The notes under the pieces: generated by a model | Told to the model about the DNA's origin: nothing | The model's database searches: none | Seen by the model: only the letters and a program-made list of their open reading frames with translations | Shown here: positions 1-64,000 of the stretch, one piece after another | How the letters are laid out: each line of letters begins with the position of its first letter | Numbering within the stretch: position 1 is the stretch's first letter | Position numbers and translations under genes: made by a program | Assembly: GCA_049675585.1 (NCBI GenBank) | Contig: JBAUAJ010000126.1 | Location: forward strand, 1,554 to 65,553 | Direction: 5' to 3' | DNA: 64,000 bases | Source: Thermoplasmata archaeon | Lineage (GTDB): Archaea > Thermoplasmatota > Thermoplasmata > Lutacidiplasmatales > UBA184

Positions 1-414
1 AAGGTCTGCTCGACAACTACCAAGGTCACGTACAAGCACCTCACCCCGGAGACGACGTACACTTACGCGATCGGTGCGTTCGGTGGCATGACAATGCTAG
101 TGAAGGTAGGAAGCGCCTGGGTGGCGGAGTCCAGCGGGTCGGTCGCGATTGGGGCGGCGGGTGCCTCTGTCCAGACCCGATTTACCTATGCGGTGACGTT
201 CACGGAGACAGGGCTCACGGCTGGGACGAGCTGGAGCGTGACCGCCCAGGGCTTGACGGTCACCTCGACGACCACCACGGTCGTACTGTATCTGACGAAC
301 GGGACACACGGGTTCACCGTGCACGCCGTGCCAGGGTACAGTCGGTCCCCGGCGACGGGAACGGTGAGTGTCGCGGGAGCGGTGTTAGGCAGATCAATTG
401 CGTTCACGCCGTAG
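1..414 (+). CDS. C-terminal fragment (5' end outside window) of a surface protein with the GLP-W-NGT beta-sandwich module
   Basis: Frame 1 is open from nt 1 (KVCSTTTKVTYKHLTPETTYTYAIGAFGG...) to TAG at 412-414. The last ~130 aa align with the C-terminus of the 1776..6092 product (YAVTFTETGL..SW.V / HAVPGYSRSPATG vs YAVSFIETGLPGGTGW / HGVPGYSRSPASG). Confidence 0.7.
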   Translation, partial: KVCSTTTKVTYKHLTPETTYTYAIGAFGGMTMLVKVGSAWVAESSGSVAIGAAGASVQTRFTYAVTFTETGLTAGTSWSVTAQGLTVTSTTTTVVLYLTNGTHGFTVHAVPGYSRSPATGTVSVAGAVLGRSIAFTP

Positions 415-612
415 GGGGCTCCCCACATGGTGGGGCCACAGCGTGGGTGCGGCGCGGGCGACCCAGAGGCCGCCCGCGGCGAGTTTGTTAATCGGTCCGG
501 CAAGTCCTATGAGGGACCTGCCGGAAAGCTAGACCTGATCGAGTCTAGCAATCGAGAGAGCTAGGGCTCAAGGTAAGGCAGATGTCGTGGGCGAGTAGCC
601 GAGTAAGAGCGA

Positions 613-699
613 CTAAGCCATCGCCTTTCCGCACTTGGAGCAGAAAGCGACACCAGGGCCGTTTGGAGATCCGCACGAGGAACAGAATTTACCGTCCAT
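613..699 (-). CDS. Possible 28-aa zinc-ribbon mini-protein
   Basis: Hand translation: ATG at 699, TAG at 613-615, giving MDGKFCSSCGSPNGPGVAFCSKCGKAMA with CxxC-x10-CxxC. It is below the ORF-track length cutoff and has no other support. Confidence 0.25.
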   Translation of the reverse strand: MDGKFCSSCGSPNGPGVAFCSKCGKAMA

Positions 700-937
700 G
701 GGGGGTGTAGCTCCCGCCGGCTAGCCATAGCCCATCGGCTGAGCGTATGTGTGCATCGTCTGGACCGGGACCTTCTCTCGAGTGAAATAATACAGGATCG
801 CGGCGGCCAGCAGACGAGGACAAGCAGAATCAGGACCCAAAGTGTGTACTCACGTTTGTACTGAACTGGGCCGCCGACCATTACGAGCTGGCTGTAGCCG
901 GACACATTTTCTTGCAGGAAAGTCCGATTTATAGTCG

Positions 938-1534
938 TTGAGCAGGTCACAGAGGGAGTTGAAAGAACCTCTCACCGTCGGGCCGAACCCCCCAGAGTGG
1001 GAGCTCCTTCTCTCCCATCACATGGTGGGGAGATTCAATCGGACATTTTGCGTAAATGTCGGGAATCGTCGGGTCCACGTTTGCGCGCGTTGTTCAGGGC
1101 AGGTTTTAGGGGTATTCGGATTTGCTGTGCTCTACTGGGTGTGTTTGATCCTGATTTATCGGATTGACACCTGGTCGGCGCAGCTAATATTCTCACTCGC
1201 GCCACTGGTGGCTGCTCTCGACTGGGTGACTCAGGTGAATGGCTCTCGAGAGTCCTCGAATGGTCGGCTGTTTTCGGGGGTACTTCTTGGAATCGCGTTC
1301 TCGGATGTAATCTCTCTAGTAATCTTTCGAGAGTGGTTCTTCTTAGGAGGCGCAGCAGTTGTTCTGGTGATCTATGTGTCGGCGATTGCGGGATACCTTC
1401 GATTAAGCGGGAATTGGCGAAAAGTGCTAGAGGAGCACTTCCCTAGATACGAGTTCCCGACAGTCCATTCGTTCTGCTGGATGTTCAGACCTCGCCCGAA
1501 TCGATCGGGAGCAATCGTATCCATGGAGATTTGA
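938..1534 (+). CDS. DUF2085-family integral membrane protein
   Basis: 198-aa ORF with a TTG start (ATG at 1022 is an alternative). It has the HVCARCSG motif followed by several hydrophobic helices, which is typical of DUF2085. Confidence 0.6.
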   Translation: MSRSQRELKEPLTVGPNPPEWELLLSHHMVGRFNRTFCVNVGNRRVHVCARCSGQVLGVFGFAVLYWVCLILIYRIDTWSAQLIFSLAPLVAALDWVTQVNGSRESSNGRLFSGVLLGIAFSDVISLVIFREWFFLGGAAVVLVIYVSAIAGYLRLSGNWRKVLEEHFPRYEFPTVHSFCWMFRPRPNRSGAIVSMEI

Positions 1535-1775
1535 ATCGCTTTAACCCCCCCCGCGAATTCGGCGTTCCAAGAAGTCAGAAGCGGAGGCGGTCGATTTTCT
1601 TGTTCAGCTGGATCGTGGTGTCGCAGGTCACGCACTTAAGCGGGGCCCACGCTCAAAGGGCGCGTCAATCGGACTGATGCAATCTGCAGGAAATCATCTC
1701 GGTGAAATAACGATACCACGTTATCCCCCCCGTCGAGCGACAATTTATCGTTGTGAATGATATGCGCCGCCTTGG

Positions 1776-4700
1776 GTGGGAGGTATGCGCGCGTCGCGTA
1801 CTCTGTCGGGATCAACGGTGCGGTGCGTAGTTTACGCAATGGCTGCGACTTGCCTAATGGTGCTTTCGGGCTTCGTGTCGACCGCTACTAGCCCCACCGA
1901 TACGGGATCCCCCCAGTTCAGGGTGGCAGCAACTCAACTGACCCTCGAACTGCTCGGCCATGACTGGGCTGAGGCGAGCGTTTCTTGGGCACCAGGCACC
2001 AAGGATGCGTGCTTTTCGCATTACACACTATACTACGGGTCGTCGAGTTCGGGCCCATGGAATACAGTCGATACCTGGACTAATTCGGCGATTACTCAGG
2101 TTGTCGTGGCGAATGGGGGTGGCGACTATCTCATGGTCGCCGACACGGATTGTCTGGGAAGTCAGGATTCGAACTCGATCTACGTTCCTGTATCCGCGTC
2201 ACCACACTTGACAGACTCGGTCAACAGTGCTACCTCGGTCAGCCTGAGTTGGAACGAGTTGACCTCCCCCGGGGGTGACCTGATCTTTTACGAATATGCA
2301 ATCTCTCGCAGCCTGAACGGGGGTGGGTATTCCCAACTTGCGACCGTAATGTCAGATTCGACCGTAACGTATACCGACACTGGCGTAAACTTGGCGTCTG
2401 AGTCCGCGTCCTACCAAGTGCAGTACTGGGATGGTTGCAAGACCTCCTCGTCAGAGGGCAATCCAGGCTGTCCGACAAACTTCCTCGACGCGGTGGAGTC
2501 AAACAGCGTGTCCATTTCGAAGGATACCTTCACCGCAGGTTTCTCGCCGAACCCAACCTCTGGAGCCCCCCCGATTACGGTCACTTTCACGACGACTGTT
2601 TACCTAGGCGAATCTCCCTTCCAGTATTGGTGGGTATTCGGCGACGGTTCGCATTGTCTCTGGTGTTCCAATTCGGTTGTGACGCATACATACACCTCCG
2701 TCGGGACATACACCGCTCGGCTTTGGGTTCACGACGCCTGGGGCGTCAACGAATCCGGCGGATCGGCTGTCATTACAGTGGGCCAGGTCCCGACAATTGT
2801 GAGCGGCCCCGGGGCGAGCCCAAACCCAGTCGGGGGTGGGAGTTCGACCACGATAAGTGTGAGCGCCTCGGGTTCGGCACCCCTGACATATTCTTGGACA
2901 GGGTCTATCCCATCAGGCTGTTCGAATCCGGGGAACGTCGCCAGCTGGAGCTGTACGCCGAGCTCGGGGGACTCAGGAGGCTACTCGCTCTCGGTAATGG
3001 TCTCCAACTCCTATGGGTCGGCTTCCGGTAGTTTCACGCTCACGGTCGGTCAGAGCCCAAAGATTACGAGCGGTCCGTCCGCGACCCCGAACCCAGTTGA
3101 GGCCGGCAACTCCGCGACGATAAGCGTAAGCGCCTCGGGCACAGCCCCGCTGAGCTACCTGTGGAGCGGTTCCTTCCCACCCGGTTGTTCTAATCCGGGG
3201 AATACCGCGAGCTGGGCCTGCACACTGTCGTCGGGTGATGGGGGCAACTCGTACACTATATCGGTCTACGTCCAGAACTCCTACGGGTCGAGCTCAACGG
3301 GATCATTCTCCCTCACAGTTTCCGTGCCCACGCAAGGGGCGCAACTCAATGGGCCGCCGAGCGCGAGCCCTAACCCCGTGAACGCGGGTAGCCCAACCAC
3401 TATCAGCGTCAGCGCGTCAGGCACAGCGCCGCTCAGCTATGCTTGGAGCGGTTCAATACCGCCGGGCTGCTCGAACCCCGGGAGTACAGCAAGCTGGAGC
3501 TGCACGCCGTTTTCGAGTGACGGTGGCAGTTCGTACACAATCTCGGTCTATGCCCAGAACTCCTATGGCACGAGTGCGACTGAGTCGTTTTCACTTGCAG
3601 TCAGTACGGTCGGCGTTTCCCCTGAGGTCACATCGGGCCCCAGCGCCGACCCGAACCCAGTAACTGCCGCGGAGTCGACTACAATCAGCGTCGGCGCGAC
3701 CGGGACCCCACCGTTGAGCTACGCTTGGAGCGGCTCGTTTCCACCCGGATGCTCCAATCCGGGGAACACCGCGAGTTGGATCTGCACCCCCAGCTCGAGC
3801 GATGGCGGGAACTCCTACGGTTTCTCGGTAATCGTCTCGAACTCTTACGGTTCTACAGGTTCCTATTCCTGCCTTCTGGTGGTGTCAAGCCCTACCACGC
3901 AGTGGTGGACTAATCCGAACTTCAAATTTTGGCACCAGCCGTGGGAACCGGTGATCACCGTAGGTTCGGTATCTATCAGCGCGAACGTTTGGGTAAACAT
4001 CACCGTGATAGGAAATTCTAGTCACGCGTCCGAGTCTACCTTCGCTGCCGACATCAGCAGGTTCTTCGGCATAGACCTTACACCTCCAGCCGGGACTTCA
4101 ATCGACAACGCCGCCGTCGTCCTTGTCTCGCTAGGAGGGCTCAAGCAATACGTGCAAGCATTGAACACCGAGTGGAATACTACGGCCGGTTATCTCTGCC
4201 CTTCTCTCGGAATCGGCTGTTTCGATTTGATGCAGTATTTGGGGCACTACTTTAACGCGACAAAGCAGATTACGCTGTTCGGGTACTGGGAGGCATTCAC
4301 TCCCGACACTCTGACATACGCCCTGTCGGAAGTGGAGAGCGATCTTGTCTCGATTCTGGGAATCCTGAAGAGTCCCTCCGACATCCTCTCCGTCCTTTCA
4401 TCGGCACTAAGCACAATAACCTCCAACCTCGATCTCGGATTCGGAATCCTCACTCCTCAGGGTCAGAATTTCGAGGTTCAGTCCCTGAACAGCATCTCTC
4501 TCTCGAGCATCTCGAAGTACATTGGCACCCTCTCCCAGTCCTCCAGTATCAGCGAATCCATCGAAAAGGAAGTCGATGTAATCACCGAAATCGCCAAGGG
4601 ATCTCTCTCCGCGGAAACCGTGGTCGGTGCAATCTTCTACGCGTCCCAGGCGGTCATCACCTCTATAGACCTAGTCCTCGATTGGCTCGCGCCCGGATCG

Positions 4701-6092
4701 GCGTGGACCCAGGCCGTTGACTGGCTCACCGGTGTTATCGATCCGAGTGGCTCGACCGATGTGCCAGCGCTAAACAACGCATCAGGTACGATTCTGGGAT
4801 ACAATGAGTCGACTGGAAGTACGACTTGGTCCCAATCCAGGGTTGGGTTCCTAGAAGGCGGATACGATGTATCCGGGGGAAACGACTGTTGGGTAGTCTT
4901 TGGTCCGACCCTATCTCAAGGGGCTTCTGACGAATTCGCGATGACCCAAGTCGGGAACTCAGGCGTTAACGTACCATTCGACTCGACCTTGGGCAGCAAC
5001 CTGACGGCCCCAGTCGCAATCGCCTCTGGCTACCTGGCTGACGGTGACTCTCTAGAAACCGGGGCCGTAGTTAACTCAACCGGAGGAGCTCATATCGATT
5101 GGTCGAATCAACTCTCAGATTCGATTCTCCGGTCCAACGTTTGGACCGGGAGCAGCTTCGTCGTCAGCGGCCGATCAACCCACGATGGCCGACCTGCATC
5201 GGCGGCGATCACAGCGTATCTGGCAGGCTCTGAAGTGGTGTCGACTCTGACCGGCAATGGCTGGTGGAATCTGACACTCTCCGCGTCGTACGAAGCGTCT
5301 AGGCTGGAAATTGTTGCGACCTCAGCGTCGCAATTCGAAACGGCGACGATTGTTGCTTTGCCTGCGCTATACTCACTGACCGTGAGCGAAACCGGATTGC
5401 CCCTCGCCGTGCTCGCTGCGAAGGGCTGGTTTGTCCGCGTGGATGGCATCCAGCTTCACCTTCGGTCGATATCAGCGGCCCTCATAGAAACAAACGGGAC
5501 GTACCCGTACACAGTATCCGGCCCAGCCGGTTACCGGATTACTAGCCCTTCGGGCGATGAGATTGTCAGCGGAGCGAATCTGGCCCTCGCGTTGACAATC
5601 ACTCGTGGACCGACATACACCCTTAAGTTTCACGAGACCGGTCAAGCGATTGGTACTAAGTGGTGCGTGTCGATTGGATCGACACTCTGCGGGATCGGGC
5701 CCAATGTTGTTTACGAGAACTTGACTCCCGCAATCTACTCATACTCAATCGGCGCGATTGTGGGGATGACCACCCTAGTTAAGCTTGGGACCGCTTGGGT
5801 GGTAGGGTCCGCTGGGTCCAAATCTATCATTGACGCGAGTGTGACCGTTCAGGTTAGATTCGCGTACGCGGTCAGTTTCATAGAGACTGGACTACCAGGC
5901 GGAACTGGTTGGATTGCTACTTCTCAGGGTCAAACGGTCCAGTCTACGACAGATTCCATTTTGATTTACATAACTAACGGCTCTCACGCCTTCACTGTGC
6001 ACGGTGTGCCCGGGTACAGTCGATCGCCGGCGTCGGGGACCCTCAGGGTAACCGGCGCGCCGCTGACAGAGGCGATATCCTTCCGAACATAG
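1776..6092 (+). CDS. Giant secreted/surface protein (PKD + 4 tandem Ig-like repeats + GLP-W-NGT modules)
   Basis: 1438-aa ORF with an N-terminal hydrophobic signal/anchor (VVYAMAATCLMVLSGFVSTA). A PKD-like segment (WVFGDGS...HTYTSVGTYTARLWV) lies at about nt 2529-2786. Four ~90-aa repeats follow (GP.A.PNPV....TTISVSASG.APLSY.WSGS.PPGCSNPGNTASW.C). Three C-terminal modules are of the type Y.V.F.ETGLP.GT.W. ATG at 1785 may be the true start. Confidence 0.85.
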   Translation: MGGMRASRTLSGSTVRCVVYAMAATCLMVLSGFVSTATSPTDTGSPQFRVAATQLTLELLGHDWAEASVSWAPGTKDACFSHYTLYYGSSSSGPWNTVDTWTNSAITQVVVANGGGDYLMVADTDCLGSQDSNSIYVPVSASPHLTDSVNSATSVSLSWNELTSPGGDLIFYEYAISRSLNGGGYSQLATVMSDSTVTYTDTGVNLASESASYQVQYWDGCKTSSSEGNPGCPTNFLDAVESNSVSISKDTFTAGFSPNPTSGAPPITVTFTTTVYLGESPFQYWWVFGDGSHCLWCSNSVVTHTYTSVGTYTARLWVHDAWGVNESGGSAVITVGQVPTIVSGPGASPNPVGGGSSTTISVSASGSAPLTYSWTGSIPSGCSNPGNVASWSCTPSSGDSGGYSLSVMVSNSYGSASGSFTLTVGQSPKITSGPSATPNPVEAGNSATISVSASGTAPLSYLWSGSFPPGCSNPGNTASWACTLSSGDGGNSYTISVYVQNSYGSSSTGSFSLTVSVPTQGAQLNGPPSASPNPVNAGSPTTISVSASGTAPLSYAWSGSIPPGCSNPGSTASWSCTPFSSDGGSSYTISVYAQNSYGTSATESFSLAVSTVGVSPEVTSGPSADPNPVTAAESTTISVGATGTPPLSYAWSGSFPPGCSNPGNTASWICTPSSSDGGNSYGFSVIVSNSYGSTGSYSCLLVVSSPTTQWWTNPNFKFWHQPWEPVITVGSVSISANVWVNITVIGNSSHASESTFAADISRFFGIDLTPPAGTSIDNAAVVLVSLGGLKQYVQALNTEWNTTAGYLCPSLGIGCFDLMQYLGHYFNATKQITLFGYWEAFTPDTLTYALSEVESDLVSILGILKSPSDILSVLSSALSTITSNLDLGFGILTPQGQNFEVQSLNSISLSSISKYIGTLSQSSSISESIEKEVDVITEIAKGSLSAETVVGAIFYASQAVITSIDLVLDWLAPGSAWTQAVDWLTGVIDPSGSTDVPALNNASGTILGYNESTGSTTWSQSRVGFLEGGYDVSGGNDCWVVFGPTLSQGASDEFAMTQVGNSGVNVPFDSTLGSNLTAPVAIASGYLADGDSLETGAVVNSTGGAHIDWSNQLSDSILRSNVWTGSSFVVSGRSTHDGRPASAAITAYLAGSEVVSTLTGNGWWNLTLSASYEASRLEIVATSASQFETATIVALPALYSLTVSETGLPLAVLAAKGWFVRVDGIQLHLRSISAALIETNGTYPYTVSGPAGYRITSPSGDEIVSGANLALALTITRGPTYTLKFHETGQAIGTKWCVSIGSTLCGIGPNVVYENLTPAIYSYSIGAIVGMTTLVKLGTAWVVGSAGSKSIIDASVTVQVRFAYAVSFIETGLPGGTGWIATSQGQTVQSTTDSILIYITNGSHAFTVHGVPGYSRSPASGTLRVTGAPLTEAISFRT
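2790..3895 (+). repeat. Four in-frame tandem repeats (~265-285 bp each) inside CDS 1776..6092
   Basis: The GP(G/S)A(S/T)PNPV cores start near 2805, 3071, 3351 and 3636. The protein repeats are clearly alignable over ~90 aa. Confidence 0.85.
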
Positions 6093-6415
6093 GCCGCCTC
6101 GTAGCTTGCAATGTCTGATTTCGGGCCGCAGGTAGCAGGATTCCAAGTCGGCAACTTGGACGATCATCGGGCCGCGCGGCATCAGGTTGCTGAAGTACGC
6201 ACCCTAAAGGGTCGTTAGAAGCTACGGGTAGGCGCGCGTGAAGCGACCAGGGAGTTCGCATTCCCGAGTCGCTGAGGGGGAGTTCCATCTCGGCGCGAAC
6301 GGGCGTAGGCTTAGCCCCTACGAGCCGCCTACTAGTTTAGGGCCCGAGTCCGGACGTCATAGGATTCGAACCCTCACGATTCGAATTCACCATTCTGGAG
6401 CGGATTCATCCCTAC

Positions 6416-6433
6416 GTTCAACTGATATTGCAC
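6416..6433 (-). repeat. Intergenic palindrome site S1 (GTTCAA-N6-TTGAAC family)
   Basis: GTTCAA ctgata TTGCAC (1 mismatch), in the gap between 6092 and 6546. Polarity is tentative and taken from flanks (the minus strand reads gtgtGTGCAA..TTGAACgtag). Confidence 0.75.
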
Positions 6434-6545
6434 ACACTCGCACTGTCGGAGGATCGTTCAGTAACAGAACGGTAACCAGACATCGGAGATTACAGGCTCC
6501 CTTAATCAACCCGCGGCCGCCTCTATTCTCTGCGAGGCACGCATA

Positions 6546-6935
6546 ATGTCGAAGTGGCATGGAGTTGCAGATGTGAAGGAGCTTCCCCAGGGGTCGATGA
6601 AGGGCTTCGACGTGGCCGGTGCGAAGGTAGTCTTGGTCCACGGGACATCAGGGATTCGAGCATTCGAGGATCGGTGCGGGCACATGTCCGCCCCCATCAG
6701 CATCGGCTCGTACAAGTCGGGTGTTATCAAGTGCGAGCTCCACGCCGCAGCATTCGACGCGGAGACCGGATCTGTCCGAGGACAGCCCCAGATGCACATG
6801 CCGGCGGCCCAACTTCCGCCGGAAATGCTCGAAGCGATGGCCAAGATGGGACAGATCATGTCCCAGATTCGCTGCGAGCCTCTTCGGCCGTATCCGGTTG
6901 CGGTGGAAGGCGGCCAAGTGAAGGTCTACATCTAG
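6546..6935 (+). CDS. Rieske [2Fe-2S] domain ferredoxin-like protein
   Basis: 129 aa with CxH (DRCGHMS) and CxxH (KCELHAA) ligand motifs at Rieske-like spacing. Confidence 0.8.
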   Translation: MSKWHGVADVKELPQGSMKGFDVAGAKVVLVHGTSGIRAFEDRCGHMSAPISIGSYKSGVIKCELHAAAFDAETGSVRGQPQMHMPAAQLPPEMLEAMAKMGQIMSQIRCEPLRPYPVAVEGGQVKVYI

Positions 6936-6983
6936 AGACCGTCCGTCCCGCCGTCGAGGGGGGATCACCCCCTCGCACCCTAC

Positions 6984-7262
6984 TCAGTGCGGGGGGGTCG
7001 AAGTCGAAGGGACCGCTTGTTTCCCCGCCTTTGCCTGCTTGGGGAAGTATCGGTAGACGAGGTAGGCGAGAATGGCAACGTAGATGATCACGCCTCCGAC
7101 GATCGCGATCGCAACGTTTTCCCAAACACGGGAAGTTCCGACGTCCTGGATGTACCCAAGAAGTCCGGAGAGGACTACTGTAAAGACGATCCCAAGAGCA
7201 ATCTGAAGCGTGCTGGGACGACGTCGGTAGAACACGACGGAGATGAGCCCTGGTAGAATCAT
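6984..7262 (-). CDS. Small membrane protein (3 predicted TM helices)
   Basis: 92-aa ORF with three hydrophobic stretches (LQIALGIVFTVVLSGLLGYI, VAIAIVGGVIIYVAILAYLVY). No recognisable family. Confidence 0.5.
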   Translation of the reverse strand: MILPGLISVVFYRRRPSTLQIALGIVFTVVLSGLLGYIQDVGTSRVWENVAIAIVGGVIIYVAILAYLVYRYFPKQAKAGKQAVPSTSTPPH

Positions 7263-7328
7263 TCGTGTCCGCAGCGCCGAGAACCTACTAAACAGGGATG
7301 GGCAGATTGTGGAGCGACGCCGGGGCGC

Positions 7329-8003
7329 TCATTTGACGGAGACGTTGAAGGCTCCGTCCCGGAAGTCGTCGCGCGGACCAGTGGGAACGGTCGGTCTCTC
7401 CGGCGGGATGCGGCGCGGGCGCGGTGACTGAGCTAGCCAGAACTCTCGCGCCAAAGACTCCCCGCGGAGGGTCAACGAGTAGACCTTGATCCGGCGATCC
7501 CCTCCGAACACATGGCGGCGGGTTACCTCGATAGCTCCTCCGGCGGTGAGTCGGCGCAACACCTTCGACAGGGCGCTCTGTTCCGCGCCGAGGGCCGTTC
7601 CGATTCCGCGCTGAGTGGCTTCAGGTCTTCCGATGCCATCGGGCCCCACTCGACCGAGCTCGAACAGGTGAAGGAGTATTCGTCGGGAGAGTCGCACCTG
7701 CTCTACGGGGGCACGCACTGCGTCGGATTCTATTGGGACCCGCAGAAGGAGCGCCGGATCGGTCGAAGTCTGTACTTCGCTTCCTGGACCCGAGGGGCTC
7801 GCCGACCCGGATGGGGAGCTTCGGCCCTCCCCTCCCGACGATGGCCTGGCAGAGGTCTCGGAAAACACACCGGCAGGCGGATCCGGCGTCCCGAGGCGGG
7901 CCGATCCCTTCTCGCGAACATATCGGACCGCGGCCCGGCCCCCCAAGACCGCGGCGGCGCCTACCGCGAGCCCAATCAGGAATTGCTCGACCGCGAACGC
8001 CAC
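7329..8003 (-). CDS. Membrane-anchored winged-helix (MarR/ArsR-like) DNA-binding protein
   Basis: N-terminal TM helix, an S/P/G-rich linker, and a C-terminal wHTH-like segment (LSKVLRRLTAGGAIEVTRRHVFGGDRRIKVYSLTLRGESLA). Confidence 0.55.
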   Translation of the reverse strand: MAFAVEQFLIGLAVGAAAVLGGRAAVRYVREKGSARLGTPDPPAGVFSETSARPSSGGEGRSSPSGSASPSGPGSEVQTSTDPALLLRVPIESDAVRAPVEQVRLSRRILLHLFELGRVGPDGIGRPEATQRGIGTALGAEQSALSKVLRRLTAGGAIEVTRRHVFGGDRRIKVYSLTLRGESLAREFWLAQSPRPRRIPPERPTVPTGPRDDFRDGAFNVSVK

Positions 8004-8075
8004 GGATCGGTGGGGTACCTCCGTTCCCGGACGTCTCGGAGCTTGATACGGACTCGGATTCGCTGAGGAAGCGGC

Positions 8076-9737
8076 TCACTTCTTGGGCCGAACCTGTTGC
8101 TCGAGCGACCGCAAGAGCCGACCTCCGTCCTCCCTTTCGAGGCGGCGAGAGCGTACGCCGGCTCCGATCGTCCACGCACCTGCGATGAGCACACCGACGG
8201 TCCCTCCGAGGATGGCCGCAGCCAAGTCCGGCGAGAGCAGGGGACTCGGCCCCGAGCCATGTACTAGCCCGCTGGGAATCGACACTGACACCACCTCCGG
8301 GGCACGGACCAGGGCCAGCTCTCCCCCCGACACGGGGATCAGCGTATGACCCGCATTGATTACTCCGAATTCGTAGGTGTAGTTACCGGGTGGCACCACG
8401 AACAGAACTGAAGTGCCTGACGACTTTCTTACCGCGTCCGCCACGCTCACTTGCCACTCGTAACCCGATGGAAGTTGCCCTTGGGCCTCAAATGTGACCC
8501 ACGTGGGGGCGTACGCCCAAGTATCGTGGCCGTAGACTCCGTAGGACTCACTCGCCGAGGCGACGAGCTCCCCCCCGAAGAGAATCTGCTGGTGCGTGGC
8601 CGGATCGTCGAAAAATAGGGAAAGGAACCGCGCCTCGGGCGCTGTGATGTTCGCTTCAGAGACCAGGGTCCAGCCCCCGGCAGAGAATCCCCAGACCTCG
8701 TCCCCCGAGACCTGGCACCCCCCCGCAGACCCGTTCTGCATCCCCTCGTAGTACAGCGTTACATTCGCTTGGGAGTCGTACCAGATTGTCCCAATTCCGG
8801 GAGGGGGCGATGCGTTCGGCCCCAGCAACTCCGACCAGCCGTCCGTGCCGAAGGTCCAGGTCGACGCCCAAGCAGTGTCGAACGTTACAAAGGGGCAGGG
8901 CCCGCCACTACCCGGCGAGACGAAGGTAAACCCCCCGGCGAGCACGACGTATCCGTCCACGGCGTCGTATGCCATTTGTGAACGCATCAGACGGCCGGGC
9001 GGAGCGAGCCCGGAAGAGGAGGTGATGTTCAGCCAGTTACTGCCGTCGAAAGTCCATGTATCGTTGTAGAAAACAAATCCGGTGAAGGTCCCCGCGGGGA
9101 TGTTACCGATCCCCCCGCCAAACAGGACGAGCTCACCCAAGGCTGGGTCGAAAACCAGTCCGAAGTAGTAGCGGGGAGAAGGGGCGGCCGATGTCGGCAG
9201 TTGATGCCAACCGGTCTCGTTGTAAGTCCAGGTATCATTGAAGAAGGTGGTATCGTTGCGCCCGCCGAAGAGCACGAGTGACTTCATCGCGGGGAAGTAG
9301 ACCATCGCACCGCCCCACCGGGGTGCTGGGCCGCCCGACGCGGAGAGTTCGGTCCAGCCGACGTTCGTATATTCCCATGTGTCGCCGAGCGGGTAGTTGC
9401 CTCCCGCTCCGTTGTACCCTCCAAACAGGATCGTCGCGTTCAGTTCGGGCGAGTAGGCGGCCTGGGACGCCGACCGGTTGCTGGGCGCGGCGGCGAGTTC
9501 GTTAGAAATGTTGTCCCATGAAGTTCCGGCGGGGGACACGGCGGAGCCGGCGCTCGGATGGTCTATCGATACGCTCGCAGCCCCGGCGGCAGACGTCGAC
9601 GGACGTTCGCCCAGGATAAGCAGACCAGATACCATTAGAATCGCACTAACGACGATCGCACCAGCGTAGCGTCCGAACTGGGTCCGACGATGGGTCCGTT
9701 CACCAGCAGCAACCCACAGAGACTTGATCCCTAGCAT
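8076..9737 (-). CDS. Kelch-repeat beta-propeller surface protein with C-terminal anchor
   Basis: 553 aa with an N-terminal TM. Kelch-like blades repeat (ILFGGYNGAGGNYPLGDTWEY, LVLFGGRNDTTFFNDTWTY, LVLFGGGIGN...YNDTWTF). One GLP-type module is present (WVTFEAQGQLPSGYEWQV...PPGNYTYEF). A C-terminal TM helix is followed by a basic tail. Confidence 0.8.
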   Translation of the reverse strand: MLGIKSLWVAAGERTHRRTQFGRYAGAIVVSAILMVSGLLILGERPSTSAAGAASVSIDHPSAGSAVSPAGTSWDNISNELAAAPSNRSASQAAYSPELNATILFGGYNGAGGNYPLGDTWEYTNVGWTELSASGGPAPRWGGAMVYFPAMKSLVLFGGRNDTTFFNDTWTYNETGWHQLPTSAAPSPRYYFGLVFDPALGELVLFGGGIGNIPAGTFTGFVFYNDTWTFDGSNWLNITSSSGLAPPGRLMRSQMAYDAVDGYVVLAGGFTFVSPGSGGPCPFVTFDTAWASTWTFGTDGWSELLGPNASPPPGIGTIWYDSQANVTLYYEGMQNGSAGGCQVSGDEVWGFSAGGWTLVSEANITAPEARFLSLFFDDPATHQQILFGGELVASASESYGVYGHDTWAYAPTWVTFEAQGQLPSGYEWQVSVADAVRKSSGTSVLFVVPPGNYTYEFGVINAGHTLIPVSGGELALVRAPEVVSVSIPSGLVHGSGPSPLLSPDLAAAILGGTVGVLIAGAWTIGAGVRSRRLEREDGGRLLRSLEQQVRPKK

Positions 9738-10017
9738 CGCTCCTGATTTGGCGGACTGGTTGATAAACCTCGGGCGATTTTATGACGGAGATATGCCATT
9801 CGGGCCACCGATTCTAGGTTCTAACCACGCTGAACATAACGCTCACTTCTTCCGTCGATCAGCATCCGTCCGCCGACCTGGGTCTAGGCAACATTCTAGG
9901 TTGCCCCCAAGTGTTAATTTGGCCCCGAAACCAGAGAAATCTACGAAATGGGCTAGTCCGGTACTGCCTCATTGTGATGATTTAGAGGGCGCCGCAATCG
10001 AAGGATAGAAAACAATG

Positions 10018-10035
10018 GTTCAATGCTCCTTGAAC
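10018..10035 (-). repeat. Intergenic palindrome site S2
   Basis: GTTCAA tgctcc TTGAAC, exact. It lies between the kelch gene start (9737) and the end of 10176..10739. Confidence 0.9.
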
Positions 10036-10175
10036 TTACCGCGAGGCAATGTTAGGGAAGTAGTCAGTTGGCTACCGACCCGCGCTCTCCGCGCTGGCTT
10101 TCCTCTCGACCGGCCCGCAAGCCAATAGTCCAAGGCGAGTTCCCAGGACTGCAGGTCGCCCAGGCCGCGTTATCT

Positions 10176-10739
10176 CTAGGCTGCCTGTTTGGAAACGGTG
10201 AGCCGTCCCAGGGGCTTGTACGTGAGGACCGCCACTCCGCTCTTGCCCATCAACGAATCGACAAGTTGAAACCGCTCGGGCGGGAAGCCGTCCTCGAATA
10301 GCCGCGCGCCCTTTCCCGCTACGATTGGGAAGATTGCGAGTCGCAACAGGTCGAGAACATTCGCTTTGATCAGTGACGAGACGAGCGTGGGGCTTCCGTG
10401 GACTCCGATGTTTCTGCCGGGCTGGTTCTTGAGGGCTAAGACGCCTTCGCGCAGATCGCCACCAAGGAGGTGCGCCTTCCCTTTCGTGGGCCAAGTGACC
10501 GATTTCAGGCTGTTTGACACGACATACTTTGGAACCCCGTTGATGTGGCTGGCAAATGGCTCGATGTCCGAGCCGGGCCAAAATCTGAGCCACTCCTCGT
10601 AGGTCTTCCGTCCCAGGAGCATCGCATCTTCACGAGCAATCTTTGAGGCGAAGTCTCCCTCGACCTGTTCATCTGAAAGTTCCATGATCGCCCCTTGAAC
10701 CTCGTCGAACTTCGCGACGCCGTCGAGCGTGAGGATCAT
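10176..10739 (-). CDS. Dihydrofolate-reductase-like (RibD C-terminal domain) family protein
   Basis: From ATG 10739: MILTLDGVAKF...MLLGRKTYEEW...IGVHGSPTLVSSL...RLAIFPIVAGKGARLF, the typical YwjB/RibD_C pattern. The upstream part of ORF 10176..11186 overlaps the next gene out of frame and is R/S/P-rich, so it was trimmed. Confidence 0.7.
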   Translation of the reverse strand: MILTLDGVAKFDEVQGAIMELSDEQVEGDFASKIAREDAMLLGRKTYEEWLRFWPGSDIEPFASHINGVPKYVVSNSLKSVTWPTKGKAHLLGGDLREGVLALKNQPGRNIGVHGSPTLVSSLIKANVLDLLRLAIFPIVAGKGARLFEDGFPPERFQLVDSLMGKSGVAVLTYKPLGRLTVSKQAA

Positions 10740-10809
10740 GTTGGCCACTACAGTTCTCGTCAAGGACCATCCCTCCCTTCTCTCAGGCGCTCGAACGATT
10801 GGGAGGGGC

Positions 10810-11913
10810 TCAGCGCGGGAGGGGCAGGCGCTTCCCGTCCACCTCGAACCCTGCGCCTGCGACGATGGCCCAGCCGAAGAGATTCGACTTGTTCTTCCCG
10901 CCGAGGAATTGATTCGATCCCACGGAAACCATGATGGCGCCGGCTTCCAGATCCTCGACCTGCGGCGTGTTGTGTAGCATCGGATTGAGACCGATTCCCA
11001 GCTGTCCCGGCTGGTCCCGGCCCTTGCCACCCTTCTTGAAATCTGCCTCGAATTTGTCCCCGCCGGACCCAAAGGTTGCGCTGGTGAGACGTCCGTTCGC
11101 GAACTCGAAGCGAGGCTCTGTGGCCACTCGATCATCGTAGTAGTTCGTCCGGTTTCCCACCAGGACCCCGTCGGCGATGGATTCATTCAAGGCGACCCGC
11201 ACCGATCCCGCAGGTAGGGTCGTTAACATCCGGAATGGGAGCTTGAGGTCGGCCTCGCTCAAACGGCCCGTGTTCGCTACAGGGTTCCGACCGGATAGTC
11301 CCAGGGTGAGGTCGGTCCCGTTGTCGTGAGTGATGTGGATCCGCTTGCCTGACTTCAACGCCTTGACTATTGGCGCTGCGGTCCTAGCCAGAGTCGCTGG
11401 GTCCACCATCGTTCCCTCGAGGATGTCGTGCGTCCAACCTTCGAGGTCTACCCCGTAGGCTTTGGCGAGGCTCGGGTACGCTCGCCCCAGCTCCAGCCGC
11501 GCTCCGCGCAATCCCGCCTTCATGGCCGTGCCGTACCATGATTCGTTCCACGTAAACAGCTGGTTCGACTCTTTCGTGGGCAACGCATTCAGACGCACCC
11601 TGTCGCCCGGGCCCCACATGTGAATGTAGACGTCGGTCTTTGCTAGGGACGCCCACTCATGCGCCGGCTTTTGGCCCAGTAACTTCGCTCCGCCGCTTTC
11701 GACGGTGTCCCAGTAGGCGTTCTCGTCTTCGTAGTGGATAACCGGGAGGGCCTTCATCCGACGAACTTCCCGGGCCAATGCGACCGCCCATGGAAGGGTA
11801 TGCGTCCACGCCTCGATGGTGACATTTTCTCCGGGCTTCACCTGGAGATTGTTGCGGAGAATCGATCGCGCGAGCCTGGAACGGGCATCCGATGCGGGGG
11901 GGGTCTTCGCCAT
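10810..11913 (-). CDS. Peptidase M29 (aminopeptidase T/AmpS-like) family protein
   Basis: 367 aa. The N-terminal pattern ARSILRNNLQVKPGENVTIEAW...ALAREVRRMKALPVIHYED and the overall length fit COG2309/M29. It is a paralog of 53134..54231. Confidence 0.75.
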   Translation of the reverse strand: MAKTPPASDARSRLARSILRNNLQVKPGENVTIEAWTHTLPWAVALAREVRRMKALPVIHYEDENAYWDTVESGGAKLLGQKPAHEWASLAKTDVYIHMWGPGDRVRLNALPTKESNQLFTWNESWYGTAMKAGLRGARLELGRAYPSLAKAYGVDLEGWTHDILEGTMVDPATLARTAAPIVKALKSGKRIHITHDNGTDLTLGLSGRNPVANTGRLSEADLKLPFRMLTTLPAGSVRVALNESIADGVLVGNRTNYYDDRVATEPRFEFANGRLTSATFGSGGDKFEADFKKGGKGRDQPGQLGIGLNPMLHNTPQVEDLEAGAIMVSVGSNQFLGGKNKSNLFGWAIVAGAGFEVDGKRLPLPR

Positions 11914-12251
11914 CGGACCCCAAGAGCCAGAACTGTACTTATCCTTCGACTCCTGCCCGGGATGTCTGGGTTATGGTCGTGATTCTGCGGACCTGAGGAG
12001 AGATGTCGGTTCGCGCTCCTTGACCCCACACTGGGACGTCGATAGAGAAGGGTGACCCTTTCCCACTCGAGGCGGCGGGAGGACCCCCGTACCAACCGCC
12101 TCAATATCAACGAGCAGAATACTTCCGAGTGCGTGATTACCCTCCTGAATGTAGACATTTCCTCGCCTGAATCGGAGGGAAGTTTACCACGTCGGCCTCC
12201 CCGACGGTGTACCGGTCCTCCGCCACGTGCTGATACTTCGGGGGAGAGCTC

Positions 12252-13676
12252 GTGATGGAGAACGCGCCACCTACGGCTTCTAGCCAGACTTTGTTCTTGG
12301 ACGAGCCAGAGGGCGCGCTGTTCCCGAAGGTAAGCTGGCTTACGCCCCGGCGGCTGGCGCTGTTCCTTCTCTTTTGGATTACAATCTTCTTCGCGGGAAG
12401 TATCTTCGTCAACAATCCGTTCACAGGGTTCGGCAACTCTTCGAACTGGAACCCCGGGTTCGGGTCGCCCAACTACTACTGGCTGGTGATGTACCTCCAC
12501 GGACTCAATACAGGGCTCGTGGGGCTCGCTGCGCTCGTTGCGTGCGACGTCTTCGAACTACCTTCCGTCCACGTTCGGAAGGGGATCCTGGCTGGGGTGC
12601 TCATCGCAGGCGTCCTCTCGCCCATCGGCGCACTCTTCAACACCTCCTCTCCGTGGACGAACGCCGGACTATGGGTCCAGATCGTCGCGTTCTTGGCGCT
12701 CGATGAAATCTGTATCCTATTCTTGTGGGGGATGCTGTCGGTTTGGAGGGATGGCGCTCCTCGGAGTCGGACGTTTCCGTTCATCACGGCCACGATCACT
12801 GGCGTGGCCATGCTTTTTGCTGCCCTGATGGGGCACCTGGCCGGTGTGATTCTGGGGTTCGGGGACAATCCGTCCCTCCTGGGCCAGTACGCCTCTCTGG
12901 AAATGGGAGAGTCGCTCAATCAATGGGCTCAAAGTCTCATCGGCGCGCATTCCTATCTCATGATCACGGCAGTTCCTGCCGGGATCATGTCGCTCGTCGC
13001 CGTCCGGTTCGGTTACTATCGACTCACGGGCCTAACGAAGGTGCTGGCCCAGATTGGGTTCGCCCTGGTGTGCATCGACCTTGTGGTTCAGACGGGGATG
13101 TCACTCCTTCTCGGATTCTCGAACTGGCCAGGGAGCCTCCCGCCGCAGATCTCGGCACTTCCGGGATTTCCGAGCTTCCTGGCCGTGAACGACCTGAGCA
13201 ATTTTGTCTTTCTAATCGTCGGAGGGTTGCTCCTGCTCGGCACCCTAATCATTGGCACTGGCCGAGTTCATGGATGGGGAAGTCGTGCGGGGCTGCCTCT
13301 CCGGGCGCTCCCGTTGCTGATGCTGGTCATCTTCACCGTCCTTACATTCTTCACAGAGCCCACGAATGGCACTCTAGCCGGCACAGCTCCACAGGCTTGG
13401 CTTCGCTTGTTCGTCGCCTTCTACCTCACGATGCTCGTGTCACTCGCTGTCCTCCTCACGGATCGCCTCTTGGGGGAGAGTCAGCGTCTCAGGATTGGGT
13501 GGGCTACGACTGGCGGCTCTCTTCTGACCTTCGCCGGCGCATTGGTGTACGTTCTGGCAACGTCCCCCGCCGGGGGACTCCTCGCAGCGGCCGGCATCGT
13601 AGTTCTAGGGGCTTCGTTCGTTACGACGTCCTGGTGGGGTTTCTACAAGATACCCGGGGAATCGCAGCCGGCGTGA
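12252..13676 (+). CDS. Polytopic (about 12 TM) membrane protein of unknown function
   Basis: 474-aa ORF, hydrophobic throughout, with conserved-looking His in helices (YLHGLNTG, LMGHLAGV, GAHSYLM). No family recognised. Confidence 0.7.
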   Translation: MMENAPPTASSQTLFLDEPEGALFPKVSWLTPRRLALFLLFWITIFFAGSIFVNNPFTGFGNSSNWNPGFGSPNYYWLVMYLHGLNTGLVGLAALVACDVFELPSVHVRKGILAGVLIAGVLSPIGALFNTSSPWTNAGLWVQIVAFLALDEICILFLWGMLSVWRDGAPRSRTFPFITATITGVAMLFAALMGHLAGVILGFGDNPSLLGQYASLEMGESLNQWAQSLIGAHSYLMITAVPAGIMSLVAVRFGYYRLTGLTKVLAQIGFALVCIDLVVQTGMSLLLGFSNWPGSLPPQISALPGFPSFLAVNDLSNFVFLIVGGLLLLGTLIIGTGRVHGWGSRAGLPLRALPLLMLVIFTVLTFFTEPTNGTLAGTAPQAWLRLFVAFYLTMLVSLAVLLTDRLLGESQRLRIGWATTGGSLLTFAGALVYVLATSPAGGLLAAAGIVVLGASFVTTSWWGFYKIPGESQPA

Positions 13677-13921
13677 GCCGGATGCCCGGAGGGCTTGCTG
13701 GCCACTGGGAGCAAGGCGAGAGTCAGAACCCCCTGCACTGTTTCCGCACTTGAGGGCTTTTCTCTCTATGAGGACGCCGACGGGATTACGACCGTAGACC
13801 AAAGGCCGACGGAGCTGGGTTGTCCCCGGGACGAGTCCACCCGTGACCTCGGGGGCGGATCGAAGGGACGGCTTAAGAAACGAGTTCTAGGGATCCGAAA
13901 AGTTAGCAGCTCCGCAGGTGG

Positions 13922-13939
13922 GTTCAACGCTCCTTGCGC
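13922..13939 (-). repeat. Intergenic palindrome site S3 (degenerate)
   Basis: GTTCAA cgctcc TTGCGC (2 mismatches). The flanks and spacer closely resemble S2/S6 (minus-strand reading: ctgtGCGCAAggagcgTTGAACcc). Confidence 0.6.
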
Positions 13940-14041
13940 ACAGGAGATGATTCGCCCCCGGTTTAATATGAATTAAGCACGTGCCATCCTTCTGGACTGG
14001 CTCCCGTACGCGACTCCTAGTTCGCCCGGTGCCGCCAGTGC

Positions 14042-14371
14042 TCAGCGTCGACGTGAGAGCATTGATTTTGTAACGATTTGTCCGCGCGGAGGAGTCAGGT
14101 GGTGTAGATCCGAATAGACCGTATCCCGATGGCCAAAGACAATCATCACTACCTCACTCCCGTCAATCGCATAGATCCCCCGATAGGGCGTAACTCGCAG
14201 TGTCCAGACGTTCCTGTAGCCGTAGAGTTGGTGGACGTCGAGACCGGGAATCCCACCGTGCGGATTCTGTTCCAAAATGTCAAAGAGCCTGTCGAATCGC
14301 GTCTGGGCCGAGCGCGGTAAGGTGGGAAAACTCTGATCGGCCGTGGGCGCGAAGGTGAGCAGAAATCTCAT
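14042..14371 (-). CDS. RelE/ParE-family type II toxin
   Basis: 109 aa with WTLRVTPYRGIYAIDGSEVVMIVFGHRDTVY, the RelE/ParE core. It overlaps the upstream antitoxin by 4 nt. Confidence 0.8.
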   Translation of the reverse strand: MRFLLTFAPTADQSFPTLPRSAQTRFDRLFDILEQNPHGGIPGLDVHQLYGYRNVWTLRVTPYRGIYAIDGSEVVMIVFGHRDTVYSDLHHLTPPRGQIVTKSMLSRRR

Positions 14372-14595
14372 CGGCCCGGCAGCCGATGCCGCTTCCTGAA
14401 CTCATCCAAGTTGAGCCGGGGTTTCAGTTTTAGGGCCTGATGCAAGTCCCGACGGAAATAGTCGGGCGGAACTTCGTCCATGAGGTCTGCAATAGCGTCG
14501 GCCACACTCTTGCCGCCGACTTGGTAATCGCGCAGTCGCCGGCGAAGCGAGGACGGGAGGGTCACGGTGGTTGGCGGATCGATTCCTGCCTGCAC
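14368..14595 (-). CDS. Antitoxin (DUF217/VapB-like family) of the RelE/ParE pair
   Basis: 75 aa with a GTG start. It has TTVTLPSSLRRRL....SVADAIADLMDEVPP, which is shared with the antitoxins at 22285 and 36235. Confidence 0.7.
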   Translation of the reverse strand: MQAGIDPPTTVTLPSSLRRRLRDYQVGGKSVADAIADLMDEVPPDYFRRDLHQALKLKPRLNLDEFRKRHRLPGR

Positions 14596-14805
14596 GCCCG
14601 TCCTATTAATTCAGTAGAACTAATAGTTTTCGAGGAAAATGAAAAATGGGGTGGGTTCAGGCACCTCCGAGCCGCGTCAATCTGAGATTGGAGGCCGCCC
14701 TTCACTCACATACCTGAAGCGGGAAACGAAAGTGAAGTACGAGCGGTTGTCTTTGTGTCCATTGCCGTAAAGCGGTCGATAGACGGTCTGCTCGAGCCTC
14801 AGTGG

Positions 14806-14823
14806 GTTCAAGCTCGACTGAAC
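14806..14823 (-). repeat. Intergenic palindrome site S4
   Basis: GTTCAA gctcga CTGAAC (1 mismatch). The minus strand reads GTTCAG tcgagc TTGAACcc. It lies between the TA operon start and the GNAT gene end. Confidence 0.75.
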
Positions 14824-14887
14824 AGAACGAAAGGCTCGTGTCTCCGAGTGTTTATTCGAGTTCGCACGCACTTTGGTTAGGCTGCCT

Positions 14888-15484
14888 TCAGCCCTGCCTC
14901 GATCCAACTGCCGCGCTCTGTCGAGGTTTCGGATTCTGCTCCCCCACCCTGAACTCGAAGTATAAGGCCCCAGGGGCCGGGTGGGGCCAATAAGCGGGAA
15001 TAGGAACGAACCCCATTTCTTGATAGAACTGAATCGCGCCAGCCATCGTTGAGAGAGTGTCAAGCCGAACTCGTTCGTACCCGAGGGCGCGGGCCCGACG
15101 GAGTAGCGCGCCGGTCATGCGGGGCCCGAATCCGGGTCCTCGATGGTCTGCCCGAACGTAGATCCGCTTGATCTCGCCCACCCTCGGTTTCATTTCCCGC
15201 AGAGCTCCGCATGCCACTATGGCCTTCCGTGAGAATGCGAGAATGACTTCTCCGCGGGGTCGACCGTAGGCTCCTGGCAGCTCGGCGATCTGCTTGTCAA
15301 TCAGTTCGAGTCCCACCTTCACATTCGTCCCCGCGGAAGCGTCGGTATCTCGGTGGTCCGCGAGCCATTGCCGGTAGTCCTGAAAGAGTCGGCGGACGGT
15401 TTCGAGGTCCTGTGACCAGTTCACGCGTCGAAGCGTTGTGCTGGGGTGCGTATCCGGATTGTGGCGCGTTCGAACCGTCGTCAT
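14888..15484 (-). CDS. GNAT-family N-acetyltransferase
   Basis: From ATG 15484. It has the acetyl-CoA binding pattern RIYVRADHRGPGFGPRMTGALLRRARALGYERVRLDT and ...AIQFYQEMGF. Confidence 0.75.
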   Translation of the reverse strand: MTTVRTRHNPDTHPSTTLRRVNWSQDLETVRRLFQDYRQWLADHRDTDASAGTNVKVGLELIDKQIAELPGAYGRPRGEVILAFSRKAIVACGALREMKPRVGEIKRIYVRADHRGPGFGPRMTGALLRRARALGYERVRLDTLSTMAGAIQFYQEMGFVPIPAYWPHPAPGALYFEFRVGEQNPKPRQSAAVGSRQG

Positions 15485-15567
15485 TCTGCTCGACCTTGAC
15501 ACAGGACTTAGTCTAAGAAAAGACTGGGTCCCCCCTCGCATCTACCGGGTCGCCGTGAATCTTATGG

Positions 15568-15585
15568 GCTCAATTCAGCTTGAAC
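15568..15585 (-). repeat. Intergenic palindrome site S5
   Basis: GCTCAA ttcagc TTGAAC (1 mismatch). The minus strand reads tgtGTTCAA gctgaa TTGAGCcc. It sits in the divergent gap 15484-15661. Confidence 0.75.
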
Positions 15586-15660
15586 ACATTCTGCCGTCCG
15601 GGAGCTTTGTTTAAGCGATGAAAGCCGTCATGGTCGAGTGGAGGAGGGACTCCACCTACC

Positions 15661-16563
15661 GTGAGCGCTACCCCGCCGACGGGCTCCCCGCCCCGGACTC
15701 GTTTTTGGAGCCGTACCCTCGCCATCGAGATCGCCGTGCTCCTCGCGATCCCGCTCGTGCTCGGGGCGACCCTAGGGTTCTTCGAAATCAACCCCGTGGA
15801 GTCCGAAGACCTTACTCCGGTTGGATACGACGCGCACCTGTTGCTGAATTCGTTCCCGGACGACAGCCTGGTGGTGGAGTTCGCCTACGAGTCGAACGTG
15901 GGCCCACCCCCGAATTCGGCAGTCGCCGTCCTCCTCGACCGGATCAATGAAACCTGCCAGAAGGCGAGCGTCACGGTAGATGAGCATGAGTTCACCTCCG
16001 ACCAATCGACTTTCAGCGACGCACAACTTTGGAACCTCGAGCTGGCCCAGCGGCAACACTGGCCGTTCTGGGGCACTATGTCGCTCTTTTACCTCTACCT
16101 TGGAGGCTCGTACGGCCCCGATTCGTCGGTGATCGGGCTCGCCTACCGTGGCAGCTCGATCGCCATCTTCGAGGGGACTATCGACTCCGACAGCTCGCTC
16201 TTGTCCAACACGGCGGCGTACACCACGACCGTCCTAGTGCATGAGTTCGGCCACGAACTCGGGCTTGTCGGGATTATCGGGAACGCCCCGAACGAGGACC
16301 ACGCGCACCCGCCCCACTCGACCGACCCGAACGACGTGATGTATTGGGAAGTCGACACGACTGCGATCAGCGTGCTTGGCCCCTCCCCCCCGACCCAGTT
16401 CGATTCGGCCGACCTGAGCGATCTAGCGACAGTGCGCGCGACCCCGATTTGGACGGAGCTCCTCCCATGGGCAGTCCTTGCCGTGTGTGTGGCCGCGGCC
16501 GCACTCCTCCTCTGGTCTGTTCGGCAAGAACGTCGCCGAGCCCCGACGGCTCGCCCCAAGTGA
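15661..16563 (+). CDS. Membrane-anchored zinc metalloprotease (HExxH)
   Basis: 300 aa with a GTG start, an N-terminal TM, the motif VLVHEFGHELGL followed by HAHPPHSTDPNDVMY (metzincin-like), and a C-terminal TM. Confidence 0.7.
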   Translation: MSATPPTGSPPRTRFWSRTLAIEIAVLLAIPLVLGATLGFFEINPVESEDLTPVGYDAHLLLNSFPDDSLVVEFAYESNVGPPPNSAVAVLLDRINETCQKASVTVDEHEFTSDQSTFSDAQLWNLELAQRQHWPFWGTMSLFYLYLGGSYGPDSSVIGLAYRGSSIAIFEGTIDSDSSLLSNTAAYTTTVLVHEFGHELGLVGIIGNAPNEDHAHPPHSTDPNDVMYWEVDTTAISVLGPSPPTQFDSADLSDLATVRATPIWTELLPWAVLAVCVAAAALLLWSVRQERRRAPTARPK

Positions 16564-16700
16564 GCCGCACTGTTCAGTTGGAGGATTCGAACGACTCCCC
16601 GAGGTCCCGATCAGGGGGGCCCCACAGCAGACATTTTCTCCACAGCCTAAATTTGATGTGGGACGTGCGCCTCGCTAGTCAGGCCCCTTAGCGGTTCACC

Positions 16701-17252
16701 ATGAAGGTCGTCTCTCTCAACGTGGGACTTCCCGCGAACTTGACTTGGCAGGGACGGACCATCCTAACGGGATTCCGAAAGGAGCCGGTCAGGGGCCCGG
16801 TCGAGTTCCGAGGCGTGAACCTCATCGGAGATGCGCAGGCGGACCGCGCGGTCCACGGGGGCGCCCGAAAGTCCGTCTACGTCTACCCTTCGGAGCACTA
16901 CCCTGTGTGGAAGGCGGAGCTGACCGTGACCGAACTACCCTGGGGGTCCTTTGGCGAGAACCTGACTACGGTCGGATGGTTGGAAACCGACACGCGACTC
17001 GGAGATCGAGTCCGCATTGGGACGGCCGAGTTCGAGGTTATCTCCCCGCGCAAGCCCTGCCACAAGATGGAGGCGGCTTTTCGGCGAACGGACATGATCC
17101 GGAGGTTCCATCGGTCTCGCCGCTCGGGGTTCTACCTGGGAGGGATCAAGCCGGGAGTGCTCCGTGCGGGGGACTCCGTCGAGCTACTTTCGACTCCCAC
17201 GGGCTCTCCCACGGTCGCGGAGGCCTATGCTGGCTATGCCGGCGAGATCTAA
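16701..17252 (+). CDS. MOSC-domain protein (YiiM-like)
   Basis: 183 aa with GDAQADRAVHGGARKSVYVY...WGSFGENLT...GTAEFEVISPRKPCHKM, the typical MOSC signature including the conserved Cys. Confidence 0.8.
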   Translation: MKVVSLNVGLPANLTWQGRTILTGFRKEPVRGPVEFRGVNLIGDAQADRAVHGGARKSVYVYPSEHYPVWKAELTVTELPWGSFGENLTTVGWLETDTRLGDRVRIGTAEFEVISPRKPCHKMEAAFRRTDMIRRFHRSRRSGFYLGGIKPGVLRAGDSVELLSTPTGSPTVAEAYAGYAGEI

Positions 17253-17445
17253 CCCCCCTCGAGACCCAGCGAGCGGAGCAATTCTCGCGCCCGTTTGGTC
17301 GGCAATAGGCCCATTCCTAGAGCATCCGAGCCGAGTCGGCGAGCTGAGTCCAATTCATGTTGTTCGGATTTTTCGGCGGGCCACGTGTTCAAGCCCCGTC
17401 GTACCAGGTCCGACTGGCCCAATCGCGCGGGGCACCGTTGGACTC

Positions 17446-18333
17446 TCAGTTCGCCTTCTCGAAGAAATCCTTGAGCAGTGAAATATAACGATCCCTGATT
17501 TCGAAAAACGGCTGATGGCCCACTCCGCGTGCGACTTCCAATCGGGAGTGGGGAACCAACCGGTGGATCTCTCGAGCGCACGCGGGAGTAACATGGTCGA
17601 ACTGGCCCGACGTTATCAACATCGGCATCCGAAGTCGAGAGAGCTTCGGAGTGATGTCCCATCCGGCCATGGTTCCCTGTTGAAAACCTTCGTCGTAGAT
17701 TCGGGGTGCCCGGAATCCCATCGCATCGAGAACGCGTGGGTTTAGGTGCGCGAAAGACAACCAGACTTCGTACGGCCGGTTCACTGAATGCTCTGAAAAT
17801 CTCCTTCGGAACTCTTCGGCCGCTCGAGCGGAAGCCGCGGTTGAGACCCCTGTTCGCTCGAACCGAAGCCAAGCCCGCCGATTGGCAGGGGAAAGCTGAG
17901 ATACGCGGCGTCGGCGGGCTCGCCAGAGTGCCCGCATCGAAGCGAAACCGCTCGCCACCACGACCGACGTCCACGCACGCGGGTAACGAACCGCCGCCTC
18001 GAGGGCCAGGGCGCCTCCATAGCTATGACCATACAGGTGTACCCGGCCCAGTTTGAGTCGACGTCGGAGTACCTCGGCGTCATCAGCGTTCGCCGCGATT
18101 GTGTAGTCGCGATAAGTGATGGGTCGCTCCGAACGTCCGCAGCCCAACTGGTCATAGAAAATCAGCTCGAACCCGGCCCCGACCAGATCGGCCAACGGTG
18201 TCAGGTATTCGTGGGTTGAGCCGGGTCCACCGTGGAGAACGAGGACGGTTCCTCGAGCAGATCTCCCGACTCGTCGGTAGTAGAGTCGTTTACCTCGAAC
18301 GCGGGCGTATCCGTCCCGATCGGGAATTGGCAC
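17446..18333 (-). CDS. Proline iminopeptidase-type alpha/beta hydrolase
   Basis: It has LVLHGGPGSTHEY...YDQLGCGRS...LYGHSYGGALALE (GxSxG nucleophile elbow). The ORF-track start (18522) overlaps the upstream gene. GTG at 18333 gives ~295 aa, the usual size, but the start is uncertain. Confidence 0.75.
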   Translation of the reverse strand: MPIPDRDGYARVRGKRLYYRRVGRSARGTVLVLHGGPGSTHEYLTPLADLVGAGFELIFYDQLGCGRSERPITYRDYTIAANADDAEVLRRRLKLGRVHLYGHSYGGALALEAAVRYPRAWTSVVVASGFASMRALWRARRRRVSQLSPANRRAWLRFERTGVSTAASARAAEEFRRRFSEHSVNRPYEVWLSFAHLNPRVLDAMGFRAPRIYDEGFQQGTMAGWDITPKLSRLRMPMLITSGQFDHVTPACAREIHRLVPHSRLEVARGVGHQPFFEIRDRYISLLKDFFEKAN

Positions 18334-18409
18334 GTAGACCCGATTTGTAAGGGGTAGATACGAGCGTCGGCGAGAGCCTGACGAGAAGCGAAGCCAGGGA
18401 TTACTCGAC

Positions 18410-19708
18410 TCAAGTTTGACCGGGGGGAGCAGGTGGGACAGTGGTAAGTCCCGTCGCACCGTCTGGAGGGATTCCGCCTTTTCCCTTCTCCCGCTGGATA
18501 CGCATCCTGATCGCCCAAGCAACGCCGCACGCCGCGATGATCAACACAGCCAACAGAGCGAGTCCCTCTTCGAGAGAAAGGAACTGCGGATTCGATGGAC
18601 TCGGGGGGCCGTAGACCGCGGTCGCGTTGTTGGAGTTCTGATTCACCACAAACAACCGATCACTTTGATCGTCGAAGGCAATCGCCCCAGGTCCCGATCC
18701 TACGGGAACCTTCCCGACGACCGCTTCGTTCGCTCCGTTCACCACGGTGAGGTTGTCGGAAAAGAAGTTGGAAACGTAGATCTTACCGTTCGCGGAGTCC
18801 ACGCCGATACCACCGGGCCAGTCCCCCGCTGGAATCGTCGCGACGACCGTGTCCGAGCTCCCGCTGATCACGCTCACACTCCCGCTGCTCGATAGAGGGT
18901 TCTCGTTGGCAACGTAGACGTTGCCGTTCGAAGCGTCGAAGGCCACCGCGACTGGAGTGGTTCCCACGGGGACCGACTCTACGATCGACCCCGGCGCGCT
19001 TGTACCGTTGATGACCGTGACATTATCGGAATCCGCGTTGGTGACATAGAGATAGTCGTTCGCACTGTCGAAGGCGATCGCTTCGGGGCTGGAGCCGGCT
19101 GCGATCCAGCTCGACACGGTGTCCGTAGACGCATCGATCACCGATACATTGTCCGACCCAGTGTTGACGACGTAGACGCATTCGTCGGCAGTATCGTAAA
19201 CGACGTGCGTGGGGTACGCCCCGACCCCGATCGCGGTAACGAAGGCGTCGTTAGTGCCGTTTATGACTGTGACTTCGTTGGACCCCAGGTCCGCCACGTA
19301 GAGATACCCGTTCCTGCGGTCGTACCCCACGCCGATAGGCTCGGTGCCCGCGGGAACGGACGTCACCACGTGATAGGTCGTACCGTTGAATACCGTCGTA
19401 TTGTTTGAGCCCTCATTGATGACGTAGACGTTTCCATTCGCTGAGTCATACGCCACACCCTCGGGCGTGGATCCGACCGGGATCGAAGTCGAGCTGACCG
19501 CCGGAACATGGCCGTGCGTGCGAATCTCGATGCCCTCCCTGAAAGAGTCTCCACGCGGGTAGTAGGAGGCCTCCTGACGGGTTGGACCGCCGAACCGGCC
19601 TGCTCCGGCGAGCGGCGCTAGGAGCAGGAGGCAGATCGTGACGCTTCCGCAGATAACCCGCCAATCGCCCTTCACACTACGATACCTCCGTCGAGATTCC
19701 GACTTCAC
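18410..19708 (-). CDS. YVTN-family beta-propeller surface protein with C-terminal TM anchor
   Basis: 432 aa with a signal peptide. Seven repeats have the form P.G.A.D...G.VYV.N.GS.NV(T/S)VI. A C-terminal TM (LALLAVLIIAACGVAWAI) is followed by a basic tail. Confidence 0.85.
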   Translation of the reverse strand: MKSESRRRYRSVKGDWRVICGSVTICLLLLAPLAGAGRFGGPTRQEASYYPRGDSFREGIEIRTHGHVPAVSSTSIPVGSTPEGVAYDSANGNVYVINEGSNNTTVFNGTTYHVVTSVPAGTEPIGVGYDRRNGYLYVADLGSNEVTVINGTNDAFVTAIGVGAYPTHVVYDTADECVYVVNTGSDNVSVIDASTDTVSSWIAAGSSPEAIAFDSANDYLYVTNADSDNVTVINGTSAPGSIVESVPVGTTPVAVAFDASNGNVYVANENPLSSSGSVSVISGSSDTVVATIPAGDWPGGIGVDSANGKIYVSNFFSDNLTVVNGANEAVVGKVPVGSGPGAIAFDDQSDRLFVVNQNSNNATAVYGPPSPSNPQFLSLEEGLALLAVLIIAACGVAWAIRMRIQREKGKGGIPPDGATGLTTVPPAPPGQT

Positions 19709-19864
19709 CCTTGCCGCGCAGCTAGGAAGCTACGTTGTACACACGAGAGTTAAAGATTCTCCCGTAGGGCGGGCACGGCGAGCAAGTTGGGACACCGCCT
19801 GGTCGCACGACCTCGGAAATTCGAAGGCAGTCCCCGGTTCCATTTCGCTAGAACGCCCCGCTAC

Positions 19865-19882
19865 GTTCAACCCTCCTTGAAC
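19865..19882 (-). repeat. Intergenic palindrome site S6
   Basis: GTTCAA ccctcc TTGAAC, exact, 157 nt upstream of the 19708 start. The 3' flank AC is as in S1-S5. Confidence 0.9.
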
Positions 19883-19934
19883 ACAGGTGACGGAGGTTGC
19901 GTCCGTAGGAGCGCCCCCGCCCCTCAGGCTAGGT

Positions 19935-19952
19935 GTTCAAGCATGATTGAAC
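19935..19952 (+). repeat. Intergenic palindrome site S7
   Basis: GTTCAA gcatga TTGAAC, exact. The 18-mer is nearly a full palindrome. The flanks ggt / cc are as in the right-hand sites. It is 52 bp from S6. Confidence 0.9.
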
Positions 19953-20318
19953 CCGACTAGAATCGTGGGCGACATCAGTACACAATATCTGGGGGCAGCA
20001 ATCGAATCTTGAGTGCCGTTTATTTCTGATAGACGGCCAGCAGTCACTAGCGGATTCTGGCAATAAAAACGCCGTACTTCAACTGCCGCCCAATCCGCGA
20101 TCTAATTCCTTTTGAAGGATTGAGAGTGGGAAACACATCCAGCGCTGGGCGAGTCTACCGAAGAGTTTCGTCGGGCGTTACCGCACTTCTCAACCCAGAA
20201 ATCTTATGATAATACACACCGGCCCACACCCATACGCACATTGTTTACGGTAGTTTCTTGTGGTTAATCGAATAATATTGAAATAGCCGAAAAGGAGCCA
20301 TTTTCATGAGGCATCGGT

Positions 20319-21734
20319 ATGCGTATGCGAAAACTGGAGCCGGTTCTAGCCGAGCGCTGTGACAGAACTCGGCACCTAAGGAGTAAGGGGACGAGAAGAA
20401 TGCAAATCGGGGTCGTGCTATCGATCGCGACGGCCCTTCTTTTTGTCGTGAGCTCGAGCAGTTCGAGCTGGGTTTCGGAAAAGGGCGGACCATCAACCCC
20501 CTCCGGCCTAGTCCCTGCCTTGCCCACGGGAATCTGGATTACCTTTGAGTGCCCCCACGGGAAAGTCACTCTGACCGGCACGACAGTTTGCCATGATCAG
20601 AGCAACGTCCTGGTAGGATTCGGCCCGGCCGGCGGTACTACCTCCTACAACATGGTCGGCAGTATAGATACCAACTACGCCTTCACTTCGTGGACTGCCT
20701 CGGGGATCTGCCTCGGCACTTCCCCTGCCTGCGCTCACTCCTCTACATCTCTATCTATCGGAATTTGGGATTATTGCGCCTCGGGACAACGGTGTACCGG
20801 CACAGTTGCTCTCGGGGCCGCCCGCCCCGCCGAAGCGATTTCAGCGCGCATATTCAATAACGTCGGGTTGATTGACCTGAATGGTACGAATTACGACAAC
20901 GGTCAGGTTGCGCACGTAGTCTACAACCAAGCATTGTCGCTTTCCGAGACCATTTCAAACGTGAGCTACACTTTTGTGAAATGGATGAGCGATGATGGCA
21001 CCTTTGCGAATGCGTCGGCCACATCAACTACATTCACCGTAGGATCAAACCCTGCCGGTATCGGCAATCTAACCATGGTGGTAAAGAATGGTTCCAGCAA
21101 CTACAACTTCGCCGGACTGATTTCCTCAGGATCAGGCATCACCGAAGTTTCCGGAACGTTCTACATTCCCTCGGCGGGATACAGTTGCCATGGGGCGTGC
21201 CCGGGGGCTCAGGTACTTCCGATCTGGGTTGGGATTGGGGGTGTCTTTGGCGGGAAAGGACTTTGGCAGGCGGGATTCGAAGTCATAGCGAACTCCACGA
21301 GCCTGGGAGGAGGAACCTACGCGAGGGCATTCTACGAATCGGTTGGGACCGGCGGTAGTGGGCCGTACTTTGGGAGTTACGTGAGGCTCGGAACTGAGGT
21401 CACTGTCACTGTGGAGTACGACGCCTCCACCCACACGAGCTCCTTCGATATTGTATGCGATAGTTCGACTGGATGCGGGACCCTTCCCTGGACCGGTAGC
21501 ACAGCGTTTACCCCAGATGTCACTACCGGTGAGTGGATTGCCGAGGAGTACGCGGACAGCCCGCCTTCCTATTCCTCCAACTTATCCTTCTCTTCCCCGC
21601 AACTCACGGGAACCGGGATTAGCTCGAGTTCATTCGTGCAGCCGGTAGGCTCGTTCTGGTTCCGAACCACTGGTGGGAAGGTCCTGTCGGTAAACTCAGT
21701 CGGGACCACCTACTTCTCAATCAAGGAGAATTAG
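20319..21734 (+). CDS. Secreted protein with C-terminal glutamic peptidase G1 (eqolisin, Peptidase_A4)-like domain
   Basis: 471 aa. ATG at 20400 (MQIGVVLSIATALLFVV signal) may be the real start. The C-terminal half shows the Peptidase_A4 pattern: NFAGLI..ITEVSGTFYIPS, IWVGIGG, LWQAGFE, ARAFYES, GEWIAEE. Confidence 0.7.
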   Translation: MRMRKLEPVLAERCDRTRHLRSKGTRRMQIGVVLSIATALLFVVSSSSSSWVSEKGGPSTPSGLVPALPTGIWITFECPHGKVTLTGTTVCHDQSNVLVGFGPAGGTTSYNMVGSIDTNYAFTSWTASGICLGTSPACAHSSTSLSIGIWDYCASGQRCTGTVALGAARPAEAISARIFNNVGLIDLNGTNYDNGQVAHVVYNQALSLSETISNVSYTFVKWMSDDGTFANASATSTTFTVGSNPAGIGNLTMVVKNGSSNYNFAGLISSGSGITEVSGTFYIPSAGYSCHGACPGAQVLPIWVGIGGVFGGKGLWQAGFEVIANSTSLGGGTYARAFYESVGTGGSGPYFGSYVRLGTEVTVTVEYDASTHTSSFDIVCDSSTGCGTLPWTGSTAFTPDVTTGEWIAEEYADSPPSYSSNLSFSSPQLTGTGISSSSFVQPVGSFWFRTTGGKVLSVNSVGTTYFSIKEN

Positions 21735-22135
21735 AAGATCGAGACCGCAAGGGCGGGCTGCCAGAGTGCAGCTCGCCCAGCCCAGCTAGAATCGACCCCG
21801 CGACTCCTATGTGTTCTCGGACAGGAGGTTCGGATCGCGGTTCTTAGGGTCCGGAACCCCCTTGACCTACCAGGGCAAAGGCGACCGTTGCCGCCGCCGG
21901 GCCGAAACGAGCGCCTCGACCTCCTCGGGCCAGGCTGTCTGCCTCGGTGAGTTGAGGTCCCTCGGCGGGCTTAAGTCACTGCGAGATTCCGAACGACCAG
22001 GGAGTGGAGACCCAAAGTCTCCCAGCAGAAGCTGGGCGTATCGCTACAGGATTTCAGGGAGGAAATCTTCAGCTGCGAGCTGCGTCATTACCCCCGGAGG
22101 GACGGGCTTACTCGCGATCTAGTGTGTTCAAATTC

Positions 22136-22153
22136 GATTGTACCCAAGTTTCT
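22136..22153 (+). repeat. Intergenic palindrome site S8
   Basis: GTTCAA attcga TTGTAC (1 mismatch), with flanks tgt / cc. It is 132 nt upstream of the 22285 start. Confidence 0.75.
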
Positions 22154-22253
22154 GAGATGCAATTTCTGCTGGGCGTCCGCGTTCGAGGGATTCGGCTCTG
22201 CAGATCTGACCTCGAACCAAGACCGGAAGTTCAGATCCCGTCGAGAGAGGAAA

Positions 22254-22284
22254 CTTTAACTTCAATTGATTCAATTGACCGGGT
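22254..22284 (+). promoter_or_regulatory. Putative TATA-like box plus tandem TTCAATTGA operator of the TA operon
   Basis: CTTTAA at 22254-22259 lies about 26-31 nt before the GTG start (compatible with a leaderless mRNA). It is directly followed by TTCAATTGA TTCAATTGA (22261-22278), and each copy contains the palindrome TCAATTGA. Confidence 0.4.
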
Positions 22285-22503
22285 GTGCTAGACGATACCC
22301 CTACCACCATTACCGTCCGCAGCTCCACACTGAGGGCTCTCTCCCTCTACAAGATTGGAAAGAGGAGCTACGACGAAGTTCTCCGTGATTTGATGGACGA
22401 GGTCCCTCCAGCCTCTTTTCTCAAGTGGGCACAGGATGAAGTTCGCCGGCCCGGCGTCAGCCTCGAGGAGGCCAGGAAACGCTTGGGTCTCGCAAGTCAC
22501 TGA
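22285..22503 (+). CDS. Antitoxin (DUF217/VapB-like family)
   Basis: 72 aa with a GTG start and TTITVRSSTLRALSLYK.GKRSYDEVLRDLMDEVPP. Its stop overlaps the toxin start. Confidence 0.7.
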   Translation: MLDDTPTTITVRSSTLRALSLYKIGKRSYDEVLRDLMDEVPPASFLKWAQDEVRRPGVSLEEARKRLGLASH

Positions 22504-22772
22504 TGCCACGCGTCACTTTCTCTCCGGAAGGATTGAGATCCCTCGCCCGCCTTCCGGCCGAGGATCGAAATCGGTTCAACGAAGCCTTCACAATCTTGGA
22601 AGCGGAGGGGCCAAGAGCCGCCGTACTAGATTCGCATCGGCTGTCGGGCGCACGTGAACTCTGGACTCTTCGAATCGGAGTATACCGCGGGGTTTACCGA
22701 TGGCAGCTTGACGAAGCCAAATTCATCCGATTCGGCCACCGGTCCGCCGTCTATCAACGACTTCCGAAGTAG
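22503..22772 (+). CDS. RelE/ParE-family type II toxin
   Basis: 89 aa with LWTLRIGVYRGVYRWQLDEAKFIRFGHRSAVY. Confidence 0.8.
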   Translation: MPRVTFSPEGLRSLARLPAEDRNRFNEAFTILEAEGPRAAVLDSHRLSGARELWTLRIGVYRGVYRWQLDEAKFIRFGHRSAVYQRLPK

Positions 22773-22787
22773 GTTTTCTGGCTCGGT

Positions 22788-22805
22788 GTTCAATCACGAT
22801 TGAGC
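22788..22805 (+). repeat. Intergenic palindrome site S9
   Basis: GTTCAA tcacga TTGAGC (1 mismatch). The arms extend to GTTCAATC / GATTGAGC. It is 16 nt after the toxin stop. Confidence 0.75.
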
Positions 22806-22878
22806 CCACTTTGTAGACGAACCCATCAGCCAGAGGGGGGATACAAGTTCTTATCATGGGGATGCCTAACGGTACCTG

Positions 22879-23157
22879 ATGGCAGTCAGCCGGTCAGTCC
22901 ATCGCCCTGACGTTACCCTGGGGACGACAGAAGTCGTGATGTCTCTCCTTCAGGAAGCTGGAGACCCAGTAAGCCGGAACTGGCTTCTCCTCAGACTTAA
23001 GGAGTCTGGCCACACCACCAGCCGGGCCCGGTTGAATCGAGCGCTGGGCTTCTGCTTCGAGCATGCCTTGGCTATCGAGGGTTCCAAGGGGATTCAATGG
23101 ACCCACACAACGAGCCCAAGCCTACTTCGGAGCCTGGCGAAGGGAAGACGAATCTGA
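22879..23157 (+). CDS. Small winged-helix-like protein, putative antitoxin/regulator
   Basis: 92-aa ORF 10 nt upstream of a RelE-like gene, with a helix-rich segment SRNWLLLRLKESGHTTSRARLNRAL. The assignment is positional. Confidence 0.45.
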   Translation: MAVSRSVHRPDVTLGTTEVVMSLLQEAGDPVSRNWLLLRLKESGHTTSRARLNRALGFCFEHALAIEGSKGIQWTHTTSPSLLRSLAKGRRI

Positions 23158-23166
23158 GGACCGGGC

Positions 23167-23514
23167 ATGCCATTCCGGCCCGAGGAGATCATCGTACACG
23201 AGGAAGTGGAGGGGAGCTATCAGTCGTGGGAAGTTCTCGCTTCACAACAACGTCAGCCAGCTCAGGCAGTCTGGAAGAGCCTACAGGTCGCCATTTCCCG
23301 TCTCAGGACAGATGCGCAGTGGGGCGAACTGATCAAGCATGGGTCCATTCCTTCGTACTTTCGATCCAAGTACGGAGTGTCGAATCTATACTGCGTGGAT
23401 CTCGCAGCCTTCCATAGATGCTTCTATACGATCGCCAACCGAGCAGTAATCCTCCTCGATATAGTTGACCATCCGAGCTACGACAAGTGGTTCCCTGGCC
23501 GACGTAGTCGCTGA
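23167..23514 (+). CDS. RelE/ParE-superfamily-like toxin
   Basis: 115 aa with the C-terminal pattern NLYCVDLAAFHRCFYTIANRAVILLDIVDHPSYDKWF, which resembles the RelE/YoeB core strands. Confidence 0.55.
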   Translation: MPFRPEEIIVHEEVEGSYQSWEVLASQQRQPAQAVWKSLQVAISRLRTDAQWGELIKHGSIPSYFRSKYGVSNLYCVDLAAFHRCFYTIANRAVILLDIVDHPSYDKWFPGRRSR

Positions 23515-23548
23515 ACCAGTCTGGCCCGCAGGCTGGTCACCCACGTGT

Positions 23549-23566
23549 GTGCAAGAGGCGTTGAAC
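23549..23566 (+). repeat. Intergenic palindrome site S10
   Basis: GTGCAA gaggcg TTGAAC (1 mismatch), 35 nt after the 23514 stop. It shares extended similarity with S11. Confidence 0.75.
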
Positions 23567-23632
23567 CCAAACTTAGAGACTCGGTGGGACTGTCAGGCGG
23601 TTGTATGCTTGGCCGACAAGCTCTCGAGGCGG

Positions 23633-24031
23633 TTAGTCCACTATTGAATGGACTTGGCCGCCGAGAACTCTTGCGCGTTTTGCAATCTCTATCGCAACCT
23701 TCATAGTTACAGCACGGTCCTCGTACTCGACTTCTCCCTTCCGGTCAAGGATACGCGATAGGAGAGAGCCGACCTCACCCGCGTTCGGCGCTTTACACCG
23801 GGCGATCAGTGTGAGGACCTCGTGGTGATCCTGGCCGCGAGAGCGCTCACTCCGCAAGTAGATCGTGTAAGCATCTGCGTAGGCGATTGCGGCTTGGACA
23901 GCATTTGTTGCCACCCCGTCGGGATTCGCTTCCCTTTCCGCCAGCTCGACTATCTTTAGCAGATTGTCAGCGCGACCGAGGTAAACCGTGGCCCTCGTCT
24001 TTGGAAGAACTTGGACACGAGATTGCGCCAC
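23633..24031 (-). CDS. HEPN-domain toxin of a HEPN-MNT pair
   Basis: 132 aa, all-helical, with the R-x5-H motif (RSRGQDHH). It is 3 nt downstream of the MNT gene. Confidence 0.7.
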   Translation of the reverse strand: MAQSRVQVLPKTRATVYLGRADNLLKIVELAEREANPDGVATNAVQAAIAYADAYTIYLRSERSRGQDHHEVLTLIARCKAPNAGEVGSLLSRILDRKGEVEYEDRAVTMKVAIEIAKRARVLGGQVHSIVD

Positions 24032-24034
24032 GGC

Positions 24035-24673
24035 TTACACCGTAAGCGCGATTCCTTCATCCATGACATGGCGGATTAGACTCGGATTGGACGGATGGCG
24101 CAGCTGAGCTGTGTCCATTACGAGAGCTGAGAGTGGGTTTCCGAATCGCAAAGCAAAGCCGGCGCTGGCTTCACTCAGGGCACTCTCAACTCTCTCTTTG
24201 TCCACCTGTGATCGGACCTCGACGAACAGATCTACGTCGCTAGCCAATCGAGCTTCCCCTCTGGCAATCGACCCAAAGAGAAACGCCCGTTGAATGGGCA
24301 AGGTTCGAAGCAGGCTCTCAATCTCCAGCTTGAGCATGCCCTTTGCGCCTGCCTCTTCCCGAAAGAGATTGACGAGAAGATTGCACAGCACGTGCTCCTG
24401 TGCCAGCCGCCAGATATGCGAGCGTCCGCTCACATCTCGGAATATTACTCCCGAATCGCGAAGCGACTCCAACGCCAGGTTTGTTTGAGAGGGAGATGCG
24501 CCAGCGGTGCGCGCCAATTCTCGACCAGTGAACCCCTTCTCAGGGAGCCGCGCGAGAGCCCTCAGGACCCGAATGCGAATTGGATTGCCCAGGAGATCAT
24601 CTAGCCCATCCTGAAACCTCATGTTCGAATAATCATACATTCGTTTGATTATAAGAACATCACTTTCACCCAA
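24035..24673 (-). CDS. wHTH + minimal nucleotidyltransferase (MNT) antitoxin
   Basis: 212 aa. The N-terminal wHTH reads RIRVLRALARLPEKGFTGRELARTAGASPSQ. The NTase motif is LFGSIARGEARLASDVDLFV. Confidence 0.75.
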   Translation of the reverse strand: MGESDVLIIKRMYDYSNMRFQDGLDDLLGNPIRIRVLRALARLPEKGFTGRELARTAGASPSQTNLALESLRDSGVIFRDVSGRSHIWRLAQEHVLCNLLVNLFREEAGAKGMLKLEIESLLRTLPIQRAFLFGSIARGEARLASDVDLFVEVRSQVDKERVESALSEASAGFALRFGNPLSALVMDTAQLRHPSNPSLIRHVMDEGIALTV

Positions 24674-24741
24674 AGTGGTGCCCGCAATCGATGATCCCGC
24701 CGTCGGTCAAACTGACCCCTCCCATCCTCAGTTGAGAGTGT

Positions 24742-24759
24742 CTGCAAGGGGCGTTGAAC
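24742..24759 (+). repeat. Intergenic palindrome site S11
   Basis: CTGCAA ggggcg TTGAAC (2 mismatches). tgtcTGCAAGgGGCGTTGAAC closely matches S10 tgtgTGCAAGaGGCGTTGAAC. Confidence 0.65.
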
Positions 24760-25166
24760 GCACCTCACACCTGGCGACGAACGGGGGCGGTTGTAGTGGC
24801 CCGATGGGAACTATCCCCGCCGGTTTTATTCGTAGACAAAGGGGGATTTCAGGAATCGGGCCACACTCCATGCACGCCATCACTAGCGCCAGAGATTGCC
24901 GCGTCTTGATCTATGATGAAATTGGCGAAACCTTGTACGGCGCTCGAAGTGTGGATTCGCTCCCGGGCCATTCTAACCTTCCTCGCAACCTGAAGGTCAG
25001 GATGGCCCACCAACACCGGGAGGATTGAACGCGCTCATCTAGGAAAGGATGGCTCCAAGATCGGACTCCATCCCGGCGACTCACGAACCGCAAGCCCTGT
25101 CCGGCTACGCGGTCATTCTTCGGAAGCGGAGGGAGTCGTCAAGAGGGGGCTAGAATTCGCGTAAGC

Positions 25167-27446
25167 ATGACAAGGCGCTGTCCCCGAGCAATGAGCTTGG
25201 TTACGGTCGCGATCTGTGCCGCTCTCCTGATGGGAACCGTCTCATCCTTTACACCACGGCCCGAAGCTCACCCCACGTCGCGGGGGCCCATCGACTTGGT
25301 ATCTCCCGCCTCCATGCTAGGACCGTTGACGCTCGTGAGCCCGAATTTTCAGACTGGGGGTGAATTCGGGGAGTCTGTTGCGATTAGCGGTTCGACGATG
25401 GTGGTCGGGGCTCCTGGCGAGGCGGACTCAGGTCAGAGTGATGCAGGAAACGCCTACGTTTTCGACGCCCAGACGGGAAAGCTGACTTCGAAGTTTAGAA
25501 GCCCGAACGCTCAAAGCAGCGGGCAGTTCGGTTCGTCAGTCGCAATTAGCGGCTCTATAATCGTGGTTGGAGCACCCGGCGAGGTGGCCTCCGGCCTGAA
25601 TGGGTCTGGCCATGCCTACGTCTTCAACGCGACCACCGGCAAGCTGATTTCTGCACTGAGTAGTCCAAACCCTCAAAGTGGTGGGGAGTTCGGCTTTTCA
25701 GTTGCGATCAGCGGATCGAACGTGGCAGTCGGGGCGCCGGGGGAGTTGATTCAGGGTAACTGGGCCAACGGAAACGTCTACGTCTTTGCCACCACCACGG
25801 GTTCGCTGATTTTTTCGATATCAAGCCCCTTTGAACGAGACCCCGGATACTTCGGGTCGTCCGTCTCCATTGGGGGGAATTCTATCGTAATCGGCGAGCC
25901 GGAGGAGGGGACGGCCCCGGCTTCACCAACCGGTGCATCATACGTCTACAGTGCGACGGACGGCGCCCAAACCATGGCATTTATCGGTGCGGGGGATCCA
26001 GGGTATTTTGGAGCCTCTGTGGCCACGACTGGCTCACTGGCGGCAATCGGGGCGCCTGGATGCCCGATTTCGGAGGGAAACTGCCAATCCAACGGGGCCC
26101 TGGTTTATGACGTGGCCTCCGGGGCAGGAGTCTCCTCATTCTCCAGTCCGAACCAGCAAGATCTCGGTGCGCTGGGAGCGTCAATCTCGATTGCCGGTTC
26201 TGATGTGCTGGTCGGGGCGCCTGGTGAAAACGGAGACGCGGGCAATGCCTACGTGTTCAATGCGACGACGGGCGCCCTGCTGTCCACTCTGACCAGTCCG
26301 AACCCGCAAGGGGGCGGACTGTGGGGCCAGAGCGACGGGGAGTTCGGGGACTCGGTCGCGATAGGCGGCACGACTGTAGTCGTAGGAGCGCCGGGTGAGC
26401 AAGCATTGGGGTTCACATCCGCGGGCCACGCCTACCTCTGGGTGACCTTCAAACCGGTCTATGGCGTGGCCTTCGCGGACATCGGACTTGTGCCGGGCGC
26501 CCTATGGTGGGTAAACATAACTGGACAGCCGCCTCTTAACTCGACCGAATCAACCATCTCCACGAGTCTGCCGAACGGGACCTATACGTACACCGTCGCG
26601 TCGGCGAACAAGCGTTACTCCGGTGAAGGGGGCAGTTTTTACGTCCATGGGACGGCAGTACCGGTGTTCGTTGAATTCAGTCGGGTGACCTTTCGAGTGA
26701 CGTTCGAAGAGTCGGGGCTGCCCACGAAAGTGATGGAGAACCGTGGGTGGACGGTAGTTCTGAACGGAACACGCAAGCACAGTCGGACCAGCGTGCTCGA
26801 CTTCACGGAGATTCCGAATGGGACCTACCCGGTGCTCATCACCGGACCGTCGGGCTTCGAAATGACGGGTAGCGGGCTGGTGACGGTGAAGGGGGCGACC
26901 TCGGTTGCGGTCGCGACGACGAAAGGTAAAACGGTGACACTTTCGTTTGCTGAGAAGCAGTTGCCAAGATTGGGCGGTACAGTACAGGGCTGGTGCGTTG
27001 AACTGGACGGGGCGCCGCTCTGCTCGACGAAGGGGCAATTCAGGTACCTCAACCTAACACCTGGGAACTACAGCTTCGATGTGGTCTCGCCGTCGAAGGG
27101 CCAGCAGATCTCATGGAAGCTGGGAAGTTCTTGGACAGTAGGAACCGAGGGATTCCTAACGCTGGTCCGCTCGATGTCGATTGTAGTGAAATTTCTGTAC
27201 GACTACACCGTGACATTCTATGAGAGAGGCCTCTCGTCCTCTACATGGGCGGTAAGAATCGGGGGATGGTCTTTCGAGACAGCCAATGGACTGGCAATCC
27301 AGGTCTATCTCCCGAATGGCACGTACACCTACAAGATCGGGGCAGAGCCGGGCCAGACGAGCTCCGGCGTGCCCGACAAGGTGCAGATCGATGGTGCAAA
27401 CATGTCTGTCACCGTGAATTTCCGAGGAGCGGGTCTGGGCCCATAG
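25167..27446 (+). CDS. FG-GAP-repeat beta-propeller surface protein with four GLP-W-NGT modules
   Basis: 759 aa with a signal peptide. About 7 repeats have the form G.FG.SVAISGS..VVGAPGE......G.AYVF. The C-terminus has FRVTFEESGLP...GWTVVLNG, YTVTFYERGL..STWAVRIGG and ...LPNGTYTYKI. Confidence 0.85.
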   Translation: MTRRCPRAMSLVTVAICAALLMGTVSSFTPRPEAHPTSRGPIDLVSPASMLGPLTLVSPNFQTGGEFGESVAISGSTMVVGAPGEADSGQSDAGNAYVFDAQTGKLTSKFRSPNAQSSGQFGSSVAISGSIIVVGAPGEVASGLNGSGHAYVFNATTGKLISALSSPNPQSGGEFGFSVAISGSNVAVGAPGELIQGNWANGNVYVFATTTGSLIFSISSPFERDPGYFGSSVSIGGNSIVIGEPEEGTAPASPTGASYVYSATDGAQTMAFIGAGDPGYFGASVATTGSLAAIGAPGCPISEGNCQSNGALVYDVASGAGVSSFSSPNQQDLGALGASISIAGSDVLVGAPGENGDAGNAYVFNATTGALLSTLTSPNPQGGGLWGQSDGEFGDSVAIGGTTVVVGAPGEQALGFTSAGHAYLWVTFKPVYGVAFADIGLVPGALWWVNITGQPPLNSTESTISTSLPNGTYTYTVASANKRYSGEGGSFYVHGTAVPVFVEFSRVTFRVTFEESGLPTKVMENRGWTVVLNGTRKHSRTSVLDFTEIPNGTYPVLITGPSGFEMTGSGLVTVKGATSVAVATTKGKTVTLSFAEKQLPRLGGTVQGWCVELDGAPLCSTKGQFRYLNLTPGNYSFDVVSPSKGQQISWKLGSSWTVGTEGFLTLVRSMSIVVKFLYDYTVTFYERGLSSSTWAVRIGGWSFETANGLAIQVYLPNGTYTYKIGAEPGQTSSGVPDKVQIDGANMSVTVNFRGAGLGP

Positions 27447-27642
27447 CATCGGTCTGGGGAAAGCCGGCCTTTCTTCGTCGAGGTCCCCTTCAGCCTGCGG
27501 CCGGTTCCCCGGGAGACGCGTGCATTGTTCTGTTGTCATCGTCGTAGGAGTCTCAGGTCGAACCGTGAATCGACTCGAGGGTTGGGTAGAGCTAGCCGCT
27601 TGGAGACATACTAGATCATAGCTCAGGAACATTGGGGGCAAC

Positions 27643-28839
27643 ATGCCAATCGAGCCCCCGGGGGACGAGCCTACGTGGAAGAAAGAAATTCTCGCGATCA
27701 TTCGGGGCCAGTGGAACCCCAACCAGGTTTTCTCGTTGGAAGATCTCTATGCGATATCGGGTCCGCTTGCAAAGCGCCATGCGTCCAATCGGAATGTCGA
27801 GGAGAAAATCAGGCAGATACTTCAGCAGCTCCGGGATGACGGAGAGATTACCTTTGTTGACTTCGACGGTCACTACTCATCGAGCAAGCTCAAACTAGAT
27901 CCTGGCGACGGCATCCTCCGCGTGCCTACCCAGGACCTGAGATCGCAGCTGATTCGGATCCGAGACATGCTCGGAGAGGTAGTGCGAAGCTCTGAGCTCC
28001 AACGTCAGATTCGAGGCTTTGGCAGCCAGAAGGGAATCTACAAACCGTCCGGCTCGAGATACGCACTCTGGGTGCGTCAGACACTGAAGAGCCCCTACCC
28101 AGACAGAGACCTCCGTTACCGCCCCGATGGGTCGTGGACCTATCGCTACTCGCCGGAAGGTCGAGCGGGATTGATCGATTTGAACTTGGACGCTAACAAG
28201 AGTCTTCTGAGATGCATGGAGGATCATGTCCCGGTCGGCGTGTTCAGACAAATTTCGGGAGGGGGAGGACTGGCGACCTATGAGATTCTAGGACTCGCCA
28301 TAGTCGAATCCTTCGATGGTGAGCACTTCGTATTGCATGGAGAATCGATTGAGCCGGAGAAGACGCCAGCGTTTGCAAATATGTCGCCGAAGTTTCTACC
28401 ATTCGAATTTTCCACAGGACGCCACGATTTGGTTTCACGAATCGTCCGGGATCATCGCTTTGGCGTAGCCGTGCGAAGAATCTACCACGAGCGGTGCAGT
28501 CTTTGCAACATTGGGTTCAGAGTGGGGGGCCAATCGACGGCGCTGGATGCTGCCCACATCATTCCGGTTAACGAAAAAGGAGTTATGGGGGACCTACGAA
28601 ACGGAATTCTCCTCTGTAAAAACCACCACGCACTTTTCGACGACTATGCTTGGACGATGGATTCCGACCTATCTGTCAGATTGGCTCCAGACAAAGGATT
28701 GAGAGAATCTGCCCTTGGAAACCATATTGTCAGCCTCGAAGGCAAACGTCTCCCAAACCTGCCTACTGAAGAGGAAAACCGCCCCGCTGCTGAAGCGGTA
28801 CGATGGCGGCTCGATCGATTCGACCGTGCTTGGAGGTAG
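27643..28839 (+). CDS. HNH endonuclease with N-terminal wHTH-like and central SRA/YDG-like region (putative type IV restriction enzyme)
   Basis: 398 aa. The C-terminal HNH_2-type motif is CSLCNIGF...LDAAHIIP...RNGILLCKNHHALFD. The central GIYKPSGSRYALWVRQ...YRYSPEGR resembles the PUA-like SRA/YDG fold (lower confidence). Confidence 0.7.
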   Translation: MPIEPPGDEPTWKKEILAIIRGQWNPNQVFSLEDLYAISGPLAKRHASNRNVEEKIRQILQQLRDDGEITFVDFDGHYSSSKLKLDPGDGILRVPTQDLRSQLIRIRDMLGEVVRSSELQRQIRGFGSQKGIYKPSGSRYALWVRQTLKSPYPDRDLRYRPDGSWTYRYSPEGRAGLIDLNLDANKSLLRCMEDHVPVGVFRQISGGGGLATYEILGLAIVESFDGEHFVLHGESIEPEKTPAFANMSPKFLPFEFSTGRHDLVSRIVRDHRFGVAVRRIYHERCSLCNIGFRVGGQSTALDAAHIIPVNEKGVMGDLRNGILLCKNHHALFDDYAWTMDSDLSVRLAPDKGLRESALGNHIVSLEGKRLPNLPTEEENRPAAEAVRWRLDRFDRAWR

Positions 28840-28999
28840 TGGTTCCCAGACTTCGACAAGCCGACGCCGATCACTCAATGCGCAGGGGTGGCACTGGTCG
28901 GCAGGCGCAGCGTTTCTCGCTCGCCGCCTAGCGAAGGTCGATGGGGCCACCGAAAGAGCTCGGGGTCAACTGATTGGTTAGACTCTGCCGCACATACAG

Positions 29000-29017
29000 G
29001 TGCAATTCTCATTGTGC
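29000..29017. repeat. Possible degenerate palindrome site S12
   Basis: GTGCAA ttctca TTGTGC (3 mismatches), intergenic between 28839 and 29087. Not significant on its own. Confidence 0.4.
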
Positions 29018-29086
29018 ACACCTTTCGCAGAGGCGACTTGAAAGCTGAATAGCGGGAGGTAGCTCACCAGCCTCGCTGGAGAGCAT

Positions 29087-29626
29087 GTGTTCGGGAGTCG
29101 CGGAACTCGCTGGCTTGCTCCGAATAGATACGCGTCGACTTGCGTCAGGTGTGAGCAGACAGTTCCAGCGGGCACTGGTGAGTTTCGAAATGATGGCACC
29201 AGGTGGATCGTTCGCCACTCCGGTGGTCTGTGCCACACGGTCGCATACACTCAGTACGTCTCACAGGAATCCGTGCAATGGCAGCAGGTTCGTCACGCCC
29301 GAATGGAATACTCTGGCTATCAGTGTGAATGGCGGGGATGGTTCTCGGGACGGTGCATCGTGACCTGGCCCCTCCAATGTCATCACCGTCACTATCGAAA
29401 TCTGGGCGCCGAGCCCCTCGGTGATTTGATTATGCTCTGCATTCCGCACCACAACCTAGCTGACAGTCGGCGCAAACTCTGGGGAGCCTGGCCCCTGATC
29501 GGCCACCCGTTTTGGAACGCGTCCGCCCCAATCGCCGATAGTTCCCATCAGCCCGGCCCAACCTCCCCGTCGGCTACGGTGCGGACGGCCGATCAATCCG
29601 TCCAGCCACCGCCCGAATCCAAATGA
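29087..29626 (+). CDS. HNH nuclease domain protein with N-terminal zinc ribbon
   Basis: 179 aa with CVRCEQ...LCH and an HNH core QCHHRHYRNLGAEPLGDLIMLCIPHHN. Confidence 0.65.
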   Translation: MFGSRGTRWLAPNRYASTCVRCEQTVPAGTGEFRNDGTRWIVRHSGGLCHTVAYTQYVSQESVQWQQVRHARMEYSGYQCEWRGWFSGRCIVTWPLQCHHRHYRNLGAEPLGDLIMLCIPHHNLADSRRKLWGAWPLIGHPFWNASAPIADSSHQPGPTSPSATVRTADQSVQPPPESK

Positions 29627-29681
29627 CCGGGGCATCGCGCGAGGCCGTCGCTCCGAGGCTAATGACCCGGAATCTGACTGG

Positions 29682-29699
29682 CTACAATTCCTGTTGAAC
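29682..29699 (+). repeat. Intergenic palindrome site S13
   Basis: CTACAA ttcctg TTGAAC (2 mismatches), 56 nt after the 29626 stop. Confidence 0.6.
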
Positions 29700-29808
29700 A
29701 TAGACAACCCGATTAAGGGGCTTGCCCGCCCTCCACGGACTCTCCCTGGAGAATTAGTCTACCTCGGCGAGGCAAGTTGTGATATTGCGCTCTTGTCGAG
29801 TTTAAAGC

Positions 29809-30093
29809 TCAGCGAACACCCAAAGACGGGGTTCCTTGATCTGTTAACGGAGGCTGCAGCACCGACTTCCTTAGCTTTCTTTCCGCCGAGATAAGACGGA
29901 CTAGCTGTTGCGCTTGCACAGAGTAGACTGGGAGCCCAGTGTTTCCGTCGTTTCCCACCCTGAGGACGCCCATGACGACAGTTTGTAGCTCCACGATGGC
30001 GCCCTCTTTGACCTTTATCCGAATCTTGCCGTCCCCCTCCTCAACAAACCAGTCAACGAGATCTGCATTAGCCAGATTTGGCGAGGGCTGCAT
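29809..30093 (-). CDS. Hypothetical protein (third gene of an orphan three-gene operon)
   Basis: ATG at 30093, 2 nt after the stop of 30096..30506: MQPSPNLANADLVDWFVEEGDGKIRIKVKEGAIVELQ..., 94 aa. The longer track ORF (to 30486) overlaps the upstream gene out of frame. Confidence 0.4.
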   Translation of the reverse strand: MQPSPNLANADLVDWFVEEGDGKIRIKVKEGAIVELQTVVMGVLRVGNDGNTGLPVYSVQAQQLVRLISAERKLRKSVLQPPLTDQGTPSLGVR

Positions 30094-30095
30094 CG

Positions 30096-30506
30096 CTACT
30101 TCCCTCCCCTGGACTTGCGCGCAAGGGACGTCGCGACTAGCTGCATCTGAAGCCAGTTGGTGACGGGACCAAACAAGCTGTTTCTGGAGACGTCCTGAAC
30201 TCGAAAGGCTAGCATAGGCTTCTCGGGCAGGTGAACTTCCTTCTCGAATTTCGGCATGGGAGCAGCTTCGACTCCCTCCCACACAAGCTCTCCGTCGAGG
30301 AAACGCTGAGTAAGCGCCTCCGACCCCTGCCCCCCCCCAAGGGCTTGAAATCTGAACAACACCCCATTCCCCCAGAAACACGCCGCCACCCCGGCGGCAT
30401 TTGATGGGATATTGTCGGTCGCAGTTTGCATGAACTCCTCTGCGTTGGCATACAGAGTGAGTGCCTTGATCTCCAGCTTTTCCCATGGTTTGTATTCGAC
30501 TTTCAT
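30096..30506 (-). CDS. Hypothetical protein (136 aa)
   Basis: The ORF has balanced composition (MKVEYKPWEKLEIKALTLYANAEEF...). It starts 9 nt after the stop of 30516..30968. No family recognised. Confidence 0.5.
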   Translation of the reverse strand: MKVEYKPWEKLEIKALTLYANAEEFMQTATDNIPSNAAGVAACFWGNGVLFRFQALGGGQGSEALTQRFLDGELVWEGVEAAPMPKFEKEVHLPEKPMLAFRVQDVSRNSLFGPVTNWLQMQLVATSLARKSRGGK

Positions 30507-30515
30507 TTCTTGCTC

Positions 30516-30968
30516 CTATGCAGATGTTGGGCTACTCTGAATCAGAACTGCTGTTGCGTCCCTGACTGGCGTTAGCTGTGATCTCCCAAGCGTGGTGCCG
30601 GTCAAACTCGGAGCCGAACTTGATTCTATGATCGGGACGAGTCCACTCATGCCGAGAACCGTACGAAGGTCATCAGGAAGTTTCGCGAATGTCTCTGGCA
30701 TCCGGGTCCAATCGATCATGTGAAACCACTCTGCCTTCTGAGCCATAAGAAACAGGAACTCCTTGTTACGAACACCTAACTTCTGCCCAATTTCCTTAGG
30801 AATAGTCACTCGAAGAATCGAGTAGTCCTTTCCCCTCCGGGTGCGGACTTTGTGGACTCGGGCGACAAAAGGAACGGCAGAAGGTGAGTAACGAATCGTC
30901 GTCCTCGAGAGTACCACGGTTTCCGTCGTCACAGACACCGGAGCCGCCACGGCCGTCCCCTGATCCAT
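30516..30968 (-). CDS. AbrB/SpoVT-like domain protein
   Basis: 150 aa. The segment YSILRVTIPKEIGQKLGVRNKEFLFLM resembles the swapped-hairpin AbrB/MazE fold. Confidence 0.55.
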   Translation of the reverse strand: MDQGTAVAAPVSVTTETVVLSRTTIRYSPSAVPFVARVHKVRTRRGKDYSILRVTIPKEIGQKLGVRNKEFLFLMAQKAEWFHMIDWTRMPETFAKLPDDLRTVLGMSGLVPIIESSSAPSLTGTTLGRSQLTPVRDATAVLIQSSPTSA

Positions 30969-31030
30969 GCCTTACCTAACTCGACACGCCTTATATAAGT
31001 GTGTACATACAATATGTAGTGTGATAACAC

Positions 31031-31357
31031 ATGCCTGTGGAGCTTGAGCCGTTCGATACGGCCGTGCTGGTTGCGTTGGCTCACGCATGCAATCAGTCGT
31101 TGTCGGCTCACCCACCCATTCATGCGATTCAATCAAAATTCGCAAAACATCTACGAGGGGATGTGCCTCGTTCTCTTGATCGCCTGAGGCGCAATCGATA
31201 CTGTCAGAAGCACCCAACGGGTGGTGGTATCACTTGGCAACTAACCAGGGAGGGGCTGGTCCTGGCACTATCGATCCTCCAAGGCACGCCCGGCCCGACA
31301 AGAATCGGTAGCGATTCAGGCGCCGATGGGATCCCCGATCGCGCCCGGTCCCCATGA
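31031..31357 (+). CDS. Winged-helix DNA-binding protein, divergent from the 30968 operon
   Basis: 108 aa with FDTAVLVALAHA...SLDRLRRNRYCQKHPTGGGITWQLTREG, a wHTH-like pattern. Confidence 0.5.
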   Translation: MPVELEPFDTAVLVALAHACNQSLSAHPPIHAIQSKFAKHLRGDVPRSLDRLRRNRYCQKHPTGGGITWQLTREGLVLALSILQGTPGPTRIGSDSGADGIPDRARSP

Positions 31358-31519
31358 AAAAATTTCCCGATACTTGCCAAGCAACGTCGCGAGTCGGGCC
31401 GCATTTCTGAATCGATGGAACTCTAGTTTCGTCCCGTTACGGATGGAATCTCCACCAGTTCTGAGACAGCAGGGTTGGCACATTGAGAGCGGGTATAGGA
31501 GTACTCTCTCTCGAACTGT

Positions 31520-31537
31520 GTTCAATTCTTGTTGAAC
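31520..31537 (+). repeat. Intergenic palindrome site S14
   Basis: GTTCAA ttcttg TTGAAC, exact, with flanks tgt / ct. Confidence 0.9.
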
Positions 31538-31675
31538 CTACCTCGGAGTCGAGTTGCCGAGAACTAGCACGCTGGGCCTGCTTGCGAGAGGAGAGGATGC
31601 GCAGGGCTCCACCCGATCAGATCGGAGTTCATCTCGGAGGAGAAGCACAGTTCGGTAGAACGGTATCACGCCGTC

Positions 31676-32077
31676 TTAGTATGATTCGATGTGGAGTCCA
31701 GTCGCCTCGGCGATGTAGTAGAAGTCCTTGTCGCGGGTGACGAGGCTATGGCCGCCCGAAAGCGCGATCCCTGCAGTGAGTATGTCCGCGGCTCCTTTGA
31801 TTCGGCCCAGGCTCAATAACTCGGTCTGGACCTCGGCCGCACGTTCCGCAGCCCCCAAGTCCAGGGGCGCCACTTGAAACTTGGTAACGTACCCTCTGAA
31901 CCTCGTCGCCTGCGTCTTGGATCGCGCCCGCAGGATGCCAGTTAGGACTTCGTAAATCACTGGCGTTGGAAGAACTATGGAATCGGCCCGGCCTTCCAAC
32001 TCCTCGAGCTTCCGAGTGGCCGCCGGAAGTCGTCGCGAGAAGTCTATGAAGAACGTAGAATCAATTGCGACGCCCAC
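31676..32077 (-). CDS. vapC: PIN-domain VapC toxin
   Basis: AIDSTFFIDF...LPTPVIYEVL...ADILTAGIALSGGHSLVTRDKDF shows the PIN acidic residues. GTG at 32077 was chosen as the start (17-nt overlap with vapB). The track start at 32143 is less likely. Confidence 0.75.
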   Translation of the reverse strand: MGVAIDSTFFIDFSRRLPAATRKLEELEGRADSIVLPTPVIYEVLTGILRARSKTQATRFRGYVTKFQVAPLDLGAAERAAEVQTELLSLGRIKGAADILTAGIALSGGHSLVTRDKDFYYIAEATGLHIESY

Positions 32078-32321
32078 GGCCCCTCCTTTCCTTCCGGGCT
32101 TGAACGAGCTCGAACGCGAGATCTTCGGCCCGGAGGTGCTCAATCGCCTTACCGATGGCGTTGGCGTCCGCCTCGGAGAATATTTCCAGGAACCCCCGAA
32201 GTGACGGGCGATTCGGTTCCAGAAGCCTGAGGACGGTATCCGAAAAGCTCTCTTTGGACCGCTTAACCGACTTGAGTCGCTCGTACGCCGATCTCTCTAG
32301 CGTAACGGTTGTGGTTGTCAT
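32061..32321 (-). CDS. vapB: VapB-like antitoxin (archaeal DUF217 type)
   Basis: 86 aa with TTTVTLERSAYERLKSVKRSKESFSDTVLRLL. Confidence 0.75.
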   Translation of the reverse strand: MTTTTVTLERSAYERLKSVKRSKESFSDTVLRLLEPNRPSLRGFLEIFSEADANAIGKAIEHLRAEDLAFELVQARKERRGRGRRN

Positions 32322-32419
32322 GTGTCAATGCCAATGCACACACGAGCATTTGAAACTTGAGGTCGGGCTGGAATCTGACGCGTCGGTGGCCCTCCTTGAT
32401 TTCCATCCACTGCGCCCAG

Positions 32420-32437
32420 GTTCAACCCTTCTTGAAC
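32420..32437. repeat. Intergenic palindrome site S15
   Basis: GTTCAA cccttc TTGAAC, exact. Polarity is ambiguous. It is 99 nt beyond the vapB start. Confidence 0.9.
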
Positions 32438-32716
32438 GCGGGGTTCTCAATTCGAAATGAAATCGCCCGGCTTGGATCTAGTTCCGGCTCCAAGAGCCTC
32501 TGTTTCTGGTCGCAGCGTTCATTGTTGTCACCGTGTCAGGGGATGGCAGGACGCCGGAACCGTTCGACCGCCAGGGGTCTCTTCGCGCTTGCCGGTTCAA
32601 CCGAACCCATTATCGCTAGAACGCGATGCCCCTGCATGTCCGGCGCATCGTCCGAAAGCAGTCCTCGGCCCGACAACTTGTCCCAGGTCCCACCGGCCGG
32701 TGGGAGCAAGGCCGCC

Positions 32717-33256
32717 ATGGGACTGGGCCAGATTGCCTTGATTCTAGGTGTGGTTGCTCTGGTCCTGGGCGGCTCTGCCCTTGGTATCGTCCTGACCAAG
32801 TCGGGCCCCGCAGGCTCGCGGGGTCCGCCCGGCTCCGGTGTCCAGGTAACCCACTCCGCTTACCAGGCCACCCAGTCGGTCCCCAACGACACTTGCACGG
32901 CCGCCACCGGGTCTGAAATCTCGTTTACCGTCACTACTCCGGGGAACGTGACGATCCTGGCCGCGGTGTCCGTTCTCGTGGTCCACACTACGGGCGACGC
33001 GATGACGTATGACGTGACCCTCCAGAGTACCGCGGCGAGTTGTAACGCGCTCACCAATGATTGGGTGGAGGGTGGGGTGGACTACTCGGCACCGACTACA
33101 AACTACGCGCAACAGGTCAGCCTGGTCGATACGTTCCCCGTAACGACGGCGGGTACTTACGGATTCGAAGTGGTGGGGAACTTTTTCAACTTTTACGGTG
33201 TCGATTCCGCGAATTACAACGGAATCAGCGTATCCGCAGCGTTCTACCCATCCTAG
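32717..33256 (+). CDS. Membrane-anchored hypothetical protein with short collagen-like GPxG tract
   Basis: From ATG 32717: MGLGQIALILGVVALVLGGSALGIVL (TM), then GPAGSRGPPGSG, then a beta-rich domain. ATG 32636 is an alternative start. The track ORF from 32357 has an R/S-rich N-terminus and was trimmed. Confidence 0.55.
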   Translation: MGLGQIALILGVVALVLGGSALGIVLTKSGPAGSRGPPGSGVQVTHSAYQATQSVPNDTCTAATGSEISFTVTTPGNVTILAAVSVLVVHTTGDAMTYDVTLQSTAASCNALTNDWVEGGVDYSAPTTNYAQQVSLVDTFPVTTAGTYGFEVVGNFFNFYGVDSANYNGISVSAAFYPS

Positions 33257-33484
33257 GAAATCACATTCCTGGAACTCACCCGTGCGAGGGACGAACCGCG
33301 ACCTGGACTTCCCTGGGCTCGCGGCGGGAAACCTTGTGTATTCGTACCAGGACACGGCGCGGTGAGCAGGTGCGCCCCATCGGACCGACCCGCAGGTCGA
33401 ACCCAGTCGGACGCTGGGTAAGGGCAGGTGAGCCGGGCTTAGCCGTCTAGCCCGCGTGGACCGACTTGCACTCCCTACTGGAGT

Positions 33485-33502
33485 GTCCATCTCTTGTTGT
33501 AC
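33485..33502. repeat. Possible degenerate palindrome site S16
   Basis: GTCCAT ctcttg TTGTAC cc (3 mismatches). The spacer and 3' flank are family-like. Not significant alone. Confidence 0.35.
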
Positions 33503-33624
33503 CCACCGAGTTCGAAGAGGCGCACCCCCACTCACTTTTGGCTCGATCCTCTTCGGGCAGTCGACCCTTGGATGGTTCTTCCCCCCTATGAGTCGCCAAC
33601 CTTCTCTGCGGACTCTCCGAGCCC

Positions 33625-33642
33625 GGTCGACTTTGATTGAGC
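33625..33642. repeat. Possible degenerate palindrome site S17
   Basis: GGTCGA ctttga TTGAGC (3 mismatches), 4 nt from the 3' end of 33646..34584. Confidence 0.3.
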
Positions 33643-33645
33643 CGG

Positions 33646-34584
33646 CTATGGCGGAGGGACCGGGTCTTGGGAGCGAGGGGGCTCCGCCTTCCCCTTAGGA
33701 TCGAAGTGGGTGGAATCCACCCACTTCTGGGCGCCCGGGAGCCGGAAGAGCGAGTACGTGGAGAGAGCGATGAATGCGCCTGCAGCCAAGCCGAAAATCA
33801 GATCCCCCAGAGTCGAGCTCGCCCATTTCAGTTTCACTAGGACCTGGGAAAGGCCGAACGAAACGACCAGGCCATCCATCGCCATCACGAGGCGCGTGAA
33901 CGAATCCCGAGAGACCCGTCCAAGTAGCCAGGTCCCGATGGGCACGCCGACCACCACTGGGATGAGCAGGTACGGGATGAGCCCGAGAGAAGGCAACGTG
34001 TACAGCCGCGCGCCAAGGAACTCCGTGAACAGAAAATACGTGGTCAGCGTGAGGCTCGACTCCGCGACTCGAACTTGCGCTATGGTACAGCGGAACTCGT
34101 TTCGCGACAAGCCCTGGTTCCGGAAGAACACCGCGAGCGGCGGACCCGAGATCGTTGTGAGAGCGTAGAGGAATCCGATCCCCGGACCGATGATCGACCC
34201 GCTCCGGCGTTCGTTCGTGAACGGCCGGCGCAGTCCGAGGAGTTGGACGAGGACCATCGGGATGAGTAGAATGTAGACGGCGAATTTGACCTCGTTGACG
34301 GCGAGGTAGCTAAGGCCGAGGGCGCCGAGCAGCACTCCGGGCAGAAGCGTCGTAATGACCGGCATTGCCCGACTCTTGGTGACGGCAATGTACGCGCGCT
34401 CCCGGAACAAGAGGGTGACATTGACCACAAGCTCGACGCTGACGACGGCAGGGTTCAGGACCTTGTTTGAGAACCAGAGAAGCGCAATGGGGGTGAGGAT
34501 CGAGGAGAACCCGTAGCCGATCGCCCCATTGATTGTCGATGCGCCAAGTGCGACGAATGCCAACCAGACACTCGACCAATCCAT
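33646..34584 (-). CDS. TauE/SafE (TSUP) family anion exporter
   Basis: 312 aa, about 8 TM, with INGAIGYGFSSILTPIALL and a second-half repeat IGPGIGFLYALTTISGPPLAVF. Confidence 0.8.
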   Translation of the reverse strand: MDWSSVWLAFVALGASTINGAIGYGFSSILTPIALLWFSNKVLNPAVVSVELVVNVTLLFRERAYIAVTKSRAMPVITTLLPGVLLGALGLSYLAVNEVKFAVYILLIPMVLVQLLGLRRPFTNERRSGSIIGPGIGFLYALTTISGPPLAVFFRNQGLSRNEFRCTIAQVRVAESSLTLTTYFLFTEFLGARLYTLPSLGLIPYLLIPVVVGVPIGTWLLGRVSRDSFTRLVMAMDGLVVSFGLSQVLVKLKWASSTLGDLIFGLAAGAFIALSTYSLFRLPGAQKWVDSTHFDPKGKAEPPRSQDPVPPP

Positions 34585-34720
34585 GCTGTTCCGCTCCTTG
34601 GATTCGGCGGAGTGGTCCGCGTAAATACGGGTTCCGAAGTGCGCAAACGATGCTAGAAAGCCGCAGGTTTCGTCGTGGTTACATCCTGCGCAGTCGAGAG
34701 TAGCCGCCTGTCACGGGTGT

Positions 34721-34738
34721 GCTCAACTCCTGTTGAAC
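34721..34738 (+). repeat. Intergenic palindrome site S18
   Basis: GCTCAA ctcctg TTGAAC (1 mismatch), with 5' flank gtgt. Confidence 0.75.
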
Positions 34739-34798
34739 CGAATCGACCCTCGTGGACCCTAGGGCGTCGTGGTGCTGTGATCCAGAGATTGGAGTTGC

Positions 34799-35698
34799 CT
34801 ACTTGCTTGGCCCCAGTTGGGGGTTTAAACCACGGGTAAGATACTTCTGGTCCCTCAAGTAACGGCGGAAGAACCACTGAATGAACGGTCGAGCGTCCCC
34901 TGTGACACTGGATCTTTCCAAGGCATGGTAGTATCCTCGCCGCTTTCCGAACAAAATGTTGAGCATCGGGTAGCCCTCCTCGAACAAGATCATGTTCATC
35001 GCCAAGCGCCCAATGCGTCCGTTACCGTCGCCAAACGGATGGACGTTCTCAAACTCGAAGTGAAACCTCCCGGCCCGTTCCACCGCGCTCCCCTTGCCTC
35101 GCCCCCGATTGAGCCTGCGAAGCAACTCGATCGACATCGGGCGAACCTCCAACGGGGGCGGCGGAACGTGCCGACTTCTCCCGATCCGAACTTCGAAATC
35201 TCTGATTCGCCCAGCGATTTCGGGCTTAGTTTCTCCGAAAATCGCCTTGTGCCACGCCAGGAGGTGAGGGAGATCGATTGGCTCTGGCTTCGCTAGGAGC
35301 CGACTCACGAGATTGCCGTGTAGTTGTGCCTCCCGAACGTCGTGTATCGGCCGGAAACTGGGGCTGAGGCCGCGGATTAACAAGTCGGAGGTCTCCTGGA
35401 AGGTCAGCGTGGAACCTTCAATCCGATTTGTATCGTAAGTGAACTCGACGACAAACTCGTGCTGCTCCTTTTCTAGGATTGACGGGGGAATGGCTCGCAG
35501 GCGCTCCTGATAAGCCTCGTGAATTCGACGGAATGCAGGAAACCAGGACTCTTCCCAGACTTCTTGTTCGAGCTGTTCGCGCGGTCGCGTCAGATCGCCA
35601 GGCAGGTCCACCCCTAGGTACCTTCCCTTCGTGTGGACCTTCCCCGCCCAACGATACGTTTGGACGAGGTATCGATACTTCCGGCTGCCATGGGACAC
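34799..35698 (-). CDS. Fic/DOC-family protein (AMPylase-type)
   Basis: 299 aa with the canonical Fic motif HPFGDGNGRIGR. Confidence 0.85.
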   Translation of the reverse strand: MSHGSRKYRYLVQTYRWAGKVHTKGRYLGVDLPGDLTRPREQLEQEVWEESWFPAFRRIHEAYQERLRAIPPSILEKEQHEFVVEFTYDTNRIEGSTLTFQETSDLLIRGLSPSFRPIHDVREAQLHGNLVSRLLAKPEPIDLPHLLAWHKAIFGETKPEIAGRIRDFEVRIGRSRHVPPPPLEVRPMSIELLRRLNRGRGKGSAVERAGRFHFEFENVHPFGDGNGRIGRLAMNMILFEEGYPMLNILFGKRRGYYHALERSSVTGDARPFIQWFFRRYLRDQKYLTRGLNPQLGPSK

Positions 35699-35893
35699 AG
35701 TTCGTACCGTCGCCGTGCGTACCCATACAAATTGACGTCATATTAGTGTTTGCGGCTAAATGTAGGGGCAATTCCAGCCCAGGTCACCCGCCTCAGGGGC
35801 GAAGACTCGGAACCCTGCACGAGGCGCAAATCAGAGGAATGGGCCAAGGAAGCCGCGGGCCGCGATTCGCTGATTTTCCAAGCTCACAGGAAT

Positions 35894-35911
35894 GTTCAAC
35901 TCTCGTTGAAC
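35894..35911 (+). repeat. Intergenic palindrome site S19
   Basis: GTTCAA ctctcg TTGAAC, exact. The 7-nt arms are GTTCAAC / GTTGAAC. It is 25 nt from the 3' end of 35936..36238. Confidence 0.9.
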
Positions 35912-35935
35912 CTGCGACGGGAGCTCGGTGGTTGA

Positions 35936-36238
35936 CTACTTTGTAGGCACTTTGCCTCGCTTGGGCGGCCGTCTAGGATACGCCCTTGGGCGGGGGGCGA
36001 TTCGCGTAAAGATCACAACTAGGCCGTCGATCCGATAGAAGACACGGTATTCGCCCAGATGAAATCTCCACTCTCCCGGGTGTCGGGCGCCTTGGCGTAC
36101 CCGGAGCCAAGGGTAGGATCGGAAGGGGTTTCTCAGTAAGTAGACCAGCTTTTCTCGAAACAGAACCCGGAGGGGGGCGGGAAGCGAGAGGAACTCCTTT
36201 TCGGCCGTTTCGAGGAATTCGAAGTCGTAGGGGGTCAA
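35936..36238 (-). CDS. RelE/ParE-family type II toxin
   Basis: 100 aa with EWRFHLGEYRVFYRIDGLVVIFTRIAPRPRAY. It overlaps the antitoxin by 4 nt. Confidence 0.8.
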   Translation of the reverse strand: MTPYDFEFLETAEKEFLSLPAPLRVLFREKLVYLLRNPFRSYPWLRVRQGARHPGEWRFHLGEYRVFYRIDGLVVIFTRIAPRPRAYPRRPPKRGKVPTK

Positions 36239-36468
36239 GCCAGCCCAGCCTTCCTAAGAACCCGTTTGCCGGGGATGCGCTTCTCCGTACGCCACCGCCG
36301 CTCTACTTCGGCGTAGAACTCCTCATCGAAGTGAGCATCCTCAAGGAGATCTTGCAGCACGTCATCGAAACTCTCACCCTGCCCCTTTACAGACTCCAGA
36401 AGTCGTCGAGTCCGCTCGGTCACGGTGATCGTAGTTGGACGGGTAAGCGATGCGGACACGAGCATCAA
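36235..36468 (-). CDS. Antitoxin (DUF217/VapB-like family)
   Basis: 77 aa with TTITVTERTRRLLESVKGQGESFDDVLQDLLED. Confidence 0.7.
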   Translation of the reverse strand: MMLVSASLTRPTTITVTERTRRLLESVKGQGESFDDVLQDLLEDAHFDEEFYAEVERRWRTEKRIPGKRVLRKAGLA

Positions 36469-36579
36469 TTGTATCCAATTGATATAAACCCTGGCCAGGA
36501 GATGGAGTGTGAGTTCACTCGAAGGATGCCATCATCCGTGAATCACCAAGGTCCGTCCGGGGCGAATCCGGCACCCTGC

Positions 36580-36597
36580 GTTCAAATCTTGTTGAAC
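36580..36597 (+). repeat. Intergenic palindrome site S20
   Basis: GTTCAA atcttg TTGAAC, exact, with 3' flank cc. Confidence 0.9.
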
Positions 36598-36742
36598 CCA
36601 CTCCTTGCCCGCGAGCCGAGATTCCGCGAGAGAGTGCCCTCGCGTTACTCACTAATTATTGGGCGGGGCAGGATCGGCCGCGAGGGCCGCCCTGCCGCGG
36701 GGAAGGGGTTGGGCGCAGCTGGTCCGATATCTAGCCCCGCGA

Positions 36743-37363
36743 TTACGCCTCGTTAAACCCGACAGAAGCCGAGTAGACGAGCGTGAACGTCGCGCTCGAA
36801 GGTGTAGCATCGGTGGAGCCCCACGGGATGTCGACGCCGTAGTAGTCAGTGTAGCTTTGTCCGGGATTCAGCACGGTGAAATTCTGGGAATAGGCCGTTG
36901 GGGTGTCAGCGGTCGGGCTTCCGACAAAGTAGAAATCGCCGCTGGCCTGGATTCCCGAATAGGTGTACACATCGAAGCAGTTGAACCCGTAGGGGCCGCA
37001 GACACCGTTCGACCCCGGAGTGTTCAGGGTGATGCTCACATTGAGCGGTTGGTTCCCCGTGTTCTCGAGCGTCAAATAGCCATTGCAGATATCATCCGGG
37101 GTCAGATTCGCGACCGTCAGGGTCACCTGGGTGTTTCCGGCTGTAAGTCCGGAGAATTCCAGGCTCCCGGGGGCTGCTTCGGCGTGGCCAAAGTAGAAGC
37201 AACCGTATGACCCGGTTCCCGTAATCTGCAATCCTACTGCCGCTGCACTCGCGTTGCCATACACCGTGGCCTGCGCCGTAAAGGCCGAAAAGCCCACTCC
37301 GGCCATGCATACGACCGCTATCGCCGCCGCCAACCCTACCACCCATCGCTTCGTCATCCGCAT
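36743..37363 (-). CDS. Secreted protein with TasA/camelysin-like (SipW-type) signal region
   Basis: 206 aa with N-terminus MRMTKRWVVGLAAAIAVVCMAGVGFSAFTAQATV, then a beta-rich, Cys-containing domain. The family call is low confidence. Confidence 0.65.
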   Translation of the reverse strand: MRMTKRWVVGLAAAIAVVCMAGVGFSAFTAQATVYGNASAAAVGLQITGTGSYGCFYFGHAEAAPGSLEFSGLTAGNTQVTLTVANLTPDDICNGYLTLENTGNQPLNVSITLNTPGSNGVCGPYGFNCFDVYTYSGIQASGDFYFVGSPTADTPTAYSQNFTVLNPGQSYTDYYGVDIPWGSTDATPSSATFTLVYSASVGFNEA

Positions 37364-37540
37364 TTCTCCAGAGACTCGCGTCTCCGATCGGCCATCGTCG
37401 ATGCGATTACAACGAGTTTACGGACGAAATGATTCAATCGTCCTATCAATCTGCCAAAATCTACCACTGTCCGAGGATTGAACCCCAGCACGATCGGCCC
37501 TGGGCAATCATCGGTCGGCCCACAGCTCGCGTGTGATGCT

Positions 37541-37558
37541 GCTCAAGACTTGTTGAAC
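37541..37558 (+). repeat. Intergenic palindrome site S21
   Basis: GCTCAA gacttg TTGAAC (1 mismatch), 86 nt before the 37644 start. Confidence 0.75.
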
Positions 37559-37643
37559 GCACCGGGCATGGATACACCCCACGGGGAACCGTTACTGCAA
37601 AGCTTGAATCCCCGGCCTAACTTCGAGTTCTCAGAGTGTCCAC

Positions 37644-38654
37644 GTGGATCCGTTTAGTCACATCCTCCTCGCCTACCTTCTCGGTTTCGGCCTCTTCGGG
37701 GCGAACGGGCTCCAGTTTGTCGTCGCCTCGGCTTTCGCCGGCGCCCTGCCGGATGCAGACGTACTGTTCCACCCGCTCGCGGCTCGATTCCCCCTGCTCC
37801 GCCACAGGGGCATATCGCACTCTATCGCAGGCGTGACAGGGATCGCGGTGGTCGGAATGTTTCTCGTCCCTCGACTTCTCTCTTGGGCATTCGGCCCGAG
37901 CTTCGGAGACGGTTCGGCAGTCTACTTCTTCGTCGCTCTTGAAGTCGGAGGTTTATCGCACGTCCTGCTCGACGCAATGGATCATTGGTCGGTCCCGATA
38001 TTTGCTCCGTTCTCGAAGCAGGAGTATCACTTCGACGCCGACCGAATCATGAACTTCGGCGCGATGTCGTTCACTGTATTCGCGTACGCGATTATGCTCT
38101 ACGAACGAGGCCGAGTCGGCCAGTGGATCTGGGAGGTCACCACCTACGCCCTCCTGCTCGCAACCGCGATGTATTTCGTGGTCAGACTGATCGCTCGTCA
38201 GCGAGCGGGGGTGGCCAAGGCACGGTTGGGCTTCGTCGACGTCATCCCCCAAGCCAACCCGCTTGTTTTCCTTTTTCATTCAAGATCAGAGTCGGATTCA
38301 GAGATTGCTTTTCGGTTTGCCCGATATCACCTGCTTCGTGGTGTACGGGGGGAAGTTCAGTCGGTATCCATCCCACGCTTCATTCACGATGACGGCGGCG
38401 CACTTTCGGCACGGAGTGCGCTCTCTCGCAGTTATCCGGTTGCGCTCAAAGCCAGCTGGATTCTTGGGGAGACTCACCACTTCGGCTATGCGAGACCGAT
38501 AGCCGAGGGATTCGAGGTGTACTGGTTCTCCCTCGAGATGTCCTCCTTCGGGAGATCCGCCGGAGTTCTAGCCAGAGTGGACTCAGGTACCGGAGCCGTC
38601 ACCACACGGAACGCATGGCGCAACCCCGCGCGCGTGTTCGATCGCCCTGGATAG
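37644..38654 (+). CDS. Membrane-bound metal-dependent hydrolase (YdjM/DUF457-like) with C-terminal extension
   Basis: 336 aa with a GTG start. It has MDPFSHILLAYLLG...RGISHSIAG...HVLLDAMDHWSVPIFAPF. Confidence 0.7.
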   Translation: MDPFSHILLAYLLGFGLFGANGLQFVVASAFAGALPDADVLFHPLAARFPLLRHRGISHSIAGVTGIAVVGMFLVPRLLSWAFGPSFGDGSAVYFFVALEVGGLSHVLLDAMDHWSVPIFAPFSKQEYHFDADRIMNFGAMSFTVFAYAIMLYERGRVGQWIWEVTTYALLLATAMYFVVRLIARQRAGVAKARLGFVDVIPQANPLVFLFHSRSESDSEIAFRFARYHLLRGVRGEVQSVSIPRFIHDDGGALSARSALSRSYPVALKASWILGETHHFGYARPIAEGFEVYWFSLEMSSFGRSAGVLARVDSGTGAVTTRNAWRNPARVFDRPG

Positions 38655-38696
38655 CATTCGATCCCTTTCCATCCCTTGTTCAGAGCTCGCCTCTCC

Positions 38697-38714
38697 GCTC
38701 AAGTCTTGTTGAGT
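38697..38714 (+). repeat. Intergenic palindrome site S22 (degenerate)
   Basis: GCTCAA gtcttg TTGAGT (3 mismatches to consensus, but the spacer is nearly identical to S21). It is 43 nt after the 38654 stop, and CCTCTC/GAGAGG flank it. Confidence 0.5.
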
Positions 38715-38787
38715 ATCATGAGAGGAGATGCGTTGGGTCGTACTCAATCGTGTTTCGCACAGAATCACGAGACGACCTGTCCCGTCG

Positions 38788-39318
38788 CTACGCGGGTGGG
38801 TCCTTGATCCGGCCCGCCGTGTGGGCCCACTTGACCCAGCTCAGGACCGGCGCGTTGACATCGATCTGCCAGAGTAGTGCATTGATTTCACCACGATGCT
38901 GAAGTTCCTCCTCAACAAGATGCCAAAGCGAATCTCGTACTGGAACCTGACAGTCATGGTCCGACCCCCTCCCTTTCACCCTGGTGATCTTGCTCGAGAG
39001 ACTGGCATCGGTCAGTTCCGCCATGACCCGCTGGATCTGGGTCTGGATGTACGTTTCGTCTTTCTTCAACACGTCGATCGTAGGCGGCCCGTCAGATTCA
39101 CCATCCTGCGGCGGGAACGGAAACGTAGCGCAGTCCTTCATCCAGAAGTAGAGGGCACCTTGAGAGTGCGCGAAGATATCGAGTAAGGATGGGAACGACG
39201 CACCTCGGTCGCGTGTCAGCTCTCCGGGAGGCAATTTCGCCAGCGTTTCGAGGTAACCCCGACGCGAGTCGGCGATGTACGCGAACCACGCACGAATTGA
39301 CTCAATTTCGGATTCCAT
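38788..39318 (-). CDS. DinB-superfamily (DinB_2-like) protein
   Basis: 176 aa with a four-helix pattern and His residues: LLDIFAHSQGALYFW ... LWHLVEEELQHRGEINAL. Confidence 0.7.
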   Translation of the reverse strand: MESEIESIRAWFAYIADSRRGYLETLAKLPPGELTRDRGASFPSLLDIFAHSQGALYFWMKDCATFPFPPQDGESDGPPTIDVLKKDETYIQTQIQRVMAELTDASLSSKITRVKGRGSDHDCQVPVRDSLWHLVEEELQHRGEINALLWQIDVNAPVLSWVKWAHTAGRIKDPPA

Positions 39319-39510
39319 GCTGAGCCCCTGCGAAGGCGAAAATAACGGTTCTCTTATCGCTGCCCATCAGCGCCCGATTCCAGAGGACAGGTCGCCGGGC
39401 TCCGAGTGTCTGGCGCTCCGATGGCCGAAATGGCGGGCCCCTTGGACCTAGATCTGTAGGAAGCGACCGTCGTCCATTCGCTGGGAACGGGACCTCGATT
39501 CGTTGGGTAG

Positions 39511-40338
39511 CTACCGGCGTGCGGACTTCTTTAATCGCCAGATCGCCTCGAGGGGCCAGCGCCGTGCCCATTTCTCTTCGGCCTCGGACAGGTAAGTCGA
39601 CCGGGCCCCCGAGCGGGGTCTAGTCTCGGTCAATCCTTCCACCAGAAATCCGTTATCTACGAACAGTTGAATCCACCCCCCGTACGGCAGCTGGAAGTTG
39701 ACCTCTCCACTGGGGTACTCAATCCGATCGAGGTCGAAGTAGTCGTACAGGAGCTTCCGGCCCACGCGATCCGTCTTGCGATTCTGTGCGACGGTACGGA
39801 ACGGGCTGGAGGTCGAGAAGATGAGTCGTCCACCCTCGCGTAGCACGCGGGCAGCCTCAGGAATCGTCCGATGCGGGTCACAGAACGTCAAGGCGCCCCA
39901 GTCACAGAACGCCACGTCGAATGTCGAGTCGGGGAACGGAAGCTGCTCGGCGTTGCCTCGTACCAGGCGAACCTTCGACCCGGACCTTCTAAGGAATTTC
40001 GCCGCATGGGCGAGCTGGGCCGAAGAGATGTCAAGCCCTACCGGCCGAGCCCCCCGGCGGGCGAGGGCGAACGACCACCGCGCGGCTCCGCACCCCACTT
40101 CGAGGATGTCCTTGCCTCGGGGCTCACCCAAGACGCGCAGTTCGGACTCGGGGACCCGCCACAAGCCCCACGACATGGCGTTCCATCCGGAAAGTGCCGC
40201 TCGGTGCCGCCGATCGTACTGGCCACTCGTCCTCTGCCAGATGGCGAGGTTCTTCTGGACGTGACTACGACTGCGCGGAGACCCTGTAGCCCCGCCCCGG
40301 CCGCGGGCTACGGTGGAGGAGCCGCTTCGGGACGCCAT
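39511..40338 (-). CDS. Class I SAM-dependent methyltransferase
   Basis: 275 aa with motif I ILEVGCGAARWSFALARRGARPVGLDIS and post-I/II patterns. Confidence 0.8.
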   Translation of the reverse strand: MASRSGSSTVARGRGGATGSPRSRSHVQKNLAIWQRTSGQYDRRHRAALSGWNAMSWGLWRVPESELRVLGEPRGKDILEVGCGAARWSFALARRGARPVGLDISSAQLAHAAKFLRRSGSKVRLVRGNAEQLPFPDSTFDVAFCDWGALTFCDPHRTIPEAARVLREGGRLIFSTSSPFRTVAQNRKTDRVGRKLLYDYFDLDRIEYPSGEVNFQLPYGGWIQLFVDNGFLVEGLTETRPRSGARSTYLSEAEEKWARRWPLEAIWRLKKSARR

Positions 40339-40478
40339 CCTCCATCGGGACTGAACCGCCTACATCAGTTGTACGGGGGGAGGCCGTAGCGGGTATCGGT
40401 CCAGTTTGGATGTTGGACTTCTCCCACTCGCCTAGAGTGTTCAGCCAGGGAGCAGTCGAAGAACCTCTTCGGGAGGGT

Positions 40479-40496
40479 GTTCAACTATTGTTGAGC
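40479..40496 (+). repeat. Intergenic palindrome site S23
   Basis: GTTCAA ctattg TTGAGC (1 mismatch), with 5' flank ggt. Confidence 0.75.
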
Positions 40497-40596
40497 GTAG
40501 CCCCCATCGACTCGGCCCTGCAACAATCCGACTGGCCCGTGTCCTGAGTATCGGTGGTCGGGCCCGTGGCACTGTCTCAGAGTATGCGTCGGACGT

Positions 40597-43500
40597 TCAC
40601 TTTGGGTCCTGATCTGAGGTAGACGGCGGAGGGGCCGAGCCTCCCTTCGAACGTCGGACGAGGAATGCTCCGATCCCGATCAAAATGACCGCCCCGATTG
40701 CTCCGAGGAGCAGGTAACCCTCGGTCGCGGGGAGGCCCAGGAGGGTGGGCGCGGCACTTCCCGGATTGTGTGCGTTAGACTGGAAGGTAACCGCCCGGTC
40801 TATCGTCCCGCCCGTGACCGTAAACCCACCGCCCGTAGCCGAATAGTTTCGATTTGCGGACGCGGTCGTATAGGTGTAGCTTCCGTTCGGTAGAGCGATC
40901 GATGCCGCCGCACCGACGGAGCTCAGCGGGACCTCACCGGAGATGTTGACCCACCACTCCGTCGTGGCGGGCAGTCCACTTTCCGTGAAAGTCACTAGAT
41001 ACGTCACCAGCTCGAAGCTGACCGGCTGTGAAAGGTCCGCCCCATTCACGAGAAGGGCTCCGGAGCTCGCCGAGTAGCTCGAGTCATCGGATTTTACTGT
41101 ATACGTGTAACTCCCGTTGGAGGCACTGAAGTTGACCGAGGCGTGGCCGTCGGACCATCGCGTCACCGAGACGACCGAGAGAATAATGGAAGAAGCGCTA
41201 CCGGTCAAGGTCACCGACCAGTTCGTGTGGGCGGGGAGCCCCGACTCAGTCAGGGTGACGGAGTACACCAAGTCGAACGAGAGCAGGATCCGAATCGCGT
41301 CGCTCGCCACCGATAGAGAGCCTGCCGAAATGGTCGGGACATACTCTCCCACGGACGGCACGGAATAGCTGTAACTGCCGTTCGGTTCGGTAAAGTTGTC
41401 AGCCCTCGCGCTAGATGCCTGCGAGCTTCCGTTGAGAACCACCGACCAGGTGGTCGCCATGGGCAGACCGGTCTCCGCGAAACTCACGGGATTCGGCACG
41501 GGATGACCGGGGGTGAGGATCGAAATCGTTCCCTGGCCGAAATCGCAGACATACACTAGTCCGGTGGTCGTGTCGACCGCGATCGAATTCGGATCCGACC
41601 CCACGCTCAGAGTGGCCAGAATAGCATCGGTAACGTACGAGACGACGCTCACGTTGTTCGATCCGGAGTTCACCGAATCGACCTCGCCCGTCGCGCGATC
41701 GTAGGCAACTGCTTGGGGCCCCGTTCCGACGCTAACATTCGCGATCGAATTTCCCGTCGTCGAAGAGAGTACTTGGACCTTGCCGAGCCCATTGTTCGCG
41801 GCGAATAGCTCCCCATTCGGCCCGTCGTAGGCAAGGGCGTAACCGCCGGTTTCAAAGAAGGAGCCGGTCACTGTATCCGTTGCGTCGGAGATCACGCTGA
41901 TATTCTCCGATCCGAGGTTGGACACGAACATCTCTCCGTCGAGAGGGTCGTAGGCGATCCCTTGGGGTTCGGTCCCAACCGCGATGTTCGCAACGACGTC
42001 GTCGGTCGCGTCCGAAATTACGCTCACGTCGTCACCTAGGAATGTGGTGACGAATACTTGCCGAGTGTGCGGGTCAAATGCGAGCTGAGACGGTTCGCCT
42101 TCCACGTGGACCGTAGCCACGACGTGGTCGCTCGTATCGTTGATGACGCTCACCGCGCCCGACCCGTAGTCCGCGACGAAGATCTCGCCCATCGGCCTAT
42201 CATACGCCAGGCCCATCGGGCCGATCCCGACCTTTACCTGCGAGACGATCTCGTTCGTCCCGGCCGAAATCACATCCACGTCTCCTTCTCCCGAATCGGC
42301 GGCGAAGATCTCGCCTTTCGCACGGTCGTATGCGAGGCCGTCGGGACTGGTTCCTAATGGAATCGTGGCCGAGACCGCGTCCGAGACGTCGGAGAGGACG
42401 CTCACATTGTTCGAGGCCGAGTTGGCTGTGTAGATAGCCGCCCGCGCCGCATCGTACGCCATCCCCAGCGGTTCCGTCCCCACAGGTACGGTGGCGAGGA
42501 CATTGTTCGTCGCAGCAGAAATGACGGTCGCAGTATCTGACCCGGAATTAGAGACGAAAACATCCCCCAGCCCGCCGTCGTAGACCACGTCGTACGGGTT
42601 GTTCCCCACGCCGATGTTCTTTGCGACAGTGTAGACGGAATCCCGGACTACGGTCACGTTCCGCGAACCCAGGTTCGCTACGAAAATCTCCCCTTGGGCA
42701 CTATCGTAGGCAACTCCGCCGGGGCTTGCACCGACCCCGACCGTCGTGATGACGCTATCGGTCGACCCCGAGATCACGCTTAGATTTCCCGCTGTACCGA
42801 AGGACAGGTTGGTGGTGGAGACCCAAATCTCCTGGGTCCCGCTGTCGTACGCCGCGCCCAGGGGTTGATTGCCGACCTTGACCGTCTTCACCACCGAGTT
42901 CGAGGCGTCGGAGATCACGCTGACAGTGTCGCCGCCATAGTCCGCGACGAAGATCTGGCCCGTAGTGCCGTCGTAGGCCATCGCCATCGGATCCGGACCC
43001 ACAGGGATTGTCGCGATGACCGTGTTGTTCGAGTCCGCGATAACGCTAACATTGTGCACCCCAGAGTCGGCGGTGAAAATCTCACCCTTACCGCTGTCGT
43101 AAACGACCCCCCCGACCGAAGAGCCGATCGAGATCGTAGCGACGACCGTGTCCGTTGTGTCGGAAATGACACTTACCGAGTCGGATTCAAGGTTAGCGAT
43201 GAATACTTCGGACTTCGCGGGATCGTACGCGACCGAATGAGGAGAGACGCCGTTGGCGGCGAGGAAGTTGCCCGGAACTAGCGTGTTGTTAAGCAGCACC
43301 AATGTAGCTGAGACGCTCGGTAGGGATCCCTCGGGGGCAACGCCAGCCGCTACAGCAGCGGGACGAGCAAGGGCCGACTCCGCAATCGAGAGATTCGCGG
43401 GACGGCCCGACTCCCCGTGAGCGAGGGCGGGGGTCAAAGGCGGCGAAGCGAAACTAGAAAGGCGGAATGCGGGGAGATTGGTGATTGGGAGGCCTAGTCC

Positions 43501-43602
43501 GCTGAGGATGAGCACACCAACGAAAAGGAAGAGGAACCCGCGGCGACAGGCCTGATTCCGGGCGGTCGTCCCCTTCCGATGCACCCTCGTATCCCCTCCC
43601 AC
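40597..43602 (-). CDS. Giant YVTN beta-propeller surface protein (about 14 blades) with GLP-W-NGT modules and C-terminal anchor
   Basis: 1001 aa with an N-terminal TM/signal. It has many repeats of the form P.G.AYD...GEIFVAN.GS.NVSVI. The C-terminus has VSFAETGLPMATTWSV, YSVTLTESGLPAHTNWSV and YLVTFTESGLPATTEWWV, then a TM helix (GYLLLGAIGAVILIGIGAFLV). Confidence 0.9.
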   Translation of the reverse strand: MGGDTRVHRKGTTARNQACRRGFLFLFVGVLILSGLGLPITNLPAFRLSSFASPPLTPALAHGESGRPANLSIAESALARPAAVAAGVAPEGSLPSVSATLVLLNNTLVPGNFLAANGVSPHSVAYDPAKSEVFIANLESDSVSVISDTTDTVVATISIGSSVGGVVYDSGKGEIFTADSGVHNVSVIADSNNTVIATIPVGPDPMAMAYDGTTGQIFVADYGGDTVSVISDASNSVVKTVKVGNQPLGAAYDSGTQEIWVSTTNLSFGTAGNLSVISGSTDSVITTVGVGASPGGVAYDSAQGEIFVANLGSRNVTVVRDSVYTVAKNIGVGNNPYDVVYDGGLGDVFVSNSGSDTATVISAATNNVLATVPVGTEPLGMAYDAARAAIYTANSASNNVSVLSDVSDAVSATIPLGTSPDGLAYDRAKGEIFAADSGEGDVDVISAGTNEIVSQVKVGIGPMGLAYDRPMGEIFVADYGSGAVSVINDTSDHVVATVHVEGEPSQLAFDPHTRQVFVTTFLGDDVSVISDATDDVVANIAVGTEPQGIAYDPLDGEMFVSNLGSENISVISDATDTVTGSFFETGGYALAYDGPNGELFAANNGLGKVQVLSSTTGNSIANVSVGTGPQAVAYDRATGEVDSVNSGSNNVSVVSYVTDAILATLSVGSDPNSIAVDTTTGLVYVCDFGQGTISILTPGHPVPNPVSFAETGLPMATTWSVVLNGSSQASSARADNFTEPNGSYSYSVPSVGEYVPTISAGSLSVASDAIRILLSFDLVYSVTLTESGLPAHTNWSVTLTGSASSIILSVVSVTRWSDGHASVNFSASNGSYTYTVKSDDSSYSASSGALLVNGADLSQPVSFELVTYLVTFTESGLPATTEWWVNISGEVPLSSVGAAASIALPNGSYTYTTASANRNYSATGGGFTVTGGTIDRAVTFQSNAHNPGSAAPTLLGLPATEGYLLLGAIGAVILIGIGAFLVRRSKGGSAPPPSTSDQDPK

Positions 43603-43657
43603 CTGGCTTGAGGTGGAGTGTGTCGGACGGGCGTGCCCTTATTGAGCCTTCGGAGAA

Positions 43658-43707
43658 CGGGACTCGAATTCGAACCCCGCTCGAGCGATGTTCGGTTTCG
43701 GCCGAAA
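43658..43707. other. Cluster of perfect palindromes upstream of the 43602 start
   Basis: TCGAATTCGA (43664-43673), CGCTCGAGCG (43678-43687) and TTTCGGCCGAAA (43696-43707). The first extends to the imperfect 20-mer GGGACTCGAA/TTCGAACCCC. Confidence 0.6.
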
Positions 43708-43734
43708 ATCACCTCTGCGAGACTTCAGCGGTAG

Positions 43735-43752
43735 GTGCCACCCTCGTTGAAC
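43735..43752 (+). repeat. Intergenic palindrome site S24
   Basis: GTGCCA ccctcg TTGAAC cc (2 mismatches), preceded by gtag. Confidence 0.6.
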
Positions 43753-43845
43753 CCGGAACACCTGCTGCCGATGAGGCTGGATCCGTACAGACTTTCTCTT
43801 CTCGGGAGATTGGCCGATCTCCGACTTCAGGAACAGGTGCGCGTA

Positions 43846-44190
43846 CTATGCCAACTCGAGGACCAGGCGATTCGCCTTCTCCGGCGAGACGAGAACTTCC
43901 TGGCCACTTTTCATCTTGAGGTAGCGTGCGAGAGAGGAGGGAATCCTCACTACAAGTGAATTGCCCGATCGGGCGATTTTGACCTTCGAAGCGAGCCCCC
44001 ACAGACCCAGCTCTTTGGCCTTCTGCTCAACCTTGTGCATGCTCTCACTGCTCAGGAACGACTCTCCGCATCGATCACACACTTCGCCGGGATATTTTCC
44101 GAGGTCAACGCCGAACATCTCCTCGTGCACGGTACCGGGACGAAGGGTCCCTTTGCCACATACAGGACACCGCGATACCACGGTCACCAC
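43846..44190 (-). CDS. Zinc-finger (YgiT/MqsA-type) + AbrB/SpoVT-domain antitoxin
   Basis: 114 aa with CPVCGKG...CDRCGES, then KVKIARSGNSLVVRIPSSLARYLKMKSGQEV. Confidence 0.65.
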   Translation of the reverse strand: MVTVVSRCPVCGKGTLRPGTVHEEMFGVDLGKYPGEVCDRCGESFLSSESMHKVEQKAKELGLWGLASKVKIARSGNSLVVRIPSSLARYLKMKSGQEVLVSPEKANRLVLELA

Positions 44191-44399
44191 CTCGGTTTCA
44201 CCGTAATGACGTAAGTCCGACTGCGCCGGACGACGTAAACGACCTCGAAGTACCGATAGGCGGACGCAACTTTACCGCCCTGGTGAGTCTTAGACCCCAG
44301 TTGGATTGCAATCTCGACCTCCGCCGTCGAGATTCCGCGGAGCACCTTCCTTTGGCGAGCATGACGGCTACAGACGACCTCCCTGGCCATCCAATACAT
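44184..44399 (-). CDS. DUF4258-like toxin
   Basis: 71 aa with SRHARQRKVLRGISTAEVEIAI..G....GGKV...RYFEVVYVV...TYVITV. It overlaps the downstream antitoxin by 7 nt. Confidence 0.6.
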   Translation of the reverse strand: MYWMAREVVCSRHARQRKVLRGISTAEVEIAIQLGSKTHQGGKVASAYRYFEVVYVVRRSRTYVITVKPRW

Positions 44400-44512
44400 G
44401 TATTACTCGTATTACTATTAGGATGCCGTCTCCCGGCTCGGCTCGAGAGTGGAGTTAGCGTAGCAGGTCCCTCTATGCGGGTGCTACATTGGGATGCCAA
44501 GCAGATTCCGTA

Positions 44513-44530
44513 GGCCAACTCTCATTGAAC
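44513..44530 (+). repeat. Intergenic palindrome site S25
   Basis: GGCCAA ctctca TTGAAC ct (2 mismatches), preceded by cgta. Confidence 0.6.
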
Positions 44531-44604
44531 CTCTCCCGGAGGCCGACCGCTATCGCCGGAACCGAGTCGGACAGATGCCGTCCGATTTCACGTCCGGGGG
44601 AGGA

Positions 44605-45048
44605 CTACTTCCGCCCGCGAGCAGCAGCAGCCTTTGCAGCCAGTGCCGCGAACTCTTCCCGGCCGAACGCAGTTCCGGACAACCCCCAGCCCCCTTCCGC
44701 GGCTTCGGTGAGCAGCACCCAGGTTCGACTAGCCTGTGTCGGATCACCTGAGATCCGAGTTACGATCTCTGTAACTTCGTTGACGAGCTGCTTCTGACCC
44801 TCTCGATTCAGAGCCGCGGGCGGAGTGATAATCTGGACACGCACAGTGCGAGCGGAGTCGGTAGCAGCCGTGTGGACCGTTTTGGGATCCATACGATGAA
44901 TGTACGCGGCGGTGTTGTTCGTGTGAAATGGTCCTGGAGCTACCACTCCTTCTGCCCGGAGGACCGCCCTGGTTAGTTCCTCTGCGAGTTTCCGGTCCGT
45001 TCCCGCGGGGAAGAGGTCGGCCGCGGCGTAGACGTCAATCATCGGCAT
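44605..45048 (-). CDS. Tautomerase-superfamily protein
   Basis: 147 aa starting MPMIDVY (Pro1 after Met removal), with two beta-alpha-beta-like halves (RTVRVQIITPP...). Confidence 0.65.
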   Translation of the reverse strand: MPMIDVYAAADLFPAGTDRKLAEELTRAVLRAEGVVAPGPFHTNNTAAYIHRMDPKTVHTAATDSARTVRVQIITPPAALNREGQKQLVNEVTEIVTRISGDPTQASRTWVLLTEAAEGGWGLSGTAFGREEFAALAAKAAAARGRK

Positions 45049-45137
45049 TGTGTTCTCCCTTTCACGCGCTATATGGGTCCAGCTTTAGAGATTTCGGTTT
45101 CTGCCTACTCTCGAGTAAGTGCAATCAACGAAGGTGC

Positions 45138-45155
45138 GTGCAGTTCTGATTGAAC
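45138..45155 (+). repeat. Intergenic palindrome site S26
   Basis: GTGCAG ttctga TTGAAC (2 mismatches), 90 nt beyond the 45048 start. Confidence 0.6.
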
Positions 45156-45326
45156 TCACGCGTGCCCGCGCAAGCGACATCCGTTCGAGCGGTCGGAGGC
45201 AGCCCACCCTGCCCCACTCCATCGTAAATTCAAGAGGCCGAATCGAATCGACGCCCGGGATGTTCAACGTAGTTAAATGAGAAACCTTACGTATAGGTAA
45301 GTTATCCATTCAAGAAGAGCCGAATC

Positions 45327-45773
45327 ATGCTGACCCTCGAAATCCCGCAGCTCCATTGCTACCGATGCGGGAACACATGGACCCCCCGAGGGCGGATAGT
45401 CCGCATCTGCCCGCGTTGCAAGTCCCCGAAGTGGGAAGAGCCAAAAATCGTGGTCCCCGAGGGGGGAGGGGGCCTCGGGGTGGAGGCGGTTCTCGGCCCC
45501 TACCGGTCAAGAATCAAGCGAATCGCGAAGCAGTACGGCGCACGAGAGATACGTGTATTCGGCTCTGTGGCTCGGAACGCGGCCAGCTCGAGGAGTGATA
45601 TCGATCTGCTCGTGGACTTTGATCAGTCCAAACGTTCAAAATCCGCCCTGCGCTCGATCGACCTCGCGCTCGAACTGGAAAAGCTCCTGGGCCGCCATGT
45701 CGACCTGGTAACAGAGAGCAGTCTGCATTGGTTCATTCAACCGCAAGTTGTGGTAGAGGCGGTCCCACTGTGA
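45327..45773 (+). CDS. Zinc-ribbon + minimal nucleotidyltransferase (MNT) antitoxin
   Basis: 148 aa with CYRCGNTW...CPRCKS, then VFGSVARNAASSRSDIDLLVDF. Confidence 0.75.
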   Translation: MLTLEIPQLHCYRCGNTWTPRGRIVRICPRCKSPKWEEPKIVVPEGGGGLGVEAVLGPYRSRIKRIAKQYGAREIRVFGSVARNAASSRSDIDLLVDFDQSKRSKSALRSIDLALELEKLLGRHVDLVTESSLHWFIQPQVVVEAVPL

Positions 45774-46129
45774 CAACCAAGACGGATCGAGATCGCCTTC
45801 GCGTTACGGCGATGATCCAGGCTGCGGAGGAGGCGAAGCTTGATGCCGCGGTGGGGAAAGAAGAGTTCCTCGAAGGTGGCCGCTCTCAGAAGGCCGTACT
45901 ACTGGATCTAATTCACCTCACAGAGTCCGCCGACAAAGCATCGCTCGGGCTGAAGAAGCTCAATCCCAGGATTCCGTGGGAGCGGCTGAATGGGCTACGA
46001 AATCGTGGACTCGTCCACCACTATGCTGAAATTGACCTAGAGGAAGTATGGGCATTCGTCCGAGACGACATGTCTCGCGTTCGACGCCAACTCGATCATG
46101 TGAAGTTCCCTCGGGACGACGCTCGCTGA
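45770..46129 (+). CDS. HEPN (DUF86) toxin
   Basis: GTG at 45770 overlaps the MNT stop (GTGA). It has LNGLRNRGLVHHYAEID, the DUF86 RN..H.Y-type motif. The track start at 45728 is considered too early. Confidence 0.75.
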   Translation: MTTKTDRDRLRVTAMIQAAEEAKLDAAVGKEEFLEGGRSQKAVLLDLIHLTESADKASLGLKKLNPRIPWERLNGLRNRGLVHHYAEIDLEEVWAFVRDDMSRVRRQLDHVKFPRDDAR

Positions 46130-46172
46130 GCTCAGAGCGCTAAGCGAGGCCGCCGTAGCGATTGCGCTGTAG

Positions 46173-46190
46173 GTTCAATCCTCGTTGAGC
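46173..46190 (+). repeat. Intergenic palindrome site S27
   Basis: GTTCAA tcctcg TTGAGC ct (1 mismatch), preceded by gtag, 44 nt after the 46129 stop. Confidence 0.75.
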
Positions 46191-46356
46191 CTTGGGCAGG
46201 TCGGGTCAGGGGGTCGGACCCAGGACCGGGACTAACGGCTCTTCGCTGCGAGCGTAAGCGCCCGAGGGGCCCGCCGACAAGGCGGCGCTAAAAATCTGGG
46301 TACGGGGACCGGCCGTTGATCGGGCTCCCGCAGAATCGAGTGCGATCGGCGAATTC

Positions 46357-47445
46357 CTAGGTGATAGTGATGGTCCCGGCCATGTATCCCTTAACGCCCA
46401 TGGGGGGGCTCGTGTAGGGGTTGGTTCCCGCCCCACAAGGGGCCATACAGAACCACGAGACCTTCCCCGCGGACAGGAGTAGAACCGTGAATCGAACGAC
46501 CGTCATCCCCGGGCTGTAGATCGAGAGACCCAACGCGGGAACATTGAATGTGTGGGCCACATCGCTCGCATTGACGACGTGGGCGGGTGTGCCGTTGATG
46601 TATTCGATGTCGCCCGGGGTACCGGTAACCACACAACCGCAACCGCTCCAATTCATCGGCATATCCTCGTCAGTGATAGTGAAAATCACCTCTCCCGTCG
46701 GGAGGGTGAAGTTGGCGGGGGAGTACTGCGGCCACCCATTGACGGAGTTGATGGAGACCGTGAGATTCTCGTAGGCCGGGACGATCGGACCCGGAGTCGT
46801 CGATCCGGTGTTCGACGGGAGCGACACCACCAAGCCGGCTCCAATCCCGAAAGCGAGGACGATTCCGACCACGAAGTAAACGGCGAACATCCGCAGGTTG
46901 ACGCTCCCCGCCCAGAATCCCGAAGGGGTCGGTCGGGGTCGACTGGACAGCGAGGCCCGGAAGCGCGCGATCGCCAGCGCAATCCACTGATCGGCCGAGA
47001 GCGCCTGACCCGCCCCGCCGAACACCAGGACCATGTAGATCAGCAGGTAGAGCGGGTGCTCGCCCACGTCCGTGCCTCCGGGGAACACAAACGTACTTCC
47101 GACCTGCGTTCCGAGAAGGAGAGCCGAGAATATTCCGCCGAAAAGACACGCCAACCGGGTGGTCAATCCGAGGAGGAAGGCCACCGCAAGATACGCGGTA
47201 AGCAGGGCCACGATCCACGAAAAGATCACCGCATTGGACGCGACGAAATTCGCTAGCGCCGGACCGCCGAGCGTCGTCGGCGCGAATGAGCGTGCGGTCT
47301 CCGCGAAATTACCGAAGTATTGGTTCGCGGGATCCACGATGAAGAGGAGGTTCACGGCCCAGACGACGCCGACGCCAATTCGAAGGATCTCGATTGTACG
47401 CGAGATCCGTCGGCTGGCGTCAACCTTGGGCCCGGGGTCGAACAT
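46357..47445 (-). CDS. DoxX/DoxD-like membrane domain fused to a C-terminal cupredoxin-like domain
   Basis: 362 aa. The N-terminal 4-5 TM region is paralogous to 47499..48134 (RIGVGVVWAVNLLF...GGTDVGEHPLYLLIYMVLVFGGAG). The C-terminus reads PANFTLPTGEVIFTITDED...HTFNVPALGL...FCMAPCGAG...MGVKGYMAGTITI. Confidence 0.7.
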   Translation of the reverse strand: MFDPGPKVDASRRISRTIEILRIGVGVVWAVNLLFIVDPANQYFGNFAETARSFAPTTLGGPALANFVASNAVIFSWIVALLTAYLAVAFLLGLTTRLACLFGGIFSALLLGTQVGSTFVFPGGTDVGEHPLYLLIYMVLVFGGAGQALSADQWIALAIARFRASLSSRPRPTPSGFWAGSVNLRMFAVYFVVGIVLAFGIGAGLVVSLPSNTGSTTPGPIVPAYENLTVSINSVNGWPQYSPANFTLPTGEVIFTITDEDMPMNWSGCGCVVTGTPGDIEYINGTPAHVVNASDVAHTFNVPALGLSIYSPGMTVVRFTVLLLSAGKVSWFCMAPCGAGTNPYTSPPMGVKGYMAGTITIT

Positions 47446-47498
47446 GTTCCTTTCGTGCCCGGCGGCTCACCGGCCCATAAGGAGTCGGTGAAACGGGG

Positions 47499-48134
47499 TT
47501 GACGGTGGGTGAATCTATGCGGCGGGAGAGCGATCGTCCGCGGATGGCGTCTCAAAGCGATGTCGCAGGATCCCCCTCGCGCGATGATTCTACTCGAGTT
47601 TCGAGTAGCGCTCAGGATGGGTCCGACGATTCGCCCTCGGACCGCCGGCCGTTGGCAATCGAGGCGCTGCGCATCGGAATGGGGGCGATCTGGGCATTGA
47701 ACATGATCTTCGTCCTGTATCCGGCGAATCAGTTCTTTCCGACGTTCCAATCGACTGCCGCCTCCTTCGGTCCGACCAGCCTTGGTGGGCCGGGCGGAGC
47801 GAACTTCGTCGCGTCACATTCGCTGTTGTTCGCGTGGGTGACCGCGGTACTCACCGCCTATCTCGCCATCGCATTCCTGGTGGGGTTCACGACTCGTTTA
47901 GCGTGCCTGGTCGGAGCGTTGGCGTCCCTCGCCTTCCTTGTCACCCAGTTCGCGACGACCTTCCAGGCTCCCGGCGGAACGGATGTCGGGCCTCACCCGC
48001 TGTATCTCCTGATCTATCTGATCTTGTTTCTCGGCGGAGCCGGCCGCTACTTCTCGGTGGACCGGCGAATATGGGCGTCGAAATCGCAAAGGCTCCCCCG
48101 CTTGTCGCGGTGGATGGCCACTGCGCACCGTTGA
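47499..48134 (+). CDS. DoxX/DoxD-like membrane protein
   Basis: 211 aa with LRIGMGAIWALNMIFV...GGTDVGPHPLYLLIYLILFLGGAGRYFSVD. It is a divergent neighbour and paralog of 46357..47445. Confidence 0.65.
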   Translation: MTVGESMRRESDRPRMASQSDVAGSPSRDDSTRVSSSAQDGSDDSPSDRRPLAIEALRIGMGAIWALNMIFVLYPANQFFPTFQSTAASFGPTSLGGPGGANFVASHSLLFAWVTAVLTAYLAIAFLVGFTTRLACLVGALASLAFLVTQFATTFQAPGGTDVGPHPLYLLIYLILFLGGAGRYFSVDRRIWASKSQRLPRLSRWMATAHR

Positions 48135-48353
48135 GGAACCTCGTCACGAGTGGGGCGATTGACCCTCAACGTGCTTGACAGAACGTCAGCCAATCGGGTG
48201 GCACGAGAGAGAGTGGGCCAGAGGCCGCAACGGCTGGAGCTCAGTCCGTCGTCGCTTTGGCCCCGCTCGACGGCTGGCGACCCTCGGATGGGGAACCCTA
48301 CGGGGGCAATGCCTAACTGATGCCGACGCTCCGGTTCAGCGGCTTGGTGTGTC

Positions 48354-48797
48354 GTGACGGGTGACTTTCAGATCGTCATTGATTGCTCCGATCCGAATCT
48401 GTTAGCGCACTTTTGGGCGGACGCGCTTGGTTACCAAATCCAAGGTCCTCCGCCGGGGTTCGCCTCGTGGAAAGAATACTGGATCAGCCGGGGAGTGCCT
48501 GCGTCGGAAGCTGGTGAAGGCGATGATCGGATCAGCGACCCCAGCGCACGAGGTCCGTCCGTCTGGTTCCAGCGGGTCGAAGATCGAAAGTCAATCAAGA
48601 ATCGGATCCACCTCGACCTCCGTGCGAGCGGCCGCGACGAGGTCCCCTTCGCGATTCGACGGCAGCGAGTAGAGGCCGAGGCCGCCCGACTCGTGTTGCT
48701 CGGCGCTACAAAGATCGGGGCGCTAGAATCGGGGGTAGTAGACCATTACGCGGTGGCGATGACCGATCCTGAGGGGAATGAGTTTGACATCAACTAG
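48354..48797 (+). CDS. VOC/glyoxalase-like domain protein
   Basis: 147 aa with FQIVIDCSDPNLLAHFWADALGY ... IHLDL ... YAVAMTDPEGNEFDI. Confidence 0.7.
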   Translation: MTGDFQIVIDCSDPNLLAHFWADALGYQIQGPPPGFASWKEYWISRGVPASEAGEGDDRISDPSARGPSVWFQRVEDRKSIKNRIHLDLRASGRDEVPFAIRRQRVEAEAARLVLLGATKIGALESGVVDHYAVAMTDPEGNEFDIN

Positions 48798-48828
48798 ATC
48801 CGCCGAATCGGCGCTCTGCCCTGAATAG

Positions 48829-48846
48829 GCTCAACTAGTGTTGCAC
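48829..48846 (+). repeat. Intergenic palindrome site S28
   Basis: GCTCAA ctagtg TTGCAC cc (2 mismatches), 32 nt after the 48797 stop. Confidence 0.6.
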
Positions 48847-48875
48847 CCAGACGCGGGCACGCCGAGGGGAATCGC

Positions 48876-49088
48876 CTACCCTCGTGTTCTCTTCGTTCCG
48901 AGAAGATGGATTCCCGAGGACGGGCCGCCCCCAAGGACGGCGCCGCACCATCCACAGTAGATCATTGAATAAATCGAACCGATGGAGATCCCTTCATAGA
49001 GCACATCCGTCGAGGGATTGATCTGATGCTTACAAAACGGGCAAAATGGAGTTGGGCTCGCTTCTGACGTGTCTTGAGTTCCGATCAT
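48876..49088 (-). CDS. Small Cys-rich (CxxC...CxxC) hypothetical protein
   Basis: 70-aa ORF with FCPFCKH ... YCGWCGA. No other support. Confidence 0.35.
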   Translation of the reverse strand: MIGTQDTSEASPTPFCPFCKHQINPSTDVLYEGISIGSIYSMIYCGWCGAVLGGGPSSGIHLLGTKRTRG

Positions 49089-49233
49089 CTGCCAGGATCG
49101 GCAGTCGAAGCCTCAGGCGACTGTAGCCCCGGTGGAGCGGAGGGTCTGGTTGAGACTGGGTCGATTCATTTCTGCCCTTTCGGCGGGCAGGCGACTCGGC
49201 GGCCGGCGGCTTCCCGGACAGAGCACCGAAGGG

Positions 49234-49557
49234 CTACTTGGAAGGCTTACGCTTCGGAGGCGATACTGCGTGGCTTCCCCTCTTGGCCGGGCCACTGCGG
49301 ATCACGCGAACGTTGACGTCTGCCTTGAATCGCCGTACCTCGAGACGGGAACCTTGGGCGTGCAACGCCTTTAGGAAGGTCTCCACCTCTACCGCCGGGC
49401 CGTCTCGCCACTTGGCGACGAAAAGCGATGAACCCTGTTGGCCAGGGATAGCCAGACCGCTTCCGACCAGTTGACGGAAGTCTGTGTCTGACAGCGCCTC
49501 GAACGGCGTTGCCAACATCTCGCCTCGGCGGGGATAGCTCTGCTTGATTTTCTTCAT
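49234..49557 (-). CDS. Hypothetical protein
   Basis: 107-aa ORF with mixed composition (MKKIKQSYPRRGEMLATPFEALSDTDFRQLVG...). It competes with overlapping ORFs. Confidence 0.35.
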   Translation of the reverse strand: MKKIKQSYPRRGEMLATPFEALSDTDFRQLVGSGLAIPGQQGSSLFVAKWRDGPAVEVETFLKALHAQGSRLEVRRFKADVNVRVIRSGPAKRGSHAVSPPKRKPSK

Positions 49558-49745
49558 ACGCTTGATCCGAACAGAAACCCACAGCTACGCAAGTCACTAC
49601 GGATGACTCTGAAGACAGCGAACACGGATAACGGTCCGCCCTCCCCGCGCCCCCGCCAGGATCGAGACTGCGACCCCAGGTCAGAACCTCGCTTCGATCC
49701 GAGAGATGAGCGGGTGGGTCTGGGGGAGGCGTTCCCGCGCATCCT

Positions 49746-49763
49746 GCTCAACGGAGGATGAGC
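49746..49763. repeat. Possible degenerate palindrome site S29
   Basis: GCTCAA cggagg ATGAGC (3 mismatches to consensus; the arms are self-complementary apart from A/T). Confidence 0.35.
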
Positions 49764-50024
49764 TCAGAGCTGTCAGCGCCTGCTGGTGCAGGATGCTTTC
49801 TTCCCGATCCGGCATCTAGCCCCGGACCGTCAACCACGATATCCATTGGGTCTCGCGCACTCCTCCAGACCGAAACATCGGATCCAGGAGTTGCACCCAG
49901 CGTCGGTCCGCGGTTCTCGGCGGGCCAGCCCGAGCCGTTCTTAGCAAGTTGTCCGGGGTGAGTTCTGCCGTGTTACGCCATAGCAAGATACTTAGCGCTC
50001 GGACCGATACGGGTCCCCGGAACC

Positions 50025-51677
50025 GTGTCCGGCGCGTCCGCCCTCTCGATCACAGTAGTGGTGTGTCTCGCTCTGCTCATGATTCCCACGGCCTCTTCGC
50101 CTGGAAGCGCGCTAACTATCTCACACGATGGCGCTGCCCCGGCCGTCTCCCTTCGGCCGGCGGTAGCGTACTCGGTCACCTTTACGGAAAGCGGTCTGCC
50201 CTCAGGAACGAGCTGGTCCGTGGATCTCGGCTCCCTCGTAGGCAACTCTTCCGGGGACGCCGTAAGCTTCGACCTATCCAATGGGACATTCCCCTTCTCA
50301 ATACCTGCCGTCCCGTCGCCCACGGGAGGAGAGATGGGTTGGGCCTCCGCTCCGGGGTCGGGCAGCATTTCTGTGACCGGGAACCCGGTCGGCGTTACGT
50401 TGGTCTTCGGGCCGATCCCGGTCTACAAGCTCGAATTCGAGGAATTCGGCGGGCCGGCCAACCAGACGTGGTCCGTCACCATCGGCACTCAGACCTTGAC
50501 GAACATCATCTACGCCCATTGTATCACGTGCGGGCTGGTCGGATCCGTGACCTTCGCCGAACCGGCTGGAATCCTGAACTTTGCGATTTCTCCGCCCGCC
50601 CACTACGGTGTCGTGAAGGTCATCCGTCTGCTCCCTTGCGCAGGGACGCTCCTCGGTTCTAGCGCGCTGGACCTAACCCAAAACTGCGACCTGGGGGTTT
50701 ATTTCGGGGAGGATCTCTCGTACTCATTCTCCCAGGCCACTATTCCGAAGTTTGAACTCTACCCCGGCGCGATCTGGTCGGTCTCCCTTCTCCCGGCGCA
50801 ATCGGCGGGCGGGCCGACCGAACAGTTCAACGCCTCGAGCGGGAGCTCGATCGGGTTCATGCTTCCTCGAGGAGCGGTCTACAAGTACATCGTGACCGGC
50901 CCCCGTCCAGAATACCAGGCCTCCCCCGCGAAAGGAGAGATTCGCGTCAGCGCTAGCTCAGGACTTCAGCAGCTAACGGTGAAGTTCAAGCTGCTCACCT
51001 CCAACGTAATTTTCATGGAGAGCGGACTCGCGCGGGGTACGATCTGGAACGTGACGATCCTGGCGGGGACCTCGCCCGCAGTAACCTACCCATTTGGGGA
51101 GGCATCCCCCGGACCTATTCAGCTCCTATTCCACCTACCTGCGGGGACCTATGTATGGGTCGCCAGCGTGCCGGGATCCTCCATCGCTCCCGTCTCCGGA
51201 ACCCTAGTCGTGAGCCACCCATCGAGGGCGACCCACGTCGTCGTCCCATTCTCGCAGTCCGCAGCGGCGGCGGGGTGCTTCTTCTTTACGACCAGCGGCG
51301 CGCCCGTGGGGGCCGTGGAGTGCAATCCGAACGCCAATGATATCCTGGTGAACTTCACCGAACTGCCGGGCGCGGTCTGTGCGAATCAGTTCACGCTCGG
51401 GGGCGCGAGCGACGGACCGGCGCAGGTGTGCCCGACCGGCGCAAACCAGTTGGAGGTCTCTTGGACGGACTCGGCGATGGGCCCGGTGATCTCGTCGTGC
51501 TACTGGGCCGTCAGCGGGGTGGTGATCGGAACGTGCCCCGTGCCGTCGCCTGCACCCACTGGATTCGTGCTGTACCTTGCCGACATCTCCTCCGTCAGCT
51601 GGACAGTCGATGGTGCGGTCGTAGGATCCCCCATCCCCGCGCCTGCAGTGGCTAACGGAGTGGAATTCTTCCTCTGA
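50025..51677 (+). CDS. Secreted surface protein built of GLP-W-NGT modules
   Basis: 550 aa with a signal peptide (ITVVVCLALLMIPTASS). It has YSVTFTESGLPSGTSWSV, YKLEFEEFGGPANQTWSV, VIFMESGLARGTIWNV and ...LPAGTYVWV. Confidence 0.8.
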   Translation: MSGASALSITVVVCLALLMIPTASSPGSALTISHDGAAPAVSLRPAVAYSVTFTESGLPSGTSWSVDLGSLVGNSSGDAVSFDLSNGTFPFSIPAVPSPTGGEMGWASAPGSGSISVTGNPVGVTLVFGPIPVYKLEFEEFGGPANQTWSVTIGTQTLTNIIYAHCITCGLVGSVTFAEPAGILNFAISPPAHYGVVKVIRLLPCAGTLLGSSALDLTQNCDLGVYFGEDLSYSFSQATIPKFELYPGAIWSVSLLPAQSAGGPTEQFNASSGSSIGFMLPRGAVYKYIVTGPRPEYQASPAKGEIRVSASSGLQQLTVKFKLLTSNVIFMESGLARGTIWNVTILAGTSPAVTYPFGEASPGPIQLLFHLPAGTYVWVASVPGSSIAPVSGTLVVSHPSRATHVVVPFSQSAAAAGCFFFTTSGAPVGAVECNPNANDILVNFTELPGAVCANQFTLGGASDGPAQVCPTGANQLEVSWTDSAMGPVISSCYWAVSGVVIGTCPVPSPAPTGFVLYLADISSVSWTVDGAVVGSPIPAPAVANGVEFFL

Positions 51678-51801
51678 TCTCCTTACCCTGCCGCCGACTT
51701 CCGCGCCGAGACCTCCGTGGGCGCGCCGTGAGGATTGAGTCTCGGCCGATCATAGGCACAAGGGACCCGCTTAGGAACCTCTATGGATCTGAACAAAGGG
51801 T

Positions 51802-51819
51802 GTGCAATTGACGTTGAAC
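51802..51819 (+). repeat. Intergenic palindrome site S30 (last copy seen)
   Basis: GTGCAA ttgacg TTGAAC cc (1 mismatch), with 5' flank ggt. It is 125 nt after the 51677 stop. Confidence 0.75.
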
Positions 51820-51940
51820 CCGCAACATGAGTTGGGGTTCTCGATGGAAAGAAGTGAACCGGTGGTCCCTACCCGGCGAACCCTAAATGTACCGACCCGA
51901 GTCGTGAAATCTTCTTCTAGGCCCCCGAGGTAGAGCCGTC

Positions 51941-52377
51941 GTGCCGAAGACCTTCGGGGTGGAGCAGACCTACCCCTTCCATGCTCGCCCCGGGAAAGTG
52001 TTTGCGGCTCTGACCGAGCCCAATCTGTTCGTCGGTGGTTTCTCTCGGAGGCAAAGCTCGAACCGAAGAAAGGGGGCGAGTTCACGTTTTGCTGGAAAGC
52101 GGGATATCGAATGGACGGGAAGGTTCTCCAGTACTCTCGAGGCAAGTCAGTGACCCTCCTGTGGGTCGACAAGTTCCCGGGCAGGAAGGTCGTGAAGCCC
52201 TCCGCCAACTTCCGTGTGGTTTCGAAGGAACGAGGGACACTCCTTAAACTTCGTCACACCGGATTTTCTGCCCCGTATCATTATGCCGCATGCTCCGCGG
52301 GGTGGGCCTACTTCCTCACGAACCTGAAATCGGTGCTCGAGCACGGGTTCGACCTCCGGTCGAGCTTCGACGCCTAA
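51941..52377 (+). pseudogene. Frameshifted SRPBCC (AHSA1/START-like) gene
   Basis: ORF 51941..52153 (MPKTFGVEQTYPFHARPGKVFAALTEPNLF...) loses similarity after nt ~52030. The -1 frame is open from 52015 and reads ..RRWFLSEAKLEPKKGGEFTFCWKAGYRMDGKVLQYSRGKSVTLLW...GWAYFLTNLKSVLE to 52377. Joined, the two make a normal ~145-aa SRPBCC protein. Confidence 0.6.
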
Positions 52378-52432
52378 CTTCGGGTGGAACGTCACCGGGC
52401 CCGGTCATGGGTATCAAGTACGGTACCTGGAC

Positions 52433-52951
52433 GTGGTGCCGCGGCAGGACACAGTGAGCGAAGAGACCACCCCCTCCGGTCCCGAGCGCCTCCCTTCCGA
52501 CCTGAGTGCCGAAGAGCGCGTCCTGCCGGCACGTCTGACAGAGTATCAGGACGCGAACGAGAATCGGTCGCTGACGGCCGGACTGGGGGGGACCTGCATC
52601 GCCCTCCTCACCTTCGTCCTCATCTTCCTGTACGATCGGGCGGCGGCGGGCCAGATCAACAATCTGCTGTACGAAGCGACGTTGCTCAACATCGTCGTCA
52701 GCCTGTTCCTGATCTCCCTGGCGTCCCTGAACTTCTGGTTCGTGATGGAGGCGCTCCGCACGCACCACCCTCGTGCCGAGGTTTACCAGCGTCGAGCCGA
52801 CGGATACTTCGCTTCGAGTCTCGTCCTCCTCCTTTTGGAGCCTACGTTGATCCTTGTCACCGTGCGATTGTACTTTGTCGGGGCGGTCGCGCTCGCCTTG
52901 TGGGTCGTCGGAATCCTCGCTCTCGCCCAGGGTTGGCGAGATGTACGATGA
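52433..52951 (+). CDS. Hypothetical 4-TM membrane protein
   Basis: 172-aa ORF with four hydrophobic helices (GGTCIALLTFVLIFLY, LLNIVVSLFLISLASLNFWFV, ...). Confidence 0.5.
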   Translation: MVPRQDTVSEETTPSGPERLPSDLSAEERVLPARLTEYQDANENRSLTAGLGGTCIALLTFVLIFLYDRAAAGQINNLLYEATLLNIVVSLFLISLASLNFWFVMEALRTHHPRAEVYQRRADGYFASSLVLLLLEPTLILVTVRLYFVGAVALALWVVGILALAQGWRDVR

Positions 52952-53133
52952 GCGAAAATTCCCCCGGGGAAGCCCCGCTCGGCCCCGGCTTCTACCGAGC
53001 GTGGCCCAGCGGGCGGTACGTTACTCCCGAGCGTTTGCCGTTCGACCGTGAGACGACCCGTGCCGATCTTCGGGGCGGGTGCAAGTCGAGCGCAAGATAC
53101 GGTGGGTAAATACTGTATTTCCTTCTACGGGAA

Positions 53134-54231
53134 GTGTCCGACCCGATCGCCCACCTGGCACGTGAGATCCTGGAGAGAAACCTCGAGGTTCAGAAGGGGG
53201 ATTCGGTCATCGTCGAATCGTGGAATCACACCCTCCCCTACACCCGAGCGTTCGTTGACGAGGCCCGGCGCCTCAGTGCGCAGCCCACCGTGCTTTTTGA
53301 GGACGAAACGGCGTGGTGGAGCGCCGTCGCTGCCAAGACGATCGCTCCGTTCCGCCATCTCTCGGCCGTGGAGCGGAGCGCGGTCGAGAAGGCGTCTGCC
53401 TACGTGTACTTCTGGGGGCCGGCCGCGATGCGCAAGGCGATCGACATAGGCGTATTCGCCTCGAAGTTCTTCGGATACAACGACGAATGGTACGTCGCCG
53501 CCCGAAAGGGGGGTCTGCGGGGGTATCGAATGGCCCTCGGTCTCGCGAGCGACGACACGGCGCGCCGATTCGGTCAGAGCGGGCCGAAGTGGCGCGCCCG
53601 CCTGGTCGCCGCCGGAGCGGTCGATGCTCGAAGGATGCGAACCAAGGGAGAGCGACTTTCGGGCCGCCTGAGCAAGGGCTCGGAGCTGCGGATTCGGCAC
53701 GCCAATGGAACGGACCTTCGGATCACTCTCGGGGGCAATCTTCCCCTACTCGCCTCCGGAATCCCCCGGGGTGCGACGAAGAAGCAGCCTCGGGGAATGC
53801 TCGAGGGCAATCCGTCCGGACAGATCTTTGTCCCCCTCGACGGAGGTGACGCGGCGGGGACTCTCGTGAGCAATCGACCGGTCTACGACATGGGACGGTA
53901 TGAAAAATTCAGCGGCAGTCGCTGGAAAGTCGAGGGCGGTCGCCTCGAAGGCTCGGCCAGTTCTATGGGAGGCCGAGTCTCGGAAAAGGCGTTCCGGGCG
54001 GCGCCGAAGGGGCGGGATCAGATCAGCTACGTGTCGATCGGGCTGAACCCGCTCGCCCGAGAGCTACCCCCCTGCGAGGACTGCGAGGAAGGGGTGATCC
54101 TCGTCGGGATCGGGGGAAACGGAGTCGCCGGGGGCCGGTCCCGAAACCCCTACACCGGATTCGCGATGCTCGGAGGGGGGACTCTCAGCGTCGACGGGAA
54201 GGTCATCGCTCGCGCGGGCCGAGTCGTCTAG
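53134..54231 (+). CDS. Peptidase M29 (aminopeptidase T-like) family protein, paralog of 10810..11913
   Basis: 365 aa with AREILERNLEVQKGDSVIVESWNHTLPYTRAFVDEARRLSAQPTVLFEDE, collinear with the other copy. Confidence 0.75.
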   Translation: MSDPIAHLAREILERNLEVQKGDSVIVESWNHTLPYTRAFVDEARRLSAQPTVLFEDETAWWSAVAAKTIAPFRHLSAVERSAVEKASAYVYFWGPAAMRKAIDIGVFASKFFGYNDEWYVAARKGGLRGYRMALGLASDDTARRFGQSGPKWRARLVAAGAVDARRMRTKGERLSGRLSKGSELRIRHANGTDLRITLGGNLPLLASGIPRGATKKQPRGMLEGNPSGQIFVPLDGGDAAGTLVSNRPVYDMGRYEKFSGSRWKVEGGRLEGSASSMGGRVSEKAFRAAPKGRDQISYVSIGLNPLARELPPCEDCEEGVILVGIGGNGVAGGRSRNPYTGFAMLGGGTLSVDGKVIARAGRVV

Positions 54232-54336
54232 CGGGCGCGGCTCAGCGACTCGAGCTCCTCCATCGGGCCGGCTCCAGCCACGTGGAGGTCTCCCGCGAAC
54301 CTACCGAGAGAGGGGGGACTCGGGAGGGGCTCGTCT

Positions 54337-54870
54337 CTATTCCGGCGTGAGCTCGGCTTCCCGACGGAGCAACGAGGCGACTTCCTGTCGGGTCGCCTCG
54401 GCGAGATCGAACTCCGGGCCGAGCATTTTTCGATCGATCCGCTGGACGAGCCCGAAGAGCCACTCGAACTCGTGCATGATCAGAGGGTCCTTCGACGCGG
54501 TGCGGGCCCGTCCGATCACGTCCACCGGCTCGCGCAGCGCGACATAGTACCCGCCGATCCAGGTTCCGAACGCTTCCCAGACCAGCTTCGGTTTCAATAC
54601 CCCCGAATGGGTCAAGGAGCCGACCAGTTCGAAGAACGCCGCCACCTCGAGATTCGTGATGTCGTCGTGTTTCCCCGCCAACAGATGTTCGGAGAGGAGC
54701 CTTCGCCGTCGGCGGTAGGCGGGCGAATCGAACCTCTCCCGAAGCGCCATCACCGCGTTCGCGCTGTTCAGGTGCTGGGAGACGCGGACCTGCCACCAGA
54801 GGATGGCGACCGTGCCGATCGCCACCGCCCAGGCGGCCCCCGCGGTGAGCGTGGTGGGGTCGATGCCCAT
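54337..54870 (-). CDS. Hypothetical protein with N-terminal TM helix
   Basis: 177-aa ORF (AAWAVAIGTVAILWWQV, then a helical soluble domain). The competing 212-aa ORF 54242..54880 is R/G-rich and was rejected. Confidence 0.5.
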   Translation of the reverse strand: MGIDPTTLTAGAAWAVAIGTVAILWWQVRVSQHLNSANAVMALRERFDSPAYRRRRRLLSEHLLAGKHDDITNLEVAAFFELVGSLTHSGVLKPKLVWEAFGTWIGGYYVALREPVDVIGRARTASKDPLIMHEFEWLFGLVQRIDRKMLGPEFDLAEATRQEVASLLRREAELTPE

Positions 54871-54901
54871 CTTGAATCACGTCCTCGCCGCGCCCCCGAG
54901 C

Positions 54902-56869
54902 CTAAACCCGGGAACCGTCTCCCCGGCCAGTTGGTTTCGGCCGGACGAGCTTCAATCGTTCTAACAGTCGCTCAAACCGGGGATCCGTCCTAAATCGTTC
55001 CAATCGGGGGTTCATCCTCCAACCCCACATCAGGATCTTCTGCTCCTCCACCGCCCGATCGATCCAATGGAACGCGGCGTCGAGGTCGCCCAGCTCGGCA
55101 TAGACCGTGGCGAGGACGTTGGATTTGAACGGGATCCCGTCCTGGGCCCCCTCGATCTTCCGAACGTAGTCAAGGGCCCGATCGAGCCGGCCGGTCTGGG
55201 CGTAGTAGATCGCGTACCACGGAAGCATCCCCGGATCGCCCCTCACCCGAGCGTTCAGCTCGTCCAGCTCCTGGAGCGCCCGCGCGGGGTCCGATTTCGC
55301 CATCCAGTATCTCGCCAGGGTACGGTGATAGAAATCCCCGAAGTTTTCCACCACGCCCAGCTTCTCGATCTTGGACCCAGCATCTTCGAGACGACCCAGA
55401 TCGATCAAAAGCACCGCGAAATCGGAAAGTAACGGCACGGACAGAGGGTCCGCTTCCTCGGCGCGCGAGATCTCGTCCAGGGCTTCGACCGGTCGGGCAT
55501 CGGATTGGAGCAACAGGCAGTACCAGTGATGGGCCGCCGAGTAGCTCGGATTGAGAGAAAGGGAGAGCGCATACTCCTGTTCTGCTTCGGCGAACCGTAG
55601 CTCCTCGCTCAGGGCATGCGCGAGCGACGCGTGCGCTTCCCCCGAGGCCGGGTCGAGCTCGAGAGCGTGCAGGGCGAACGCCCGGCTGGCTTCGATATCC
55701 GCGGCATTTCGAGATCGTATGTAGATTCCCTGCAGCATGACGACGTCCGAGAGGCCGGAGTAGGCCGACGCATTCCGAGAATCGAGGCGAATGGCCAGCT
55801 CGAACTGCTCCCGCGCGGACGCCAGCGCGGTCGGGGAGCGATCCCGCAGCAGCGTCCGCCCCTTCAGGTAGGCAAGGTAGGAATCCGGCCGTGCCGTCGG
55901 CCGAGTTTCGAGACGTGTAGCCTCGGTCGCCCCGAGCGTGATCTTCAGGGCCTCCGCGACCTCCCGAGCGATCTCGGCTTGGATCGCGAATACATCGACG
56001 AGTTCGCGATCGTAGTTGTTGGCCCACACGTGGCCCTGGGAGGCGACGTCGATGAGTTGGACCGTGATCCGCAGCCGGTTCCCGGCTTTGCGCACGCTCC
56101 CCTCGAGGATCGAAGAGACTCCGAGCTCCTTTCCGATGTCGGAGACCCCCTTCGACGTCCCACGATACGGGGTCACGGAGGTCCGGGCGATGACCCGGAG
56201 GCTCCGCAGCTGGGAGAGGACGGAGATCAACTCCTCGGTGAGGCCCTCGGCGAAGTAGGCGTCGTTCGGGTCCGGGCTGATGTTGGCGAACGGAAGGACG
56301 GCGAGTCCAGTGGGTCCCGGCCGACCGGGGGGCGCAGCACCCGCGGGCTCGGGGATGATGATCCGATACACTTCCATCGGAGTATGTACATGCTTGAGCC
56401 GTTGGGGCCCCATCGCCTCCAGGCGGCACGGGATCTTGTTGTGCACCTGACCGAACACCGGCTCCGAGATGCAGATCCCGCCGGGCTCCGCCAACGGCTC
56501 GATTCGGGCCGCGATGTTCACGGAGTCCCCGAAGATGTCGTCTCCGCGCGGTTCGACGTCCCCGAGGTGGATGCCGATCCGAACCTGGATCGGGTCGCTC
56601 CCCGGCTTCGAATTCCGATCCCGAAGGCGTTGCACGATGTCGATCCCGCACTGGACCGCGTCGAGGGCGCTCGCGAACTCGACCAGGAAGCCGTCCCCGG
56701 TCGATTTTACCTCCCGGCCCCGTCGGGAGGACACGATCGAGCGGATCAGCGCCTCTTGCTCTTCCCGCAAACGGAGGGTTCTCGACTCATCCTCCTGACT
56801 GGCCGAGGTGTACCCGACCATGTCCGTGAACATGATCGCGGAGAGGCGGCGAGCGGATTCCACGGCCAC
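54902..56869 (-). CDS. Class III adenylate/guanylate cyclase domain + TolB-N-like + TPR protein
   Basis: 655 aa with AIMFTDMVGYTS...KSTGDGFLVEF...RIGIHLGDV...GDSVNIAARIE, then LAVLPFANISPDPNDAYFAEGLTEELI, then TPR-like repeats. Confidence 0.85.
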   Translation of the reverse strand: MAVESARRLSAIMFTDMVGYTSASQEDESRTLRLREEQEALIRSIVSSRRGREVKSTGDGFLVEFASALDAVQCGIDIVQRLRDRNSKPGSDPIQVRIGIHLGDVEPRGDDIFGDSVNIAARIEPLAEPGGICISEPVFGQVHNKIPCRLEAMGPQRLKHVHTPMEVYRIIIPEPAGAAPPGRPGPTGLAVLPFANISPDPNDAYFAEGLTEELISVLSQLRSLRVIARTSVTPYRGTSKGVSDIGKELGVSSILEGSVRKAGNRLRITVQLIDVASQGHVWANNYDRELVDVFAIQAEIAREVAEALKITLGATEATRLETRPTARPDSYLAYLKGRTLLRDRSPTALASAREQFELAIRLDSRNASAYSGLSDVVMLQGIYIRSRNAADIEASRAFALHALELDPASGEAHASLAHALSEELRFAEAEQEYALSLSLNPSYSAAHHWYCLLLQSDARPVEALDEISRAEEADPLSVPLLSDFAVLLIDLGRLEDAGSKIEKLGVVENFGDFYHRTLARYWMAKSDPARALQELDELNARVRGDPGMLPWYAIYYAQTGRLDRALDYVRKIEGAQDGIPFKSNVLATVYAELGDLDAAFHWIDRAVEEQKILMWGWRMNPRLERFRTDPRFERLLERLKLVRPKPTGRGDGSRV

Positions 56870-57007
56870 GGGATTCTCCCCTTAGATTAAGCCCCAACCT
56901 GCCGCCCAGAGCGTCGAACGAGAGTCGAGTTCCCCCCGGGTGCCGGTAGACCTCGGAGTCGCGACCGACCGATAGGAGGATAACCCGGATCGATCGGTCG
57001 CTCTACG

Positions 57008-57751
57008 ATGGCAGGTCAGTTCTGCACGAAGTGCGGTAGTCCCCAACCGGCGGGGGCTCTCTTCTGCGCCAGTTGCGGGAATTCACTGGCTAACGCCCCG
57101 CTGCCTAGCGCCGCCGAGCCGAGCGGCCCCGCCTCGAGCGCACCGGTCGACCCGGCGGCCCTTCGGGCCGCTCTCGGGCTCCAGGGTGCCCGAAGTTTTC
57201 TCCTCCAACACCAGCTTTTGTCCGGGGGACGCAACTACCGAGTTCTGAACTCCGAGAAAAAGCACCTGTTCACGGTCCGAGAGGGGCTCCTGCAGGATCT
57301 CAAGGCGAACCTGATGGGGGGTATCCGCATGCGAGAGGGCCTCGGGAACTACCTCGGAGGGCGATCCCTGACGTTCACCTGGACCGTCGCAGATCCCACC
57401 GGTAACACGCTGGGGACCATCGGGATCGAGGTCTCGGGACCCACCGCCGCGTCCACCCTGTTCGACGCGAACGGGGCCGCCTTGCTCACCGTTTCGGTGA
57501 CCCGAGGGATGGTCGGGGGCCTGACCGCGTCCGCGACCCTCCCCGACGGGCGTGCGATGCTCGAAGCGAAGGGAAACCTCCTGCGACACAATTTCTCCAT
57601 CCACGACTCCGCGGGGACGGAGGTCGCCAAGATCCACGAGGCATGGGCCTCGGTTCGCGACACCTACAACCTGGATCTCGTCGGCGACGTCGATCCGCTC
57701 TTCCCGCTCATCTTTGCGGTGCTGATCGATCGCGAGAAGGAAGCGGGATAA
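57008..57751 (+). CDS. Zinc-ribbon + LURP-one/scramblase-like (DUF567, tubby-like fold) protein
   Basis: 247 aa with FCTKCGSPQPAGALFCASCG, then NYRVLNSEKKHLFTVRE...HNFSIHDSAGTEVAKIHE...DTYNLDL. Confidence 0.65.
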   Translation: MAGQFCTKCGSPQPAGALFCASCGNSLANAPLPSAAEPSGPASSAPVDPAALRAALGLQGARSFLLQHQLLSGGRNYRVLNSEKKHLFTVREGLLQDLKANLMGGIRMREGLGNYLGGRSLTFTWTVADPTGNTLGTIGIEVSGPTAASTLFDANGAALLTVSVTRGMVGGLTASATLPDGRAMLEAKGNLLRHNFSIHDSAGTEVAKIHEAWASVRDTYNLDLVGDVDPLFPLIFAVLIDREKEAG

Positions 57752-57830
57752 GCCCGACCCACCCCCGCTCCCGCGGGTCGGCCGGCCGGAGTTCGAGTGC
57801 GGAGCGGCCAAATGCCCCCGGGCGTCTCCG

Positions 57831-58403
57831 GTGCCCATGGGTTCGACCGCTCCGCGCCTGCACCGCGATGTCAGCCGTTTTCGACCGAACCCCGCGAAGG
57901 ACGACCCGGTCTACGTGTCGGTGCCCGACGACGGGCTATGTCTGAACGCGTTCGTCCTCCTCTCCCCGTCCGGCGATCGGTCGCGAGTGCTGCTCGGAAT
58001 GCTCGACCCAACCGCTTCATGGAGGGAGATCGGCGGGGTCACCCCCCAGCGACTTGCAGAATTGGGCACAAGGTGGATGCTTCCTTCCCGTCAGCTGTTC
58101 CTCTTTGAATCCCCCGCGGACGCCGCCCAGTCGATCGTACGAGAGCAACTGGAAGTTCCCGCTCTCGAACTCACCGGCCCGATGGTCTTTTCCGAATCGT
58201 GGACCCGGCCGAAACCCGCCGGAGTGGGTCCGCACTGGGACCTCCACTTCCTGTTCCGGGGAGTGTGGCCCCTCGACCGGGAACTTCGCGCCTCCCCCTG
58301 GCTCCGGCTTGAATTCCACGACCCTTCCCAACTGGACCGATCGATGATCGGTCGAAGCCAGGCCGATGTGCTTGAGCTGGCGGGTTTTACCGTTCGTCCG
58401 TAG
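57831..58403 (+). CDS. Hypothetical protein, weakly Nudix-like
   Basis: 190-aa ORF. The segment LPSRQLFLFESPADAAQSIVREQLEV only loosely fits the Nudix box. Confidence 0.45.
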   Translation: MPMGSTAPRLHRDVSRFRPNPAKDDPVYVSVPDDGLCLNAFVLLSPSGDRSRVLLGMLDPTASWREIGGVTPQRLAELGTRWMLPSRQLFLFESPADAAQSIVREQLEVPALELTGPMVFSESWTRPKPAGVGPHWDLHFLFRGVWPLDRELRASPWLRLEFHDPSQLDRSMIGRSQADVLELAGFTVRP

Positions 58404-58525
58404 GGCTAGAGCACGCTCGAGGGGGTCCCACGAAGACCGAGTCGCTCCGGGCGGGTCCGGGCTCGATCGCCATTCGGAACGCCGTCGTCTACCGCACCCC
58501 AGACTCAACCCCGATCCCCGCCGAC

Positions 58526-59605
58526 GTGGTGGTGCGGGACGGGGTGGTCTCGGCCGTCGGAGCGGGTCTCGCGATCCCTGCCGGGATACCCATCCTCCCC
58601 GGCGATCGGTCTACCGTGACCGCCGGGTTTTGGAACTCCCACGTGCACTTCACGGAGCCCCATTGGCGTTCGGCCGGACGAGGCGGGGCCGTTCCGTTGA
58701 ATCGGTTCCTCCGTGATATGCTGTCGAGCCGAGGGTTCACGACGGTCGTCGACACTGGCTCCGACCCTCGATCCACAATCCCTCTGCGCCACCGCATCGA
58801 GTCCCGAGAGCTACGAGGTCCCTCGATACTTACCGCGGGGGCGGGGTTGTACCCGCCGCGCGGGATCCCGTACTATCTCCGGAAAAGCCTTCCGTTCTGG
58901 GTCCGGCCCTTCGTGCCGACCCCATCGACCCCCTCCAGCGCTCGACGGGCGGTGGAACGGAACCTCGCCTGGGGCTCCGACCTCCTGAAGCTGTTCACCG
59001 GATCGTACGTCGCGCCGGGACGGGTCACGGCGATGCCGGAAGCGATCGCGCGCGCGGCGGTGGAGGTCGCCCACGCGCGGCATCAGCTCGCGTTCAGTCA
59101 CCCCTCGAATCTTGAGGGAACCGAGATCGCGCTACGGTCCGGCGTCGACGTCCTCGCCCATCCGCCCGACACTACGGACGGCGTGGACACGTCCTTGATC
59201 GACCGGCTCATCGATCGACGGATCGGAATGGTCCCGACTCTGCGCATGTTCGCGAGGACGGTCAGCGCGTCGCCGAGCTACCTCGAGCCGATCTACGAGA
59301 TCGTTCGTCAATTTCATCGCGCCGGGGGCGAACTGCTGTTCGGCACGGACGTGGGATTCCTGGACGAGTATGCGACCGAGGAGGAGTTCCGCGCGCTCGG
59401 GGCGGTCGGGCTGGACCATCGGGATCTCCTACGCATGCTGACCACGGCACCGGCGCGGCGCTTCGGAAGGGGCTCCGGCACCGTGGAATCGGGGGCCCCC
59501 GGCGACCTGGTTCTGCTAGCGGGCGACCCCGCCGACGATCCCCTCGCCTTCGCGCGAGTCCGGGCGACGATCCGCGGTGGGCACGTCATCTACGAGGGGG
59601 AATGA
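58526..59605 (+). CDS. Amidohydrolase-superfamily metal-dependent hydrolase
   Basis: It has GFWNSHVHF and later His/Asp motifs (VLAHP, GTDVGF). The in-frame upstream sequence (from 58466: IAIRNAVVYRTPDSTPIPAD) looks like the family N-terminus but has no ATG/GTG/TTG. The GTG at 58526 follows the track. Confidence 0.75.
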   Translation: MVVRDGVVSAVGAGLAIPAGIPILPGDRSTVTAGFWNSHVHFTEPHWRSAGRGGAVPLNRFLRDMLSSRGFTTVVDTGSDPRSTIPLRHRIESRELRGPSILTAGAGLYPPRGIPYYLRKSLPFWVRPFVPTPSTPSSARRAVERNLAWGSDLLKLFTGSYVAPGRVTAMPEAIARAAVEVAHARHQLAFSHPSNLEGTEIALRSGVDVLAHPPDTTDGVDTSLIDRLIDRRIGMVPTLRMFARTVSASPSYLEPIYEIVRQFHRAGGELLFGTDVGFLDEYATEEEFRALGAVGLDHRDLLRMLTTAPARRFGRGSGTVESGAPGDLVLLAGDPADDPLAFARVRATIRGGHVIYEGE

Positions 59606-59736
59606 GGAAGCCCGGTCCACCCGCCCGAAGCGTCGGCCCTGCGCGGCGAGAAGCACCTTCCCGAGGCCGTCCAAACGGCATGGCGACCCCGATTCGGTGA
59701 GTAAGCCCTTATTTCGGAGGAATCGGTCCGGCCACC

Positions 59737-61695
59737 ATGGCATCGAGCCACCGGCGTCTGGCCGCCATCATGTTCACGGACATGGTCGGCTACTCGGCCC
59801 GGATGCAGCAGGACGAACGCGGAGCGCTCGCTGCGTTGGCACGTCACAACGAGCTGCTTCGGCCCGTCTTCTCCAAGTTCGGTGGCAAAGAGATCAAAAC
59901 GGTGGGCGACGCCTTCCTGGTCGAATTTCCGAGCGCGCTCGATGCGATCCAGTCGGCCCTGGAGATCCAGGCGGTGCTCCGCACCCACAATGCACCCCTC
60001 GACTCCTCCCGCGCGATCCAGATCCGTATCGGGATCCACGTGGGGGATGTGGTGGAGTCGGCGGGCGACGTGCTGGGGGACGCGGTCAACATCGCCTCCC
60101 GGATCGAGCCGCTCGCGGAGCCGGGAGGAATCTGCCTCTCCCAGCAGGTCGTCGACCAGATTCAGAACAAGATCGAGGCACCGCTCGAACGCCTCCCTAC
60201 GGTCGCTCTCAAGAACATTCGAGTCCCGGTGACGGTCTACCGGGTGAGGACCTCCGGGGAGCCGCAGACGATTCACCGATCCTCCGCGACCCCGACGGCC
60301 GGCCACCACCTCGCCGTTCTACCGCTCGCGAACATCAGCCCAGACCCGGGAGACGGCTACTTCGCGGACGGTCTGACCGAGGAGCTGATCGCGGTGCTCT
60401 CCCACGTCCGAGGCCTCAGCGTCATCGCCCGCACGTCGGTCGCCCCGTACAAGACCGCCCCGAAGTCGATCGCCCAAGTGGGTTCCGAGCTCGGGGTCGA
60501 TACCGTGCTCGAGGGGAGCGTTCGGAAGGCGGGGAACAAGATCCGGATCACGCTGCAGCTGATCGACGTCGCCACCCAGGGTCACGTCTGGGCGAACAGC
60601 TACGATCGGGAGGTGGACGACGTCTTCGCCGTGCAGTCCGACATCGCCGAACGGACCGCGGAGGCGCTACGCCTCGAGCTCGTTCGAGCGGATGCTTCGG
60701 ACCTGAAACGTCGCCCGACCGCCAATCCCGCGGCGTACGATCTCTATCTCCGCGGGCTCGTCGCCTCCCGGTATCTGAGCGCCGGCGGCCTCGAGAAGGC
60801 CGTTCGCTCCTTCGAGCAGGCGACCGCACTCGACCCGACGTTTGCGGAGGCGTTCGCGGCGTGGGCGAACCTGTATGTGGGAGCGGCCGGGGATTACCTT
60901 CCGTTCCGGTCGATCATGCCCCGGGCTCGGGAGCTTGCGCGTCAAGCTCTCGAGCTGGACGCCGACTCTTCCGACGCCCACGCCACCCTCGGAAATATCG
61001 CCCTGCAATTCGACCACGACTGGGAAACGGCGGAGACAGAACTCCGCCGGGCCATTGCCCTGAATCCCAGCAACATCACCGCCCACCGGCTCTACGGCCT
61101 ACTCCTCGGGGTCCTGTGCCGATTCGAGGAGGCGAAGGACGCCCTTCGTCGGGCGATACGGCTGGATCCCGGCGGAGACATCGAGTCGTTTCTCGCCTGG
61201 ATCGAGATCGACGCAGGGGAAGTGGCCGCCGCGATCGAGGACTCCGAGCGGGCCCGAGGAGAGACCTCCGATTCCCTGCGCCACCACATCCAACTCGGGT
61301 TGATCTACGCTCGGGCGGGGCTCCGGGCCCAGGCCCTACGAGAAGCGGACACGGTCGCGGACCACCCGAACGACGAGGACCGGTTCGACCTCGCCTTGCT
61401 CAACGCCCTACTCGGCCGACCGGAGGCGGCCCGCGAGGTCGCGGCGGCCGCCGAGAGGGGAGAAGCGAAATCGTACACCTCGGCGGCCCACCTGGCGATG
61501 CTTTACGCCGCGCTCGGCGAACGATCCCGGGCGCTCGATCTGCTCGAGCAGGACGATCGGGAAGGAGATCAGGTCCTGTGGCTGTACCACCGTGGTCAGT
61601 TCTTCGACTCGATCCGCGACGATCCCCGGTTCCTCGCGCTCCTTAAGAAATACCGGCTGCCGACCGAATTGAGCCGTCCTCACGACCTGAAGTAA
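59737..61695 (+). CDS. Class III adenylate/guanylate cyclase + TolB-N-like + TPR protein (paralog of 54902..56869)
   Basis: 652 aa with AIMFTDMVGYSA...KTVGDAFLVEF...RIGIHVGDV...GDAVNIASRIE, LAVLPLANISPDPGDGYFADGLTEELI, and TPR repeats. Confidence 0.85.
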   Translation: MASSHRRLAAIMFTDMVGYSARMQQDERGALAALARHNELLRPVFSKFGGKEIKTVGDAFLVEFPSALDAIQSALEIQAVLRTHNAPLDSSRAIQIRIGIHVGDVVESAGDVLGDAVNIASRIEPLAEPGGICLSQQVVDQIQNKIEAPLERLPTVALKNIRVPVTVYRVRTSGEPQTIHRSSATPTAGHHLAVLPLANISPDPGDGYFADGLTEELIAVLSHVRGLSVIARTSVAPYKTAPKSIAQVGSELGVDTVLEGSVRKAGNKIRITLQLIDVATQGHVWANSYDREVDDVFAVQSDIAERTAEALRLELVRADASDLKRRPTANPAAYDLYLRGLVASRYLSAGGLEKAVRSFEQATALDPTFAEAFAAWANLYVGAAGDYLPFRSIMPRARELARQALELDADSSDAHATLGNIALQFDHDWETAETELRRAIALNPSNITAHRLYGLLLGVLCRFEEAKDALRRAIRLDPGGDIESFLAWIEIDAGEVAAAIEDSERARGETSDSLRHHIQLGLIYARAGLRAQALREADTVADHPNDEDRFDLALLNALLGRPEAAREVAAAAERGEAKSYTSAAHLAMLYAALGERSRALDLLEQDDREGDQVLWLYHRGQFFDSIRDDPRFLALLKKYRLPTELSRPHDLK

Positions 61696-61823
61696 AGGTA
61701 GTGGCCGGACGGCGGGGACCGACGCGGGGAGTGGGCCGGCGGAGCGCATCAGGATTGACCGATTCGACAGCTCGGGGGGGGAGGTCGGCGGAGGGGGACG
61801 AGTCGTCGCCGAGCGATTCCGCG

Positions 61824-62462
61824 ATGCACCCCCCCTGGGCGTTCCGAGGAGACGACCTGAGCCGCGTCTTCGCGCTGAGCGACGGGATCTTCGCATTCTC
61901 GATGACCCTCCTGGTGCTCAGCCTAGCGATCCCGGTGGGAACGCACGGACCGGCCGTGAGAGCCTACTTGCTCTCGGCTCCCTTCCTCAACTCGCTCTAC
62001 GCGTACGCGATCACGTTCTTCGTGATCTTCGCGTGGTGGCGAGGGCACAACATCGTCTTCAGCTATATTCGCAGCTACGACCGCCGGCTCCTCCAGATCA
62101 ACATCGTCTTTCTGCTCCTGATCGCCATCCTCCCGTTCGCGACCGAGGCGCTGAACGCCTCCGGATCGAATCCCGCCGGAGTCGTCTTCTTCGCGTCCCT
62201 CGAGGTGGCGACCGGGCTCACCCAGGGACTGCTCTGGGTCTACGCCTGCGGACCGGGGAAGCTAGCGGCCCCGGGCCTACCGAAGGCATGGGAGGAGTAC
62301 ATTGCCCTCACGAACTTTGTGGTCCCGGCGATCTTCGCGGTGTCGATCCCGCTCGCCTTCTACCAGGTGTCGTACGCGGAGTACCTCTGGGCGCTGATCT
62401 TCGTCGTGCCCTTCCTCATCCGGCGGCGGTCCCAGACCCGGGATGAGGGATCGGCCGCCTAG
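61824..62462 (+). CDS. TMEM175/DUF1211-family putative K+ channel
   Basis: From ATG 61824, with the signature RVFALSDGIFAFSMTLLVL and 6 TM. The track ORF from 61701 has an R/G-rich leader and was trimmed. Confidence 0.7.
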   Translation: MHPPWAFRGDDLSRVFALSDGIFAFSMTLLVLSLAIPVGTHGPAVRAYLLSAPFLNSLYAYAITFFVIFAWWRGHNIVFSYIRSYDRRLLQINIVFLLLIAILPFATEALNASGSNPAGVVFFASLEVATGLTQGLLWVYACGPGKLAAPGLPKAWEEYIALTNFVVPAIFAVSIPLAFYQVSYAEYLWALIFVVPFLIRRRSQTRDEGSAA

Positions 62463-62562
62463 CCCCGAGGCGGATCGGGGACGTCCCGGGCGGTTGCCTT
62501 CGCCCATCGGGTCCGGGACTCGCTATTACCCCGGCGAGGATGAGGTCGGTGGCACCGACACT

Positions 62563-62961
62563 ATGGCACTGCGAACCATACGACAAACGGTGGTACTGCC
62601 GGGAACGCCAGATGAAGTGTACACGGCGCTGATGACCAGTCGGGGCCACGCGGCGTTCTCCGGGGCCAACGCACGGGTCCGCCCCAAGGTCGGCACCACC
62701 TTCATGGCGTGGGGCGGCTACATCCACGGAAAGAATCTCAAGCTCGTCCCCGGGAAGACGATCGTGCAGAGCTGGGTCCCGAGCGACGCCACTTGGCCCA
62801 AGGGACACGAGTCGAAGGTCCGCTACGAGCTCTCGAAGAGCGCCCGCGGAACGCGGGTCGTCTTTACCCACTCGGCGGTTCCCGCCGAGCACGCTGGGCA
62901 TCTGGCGAAAGGGTGGAAGGAGTCCTACTGGACCCCTTTGCGAAAGTACCTCTCGGCCTGA
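62563..62961 (+). CDS. SRPBCC (AHSA1-like) domain protein
   Basis: From ATG 62563: MALRTIRQTVVLPGTPDEVYTALM...GWKESYWTPLRKYL. About 132 aa. Confidence 0.7.
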   Translation: MALRTIRQTVVLPGTPDEVYTALMTSRGHAAFSGANARVRPKVGTTFMAWGGYIHGKNLKLVPGKTIVQSWVPSDATWPKGHESKVRYELSKSARGTRVVFTHSAVPAEHAGHLAKGWKESYWTPLRKYLSA

Positions 62962-62997
62962 GCTCGGCGAGCGACCGATCGGGTTCTCGGCCCGTGC

Positions 62998-63966
62998 TCA
63001 AGGGGCGGCGGCCGGACGAGCCATGAGTGTCGAGGAGACCTCGTGCTTCAGCCCCAGGGGAGTCAGCGCGGAATCCCAGCTCGCTGCCGCGCCCGAAACG
63101 GCCAATACGACCCGTTCCGCGCCCCGGGAACGGGCCCATCGGATCGGCGCGTCCACGAGCGATCGGAGCGCCTCCGGTTCCAACGTAGGCTCCCAGGCGG
63201 CGGGGAGGGCGTAGACGGTCCGACTCGCTGGAGAGTAAATCGCCCGTACGACGCCGCGAAGATCGGAGAGAGTCCCCAGCTGCCAGGTCGTCGATTCGGT
63301 CCCGGGAAAACGGAAGAGCGCCTCCAAATGGGTGAGCCGCCGCGCATTCGCCGGAAGCGGCTCGCGCAGGCTCGCGGGGCGCCGAGCGTCGACCCAGGAG
63401 GCGACCGACCGGATCGCCGAGTTCGGAACCTCGGTGACGGCCCAGGAGCCGGTCGGTAACGGGGTCGGGACGGCCCCGATAAACCAGCGGAAATCGGCGA
63501 TCTCGGAGTACCCTAGCCGTCGGTAGACCCGCATCGCCGTCGCGTTGTTGGTCTCGACATCCAGCGCGAACCACGGACGACGCGCGTCGCGTGCGGCGAG
63601 GTGGGCCGCCTGCATCAGCCGGGTGGCGATCCCCTGGCCGCGTGCCATCGGATCGGTCGCGACCCCAACGATCACGCCCGCGTTCGGAAAGAACAGTACC
63701 GAGGCCGTCCCGAGCACCCGGCTGTGTTCGACGGCGACGTAGATCCGAAGCGTTCGGCCGAACGCTCGAAGGATAGAGAAAAGGAACCAGATCGCCGGTT
63801 TCCGCAGAGATCCCATCATTTCGGTCGAGGTTCGATCGAGCCCCGTCGCCCGTTCGAGCGGACCCATCCCGGCGGCCATCACCGATGCGTAGGTCGGAAG
63901 GTCCTTCCTTCGGAGCTCCCGAATCTCGAGTACGGACGGCGTGAAGTAGGGGGTCGGTCCACTCAT
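62998..63966 (-). CDS. GNAT-family acetyltransferase with C-terminal extension
   Basis: 322 aa with VGVATDPMARGQGIATRLMQAAHLAAR...ATAMRVYRRLGY. Confidence 0.75.
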   Translation of the reverse strand: MSGPTPYFTPSVLEIRELRRKDLPTYASVMAAGMGPLERATGLDRTSTEMMGSLRKPAIWFLFSILRAFGRTLRIYVAVEHSRVLGTASVLFFPNAGVIVGVATDPMARGQGIATRLMQAAHLAARDARRPWFALDVETNNATAMRVYRRLGYSEIADFRWFIGAVPTPLPTGSWAVTEVPNSAIRSVASWVDARRPASLREPLPANARRLTHLEALFRFPGTESTTWQLGTLSDLRGVVRAIYSPASRTVYALPAAWEPTLEPEALRSLVDAPIRWARSRGAERVVLAVSGAAASWDSALTPLGLKHEVSSTLMARPAAAP

Positions 63967-64000
63967 ATTCTCCTCCCGAAGGTAGGTCCAACGTCCTGGT

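Follow-up and report, generated by a model that had tools for sequence, protein, structure and literature searches.

A probable array of mobile gene modules bounded by short core-type sites on the chromosome of a soil Thermoplasmata archaeon

The array and the closest described systems

Integrons occur in Archaea (PMC9668308), the pdif modules of Acinetobacter plasmids use XerC/XerD (PMC6449649, PMC13141974) and archaeal XerA/dif resolves chromosome dimers (PMC2958812; structures 4a8e and 5hxy). The window, the whole 64,000-nt stretch of DNA that was analyzed, comes from the chromosome of a soil Thermoplasmata archaeon and holds the following 45-kb array, with a GC content of 0.55-0.62 compared to 0.65-0.67 in the right flank.

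6416-51819, + strand: the entire cassette array, with about 30 modules between about 32 sites

As in integrons, an array of co-oriented sites divides small accessory-gene cassettes, and related arrays have a tyrosine recombinase at one end with an attI-like, strain-variable junction just 5′ of its gene. Toxin-antitoxin cassettes, a cassette pool common to several genomes and the existence of integrase-less arrays are further likenesses. However, attC sites are folded, 57-141 bp long and carry extrahelical bases, whereas the sites here are 24-bp symmetric core sites of the duplex type. The integrase is also XerA-like, and the cassettes have their own promoter space, lie in both orientations and are often multi-gene, reaching 4.7 kb. 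The preliminary description had matched the arms to the integron core (RYYYAAC/GTTRRRY), but this match holds only when the spacer starts with C and ends with G. At the sequence level the analogy is not supported, as an attC is far longer than these sites and the integrase lacks the IntI-specific domain.

Like pdif sites, the sites found here are short, Xer-type and built around a 6-bp spacer, and they bound modules that include toxin-antitoxin pairs, are self-contained with their own promoters and are shuffled between replicons; linkage of the recombinase to the array is not required in either case. In contrast, pdif sites combine a XerC arm with a XerD arm in an asymmetric 11-6-11 layout, and their orientation alternates around modules. 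The array described here is archaeal and lies on the chromosome; its sites have symmetric arms, are co-oriented and imply a single recombinase. The candidate enzyme is a dedicated paralogue, linked to many arrays and accompanied by an attI-like site, rather than the housekeeping Xer. The pdif analogy drawn earlier is, therefore, not supported in its details.

XerA provides the closest solved structures and the best family match for the linked integrase, and its system shares the inverted arms, the 6-bp spacer and, putatively, one homodimer per site. However, XerA uses one dif per chromosome, away from xerA, while tens of sites cluster here, and the score of the linked enzyme, 69 bits, is below the XerA cut-off of 220 bits; the enzyme is also split into clades of different arm specificity. 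REP/RAYT systems are also multi-copy, short intergenic palindromes, some with GTAG-like flanks, but the sites here are clustered rather than dispersed, show no hairpin covariation, have an asymmetric spacer and are linked to a tyrosine recombinase.

Sites in the window

Seven exact copies of GTTCAA-N6-TTGAAC were found in the window, compared to 0.01 expected in shuffles. Allowing up to two mismatches gave 29 matches (7 exact, 11 with one and 11 with two), against a shuffle mean of 1.34 and a shuffle maximum of 5. The preliminary description had listed the same seven exact copies at the same coordinates and also 11 with one mismatch, but only seven with two. The match at 25819 falls within a 751-aa FG-GAP gene (25191-27446); it probably belongs to the approximately 1.3 matches with up to two mismatches expected by chance. 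A 24-nt weight matrix added the sites at 29000, 33485, 38697 and 17348 for a total of about 32, and comparison with another locus, L024, revealed a decayed site at 39408-39425. All of the approximately 32 sites are intergenic when judged against codon-usage-supported genes, and a weight-matrix scan found no sites at 1-6415 or 51820-64000, both as had been claimed before.

6416-6433, no strand: site GTTCAActgataTTGCAC, left array end; 1 mismatch; PWM 24.7
9818-9835, no strand: site GTTCTAaccacgCTGAAC; 2 mismatches; PWM 20.9
10018-10035, +: site GTTCAAtgctccTTGAAC; exact; PWM 23.2
13922-13939, +: site GTTCAAcgctccTTGCGC; 2 mismatches; PWM 23.4
14806-14823, no strand: site GTTCAAgctcgaCTGAAC; 1 mismatch; PWM 20.8
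15568-15585, +: site GCTCAAttcagcTTGAAC, divergent genes either side; 1 mismatch; PWM 27.5
17348-17365, +: weak site GTCCAAttcatgTTGTTC, doublet with 17387; PWM 13.1
17387-17404, +: site GTTCAAgccccgTCGTAC, convergent genes either side; 2 mismatches; PWM 15.3
19837-19854, +: weak site GTTCCAtttcgcTAGAAC, first of a triplet; 2 mismatches; PWM 10.6
19865-19882, +: site GTTCAAccctccTTGAAC; exact; PWM 29.5
19935-19952, -: site GTTCAAgcatgaTTGAAC, spacer purine-rich; exact; PWM 26.1
22126-22143, no strand: site GTTCAAattcgaTTGTAC; 1 mismatch; PWM 26.0
22788-22805, no strand: site GTTCAAtcacgaTTGAGC; 1 mismatch; PWM 24.8
23549-23566, -: hybrid site GTGCAAgaggcgTTGAAC, left arm G-type, right arm T-type; 1 mismatch; PWM 25.1; its gaggcg spacer recurs in clade-A array L016, position 245
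24742-24759, -: site CTGCAAggggcgTTGAAC; 2 mismatches; PWM 19.5
29000-29017, +: site GTGCAAttctcaTTGTGC, missed at up to 2 mismatches; PWM 21.6
29682-29699, +: site CTACAAttcctgTTGAAC; 2 mismatches; PWM 25.1
31520-31537, +: site GTTCAAttcttgTTGAAC, closest to consensus; exact; PWM 34.9
32420-32437, +: site GTTCAAcccttcTTGAAC; exact; PWM 24.9
33485-33502, +: site GTCCATctcttgTTGTAC; PWM 18.7
34721-34738, +: site GCTCAActcctgTTGAAC; 1 mismatch; PWM 27.6
35894-35911, +: site GTTCAActctcgTTGAAC; exact; PWM 28.9
36580-36597, +: site GTTCAAatcttgTTGAAC; exact; PWM 31.9
37541-37558, no strand: site GCTCAAgacttgTTGAAC; 1 mismatch; PWM 22.6; 85 nt 5′ of the YdjM gene (84 nt in the L023 copy)
38697-38714, +: weak site GCTCAAgtcttgTTGAGT; PWM 13.8
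39408-39425, +: decayed site GTCTGGcgctccGATGGC, DinB/methyltransferase junction; L024 comparison
40479-40496, +: site GTTCAActattgTTGAGC; 1 mismatch; PWM 26.7
43735-43752, +: site GTGCCAccctcgTTGAAC; 2 mismatches; PWM 23.8; kept in strain L018
44513-44530, +: site GGCCAActctcaTTGAAC; 2 mismatches; PWM 14.1; kept in L018
45138-45155, +: site GTGCAGttctgaTTGAAC; 2 mismatches; PWM 22.6; kept in L018
46173-46190, +: site GTTCAAtcctcgTTGAGC, 3′ of HEPN; 1 mismatch; PWM 25.7
48829-48846, no strand: site GCTCAActagtgTTGCAC; 2 mismatches; PWM 23.5; kept in L018
51802-51819, no strand: site GTGCAAttgacgTTGAAC, right array end, 1.3 kb 5′ of the M29 gene; 1 mismatch; PWM 24.8

The decay of the sites at 39408, 19837 and 17348 suggests low current activity. 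The full site is a 24-bp 9-6-9 palindrome, TGK-GTTCAA-TTCYYG-TTGAAC-MCA, in which the extension to 9-bp arms (TGK...MCA) is weak. The spacer is asymmetric (T-T-C-Y-Y-G), and never has T at its last position. Read on the + strand, 18 of the 29 strong sites have a pyrimidine-rich spacer and three a purine-rich one; thus, the sites are mostly co-oriented. The half-sites do not co-vary, as previously noted (pairs at arm positions 3/16: 17 T/A, 5 G/A, 3 T/C, 0 G/C), no compensatory arm changes were seen among the window sites, and no pairing or hairpin was found beyond the arms. Spacer sequences are unlike between sites, and unlike spacers reduce efficiency in classical tyrosine recombination. GTAG or CTAC flanks some sites.

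The genes around the sites are convergent, divergent or in tandem. Sites 17387 and 46173 lie between convergent genes and, therefore, a promoter or operator role was ruled out for those two. No recombinase gene was found in the window with Pfam or with tblastn using the integrase of a related array, in agreement with the preliminary description. No RAYT or HUH gene was seen with Pfam, and Rfam gave no match.

Integrases, cassettes and junctions in related genomes

All comparative data come from metagenome assemblies. A XerA-like tyrosine recombinase (about 300-330 aa) is encoded beside related arrays in metagenomic Thermoplasmata, and a metagenome scan with this integrase as the query gave 19 loci. 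The integrase loci held 59 sites in 200 kb compared to 2 in 152 kb of control Thermoplasmata loci and 0 in the 18.5 kb of window flanks, which is about 22-fold more sites per length around integrase genes than in control loci. Counts from a second weight matrix, trained on integrase-locus sites, are partly circular, while the plain pattern count is not. The arm type tracks the integrase clade, with GTGCAA in clade A and GTTCAA in clade B. At half-site position 3, clade A had 95 G and 3 T, compared to 1 G and 12 T in L048, the single clade-B integrase locus with an array recovered, and 10 G and 41 T in the window.

The integrase is XerA-like by sequence and in its predicted fold (pLDDT 82.5), for which 5hxy and 4a8e were the top PDB matches. 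Only core-binding and catalytic domains are present: about 46 extra residues in IntI4 split the alignment between the two proteins, and scores with the NCBIfam IntI models are far under the cut-offs.

Homology between genomes was found to break at or within sites. The near-identical strains L016 and L017 diverge at the half-site junction TGGGTG[T/C]AA|CAGGCA, which precedes the integrase gene by about 100-150 bp: they share 99.97% identity on its right and are unrelated on its left. At least seven loci have a left half-site at a constant distance from a conserved integrase-proximal block. L027-L030 homology starts at this site and L030-L032 homology within a site spacer. The DinB cassettes of the window and L024 share 86% nucleotide identity, which runs through the left arm and 4 nt of spacer and is then lost; the L024 cassette ends in a site where the window has the decayed 39408-39425.

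Homologues of 21 of the 52 array ORFs were found in other array loci, compared to 4 of the 52 in control loci. Cassettes common to several arrays stand in different order, and gene-end-to-site distances for Fic, TauE, YdjM, DinB, GNAT and the hydrolase are similar in both genomes. L018, the one near-identical strain compared with the window, matches positions 42020-48883 at 98% identity. Cassettes, sites and their order are unchanged there, with no site-specific reshuffling, and neither of the two indels (48884-49219 and 49681-52953) ends at a site.

Proposed mechanism and alternatives

We consider it probable that about 30 mobile modules form a chromosomal array at this locus, with 24-bp core-type duplex sites and a cognate, dedicated XerA-like recombinase. 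The cognate enzyme is most likely the dedicated XerA-like simple tyrosine recombinase found beside sister arrays in other soil Thermoplasmata. That enzyme, the tracking of site type with integrase clade, the strain junction at a half-site beside the integrase gene and the different order of common modules all support the earlier view of self-contained, site-delimited modules with a protein-recognized site of tyrosine-recombinase geometry rather than an RNA or DNA hairpin. In Archaea, the system appears to be a hitherto undescribed equivalent of the integrons and dif modules known from bacteria.

We infer recombination, with its catalysis, crossover position, circular intermediates and current activity, along the following lines. 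The two arms would be bound by recombinase dimers, two sites would synapse, and strand exchange would take place at the borders of the 6-bp spacer. Given their co-orientation, two sites of the array that recombine would release a circle with one hybrid site. The circle could re-enter at any site, preferentially at the attI-like junction that precedes the integrase gene by about 100-150 bp. Each cassette would be functional in either orientation because it carries its own promoter. The arms of the window array are GTTCAA, as in clade B, and its 64 kb contain no integrase; therefore, it would be served in trans or be largely sedentary now.

An array without a linked integrase, the Xer/dif geometry of inverted arms and a 6-bp spacer, and the XerA-like character of the integrase family itself would also fit dif-like sites of the housekeeping dimer resolvase XerA (compare pdif and XerC/XerD), with the integrase paralogue an unrelated passenger. 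We judge this unlikely, given the co-variation of linked integrase clade and site type, the strain-level junction and conserved attI-like block located 100-150 bp upstream of the integrase gene, and the 22-fold higher site density near the integrase.

Slightly less likely again are REP-like or regulatory elements (sites for nucleoid, insulator or terminator proteins) that accompany accessory genes without recombination. The nearly site-free control loci, the empty 18.5-kb flanks and the breaks in homology at or within sites argue against them, as do the occurrence of sites between convergent, divergent and tandem genes, the lack of compensatory arm changes or a hairpin past the arms, and the negative RAYT/HUH and Rfam results, although the sites are short intergenic palindromes frequently close to gene 3′ ends, some have GTAG or CTAC beside them, and L018 shows no reshuffling. 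The operator and REP-like alternatives raised in the preliminary description are, therefore, disfavored. A canonical integron array without its integrase (CALIN) and with unusually short attC sites is very improbable: co-orientation, typical cassette cargo and the presence of integrons in Archaea would suit it, but the site is 18-24 bp with no pairing past the arms, genes with their own promoter space lie in both orientations, and the linked integrase lacks the IntI-specific insertion and scores far under the IntI cut-offs.

In the array, Pfam identified cargo typical of cassettes, including toxin-antitoxin pairs, GNAT, glyoxalase and DinB. One cassette and one flanking gene have informative contexts elsewhere.

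45327-46129, + strand: Zn-ribbon-MNT and HEPN toxin-antitoxin cassette (Pfam; homologues and contexts)
53134-54231, + strand: M29 aminopeptidase gene, array flank (orthologues in L004 and L006)

MNT-HEPN homologues in L014, L016, L017 and L048 have the integrase directly 5′, and the site position 3′ of HEPN (46173 in the window) is also occupied in L004, L016, L017 and L048. An MNT-HEPN or VapBC pair directly 3′ of the integrase gene probably stabilizes the platform. The M29 orthologue of L006 has a clade-B integrase gene directly 5′, with no recognizable sites at that locus, and the L004 orthologue has a GTTCAA-type array 5′ with the same spacer polarity as the window.

Sites in the array

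Exact copies of the palindrome GTTCAA-N6-TTGAAC numbered seven in the window, as counted in the preliminary description, whereas dinucleotide shuffles gave 0.01. Allowing up to two mismatches raised the count to 29 copies, compared to 1.34 expected and a shuffle maximum of 5. All the pattern matches of the window lie within 6416-51819. A 24-nt weight matrix made from 28 intergenic matches added four intergenic sites (17348, 29000, 33485, and 38697) and detected none in 1-6400 or 51900-64000, which agrees with the earlier view that the ends are free of sites. A decayed site at 39408 was revealed by comparison with another array. The earlier claim that every copy is intergenic held for all the sites when judged against genes supported by codon usage. 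One match with two mismatches (25819) is within a 751-aa FG-GAP gene and is probably due to chance. The gene pairs around the sites are convergent (17387, 46173), divergent (15568), or tandem and, therefore, the sites were taken as module boundaries rather than promoters or terminators.

Co-oriented doublets and triplets of sites, 28-83 bp apart, were common and form "empty" mini-cassettes. The window has a doublet (17348/17387) and a triplet (19837/19865/19935), and the same was seen in loci from related genomes or metagenome contigs (L004, L016, L024, L029, L040, and L048). They may be what is left after cassettes were lost, or they may be part of the architecture.

Each arm of the palindrome can be extended, though weakly, to 9 bp (TGK-GTTCAA ... 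TTGAAC-MCA). The two arms are one 9-bp sequence in inverted orientation, implying a single recombinase. Complementarity was at background beyond about 2-3 nt outside the 6-bp arms and, thus, there is no extended hairpin like that of attC. The pairs at arm position 3/16 were 17 T/A, 5 G/A, 3 T/C, and 0 G/C. Since arm variants are uncompensated, the half-sites are argued to be read by a protein, as the preliminary description had proposed from half-sites that do not co-vary. No Rfam match was found at gathering thresholds, and enumerating other 6-N(3-9)-6 palindromes in control loci (other Thermoplasmata loci) gave no alternative repeated motif.

The spacer is asymmetric, with the consensus T-T-C-Y-Y-G and a last position that is never T. 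Sites were oriented by spacer pyrimidine content; maximizing information content gave a small, overfitted gain. Of 29 strong sites, 18 have a spacer that is rich in pyrimidines on the + strand, and 3 have one that is rich in purines. This mostly shared polarity means that the sites are mostly direct repeats. The pyrimidine-rich strand is the sense strand of the following two features in all GTTCAA-type arrays, and also of the integrase (see below) in L048.

45327-46129, + strand, MNT-HEPN toxin-antitoxin cassette
53134-54231, + strand, M29 aminopeptidase gene at the right side of the array

A XerA-like integrase linked to the sites

Pfam searches of the window found no recombinase, transposase, or HUH protein, in line with the earlier statement that it holds no recombinase, and no integrase pseudogene was found there. 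Homologues of MNT pointed to L014, L016, L017, and L048, where a gene with a Phage_integrase domain is directly 5' of MNT-HEPN and a site is 3' of HEPN. MNT-HEPN homologues in L042-L044 had no sites nearby and, therefore, this cassette is not always part of an array. Loci with no MNT-HEPN 3' of the integrase have a VapBC (PIN) pair instead (L023, 1765-2440; L032; L039; L030), located in L030 on the 5' side. A toxin-antitoxin module thus accompanies the integrase in every case.

The integrase is about 300-330 aa long. Its best NCBIfam match was archaeal XerA (NF040815; 69.4 bits vs. a cut-off of 220), and its best PDB sequence matches were XerA of Pyrococcus and Thermoplasma. The alignment to IntI4 (2a3v) was split, pairing query 114-183 with IntI4 106-173 and query 194-267 with IntI4 230-303, so that about 46 IntI4 residues are missing from the integrase. 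The break is at the position of IntI's specific domain, and the alignment to XerA is contiguous. Invariant columns among 40 homologues include R162/R163, H250-x-x-R253, H276, and Y285. The top fold matches of the AlphaFold model (pLDDT 82.5) were 5hxy and 4a8e, both XerA; the order over the whole length was XerA, then Brujita Int, XerD, XerH, and IntI4, and the alignments to XerA, XerD, and XerH covered about 290 columns. Simple tyrosine recombinases have core-binding and catalytic domains, lack an arm-binding domain, and carry R..HxxR..H/W..Y (PMC8138268). The integrase agrees with this class in size, invariant catalytic residues, and predicted fold. Because of the XerA matches, the break in the IntI4 alignment, and the modeled structure, it is classed as a simple two-domain enzyme in this sense. 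The family has at least 438 clusters (E <= 1e-20), annotated only as "integrase." Among viral contigs, a single stray match to the site and a single distant integrase turned up, and among plasmids, one integrase that is 24% identical; there is no sign of an origin from viruses or plasmids.

With the integrase as query, a scan of metagenomes returned 19 loci, with about 40 matches to GTNCAA-N6-TTGNAC at one or fewer mismatches, most of them flanked by TGG...CCA. Site density and the base at half-site position 3 were then compiled.

Sites at a matrix score of at least 15
Non-redundant integrase loci: 200 kb, 59 sites, at least one site in 15 of 20 loci (partly circular, because the second matrix was trained on integrase loci)
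Control Thermoplasmata loci: 152 kb, 2 sites
Window flanks: 18.5 kb, 0 sites
Window array: 45.5 kb, 29 sites

Bases at half-site position 3
Clade-A integrase loci: 95 G, 3 T
L048, array with a clade-B integrase: 1 G, 12 T
Window: 10 G, 41 T
L004: 1 G, 10 T
L040: 4 G, 17 T

The integrase clades share only 45-52% identity with each other. The dominance of T at position 3 places the window array with the clade-B type. Four sites (6416, 23549, 48829, and 51802) are hybrids with one G-type and one T-type arm, which would be expected leftovers of crossovers between both site types.

Several homologies begin or end at sites. On the right side of TGGGTG[T/C]AA|CAGGCA, L016 and L017 share 99.97% identity for 8.5 kb, and on the left side they are unrelated; this junction starts with a cassette-type left half-site and is located some 100-150 bp 5' of the integrase gene. 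The left half-site, 6 nt, and then the conserved block RCAGGCATTTCYCACGTTTCACGA were found in L014, L017, L023, L024, L026, L027, and L030. Such a combination of cassette-type left half-site and conserved integrase-proximal block, 100-150 bp 5' of the integrase gene, constitutes an attI-like junction; the window has neither it nor the block. L027 and L030 become homologous at the integrase-proximal half-site, and L030 and L032 within a site spacer. For the DinB cassette, the window and L024 show 86% identity, and the homology extends past the left arm into the spacer, where it stops after 4 nt. Homologues in integrase loci or other arrays (264 kb) exist for 21 of the 52 array ORFs, and homologues in control loci (168 kb) for 4. 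Fic, TauE, YdjM, DinB, GNAT, hydrolase, and MNT-HEPN have similar site-to-gene-end distances in both genomes and different neighbors. Cassette copies 5' of an integrase kept the window orientation (4/4), and the orientation of copies 3' of an integrase was mixed. From these sequence comparisons, we infer recombination at the sites.

The locus was also compared among relatives. In L004, M29 is 72% identical and is preceded on its 5' side by eight GTTCAA-type sites with the same spacer polarity as in the window; the overlap with the window is the Zn-ribbon-MNT and HEPN cassette only. No array of this kind was seen in L002, L003, and L005, whose M29 proteins are as closely related; each locus has at most one isolated matrix match. 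Spacer polarity predicts an integrase for the window array at the right end on the + strand. The tyrosine recombinase gene of L006, directly 5' of M29, occupies this spot; it belongs to clade B and is 71% identical to that of L048. No recognizable sites were found in L006. Its integrase (9064-9990) is preceded on the 5' side by cargo resembling that of cassettes, over about 5.7 kb (GNAT, AlkZ-like, GyrI-like, cupin, hydrolase) and with intergenic gaps down to 10-16 bp.

Comparison with known systems

The preliminary description had likened the array to integrons, and the likeness failed for the integrase, the site structure, and the cassette form. Integron IntI has an additional, IntI-specific domain within its catalytic domain, whereas the linked integrase lacks it and scores 45 bits with the integron-integrase model TIGR02249 (cut-off of 265). 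An attC site is an imperfect palindrome, about 57-141 bp long (R''-L''...L'-R'), that recombines as a folded single strand; the sites here show neither pairing beyond 2-3 nt outside the arms nor arm compensation. In integrons, most cassettes are single ORFs that lack a promoter, share one orientation, and are driven by Pc. In contrast, many modules here have two or three genes, either strand can carry module genes (+, roughly 11; -, roughly 16), and modules keep 70-470 nt of 5' space. For attI, which is beside the integrase gene and has the newest cassettes next to it, a possible counterpart in relatives is the attI-like junction 5' of the integrase gene, beyond which L016 and L017 differ and which may be an insertion point. 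Published archaeal integrons are canonical IntI/attC systems (PMC9668308).

The likeness to pdif modules, also put forward earlier, did not extend to detail. The 28-bp pdif sites have distinct XerC and XerD arms (11-6-11), are in opposite orientation around a module (C/D then D/C), and are recombined by the host's housekeeping Xer proteins. Here, both arms are the same inverted sequence, spacer polarity in GTTCAA-type arrays is the same in 39 of 54 sites and opposite in 3, and a dedicated Xer paralogue linked to the arrays is the candidate enzyme. XerA itself is one enzyme with one dif site per chromosome; the integrase falls below the XerA cut-off and its loci have tens of sites, although the fold is XerA-like. 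REP elements are hairpin-forming palindromes dispersed genome-wide, along with a RAYT gene. The REP-like alternative raised earlier is disfavored: the sites are clustered (0 in the window flanks and 2 in 152 kb of control loci), the arms do not co-vary, and no HUH gene was found in the window. Serial integration at a tRNA gene is unlikely since the window has no tRNA gene. Terminal inverted repeats of small transposons were rejected, as the arms are always exactly 6 bp apart and a transposase is absent. The system is functionally like an integron or dif modules, yet it fails the defining features of both, and full-text literature searches returned no description of it.

As a class of mechanism, the array is probably a new variant among recombinase-driven cassette arrays. 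We lean toward the more specific reading of an undescribed gene-capture platform of soil Thermoplasmata, derived from Xer independently of integrons. It would comprise a dedicated XerA-like integrase family with at least three clades, across which arm specificity would co-vary (GTGCAA vs. GTTCAA), an insertion point resembling attI on the 5' side of the integrase gene, a lock in the form of a toxin-antitoxin pair, and arrays in which 24-bp duplex core sites separate up to 30 or more cassettes that bear promoters. The window would be one of the largest arrays, of the integrase-less kind. Given the variable spacers, the decay of several sites, and the lack of an integrase in the window, this array may be largely sedentary, or it may be served by an integrase in trans.

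Should this be confirmed, evolution would have solved the integron problem (how to capture, stockpile, and reshuffle accessory genes by site-specific recombination) a second time and independently, with a simple enzyme of the Xer type and a duplex site of minimal size, 24 bp, in widespread, uncultured soil archaea. It would account for how these archaea build large islands of toxin-antitoxin, detoxification, and surface-protein genes, and the site and integrase clade would be a simple signature for such islands in metagenomes. It would also provide a compact recombinase/site pair with natural specificity variants for genome engineering and make the origin of integron-like systems from chromosome-dimer resolvases testable.

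Cargo, flanks, and a near-identical strain

Cargo of the array
Toxin-antitoxin and related: three RelE/ParE, PIN/VapBC, two HEPN-MNT pairs, Fic, DUF4258
Nuclease: one DpnI_C-HNH
Small enzymes: GNAT, glyoxalase, DinB, MOSC, RibD_C, tautomerase, methyltransferase
Further small enzymes: alpha/beta hydrolase, M29 peptidase, Rieske protein
Other: membrane proteins and large secreted beta-propeller proteins

The GC content of the array is 0.55-0.62, compared to 0.65-0.67 on the right side. Judged by relatives of the M29 peptidase in the flank, the window belongs to soil Thermoplasmata, and the window is collinear with Logan contigs from sample SRR28061163. Look-ups with window proteins returned only these contigs, and the host's own integrase was not found there.

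A palindrome, CTTACGTATAGGTAAG, is at 45286-45301, 25 nt 5' of the Zn-ribbon-MNT start, and is nearly invariant across MNT cassettes that are otherwise about 70% identical (L004, L014, L016, L017, and L018). It is probably the promoter/TATA region and autoregulatory operator of the toxin-antitoxin pair. M29 aminopeptidase has two paralogues, one in a cassette within the array (10810-11913) and one in the flank (53134-54231); a copy of the cassette type, 63% identical, is near a clade-C integrase in L035. Two divergently oriented membrane-protein genes (46357-47445 and 47499-48134), which match no Pfam family, have a common N-terminal domain of about 130 aa that is an inverted duplication with about 65% nucleotide identity. 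The site-free right flank has adenylate/guanylate cyclase-TPR genes (54902-56869 and 59737-61695). Because their homologue in L040 (7626-9879) is a site-bounded cassette, part of the right flank may consist of old, fixed cassettes.

In the one near-identical strain (L018, 98% identical), order and sites were unchanged over 7 kb, and neither of the two indels found relative to the window has ends at sites. L018 lacks 48884-49219 and 49681-52953, and 49220-49680 is only 85% identical. The segment 49681-52953 ends exactly at the stop codon of a membrane-protein gene (52951), and a perfect palindrome, TTCCCCCGGGGAA (52959-52971), is just 5' of M29. This spot seems to be a rearrangement hot spot of a separate kind.

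Follow-up and report, generated by a model that had tools for sequence, protein, structure and literature searches.

The window, the whole 64,000-nt stretch of a Thermoplasmata contig analysed here, is crowded with small toxin–antitoxin (TA) modules. Eight were counted in the 23.8 kb from 22285 to 46129, about one per 3 kb, against one in the remaining 40 kb; the binomial p of ∼0.002 for this density is nominal, the interval having been picked after the data were seen. The eight modules itemised are three ParE/RelE–RHH pairs (the first, at 14042–14595, lying outside the span), a RelE-fold protein with a 72-aa partner, VapBC, a DUF4258 module and two MNT-HEPN pairs. Beyond these, the span holds a FICD-like Fic enzyme, an HNH nuclease of modification-dependent type and a second HNH protein:

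14042..14371, − strand: ParE/RelE toxin 1 (Pfam ParE_toxin, 25.0 bits vs. cut-off 23)
14368..14595, − strand: RHH (COG1753-like) antitoxin 1, overlapping the toxin gene by 4 nt
22285..22503, + strand: RHH antitoxin 2 (sequence alignments; 29 orthologues, 49–85% identity)
22503..22772, + strand: ParE/RelE toxin 2 (below-threshold Gp49, 17.9 bits, and TIGR02385 (RelE_StbE), 14.2 bits)
22939..23157, + strand: 72-aa putative antitoxin, partner of the RelE-fold protein
23167..23514, + strand: divergent RelE/ParE-fold toxin candidate, 115 aa (AlphaFold2 model, pLDDT 91)
23633..24031, − strand: HEPN protein, partner of wHTH-MNT (own PF05168 score only E 0.075)
24035..24673, − strand: winged-HTH + minimal nucleotidyltransferase (MNT) (Polbeta 35.3 bits, NTP_transf_2 33.5 bits)
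27643..28839, + strand: DpnI_C winged helix + HNH_2 nuclease (Pfam, 51.7 and 42.8 bits)
29087..29626, + strand: second HNH-like nuclease (PHROG HNH endonuclease families only, 3.6e–5 and 1e–3)
31676..32077, − strand: VapC (PIN) toxin (PIN 47.3 bits; start inferred)
32061..32321, − strand: VapB antitoxin (PF02697, 49.7 bits vs. 27.9)
34799..35698, − strand: Fic AMP-transferase, FICD-like, with internal inhibitory motif (Fic 70.8 bits; FICD 8e–27)
35936..36238, − strand: ParE/RelE toxin 3 (Pfam ParE_toxin, 32.2 bits vs. 23)
36235..36468, − strand: RHH antitoxin 3 (Pfam VAPB_antitox PF02697, 30.0 bits vs. 27.9)
43846..44190, − strand: zinc-finger (YgiT/MqsA-type) + AbrB-like antitoxin (TIGR03831, 29.3 bits vs. 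20.2)
44184..44399, − strand: DUF4258 toxin candidate (24.3 bits vs. 25)
45327..45773, + strand: zinc-ribbon + MNT (NTP_transf_2 54.5 bits, 1.6e–14)
45770..46129, + strand: HepT, predicted HEPN RNase (HepT-like 49.4 bits, 4.4e–13; start inferred from a GTGA overlap)

A sequence-only reading had listed these genes and claimed a high density of TA and defence functions; every gene was recovered at or near the position it gave, each with independent support of varying strength, and the density claim agrees with the counts above. Profile searches bore out most of the families, while ParE-2, the 115-aa protein, HEPN-1, DUF4258 and HNH-2 fell under curated thresholds and rest on homologues, profile–profile comparison or predicted folds. 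Within gene pairs, stop and start codons overlap by 1–7 nt, indicating operon structure, and TATA-like boxes and repeats lie 5–35 nt upstream of start codons. The modules are of known kinds, and the TA finding is in itself ordinary. As 64 kb of the genome is in view, other parts of it may be just as dense in TA genes; in relatives, loci that were all picked by way of their TA genes likewise carry 2–4 modules per 10–20 kb.

The three RelE/ParE toxins do share one antitoxin family, as first read: toxins 1 and 3 pass the ParE_toxin threshold, and antitoxins 1 and 2 (14368–14595 and 22285–22503), which had no Pfam match, are tied by their family profile to the PF02697-positive family (hhalign probability 96.8%, E 2.4e–10). 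Toxin 2 is 42–49% identical to confirmed ParE members (the ParE-1 group), and a 70% identical orthologue sits beside the same antitoxin in L137; toxins 1 and 3 have orthologues of 67% identity in L001 and 89% in L136, respectively. Upstream of antitoxin 2, at 22262–22278, are TCAATTGA repeats; antitoxin 3 has a TATA box and a putative operator, CAATTG-GATA-CAATTG, abutting its ATG, both kept in L136 despite diverged non-coding DNA around them. The structure model of the antitoxin was of low quality (pLDDT 61), which leaves hhalign and published work as the basis for the RHH fold; in the latter, COG1753/DUF217 is described as an RHH antitoxin that in several methanogens partners RelE-like toxins (Makarova et al. 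2009, PMC2701414). The RelE–DUF217 partnership that the sequence-only reading called a hybrid is thus real and conserved but not new, being described in that paper; given the RHH fold of the antitoxin, it is an ordinary RelE–RHH system. Like MA0375–MA0376 of Methanosarcina acetivorans (Makarova, Wolf & Koonin 2009), each pair is an archaeal operon of two genes, led by the antitoxin, with an N-terminal strand-helix-helix antitoxin domain of the TTITV type and a toxin of the RelE/ParE superfamily; unlike that methanogen system, the present pairs are found in Thermoplasmata, as three diverged paralogous pairs inside 22 kb, two of whose antitoxins have drifted under the Pfam threshold.

Between pairs 1 and 2 the antitoxins are 41% and the toxins 42% identical; between pairs 3 and 1 the values are 29% and 28%. 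The orthologue groups of antitoxins 1, 2 and 3 are separate (81, 29 and 8 members, the 81 at 61–95% identity), and the same pairs recur in L001, L005, L136 and L137 beside different neighbours. In-situ duplication is ruled out by the separate orthologues of each pair in other Thermoplasmata contigs. By these comparisons the pairs are old paralogues, 28–42% identical, that diverged as units and are therefore presumably insulated from one another.

The fourth RelE-like pair (22939–23514) matched nothing in Pfam, NCBIfam, PADLOC or PHROGs, and the 72-aa partner had no family match in profile searches that included NCBIfam and PHROGs. The predicted fold of the 115-aa protein nonetheless supports the call: all 50 of the 50 PDB matches listed have the RelE/ParE fold (RelE/ParE/HigB/YoeB/YafQ toxins and the RelE-like Cami1), the best 24 of these 50 at probability 0.84–1.0, with a best E of ∼1e–2. 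It has 105 homologues, the named ones from Thermoplasmata or Euryarchaeota MAGs. Relatives set its partner gene at 72 aa rather than the 92-aa ORF, and the 72-aa and 115-aa pair is conserved in L009 and L011. VapBC (31676–32321) passed on both components; the four acidic PIN residues are visible in VapC, and a GCATTGGCATTG repeat lies upstream of VapB.

Both HEPN-MNT pairs, with their different accessory domains, hold up through nucleotidyltransferase, HTH and HepT matches, HEPN-1 by way of its homologues: 28 of the 48 match PF05168, two are MarR-NTase-HEPN fusions, and RGQDHH, read from the sequence, fits the Rx4-6H motif. The wHTH-MNT matches PADLOC candidate PDC-M05A (6e–21) and the zinc-ribbon MNT matches PDC-S09 (3.5e–31). 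As in HEPN-MNT (type VII) systems, the two genes are adjacent and carry the GS...DxD motif in MNT and Rx4-6H in HEPN; unlike those systems, the MNTs have extra N-terminal domains (winged HTH; zinc ribbon). The pairing of DUF4258 with a zinc-finger/AbrB antitoxin is likewise upheld: the toxin candidate scores just under its cut-off, PF14076 is carried by 32 of its 35 homologues, and the YgiT finger of the antitoxin passes, its AbrB/MazE part matching MazE_antitoxin below threshold.

The Fic protein, with motifs HPFGDGNGRIGR and TNRIEG and PADLOC matches to SoFic and PDC-S04, is by its motifs a predicted self-inhibited FICD-like AMP-transferase. The DpnI_C-HNH protein matches PADLOC mREase_II and HNH, and its HNH part matches TagI (6ghs, 7.7e–4); it is probably a modification-dependent restriction nuclease. 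The second HNH, also named in the earlier list, had PHROG matches and none in Pfam. Neither CRISPR-Cas nor a paired restriction-modification system is present; without these, and with a self-inhibited FICD-like Fic, the label of defence island is generous.

The unexpected feature is a short intergenic palindrome, of consensus GTGG-GTKCAA-N6-TTGMAC-CCAC (∼24 nt, with 9–10-nt arms and a 6-nt centre). At one mismatch or fewer there are 23 copies, vs. 0.1 expected from shuffles, and 25 of the 38 intergenic spacers that lie from 6 to 52 kb contain the palindrome, whereas all seven spacers at 52–64 kb lack it. Two palindromes bracket every TA module, in the window and in relatives, while the neighbours differ. 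The individually placed copies are:

13922..13939: downstream of ParE-1
14806..14823: upstream of RHH-1
22126..22143: left of the ParE-2 module
22788..22805: between the ParE-2 and 72 + 115 modules
23549..23566: between the RelE-fold pair and HEPN, centre reversed
24742..24759: upstream of wHTH-MNT, centre reversed
29682..29699: after HNH 2, 2 mismatches
31520..31537: downstream of VapC
32420..32437: upstream of VapB
34721..34738: between Fic and TauE
35894..35911: 25 nt past the ParE-3 stop codon
36580..36597: upstream of RHH-3
37541..37558: divergent spacer, 206-aa gene / YdjM
40479..40496: between NHL protein and methyltransferase
43735..43752: downstream of the DUF4258 module
44513..44530: upstream of the DUF4258 module, 2 mismatches
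45138..45155: divergent spacer, tautomerase / MNT
46173..46190: 44 nt past the HepT stop codon

We put at slightly better than even the chance that these palindromes are punctuation unrelated to module mobility, either an extragenic REP-like family spread through the lineage or a terminator-like 3′-end or nucleoid-protein binding element; they would then do no more than show where transcription units end, and the bracketed look of TA modules would come only from the shortness of these units. Like bacterial GTAG-tagged REPs, they are short (18–26 nt), imperfect and extragenic, usually 0–150 nt past a stop codon, with a GTRG/GTGG 5′ tag (PMC3733652) and lineage-specific stem variants (T/A arms in the window and L136, G/C in the others), and in several Thermoplasmata MAGs they adjoin genes of many unrelated types. 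Unlike those REPs, which that survey catalogued in bacterial phyla only, they are archaeal, occur singly in a spacer rather than in clusters, and have no RAYT-type transposase in view. Their presence in 6 of 10 divergent spacers, beside 12 of 17 tandem and 7 of 11 convergent ones, would not be expected of a terminator and is atypical of REPs; they lack a T-run behind them, and within single genomes neither the centre nor the two arms show covariation, a pattern that fits symmetric protein sites better than hairpins under selection.

That fit, the abundance of copies, their indifference to gene orientation and the bracketing of every module would also suit an array of cassettes inserted, excised and inverted by a tyrosine or other site-specific recombinase acting at the palindromes as core sites, with integron cassettes and the Xer-associated dif modules of Acinetobacter plasmids as nearest analogues. 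In L005 the ParE-1 module has the opposite orientation with respect to GNAT; the centre is genome-specific and strand-biased (13 pyrimidine-rich vs. 3 purine-rich in the window, 6 of 6 in L136, 7 vs. 1 in L001); and a second, independent assembly of this strain is interrupted on either side of the ParE-2 module, one contig ending 21 nt right of the palindrome at 22126..22143 and another starting 14 nt left of that at 22788..22805, although these may be assembly artefacts. We consider such an array unlikely: the window has no recombinase gene; exchange by a classical tyrosine recombinase would be impeded by the differing centres of the copies; in other MAGs, non-TA genes (abhydrolase, MFS, MMPL, oxidoreductase) have these palindromes beside them as well; and presence/absence polymorphism was not directly observed. 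As in Xer/dif sites, inverted arms surround a 6-nt centre and, as in the Acinetobacter modules, discrete gene modules are bracketed, TA pairs included; however, the arms measure 9–10 nt against 11 nt, CAA-N6-TTG stands in place of TAA-N6-TTA, the hallmark of dif, and orientation is mostly uniform rather than alternating. They are too short for attC, and the GTGCAA version of relatives misfits attC R boxes.

Larger still would be one defence island gained by horizontal transfer, or one integrated mobile element, filling the span; this we regard as very improbable. The span has lower GC (56–60%) than the right flank (65–67%), and TA and candidate defence genes cluster in it. Against this, no integrase or transposase was found in any ORF scanned, no tRNA gene in the window and no flanking direct repeats; the named module homologues all come from Thermoplasmata or Euryarchaeota MAGs, the closest relatives of all modules apparently lying within the same Thermoplasmata clade; and the two proteins searched had no viral-contig relatives. 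The per-module GC3 comparison gave 0.56–0.70 for TA and defence genes, 0.73–0.78 for the resident-like genes interleaved with them and 0.78–0.87 for the right flank. With genes on both strands as well, an integron-type cassette array is not sustained, and the region is a mosaic, not one imported block. No relative found keeps the gene order of the region, as a core arrangement would; the nearest different genomes have only 60–89% protein identity, so absent synteny is weak evidence for the stretch being more variable than the genome at large. Relatives carry the same modules in other gene contexts. The earlier view of an accessory, horizontally assembled region stands in part: GC3, unconserved order and modules in other contexts support an accessory and variable region, and a discrete imported island is not supported.

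TA accumulations are known from the Vibrio cholerae superintegron and the TA-rich genomes of Mycobacterium tuberculosis and Sulfolobus. As there, unrelated and paralogous modules crowd among accessory genes, at about one per 3–7 kb; the region differs in lacking an integron integrase and attC sites, in using both strands and in interleaving modules with large surface-protein genes.

The directly observed gene identities, pairing, divergence, composition, absent synteny and module-delimiting palindromes are, we think with good confidence, best explained by a variable accessory stretch, at ∼6–52 kb of the window, in which addiction or stress modules gathered singly among resident genes. Small and self-contained, such modules would have accumulated piecemeal among the ordinary genes on the chromosome of an uncultured Thermoplasmata archaeon; each would be a separate operon of two genes that has a TATA-like box to itself and short operator repeats directly adjoining the start codon. 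From family knowledge, the toxin of a type II pair would be bound and blocked by an antitoxin that represses its own promoter, and loss of the antitoxin would let the toxin arrest growth, through ribosome-dependent cleavage of mRNA or poisoning of gyrase in the case of RelE/ParE and through RNA cleavage in that of PIN; in MNT-HEPN pairs, the nucleotidyltransferase would keep the HEPN RNase inactive. The lead from this analysis is the ∼24-nt palindrome that brackets the modules, which appears to be undescribed so far and may be a REP-like element, a candidate protein-binding site or a candidate recombination site.

Toxin-antitoxin (TA) modules are packed closely between window positions 22285 and 46129 (hereafter the span), at 8 in 23.8 kb vs. 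1 in the remaining 40 kb; the nominal binomial p for this density is ~0.002, for an interval picked after the fact. The sequence-only reading had described the same density and had listed TA and defence genes for the region, and that list was correct throughout by profile, homologue or fold evidence. The modules and the Fic gene discussed here are:

14042-14595, minus strand: toxin ParE-1 and its antitoxin AT1, outside the span
22285-22772, plus strand: antitoxin AT2 and toxin ParE-2
22939-23157 and 23167-23514, plus strand: 72-aa partner and 115-aa RelE-fold protein (the 72+115 pair)
23633-24031 and 24035-24673, minus strand: HEPN-1 and wHTH-MNT (HEPN-MNT pair 1)
31676-32321, minus strand: VapBC
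34799-35698, minus strand: Fic protein
35936-36468, minus strand: toxin ParE-3 and antitoxin AT3
43846-44399, minus strand: DUF4258 module
45327-46129, plus strand: zinc-ribbon MNT and HepT (HEPN-MNT pair 2)

Judged by toxin profile, RHH antitoxin and conserved pairing, the three ParE/RHH pairs are predicted type II systems of the RelE/ParE-RHH kind. ParE-1 and ParE-3 exceed the Pfam PF05016 (ParE_toxin) cut-off of 23 at 25.0 and 32.2 bits; ParE-2 (22503-22772) lies below threshold in Pfam and NCBIfam and has 42-49% identity to the confirmed members. On the antitoxin side, only AT3 (36235-36468) passes PF02697 unaided (30.0 bits vs. 27.9), and the AT1/AT2 family profile aligns with that of the PF02697-positive proteins over the N-terminal 42 residues (hhalign probability 96.8%, E 2.4e-10). 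The RHH fold itself is taken from the description of COG1753 (PMC2701414); the structure model of the antitoxin had low confidence and adds nothing to this assignment, and the antitoxin profile returned nothing useful from PDB sequences. Within each pair the genes are adjacent and co-oriented with overlapping stop and start codons, and the same pairing recurs in four contigs of relatives (L001, L005, L136 and L137). The combination of RelE with a DUF217-type antitoxin, which had been flagged as a hybrid worth confirming, is thus real, but it is not a novelty: Makarova, Wolf and Koonin (PMC2701414) described COG1753/DUF217 as an archaeal RHH antitoxin that usually goes with PIN toxins and accompanies RelE-like toxins in several methanogens, tabulated 10 RelE-COG1753 pairs, and placed RelE-RHH among the three commonest TA combinations of their survey. 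As to whether the three pairs arose by duplication in situ or by independent acquisition, they are not recent copies made in situ. Identity between pairs is 28-42%, with toxin and antitoxin diverging in step, and orthologues from other contigs form a separate set for each antitoxin (81 at 61-95% identity, 29 at 49-85% and 8 at 75-89%); this in-step divergence, together with the separate orthologues and the kept pairing, indicates that the pairs are old paralogous units.

A fourth RelE-like pair had also been proposed, and here the fold was borne out but no profile lends support. The 115-aa protein has zero matches in Pfam, NCBIfam, PADLOC and PHROGs, its family aligns with the ParE trio at 14% probability when the query is left out (hhalign), and comparison with PDB sequences gave nothing useful. 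Its AlphaFold2 model, built from 33 homologues, has a pLDDT of 91, and 50 of the 50 PDB fold matches listed have the RelE/ParE toxin fold (RelE, ParE, HigB, YoeB, YafQ and the RelE-like Cami1), with a target-normalised TM that reaches 0.74, the top 24 at probability 0.84-1.0, and E only ~1e-2. Going by the model, the protein would have the RelE/ParE fold while standing outside the sequence profiles of that superfamily. We assign as its partner the 72-aa product starting at 22939, because relatives show that form, and the pair was found in two further gene contexts among relatives. The 72+115 pair, which escapes those four collections despite a confident RelE-like fold and >100 homologues, is a candidate new TA subfamily.

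The remaining modules belong to familiar families. A PIN toxin (47.3 bits) preceded by a small DNA-binding antitoxin (PF02697, 49.7 bits), with all four acidic PIN residues in its sequence, is a predicted VapBC. Both HEPN-MNT pairs have the expected layout, an MNT with GS...DxD adjoining a HEPN with Rx4-6H, these motifs being visible in each. Both proteins of pair 2 pass their profiles, as does the wHTH-MNT of pair 1; HEPN-1 is confidently a HEPN protein only by virtue of its family, in which 28 of 48 homologues match PF05168 and two are MarR-NTase-HEPN fusions, and it found nothing useful among PDB sequences. The DUF4258 candidate scores 24.3 bits, 0.7 under the Pfam cut-off of 25, with PF14076 present in 32 of its 35 homologues, and in its partner a YgiT-type zinc finger passes the threshold and an AbrB/MazE-like tail falls short of it.

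Three enzymes of defence type lie among these modules. The Fic protein (Fic 70.8 bits; FICD match 8e-27) combines the catalytic motif HPFGDGNGRIGR, of HxFx(D/E)GNGRxxR type, with an internal inhibitory TNRIEG of (S/T)xxxE(G/N) type, motifs that make it a putative member of the self-inhibited class of Fic AMP-transferases; since it carries the inhibitory motif and resembles FICD, it is not obviously a toxin. Its relatives in the metagenome scan all have 65% identity or less and lack synteny. One nuclease has a clear Pfam match as a DpnI_C-HNH_2 protein, with an HNH domain resembling that of TagI, a modification-dependent nuclease, and the second HNH nuclease is supported by PHROG families only. 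The block of lowest GC3 in the window (27643-31357, 0.50-0.64) contains both HNH nucleases and three small proteins without family assignment, of which one has an AbrB-like 'RVTIPKEI' motif and one resembles a winged helix; family relatives of the small proteins were not found, nor were relatives of two proteins of the block among viral contigs.

An A/T-rich TATA-like box lies ~25-35 nt upstream of the start codon in each TA operon, with short repeats in the interval. Direct or inverted repeats precede four of the operons, and from their sequence and placement these are probably antitoxin operators:

22262-22278: candidate ParE-2 operator, TCAATTGA-T-TCAATTGA
32327-32338: candidate VapB operator, GCATTGGCATTG
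36466-36481: candidate ParE-3 operator, CAATTG-GATA-CAATTG, which follows the box TTTATAT in a stretch conserved in L136
44402-44417: candidate DUF4258 operator, GTAATAC-GA-GTAATAC

Such a layout would fit autoregulated transcripts with no leader or almost none; the toxin activities presumed for the modules come solely from knowledge of their families.

The region had been taken to be accessory and horizontally assembled, and we agree that it is accessory and variable, holding systems of known kinds, but not that it came in as one imported block. A defence island would hold several bona fide systems (restriction-modification, CRISPR-Cas, abortive infection), frequently alongside mobile-element genes. 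Defence matches in the span are PADLOC candidates only (mREase_II/HNH, SoFic/PDC-S04, PDC-M05A and PDC-S09), and the window has no CRISPR repeat array, methyltransferase-nuclease pair or mobile-element gene, no integrase or transposase in any scanned ORF, and zero tRNA genes or Rfam families. GC content is 56-60% at 19-47 kb and rises to 65-67% at 53-64 kb. In the TA and defence genes GC3 lies at 0.56-0.70, and interleaved with them are resident-looking genes (TauE, a methyltransferase, an NHL protein and a secreted 206-aa protein) with GC3 up to 0.73-0.78; values in the right flank go up to 0.78-0.87. The window itself belongs to an uncultured member of the Thermoplasmata. Named homologues of the window's small proteins are nearly all from 'Thermoplasmata archaeon', 'Thermoplasmatota archaeon' or 'Euryarchaeota archaeon'. 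Relatives preserve single modules, not module order: the Fic homologue of L132 has unrelated neighbours, the ParE-2 pair of L137 adjoins UbiD and AcnX genes, and L136, the closest distinct relative, has its ParE-3, VapBC and HepT-MNT modules side by side in 2.4 kb beside a cyclase-TPR gene. Conservation of the same gene order, which would have spoken for core genome, was therefore not found among these relatives, although they share only 60-89% protein identity and genome-wide loss of synteny may explain the lost order. The modules appear to have accumulated piecemeal in a variable stretch.

Other genes of the window deserve mention. The adenylate/guanylate cyclase-TPR protein at 54902-56869 (minus strand), homologues of which directly adjoin the TA clusters of L005 and L136, has a divergently oriented paralogue at 59577-61646 (plus strand); over stretches of 64-187 nt (inverted repeats I1-I4) the two genes are 74-79% identical. 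Large secreted propeller proteins (Kelch, FG-GAP, NHL) are encoded at 8076-9737, 25167-27446, 40597-43602 and 50025-51677; their C-terminal parts have in common repeats of ~85 aa bearing the motif 'V.F.E.GLP.GT.W.V', apparently a surface-protein domain specific to the lineage.

What most deserves following up is a repeated imperfect palindrome of ~24 nt, found by repeat search of the window, with consensus GTGG-GTKCAA-N6-TTGMAC-CCA(C) from 69 copies in the window and Thermoplasmata relatives. At one mismatch or fewer the window has 23 copies vs. 0.1 expected from shuffles, all intergenic by the curated gene list except that at 51802, which overlaps the start of a doubtful ORF (51771-52208); about 25-30 sites range over 6416-51819. 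When up to two mismatches are allowed, 25 of the 38 spacers at 6-52 kb are occupied (tandem 12/17, convergent 7/11, divergent 6/10) vs. none of the 7 in the high-GC part at 52-64 kb. Two copies bracket every TA module examined in the window, L001, L005, L011 and L136. Sites in other MAGs flank varied non-TA genes, so the palindrome is not TA-specific. It occurs also at Thermoplasmata loci L030-L090, and among the matches listed in a GTDB scan at least 10 Thermoplasmata loci carry it, mixed with chance bacterial matches. Arm position 3 is T/A in the window and L136 and G/C in more distant relatives, and the 6-nt centre has a genome-specific, strand-biased preference. At L005 10001-10219 an orphan, toxin-less gene for a 72-aa RHH antitoxin sits alone between two palindromes, beside an inverted ParE pair. 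At L001 8416-9854 a ParE pair has beside it an ArsR-type HTH gene and, after that, two AHSA1/START-domain genes; this combination, predicted to be a TA system by Makarova 2009 (PMC2701414), is absent from the window.

The repeat was compared with several known kinds of element. Covariation was seen neither in the centre nor, within any one genome, between the variable positions of the arms, so selection for a hairpin is not evident and we rejected it; a promoter function was likewise rejected, as distances to start codons run from 27 to >170 nt with no preferred value. Like REP elements, these are abundant short extragenic imperfect palindromes, but the window has no REP-associated RAYT (Y1) transposase, and the phyla catalogued in a bacterial REP survey are all bacterial (PMC3733652). 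The palindrome shares the 6-nt spacer of Xer/dif sites, and differs in having arms of 9-10 nt rather than 11 nt and inner ends CAA-N6-TTG rather than the hallmark TAA-N6-TTA (PMC11840125), so that it does not appear to be a dif-type site. An integron array is defined by IntI, by attC sites 55 nt or longer that carry R''/L''/L'/R' boxes, and by cassettes that all face the same way. The window half-sites GTTCAAC and GTTGAAC do fit the attC R''/R' consensus; we nonetheless rejected an integron, because the palindromes are too short (18-26 nt), IntI is absent from the scanned ORFs, genes use both strands, and the GTGCAA arms of relatives misfit RYYYAAC.

A broader proposal is that the palindromes are recombination sites. 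This Thermoplasmata lineage would then assemble and reshuffle an array of chromosomal TA and accessory cassettes through an archaeal site-specific system that is separate from integrons and as yet undescribed. Two contigs of an independent same-strain assembly (Logan, SRR28061163) are 100% identical to the window over 7537-22164 and 22774-55198; a single gap, the ParE-2 operon (22165-22773), separates the two, both contig ends fall within 21 nt of the palindromes flanking that module, and no repeat was found to account for the break. The gap may mean that the population is polymorphic for one module, or it may be an assembly artefact; in a strain comparison, contig L141 (99.8% identical) has no structural difference from the window across 3.4 kb. 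The recombination proposal, under which the gap would be a live presence/absence polymorphism, strikes us as improbable, and we favour a punctuation element, REP-like or protein-binding, over a recombination site for cassettes.

The TA content of the window consists of new, mostly lineage-specific members of well-known families, and it shows that Thermoplasmata of soil and sediment can have very high local densities of TA genes. The palindrome family runs as punctuation through the accessory genes of an entire archaeal clade. Should it be REP-like, REP biology would reach into the archaea; should it be a recombination site, archaeal accessory genomes would turn out to be built in a new way.
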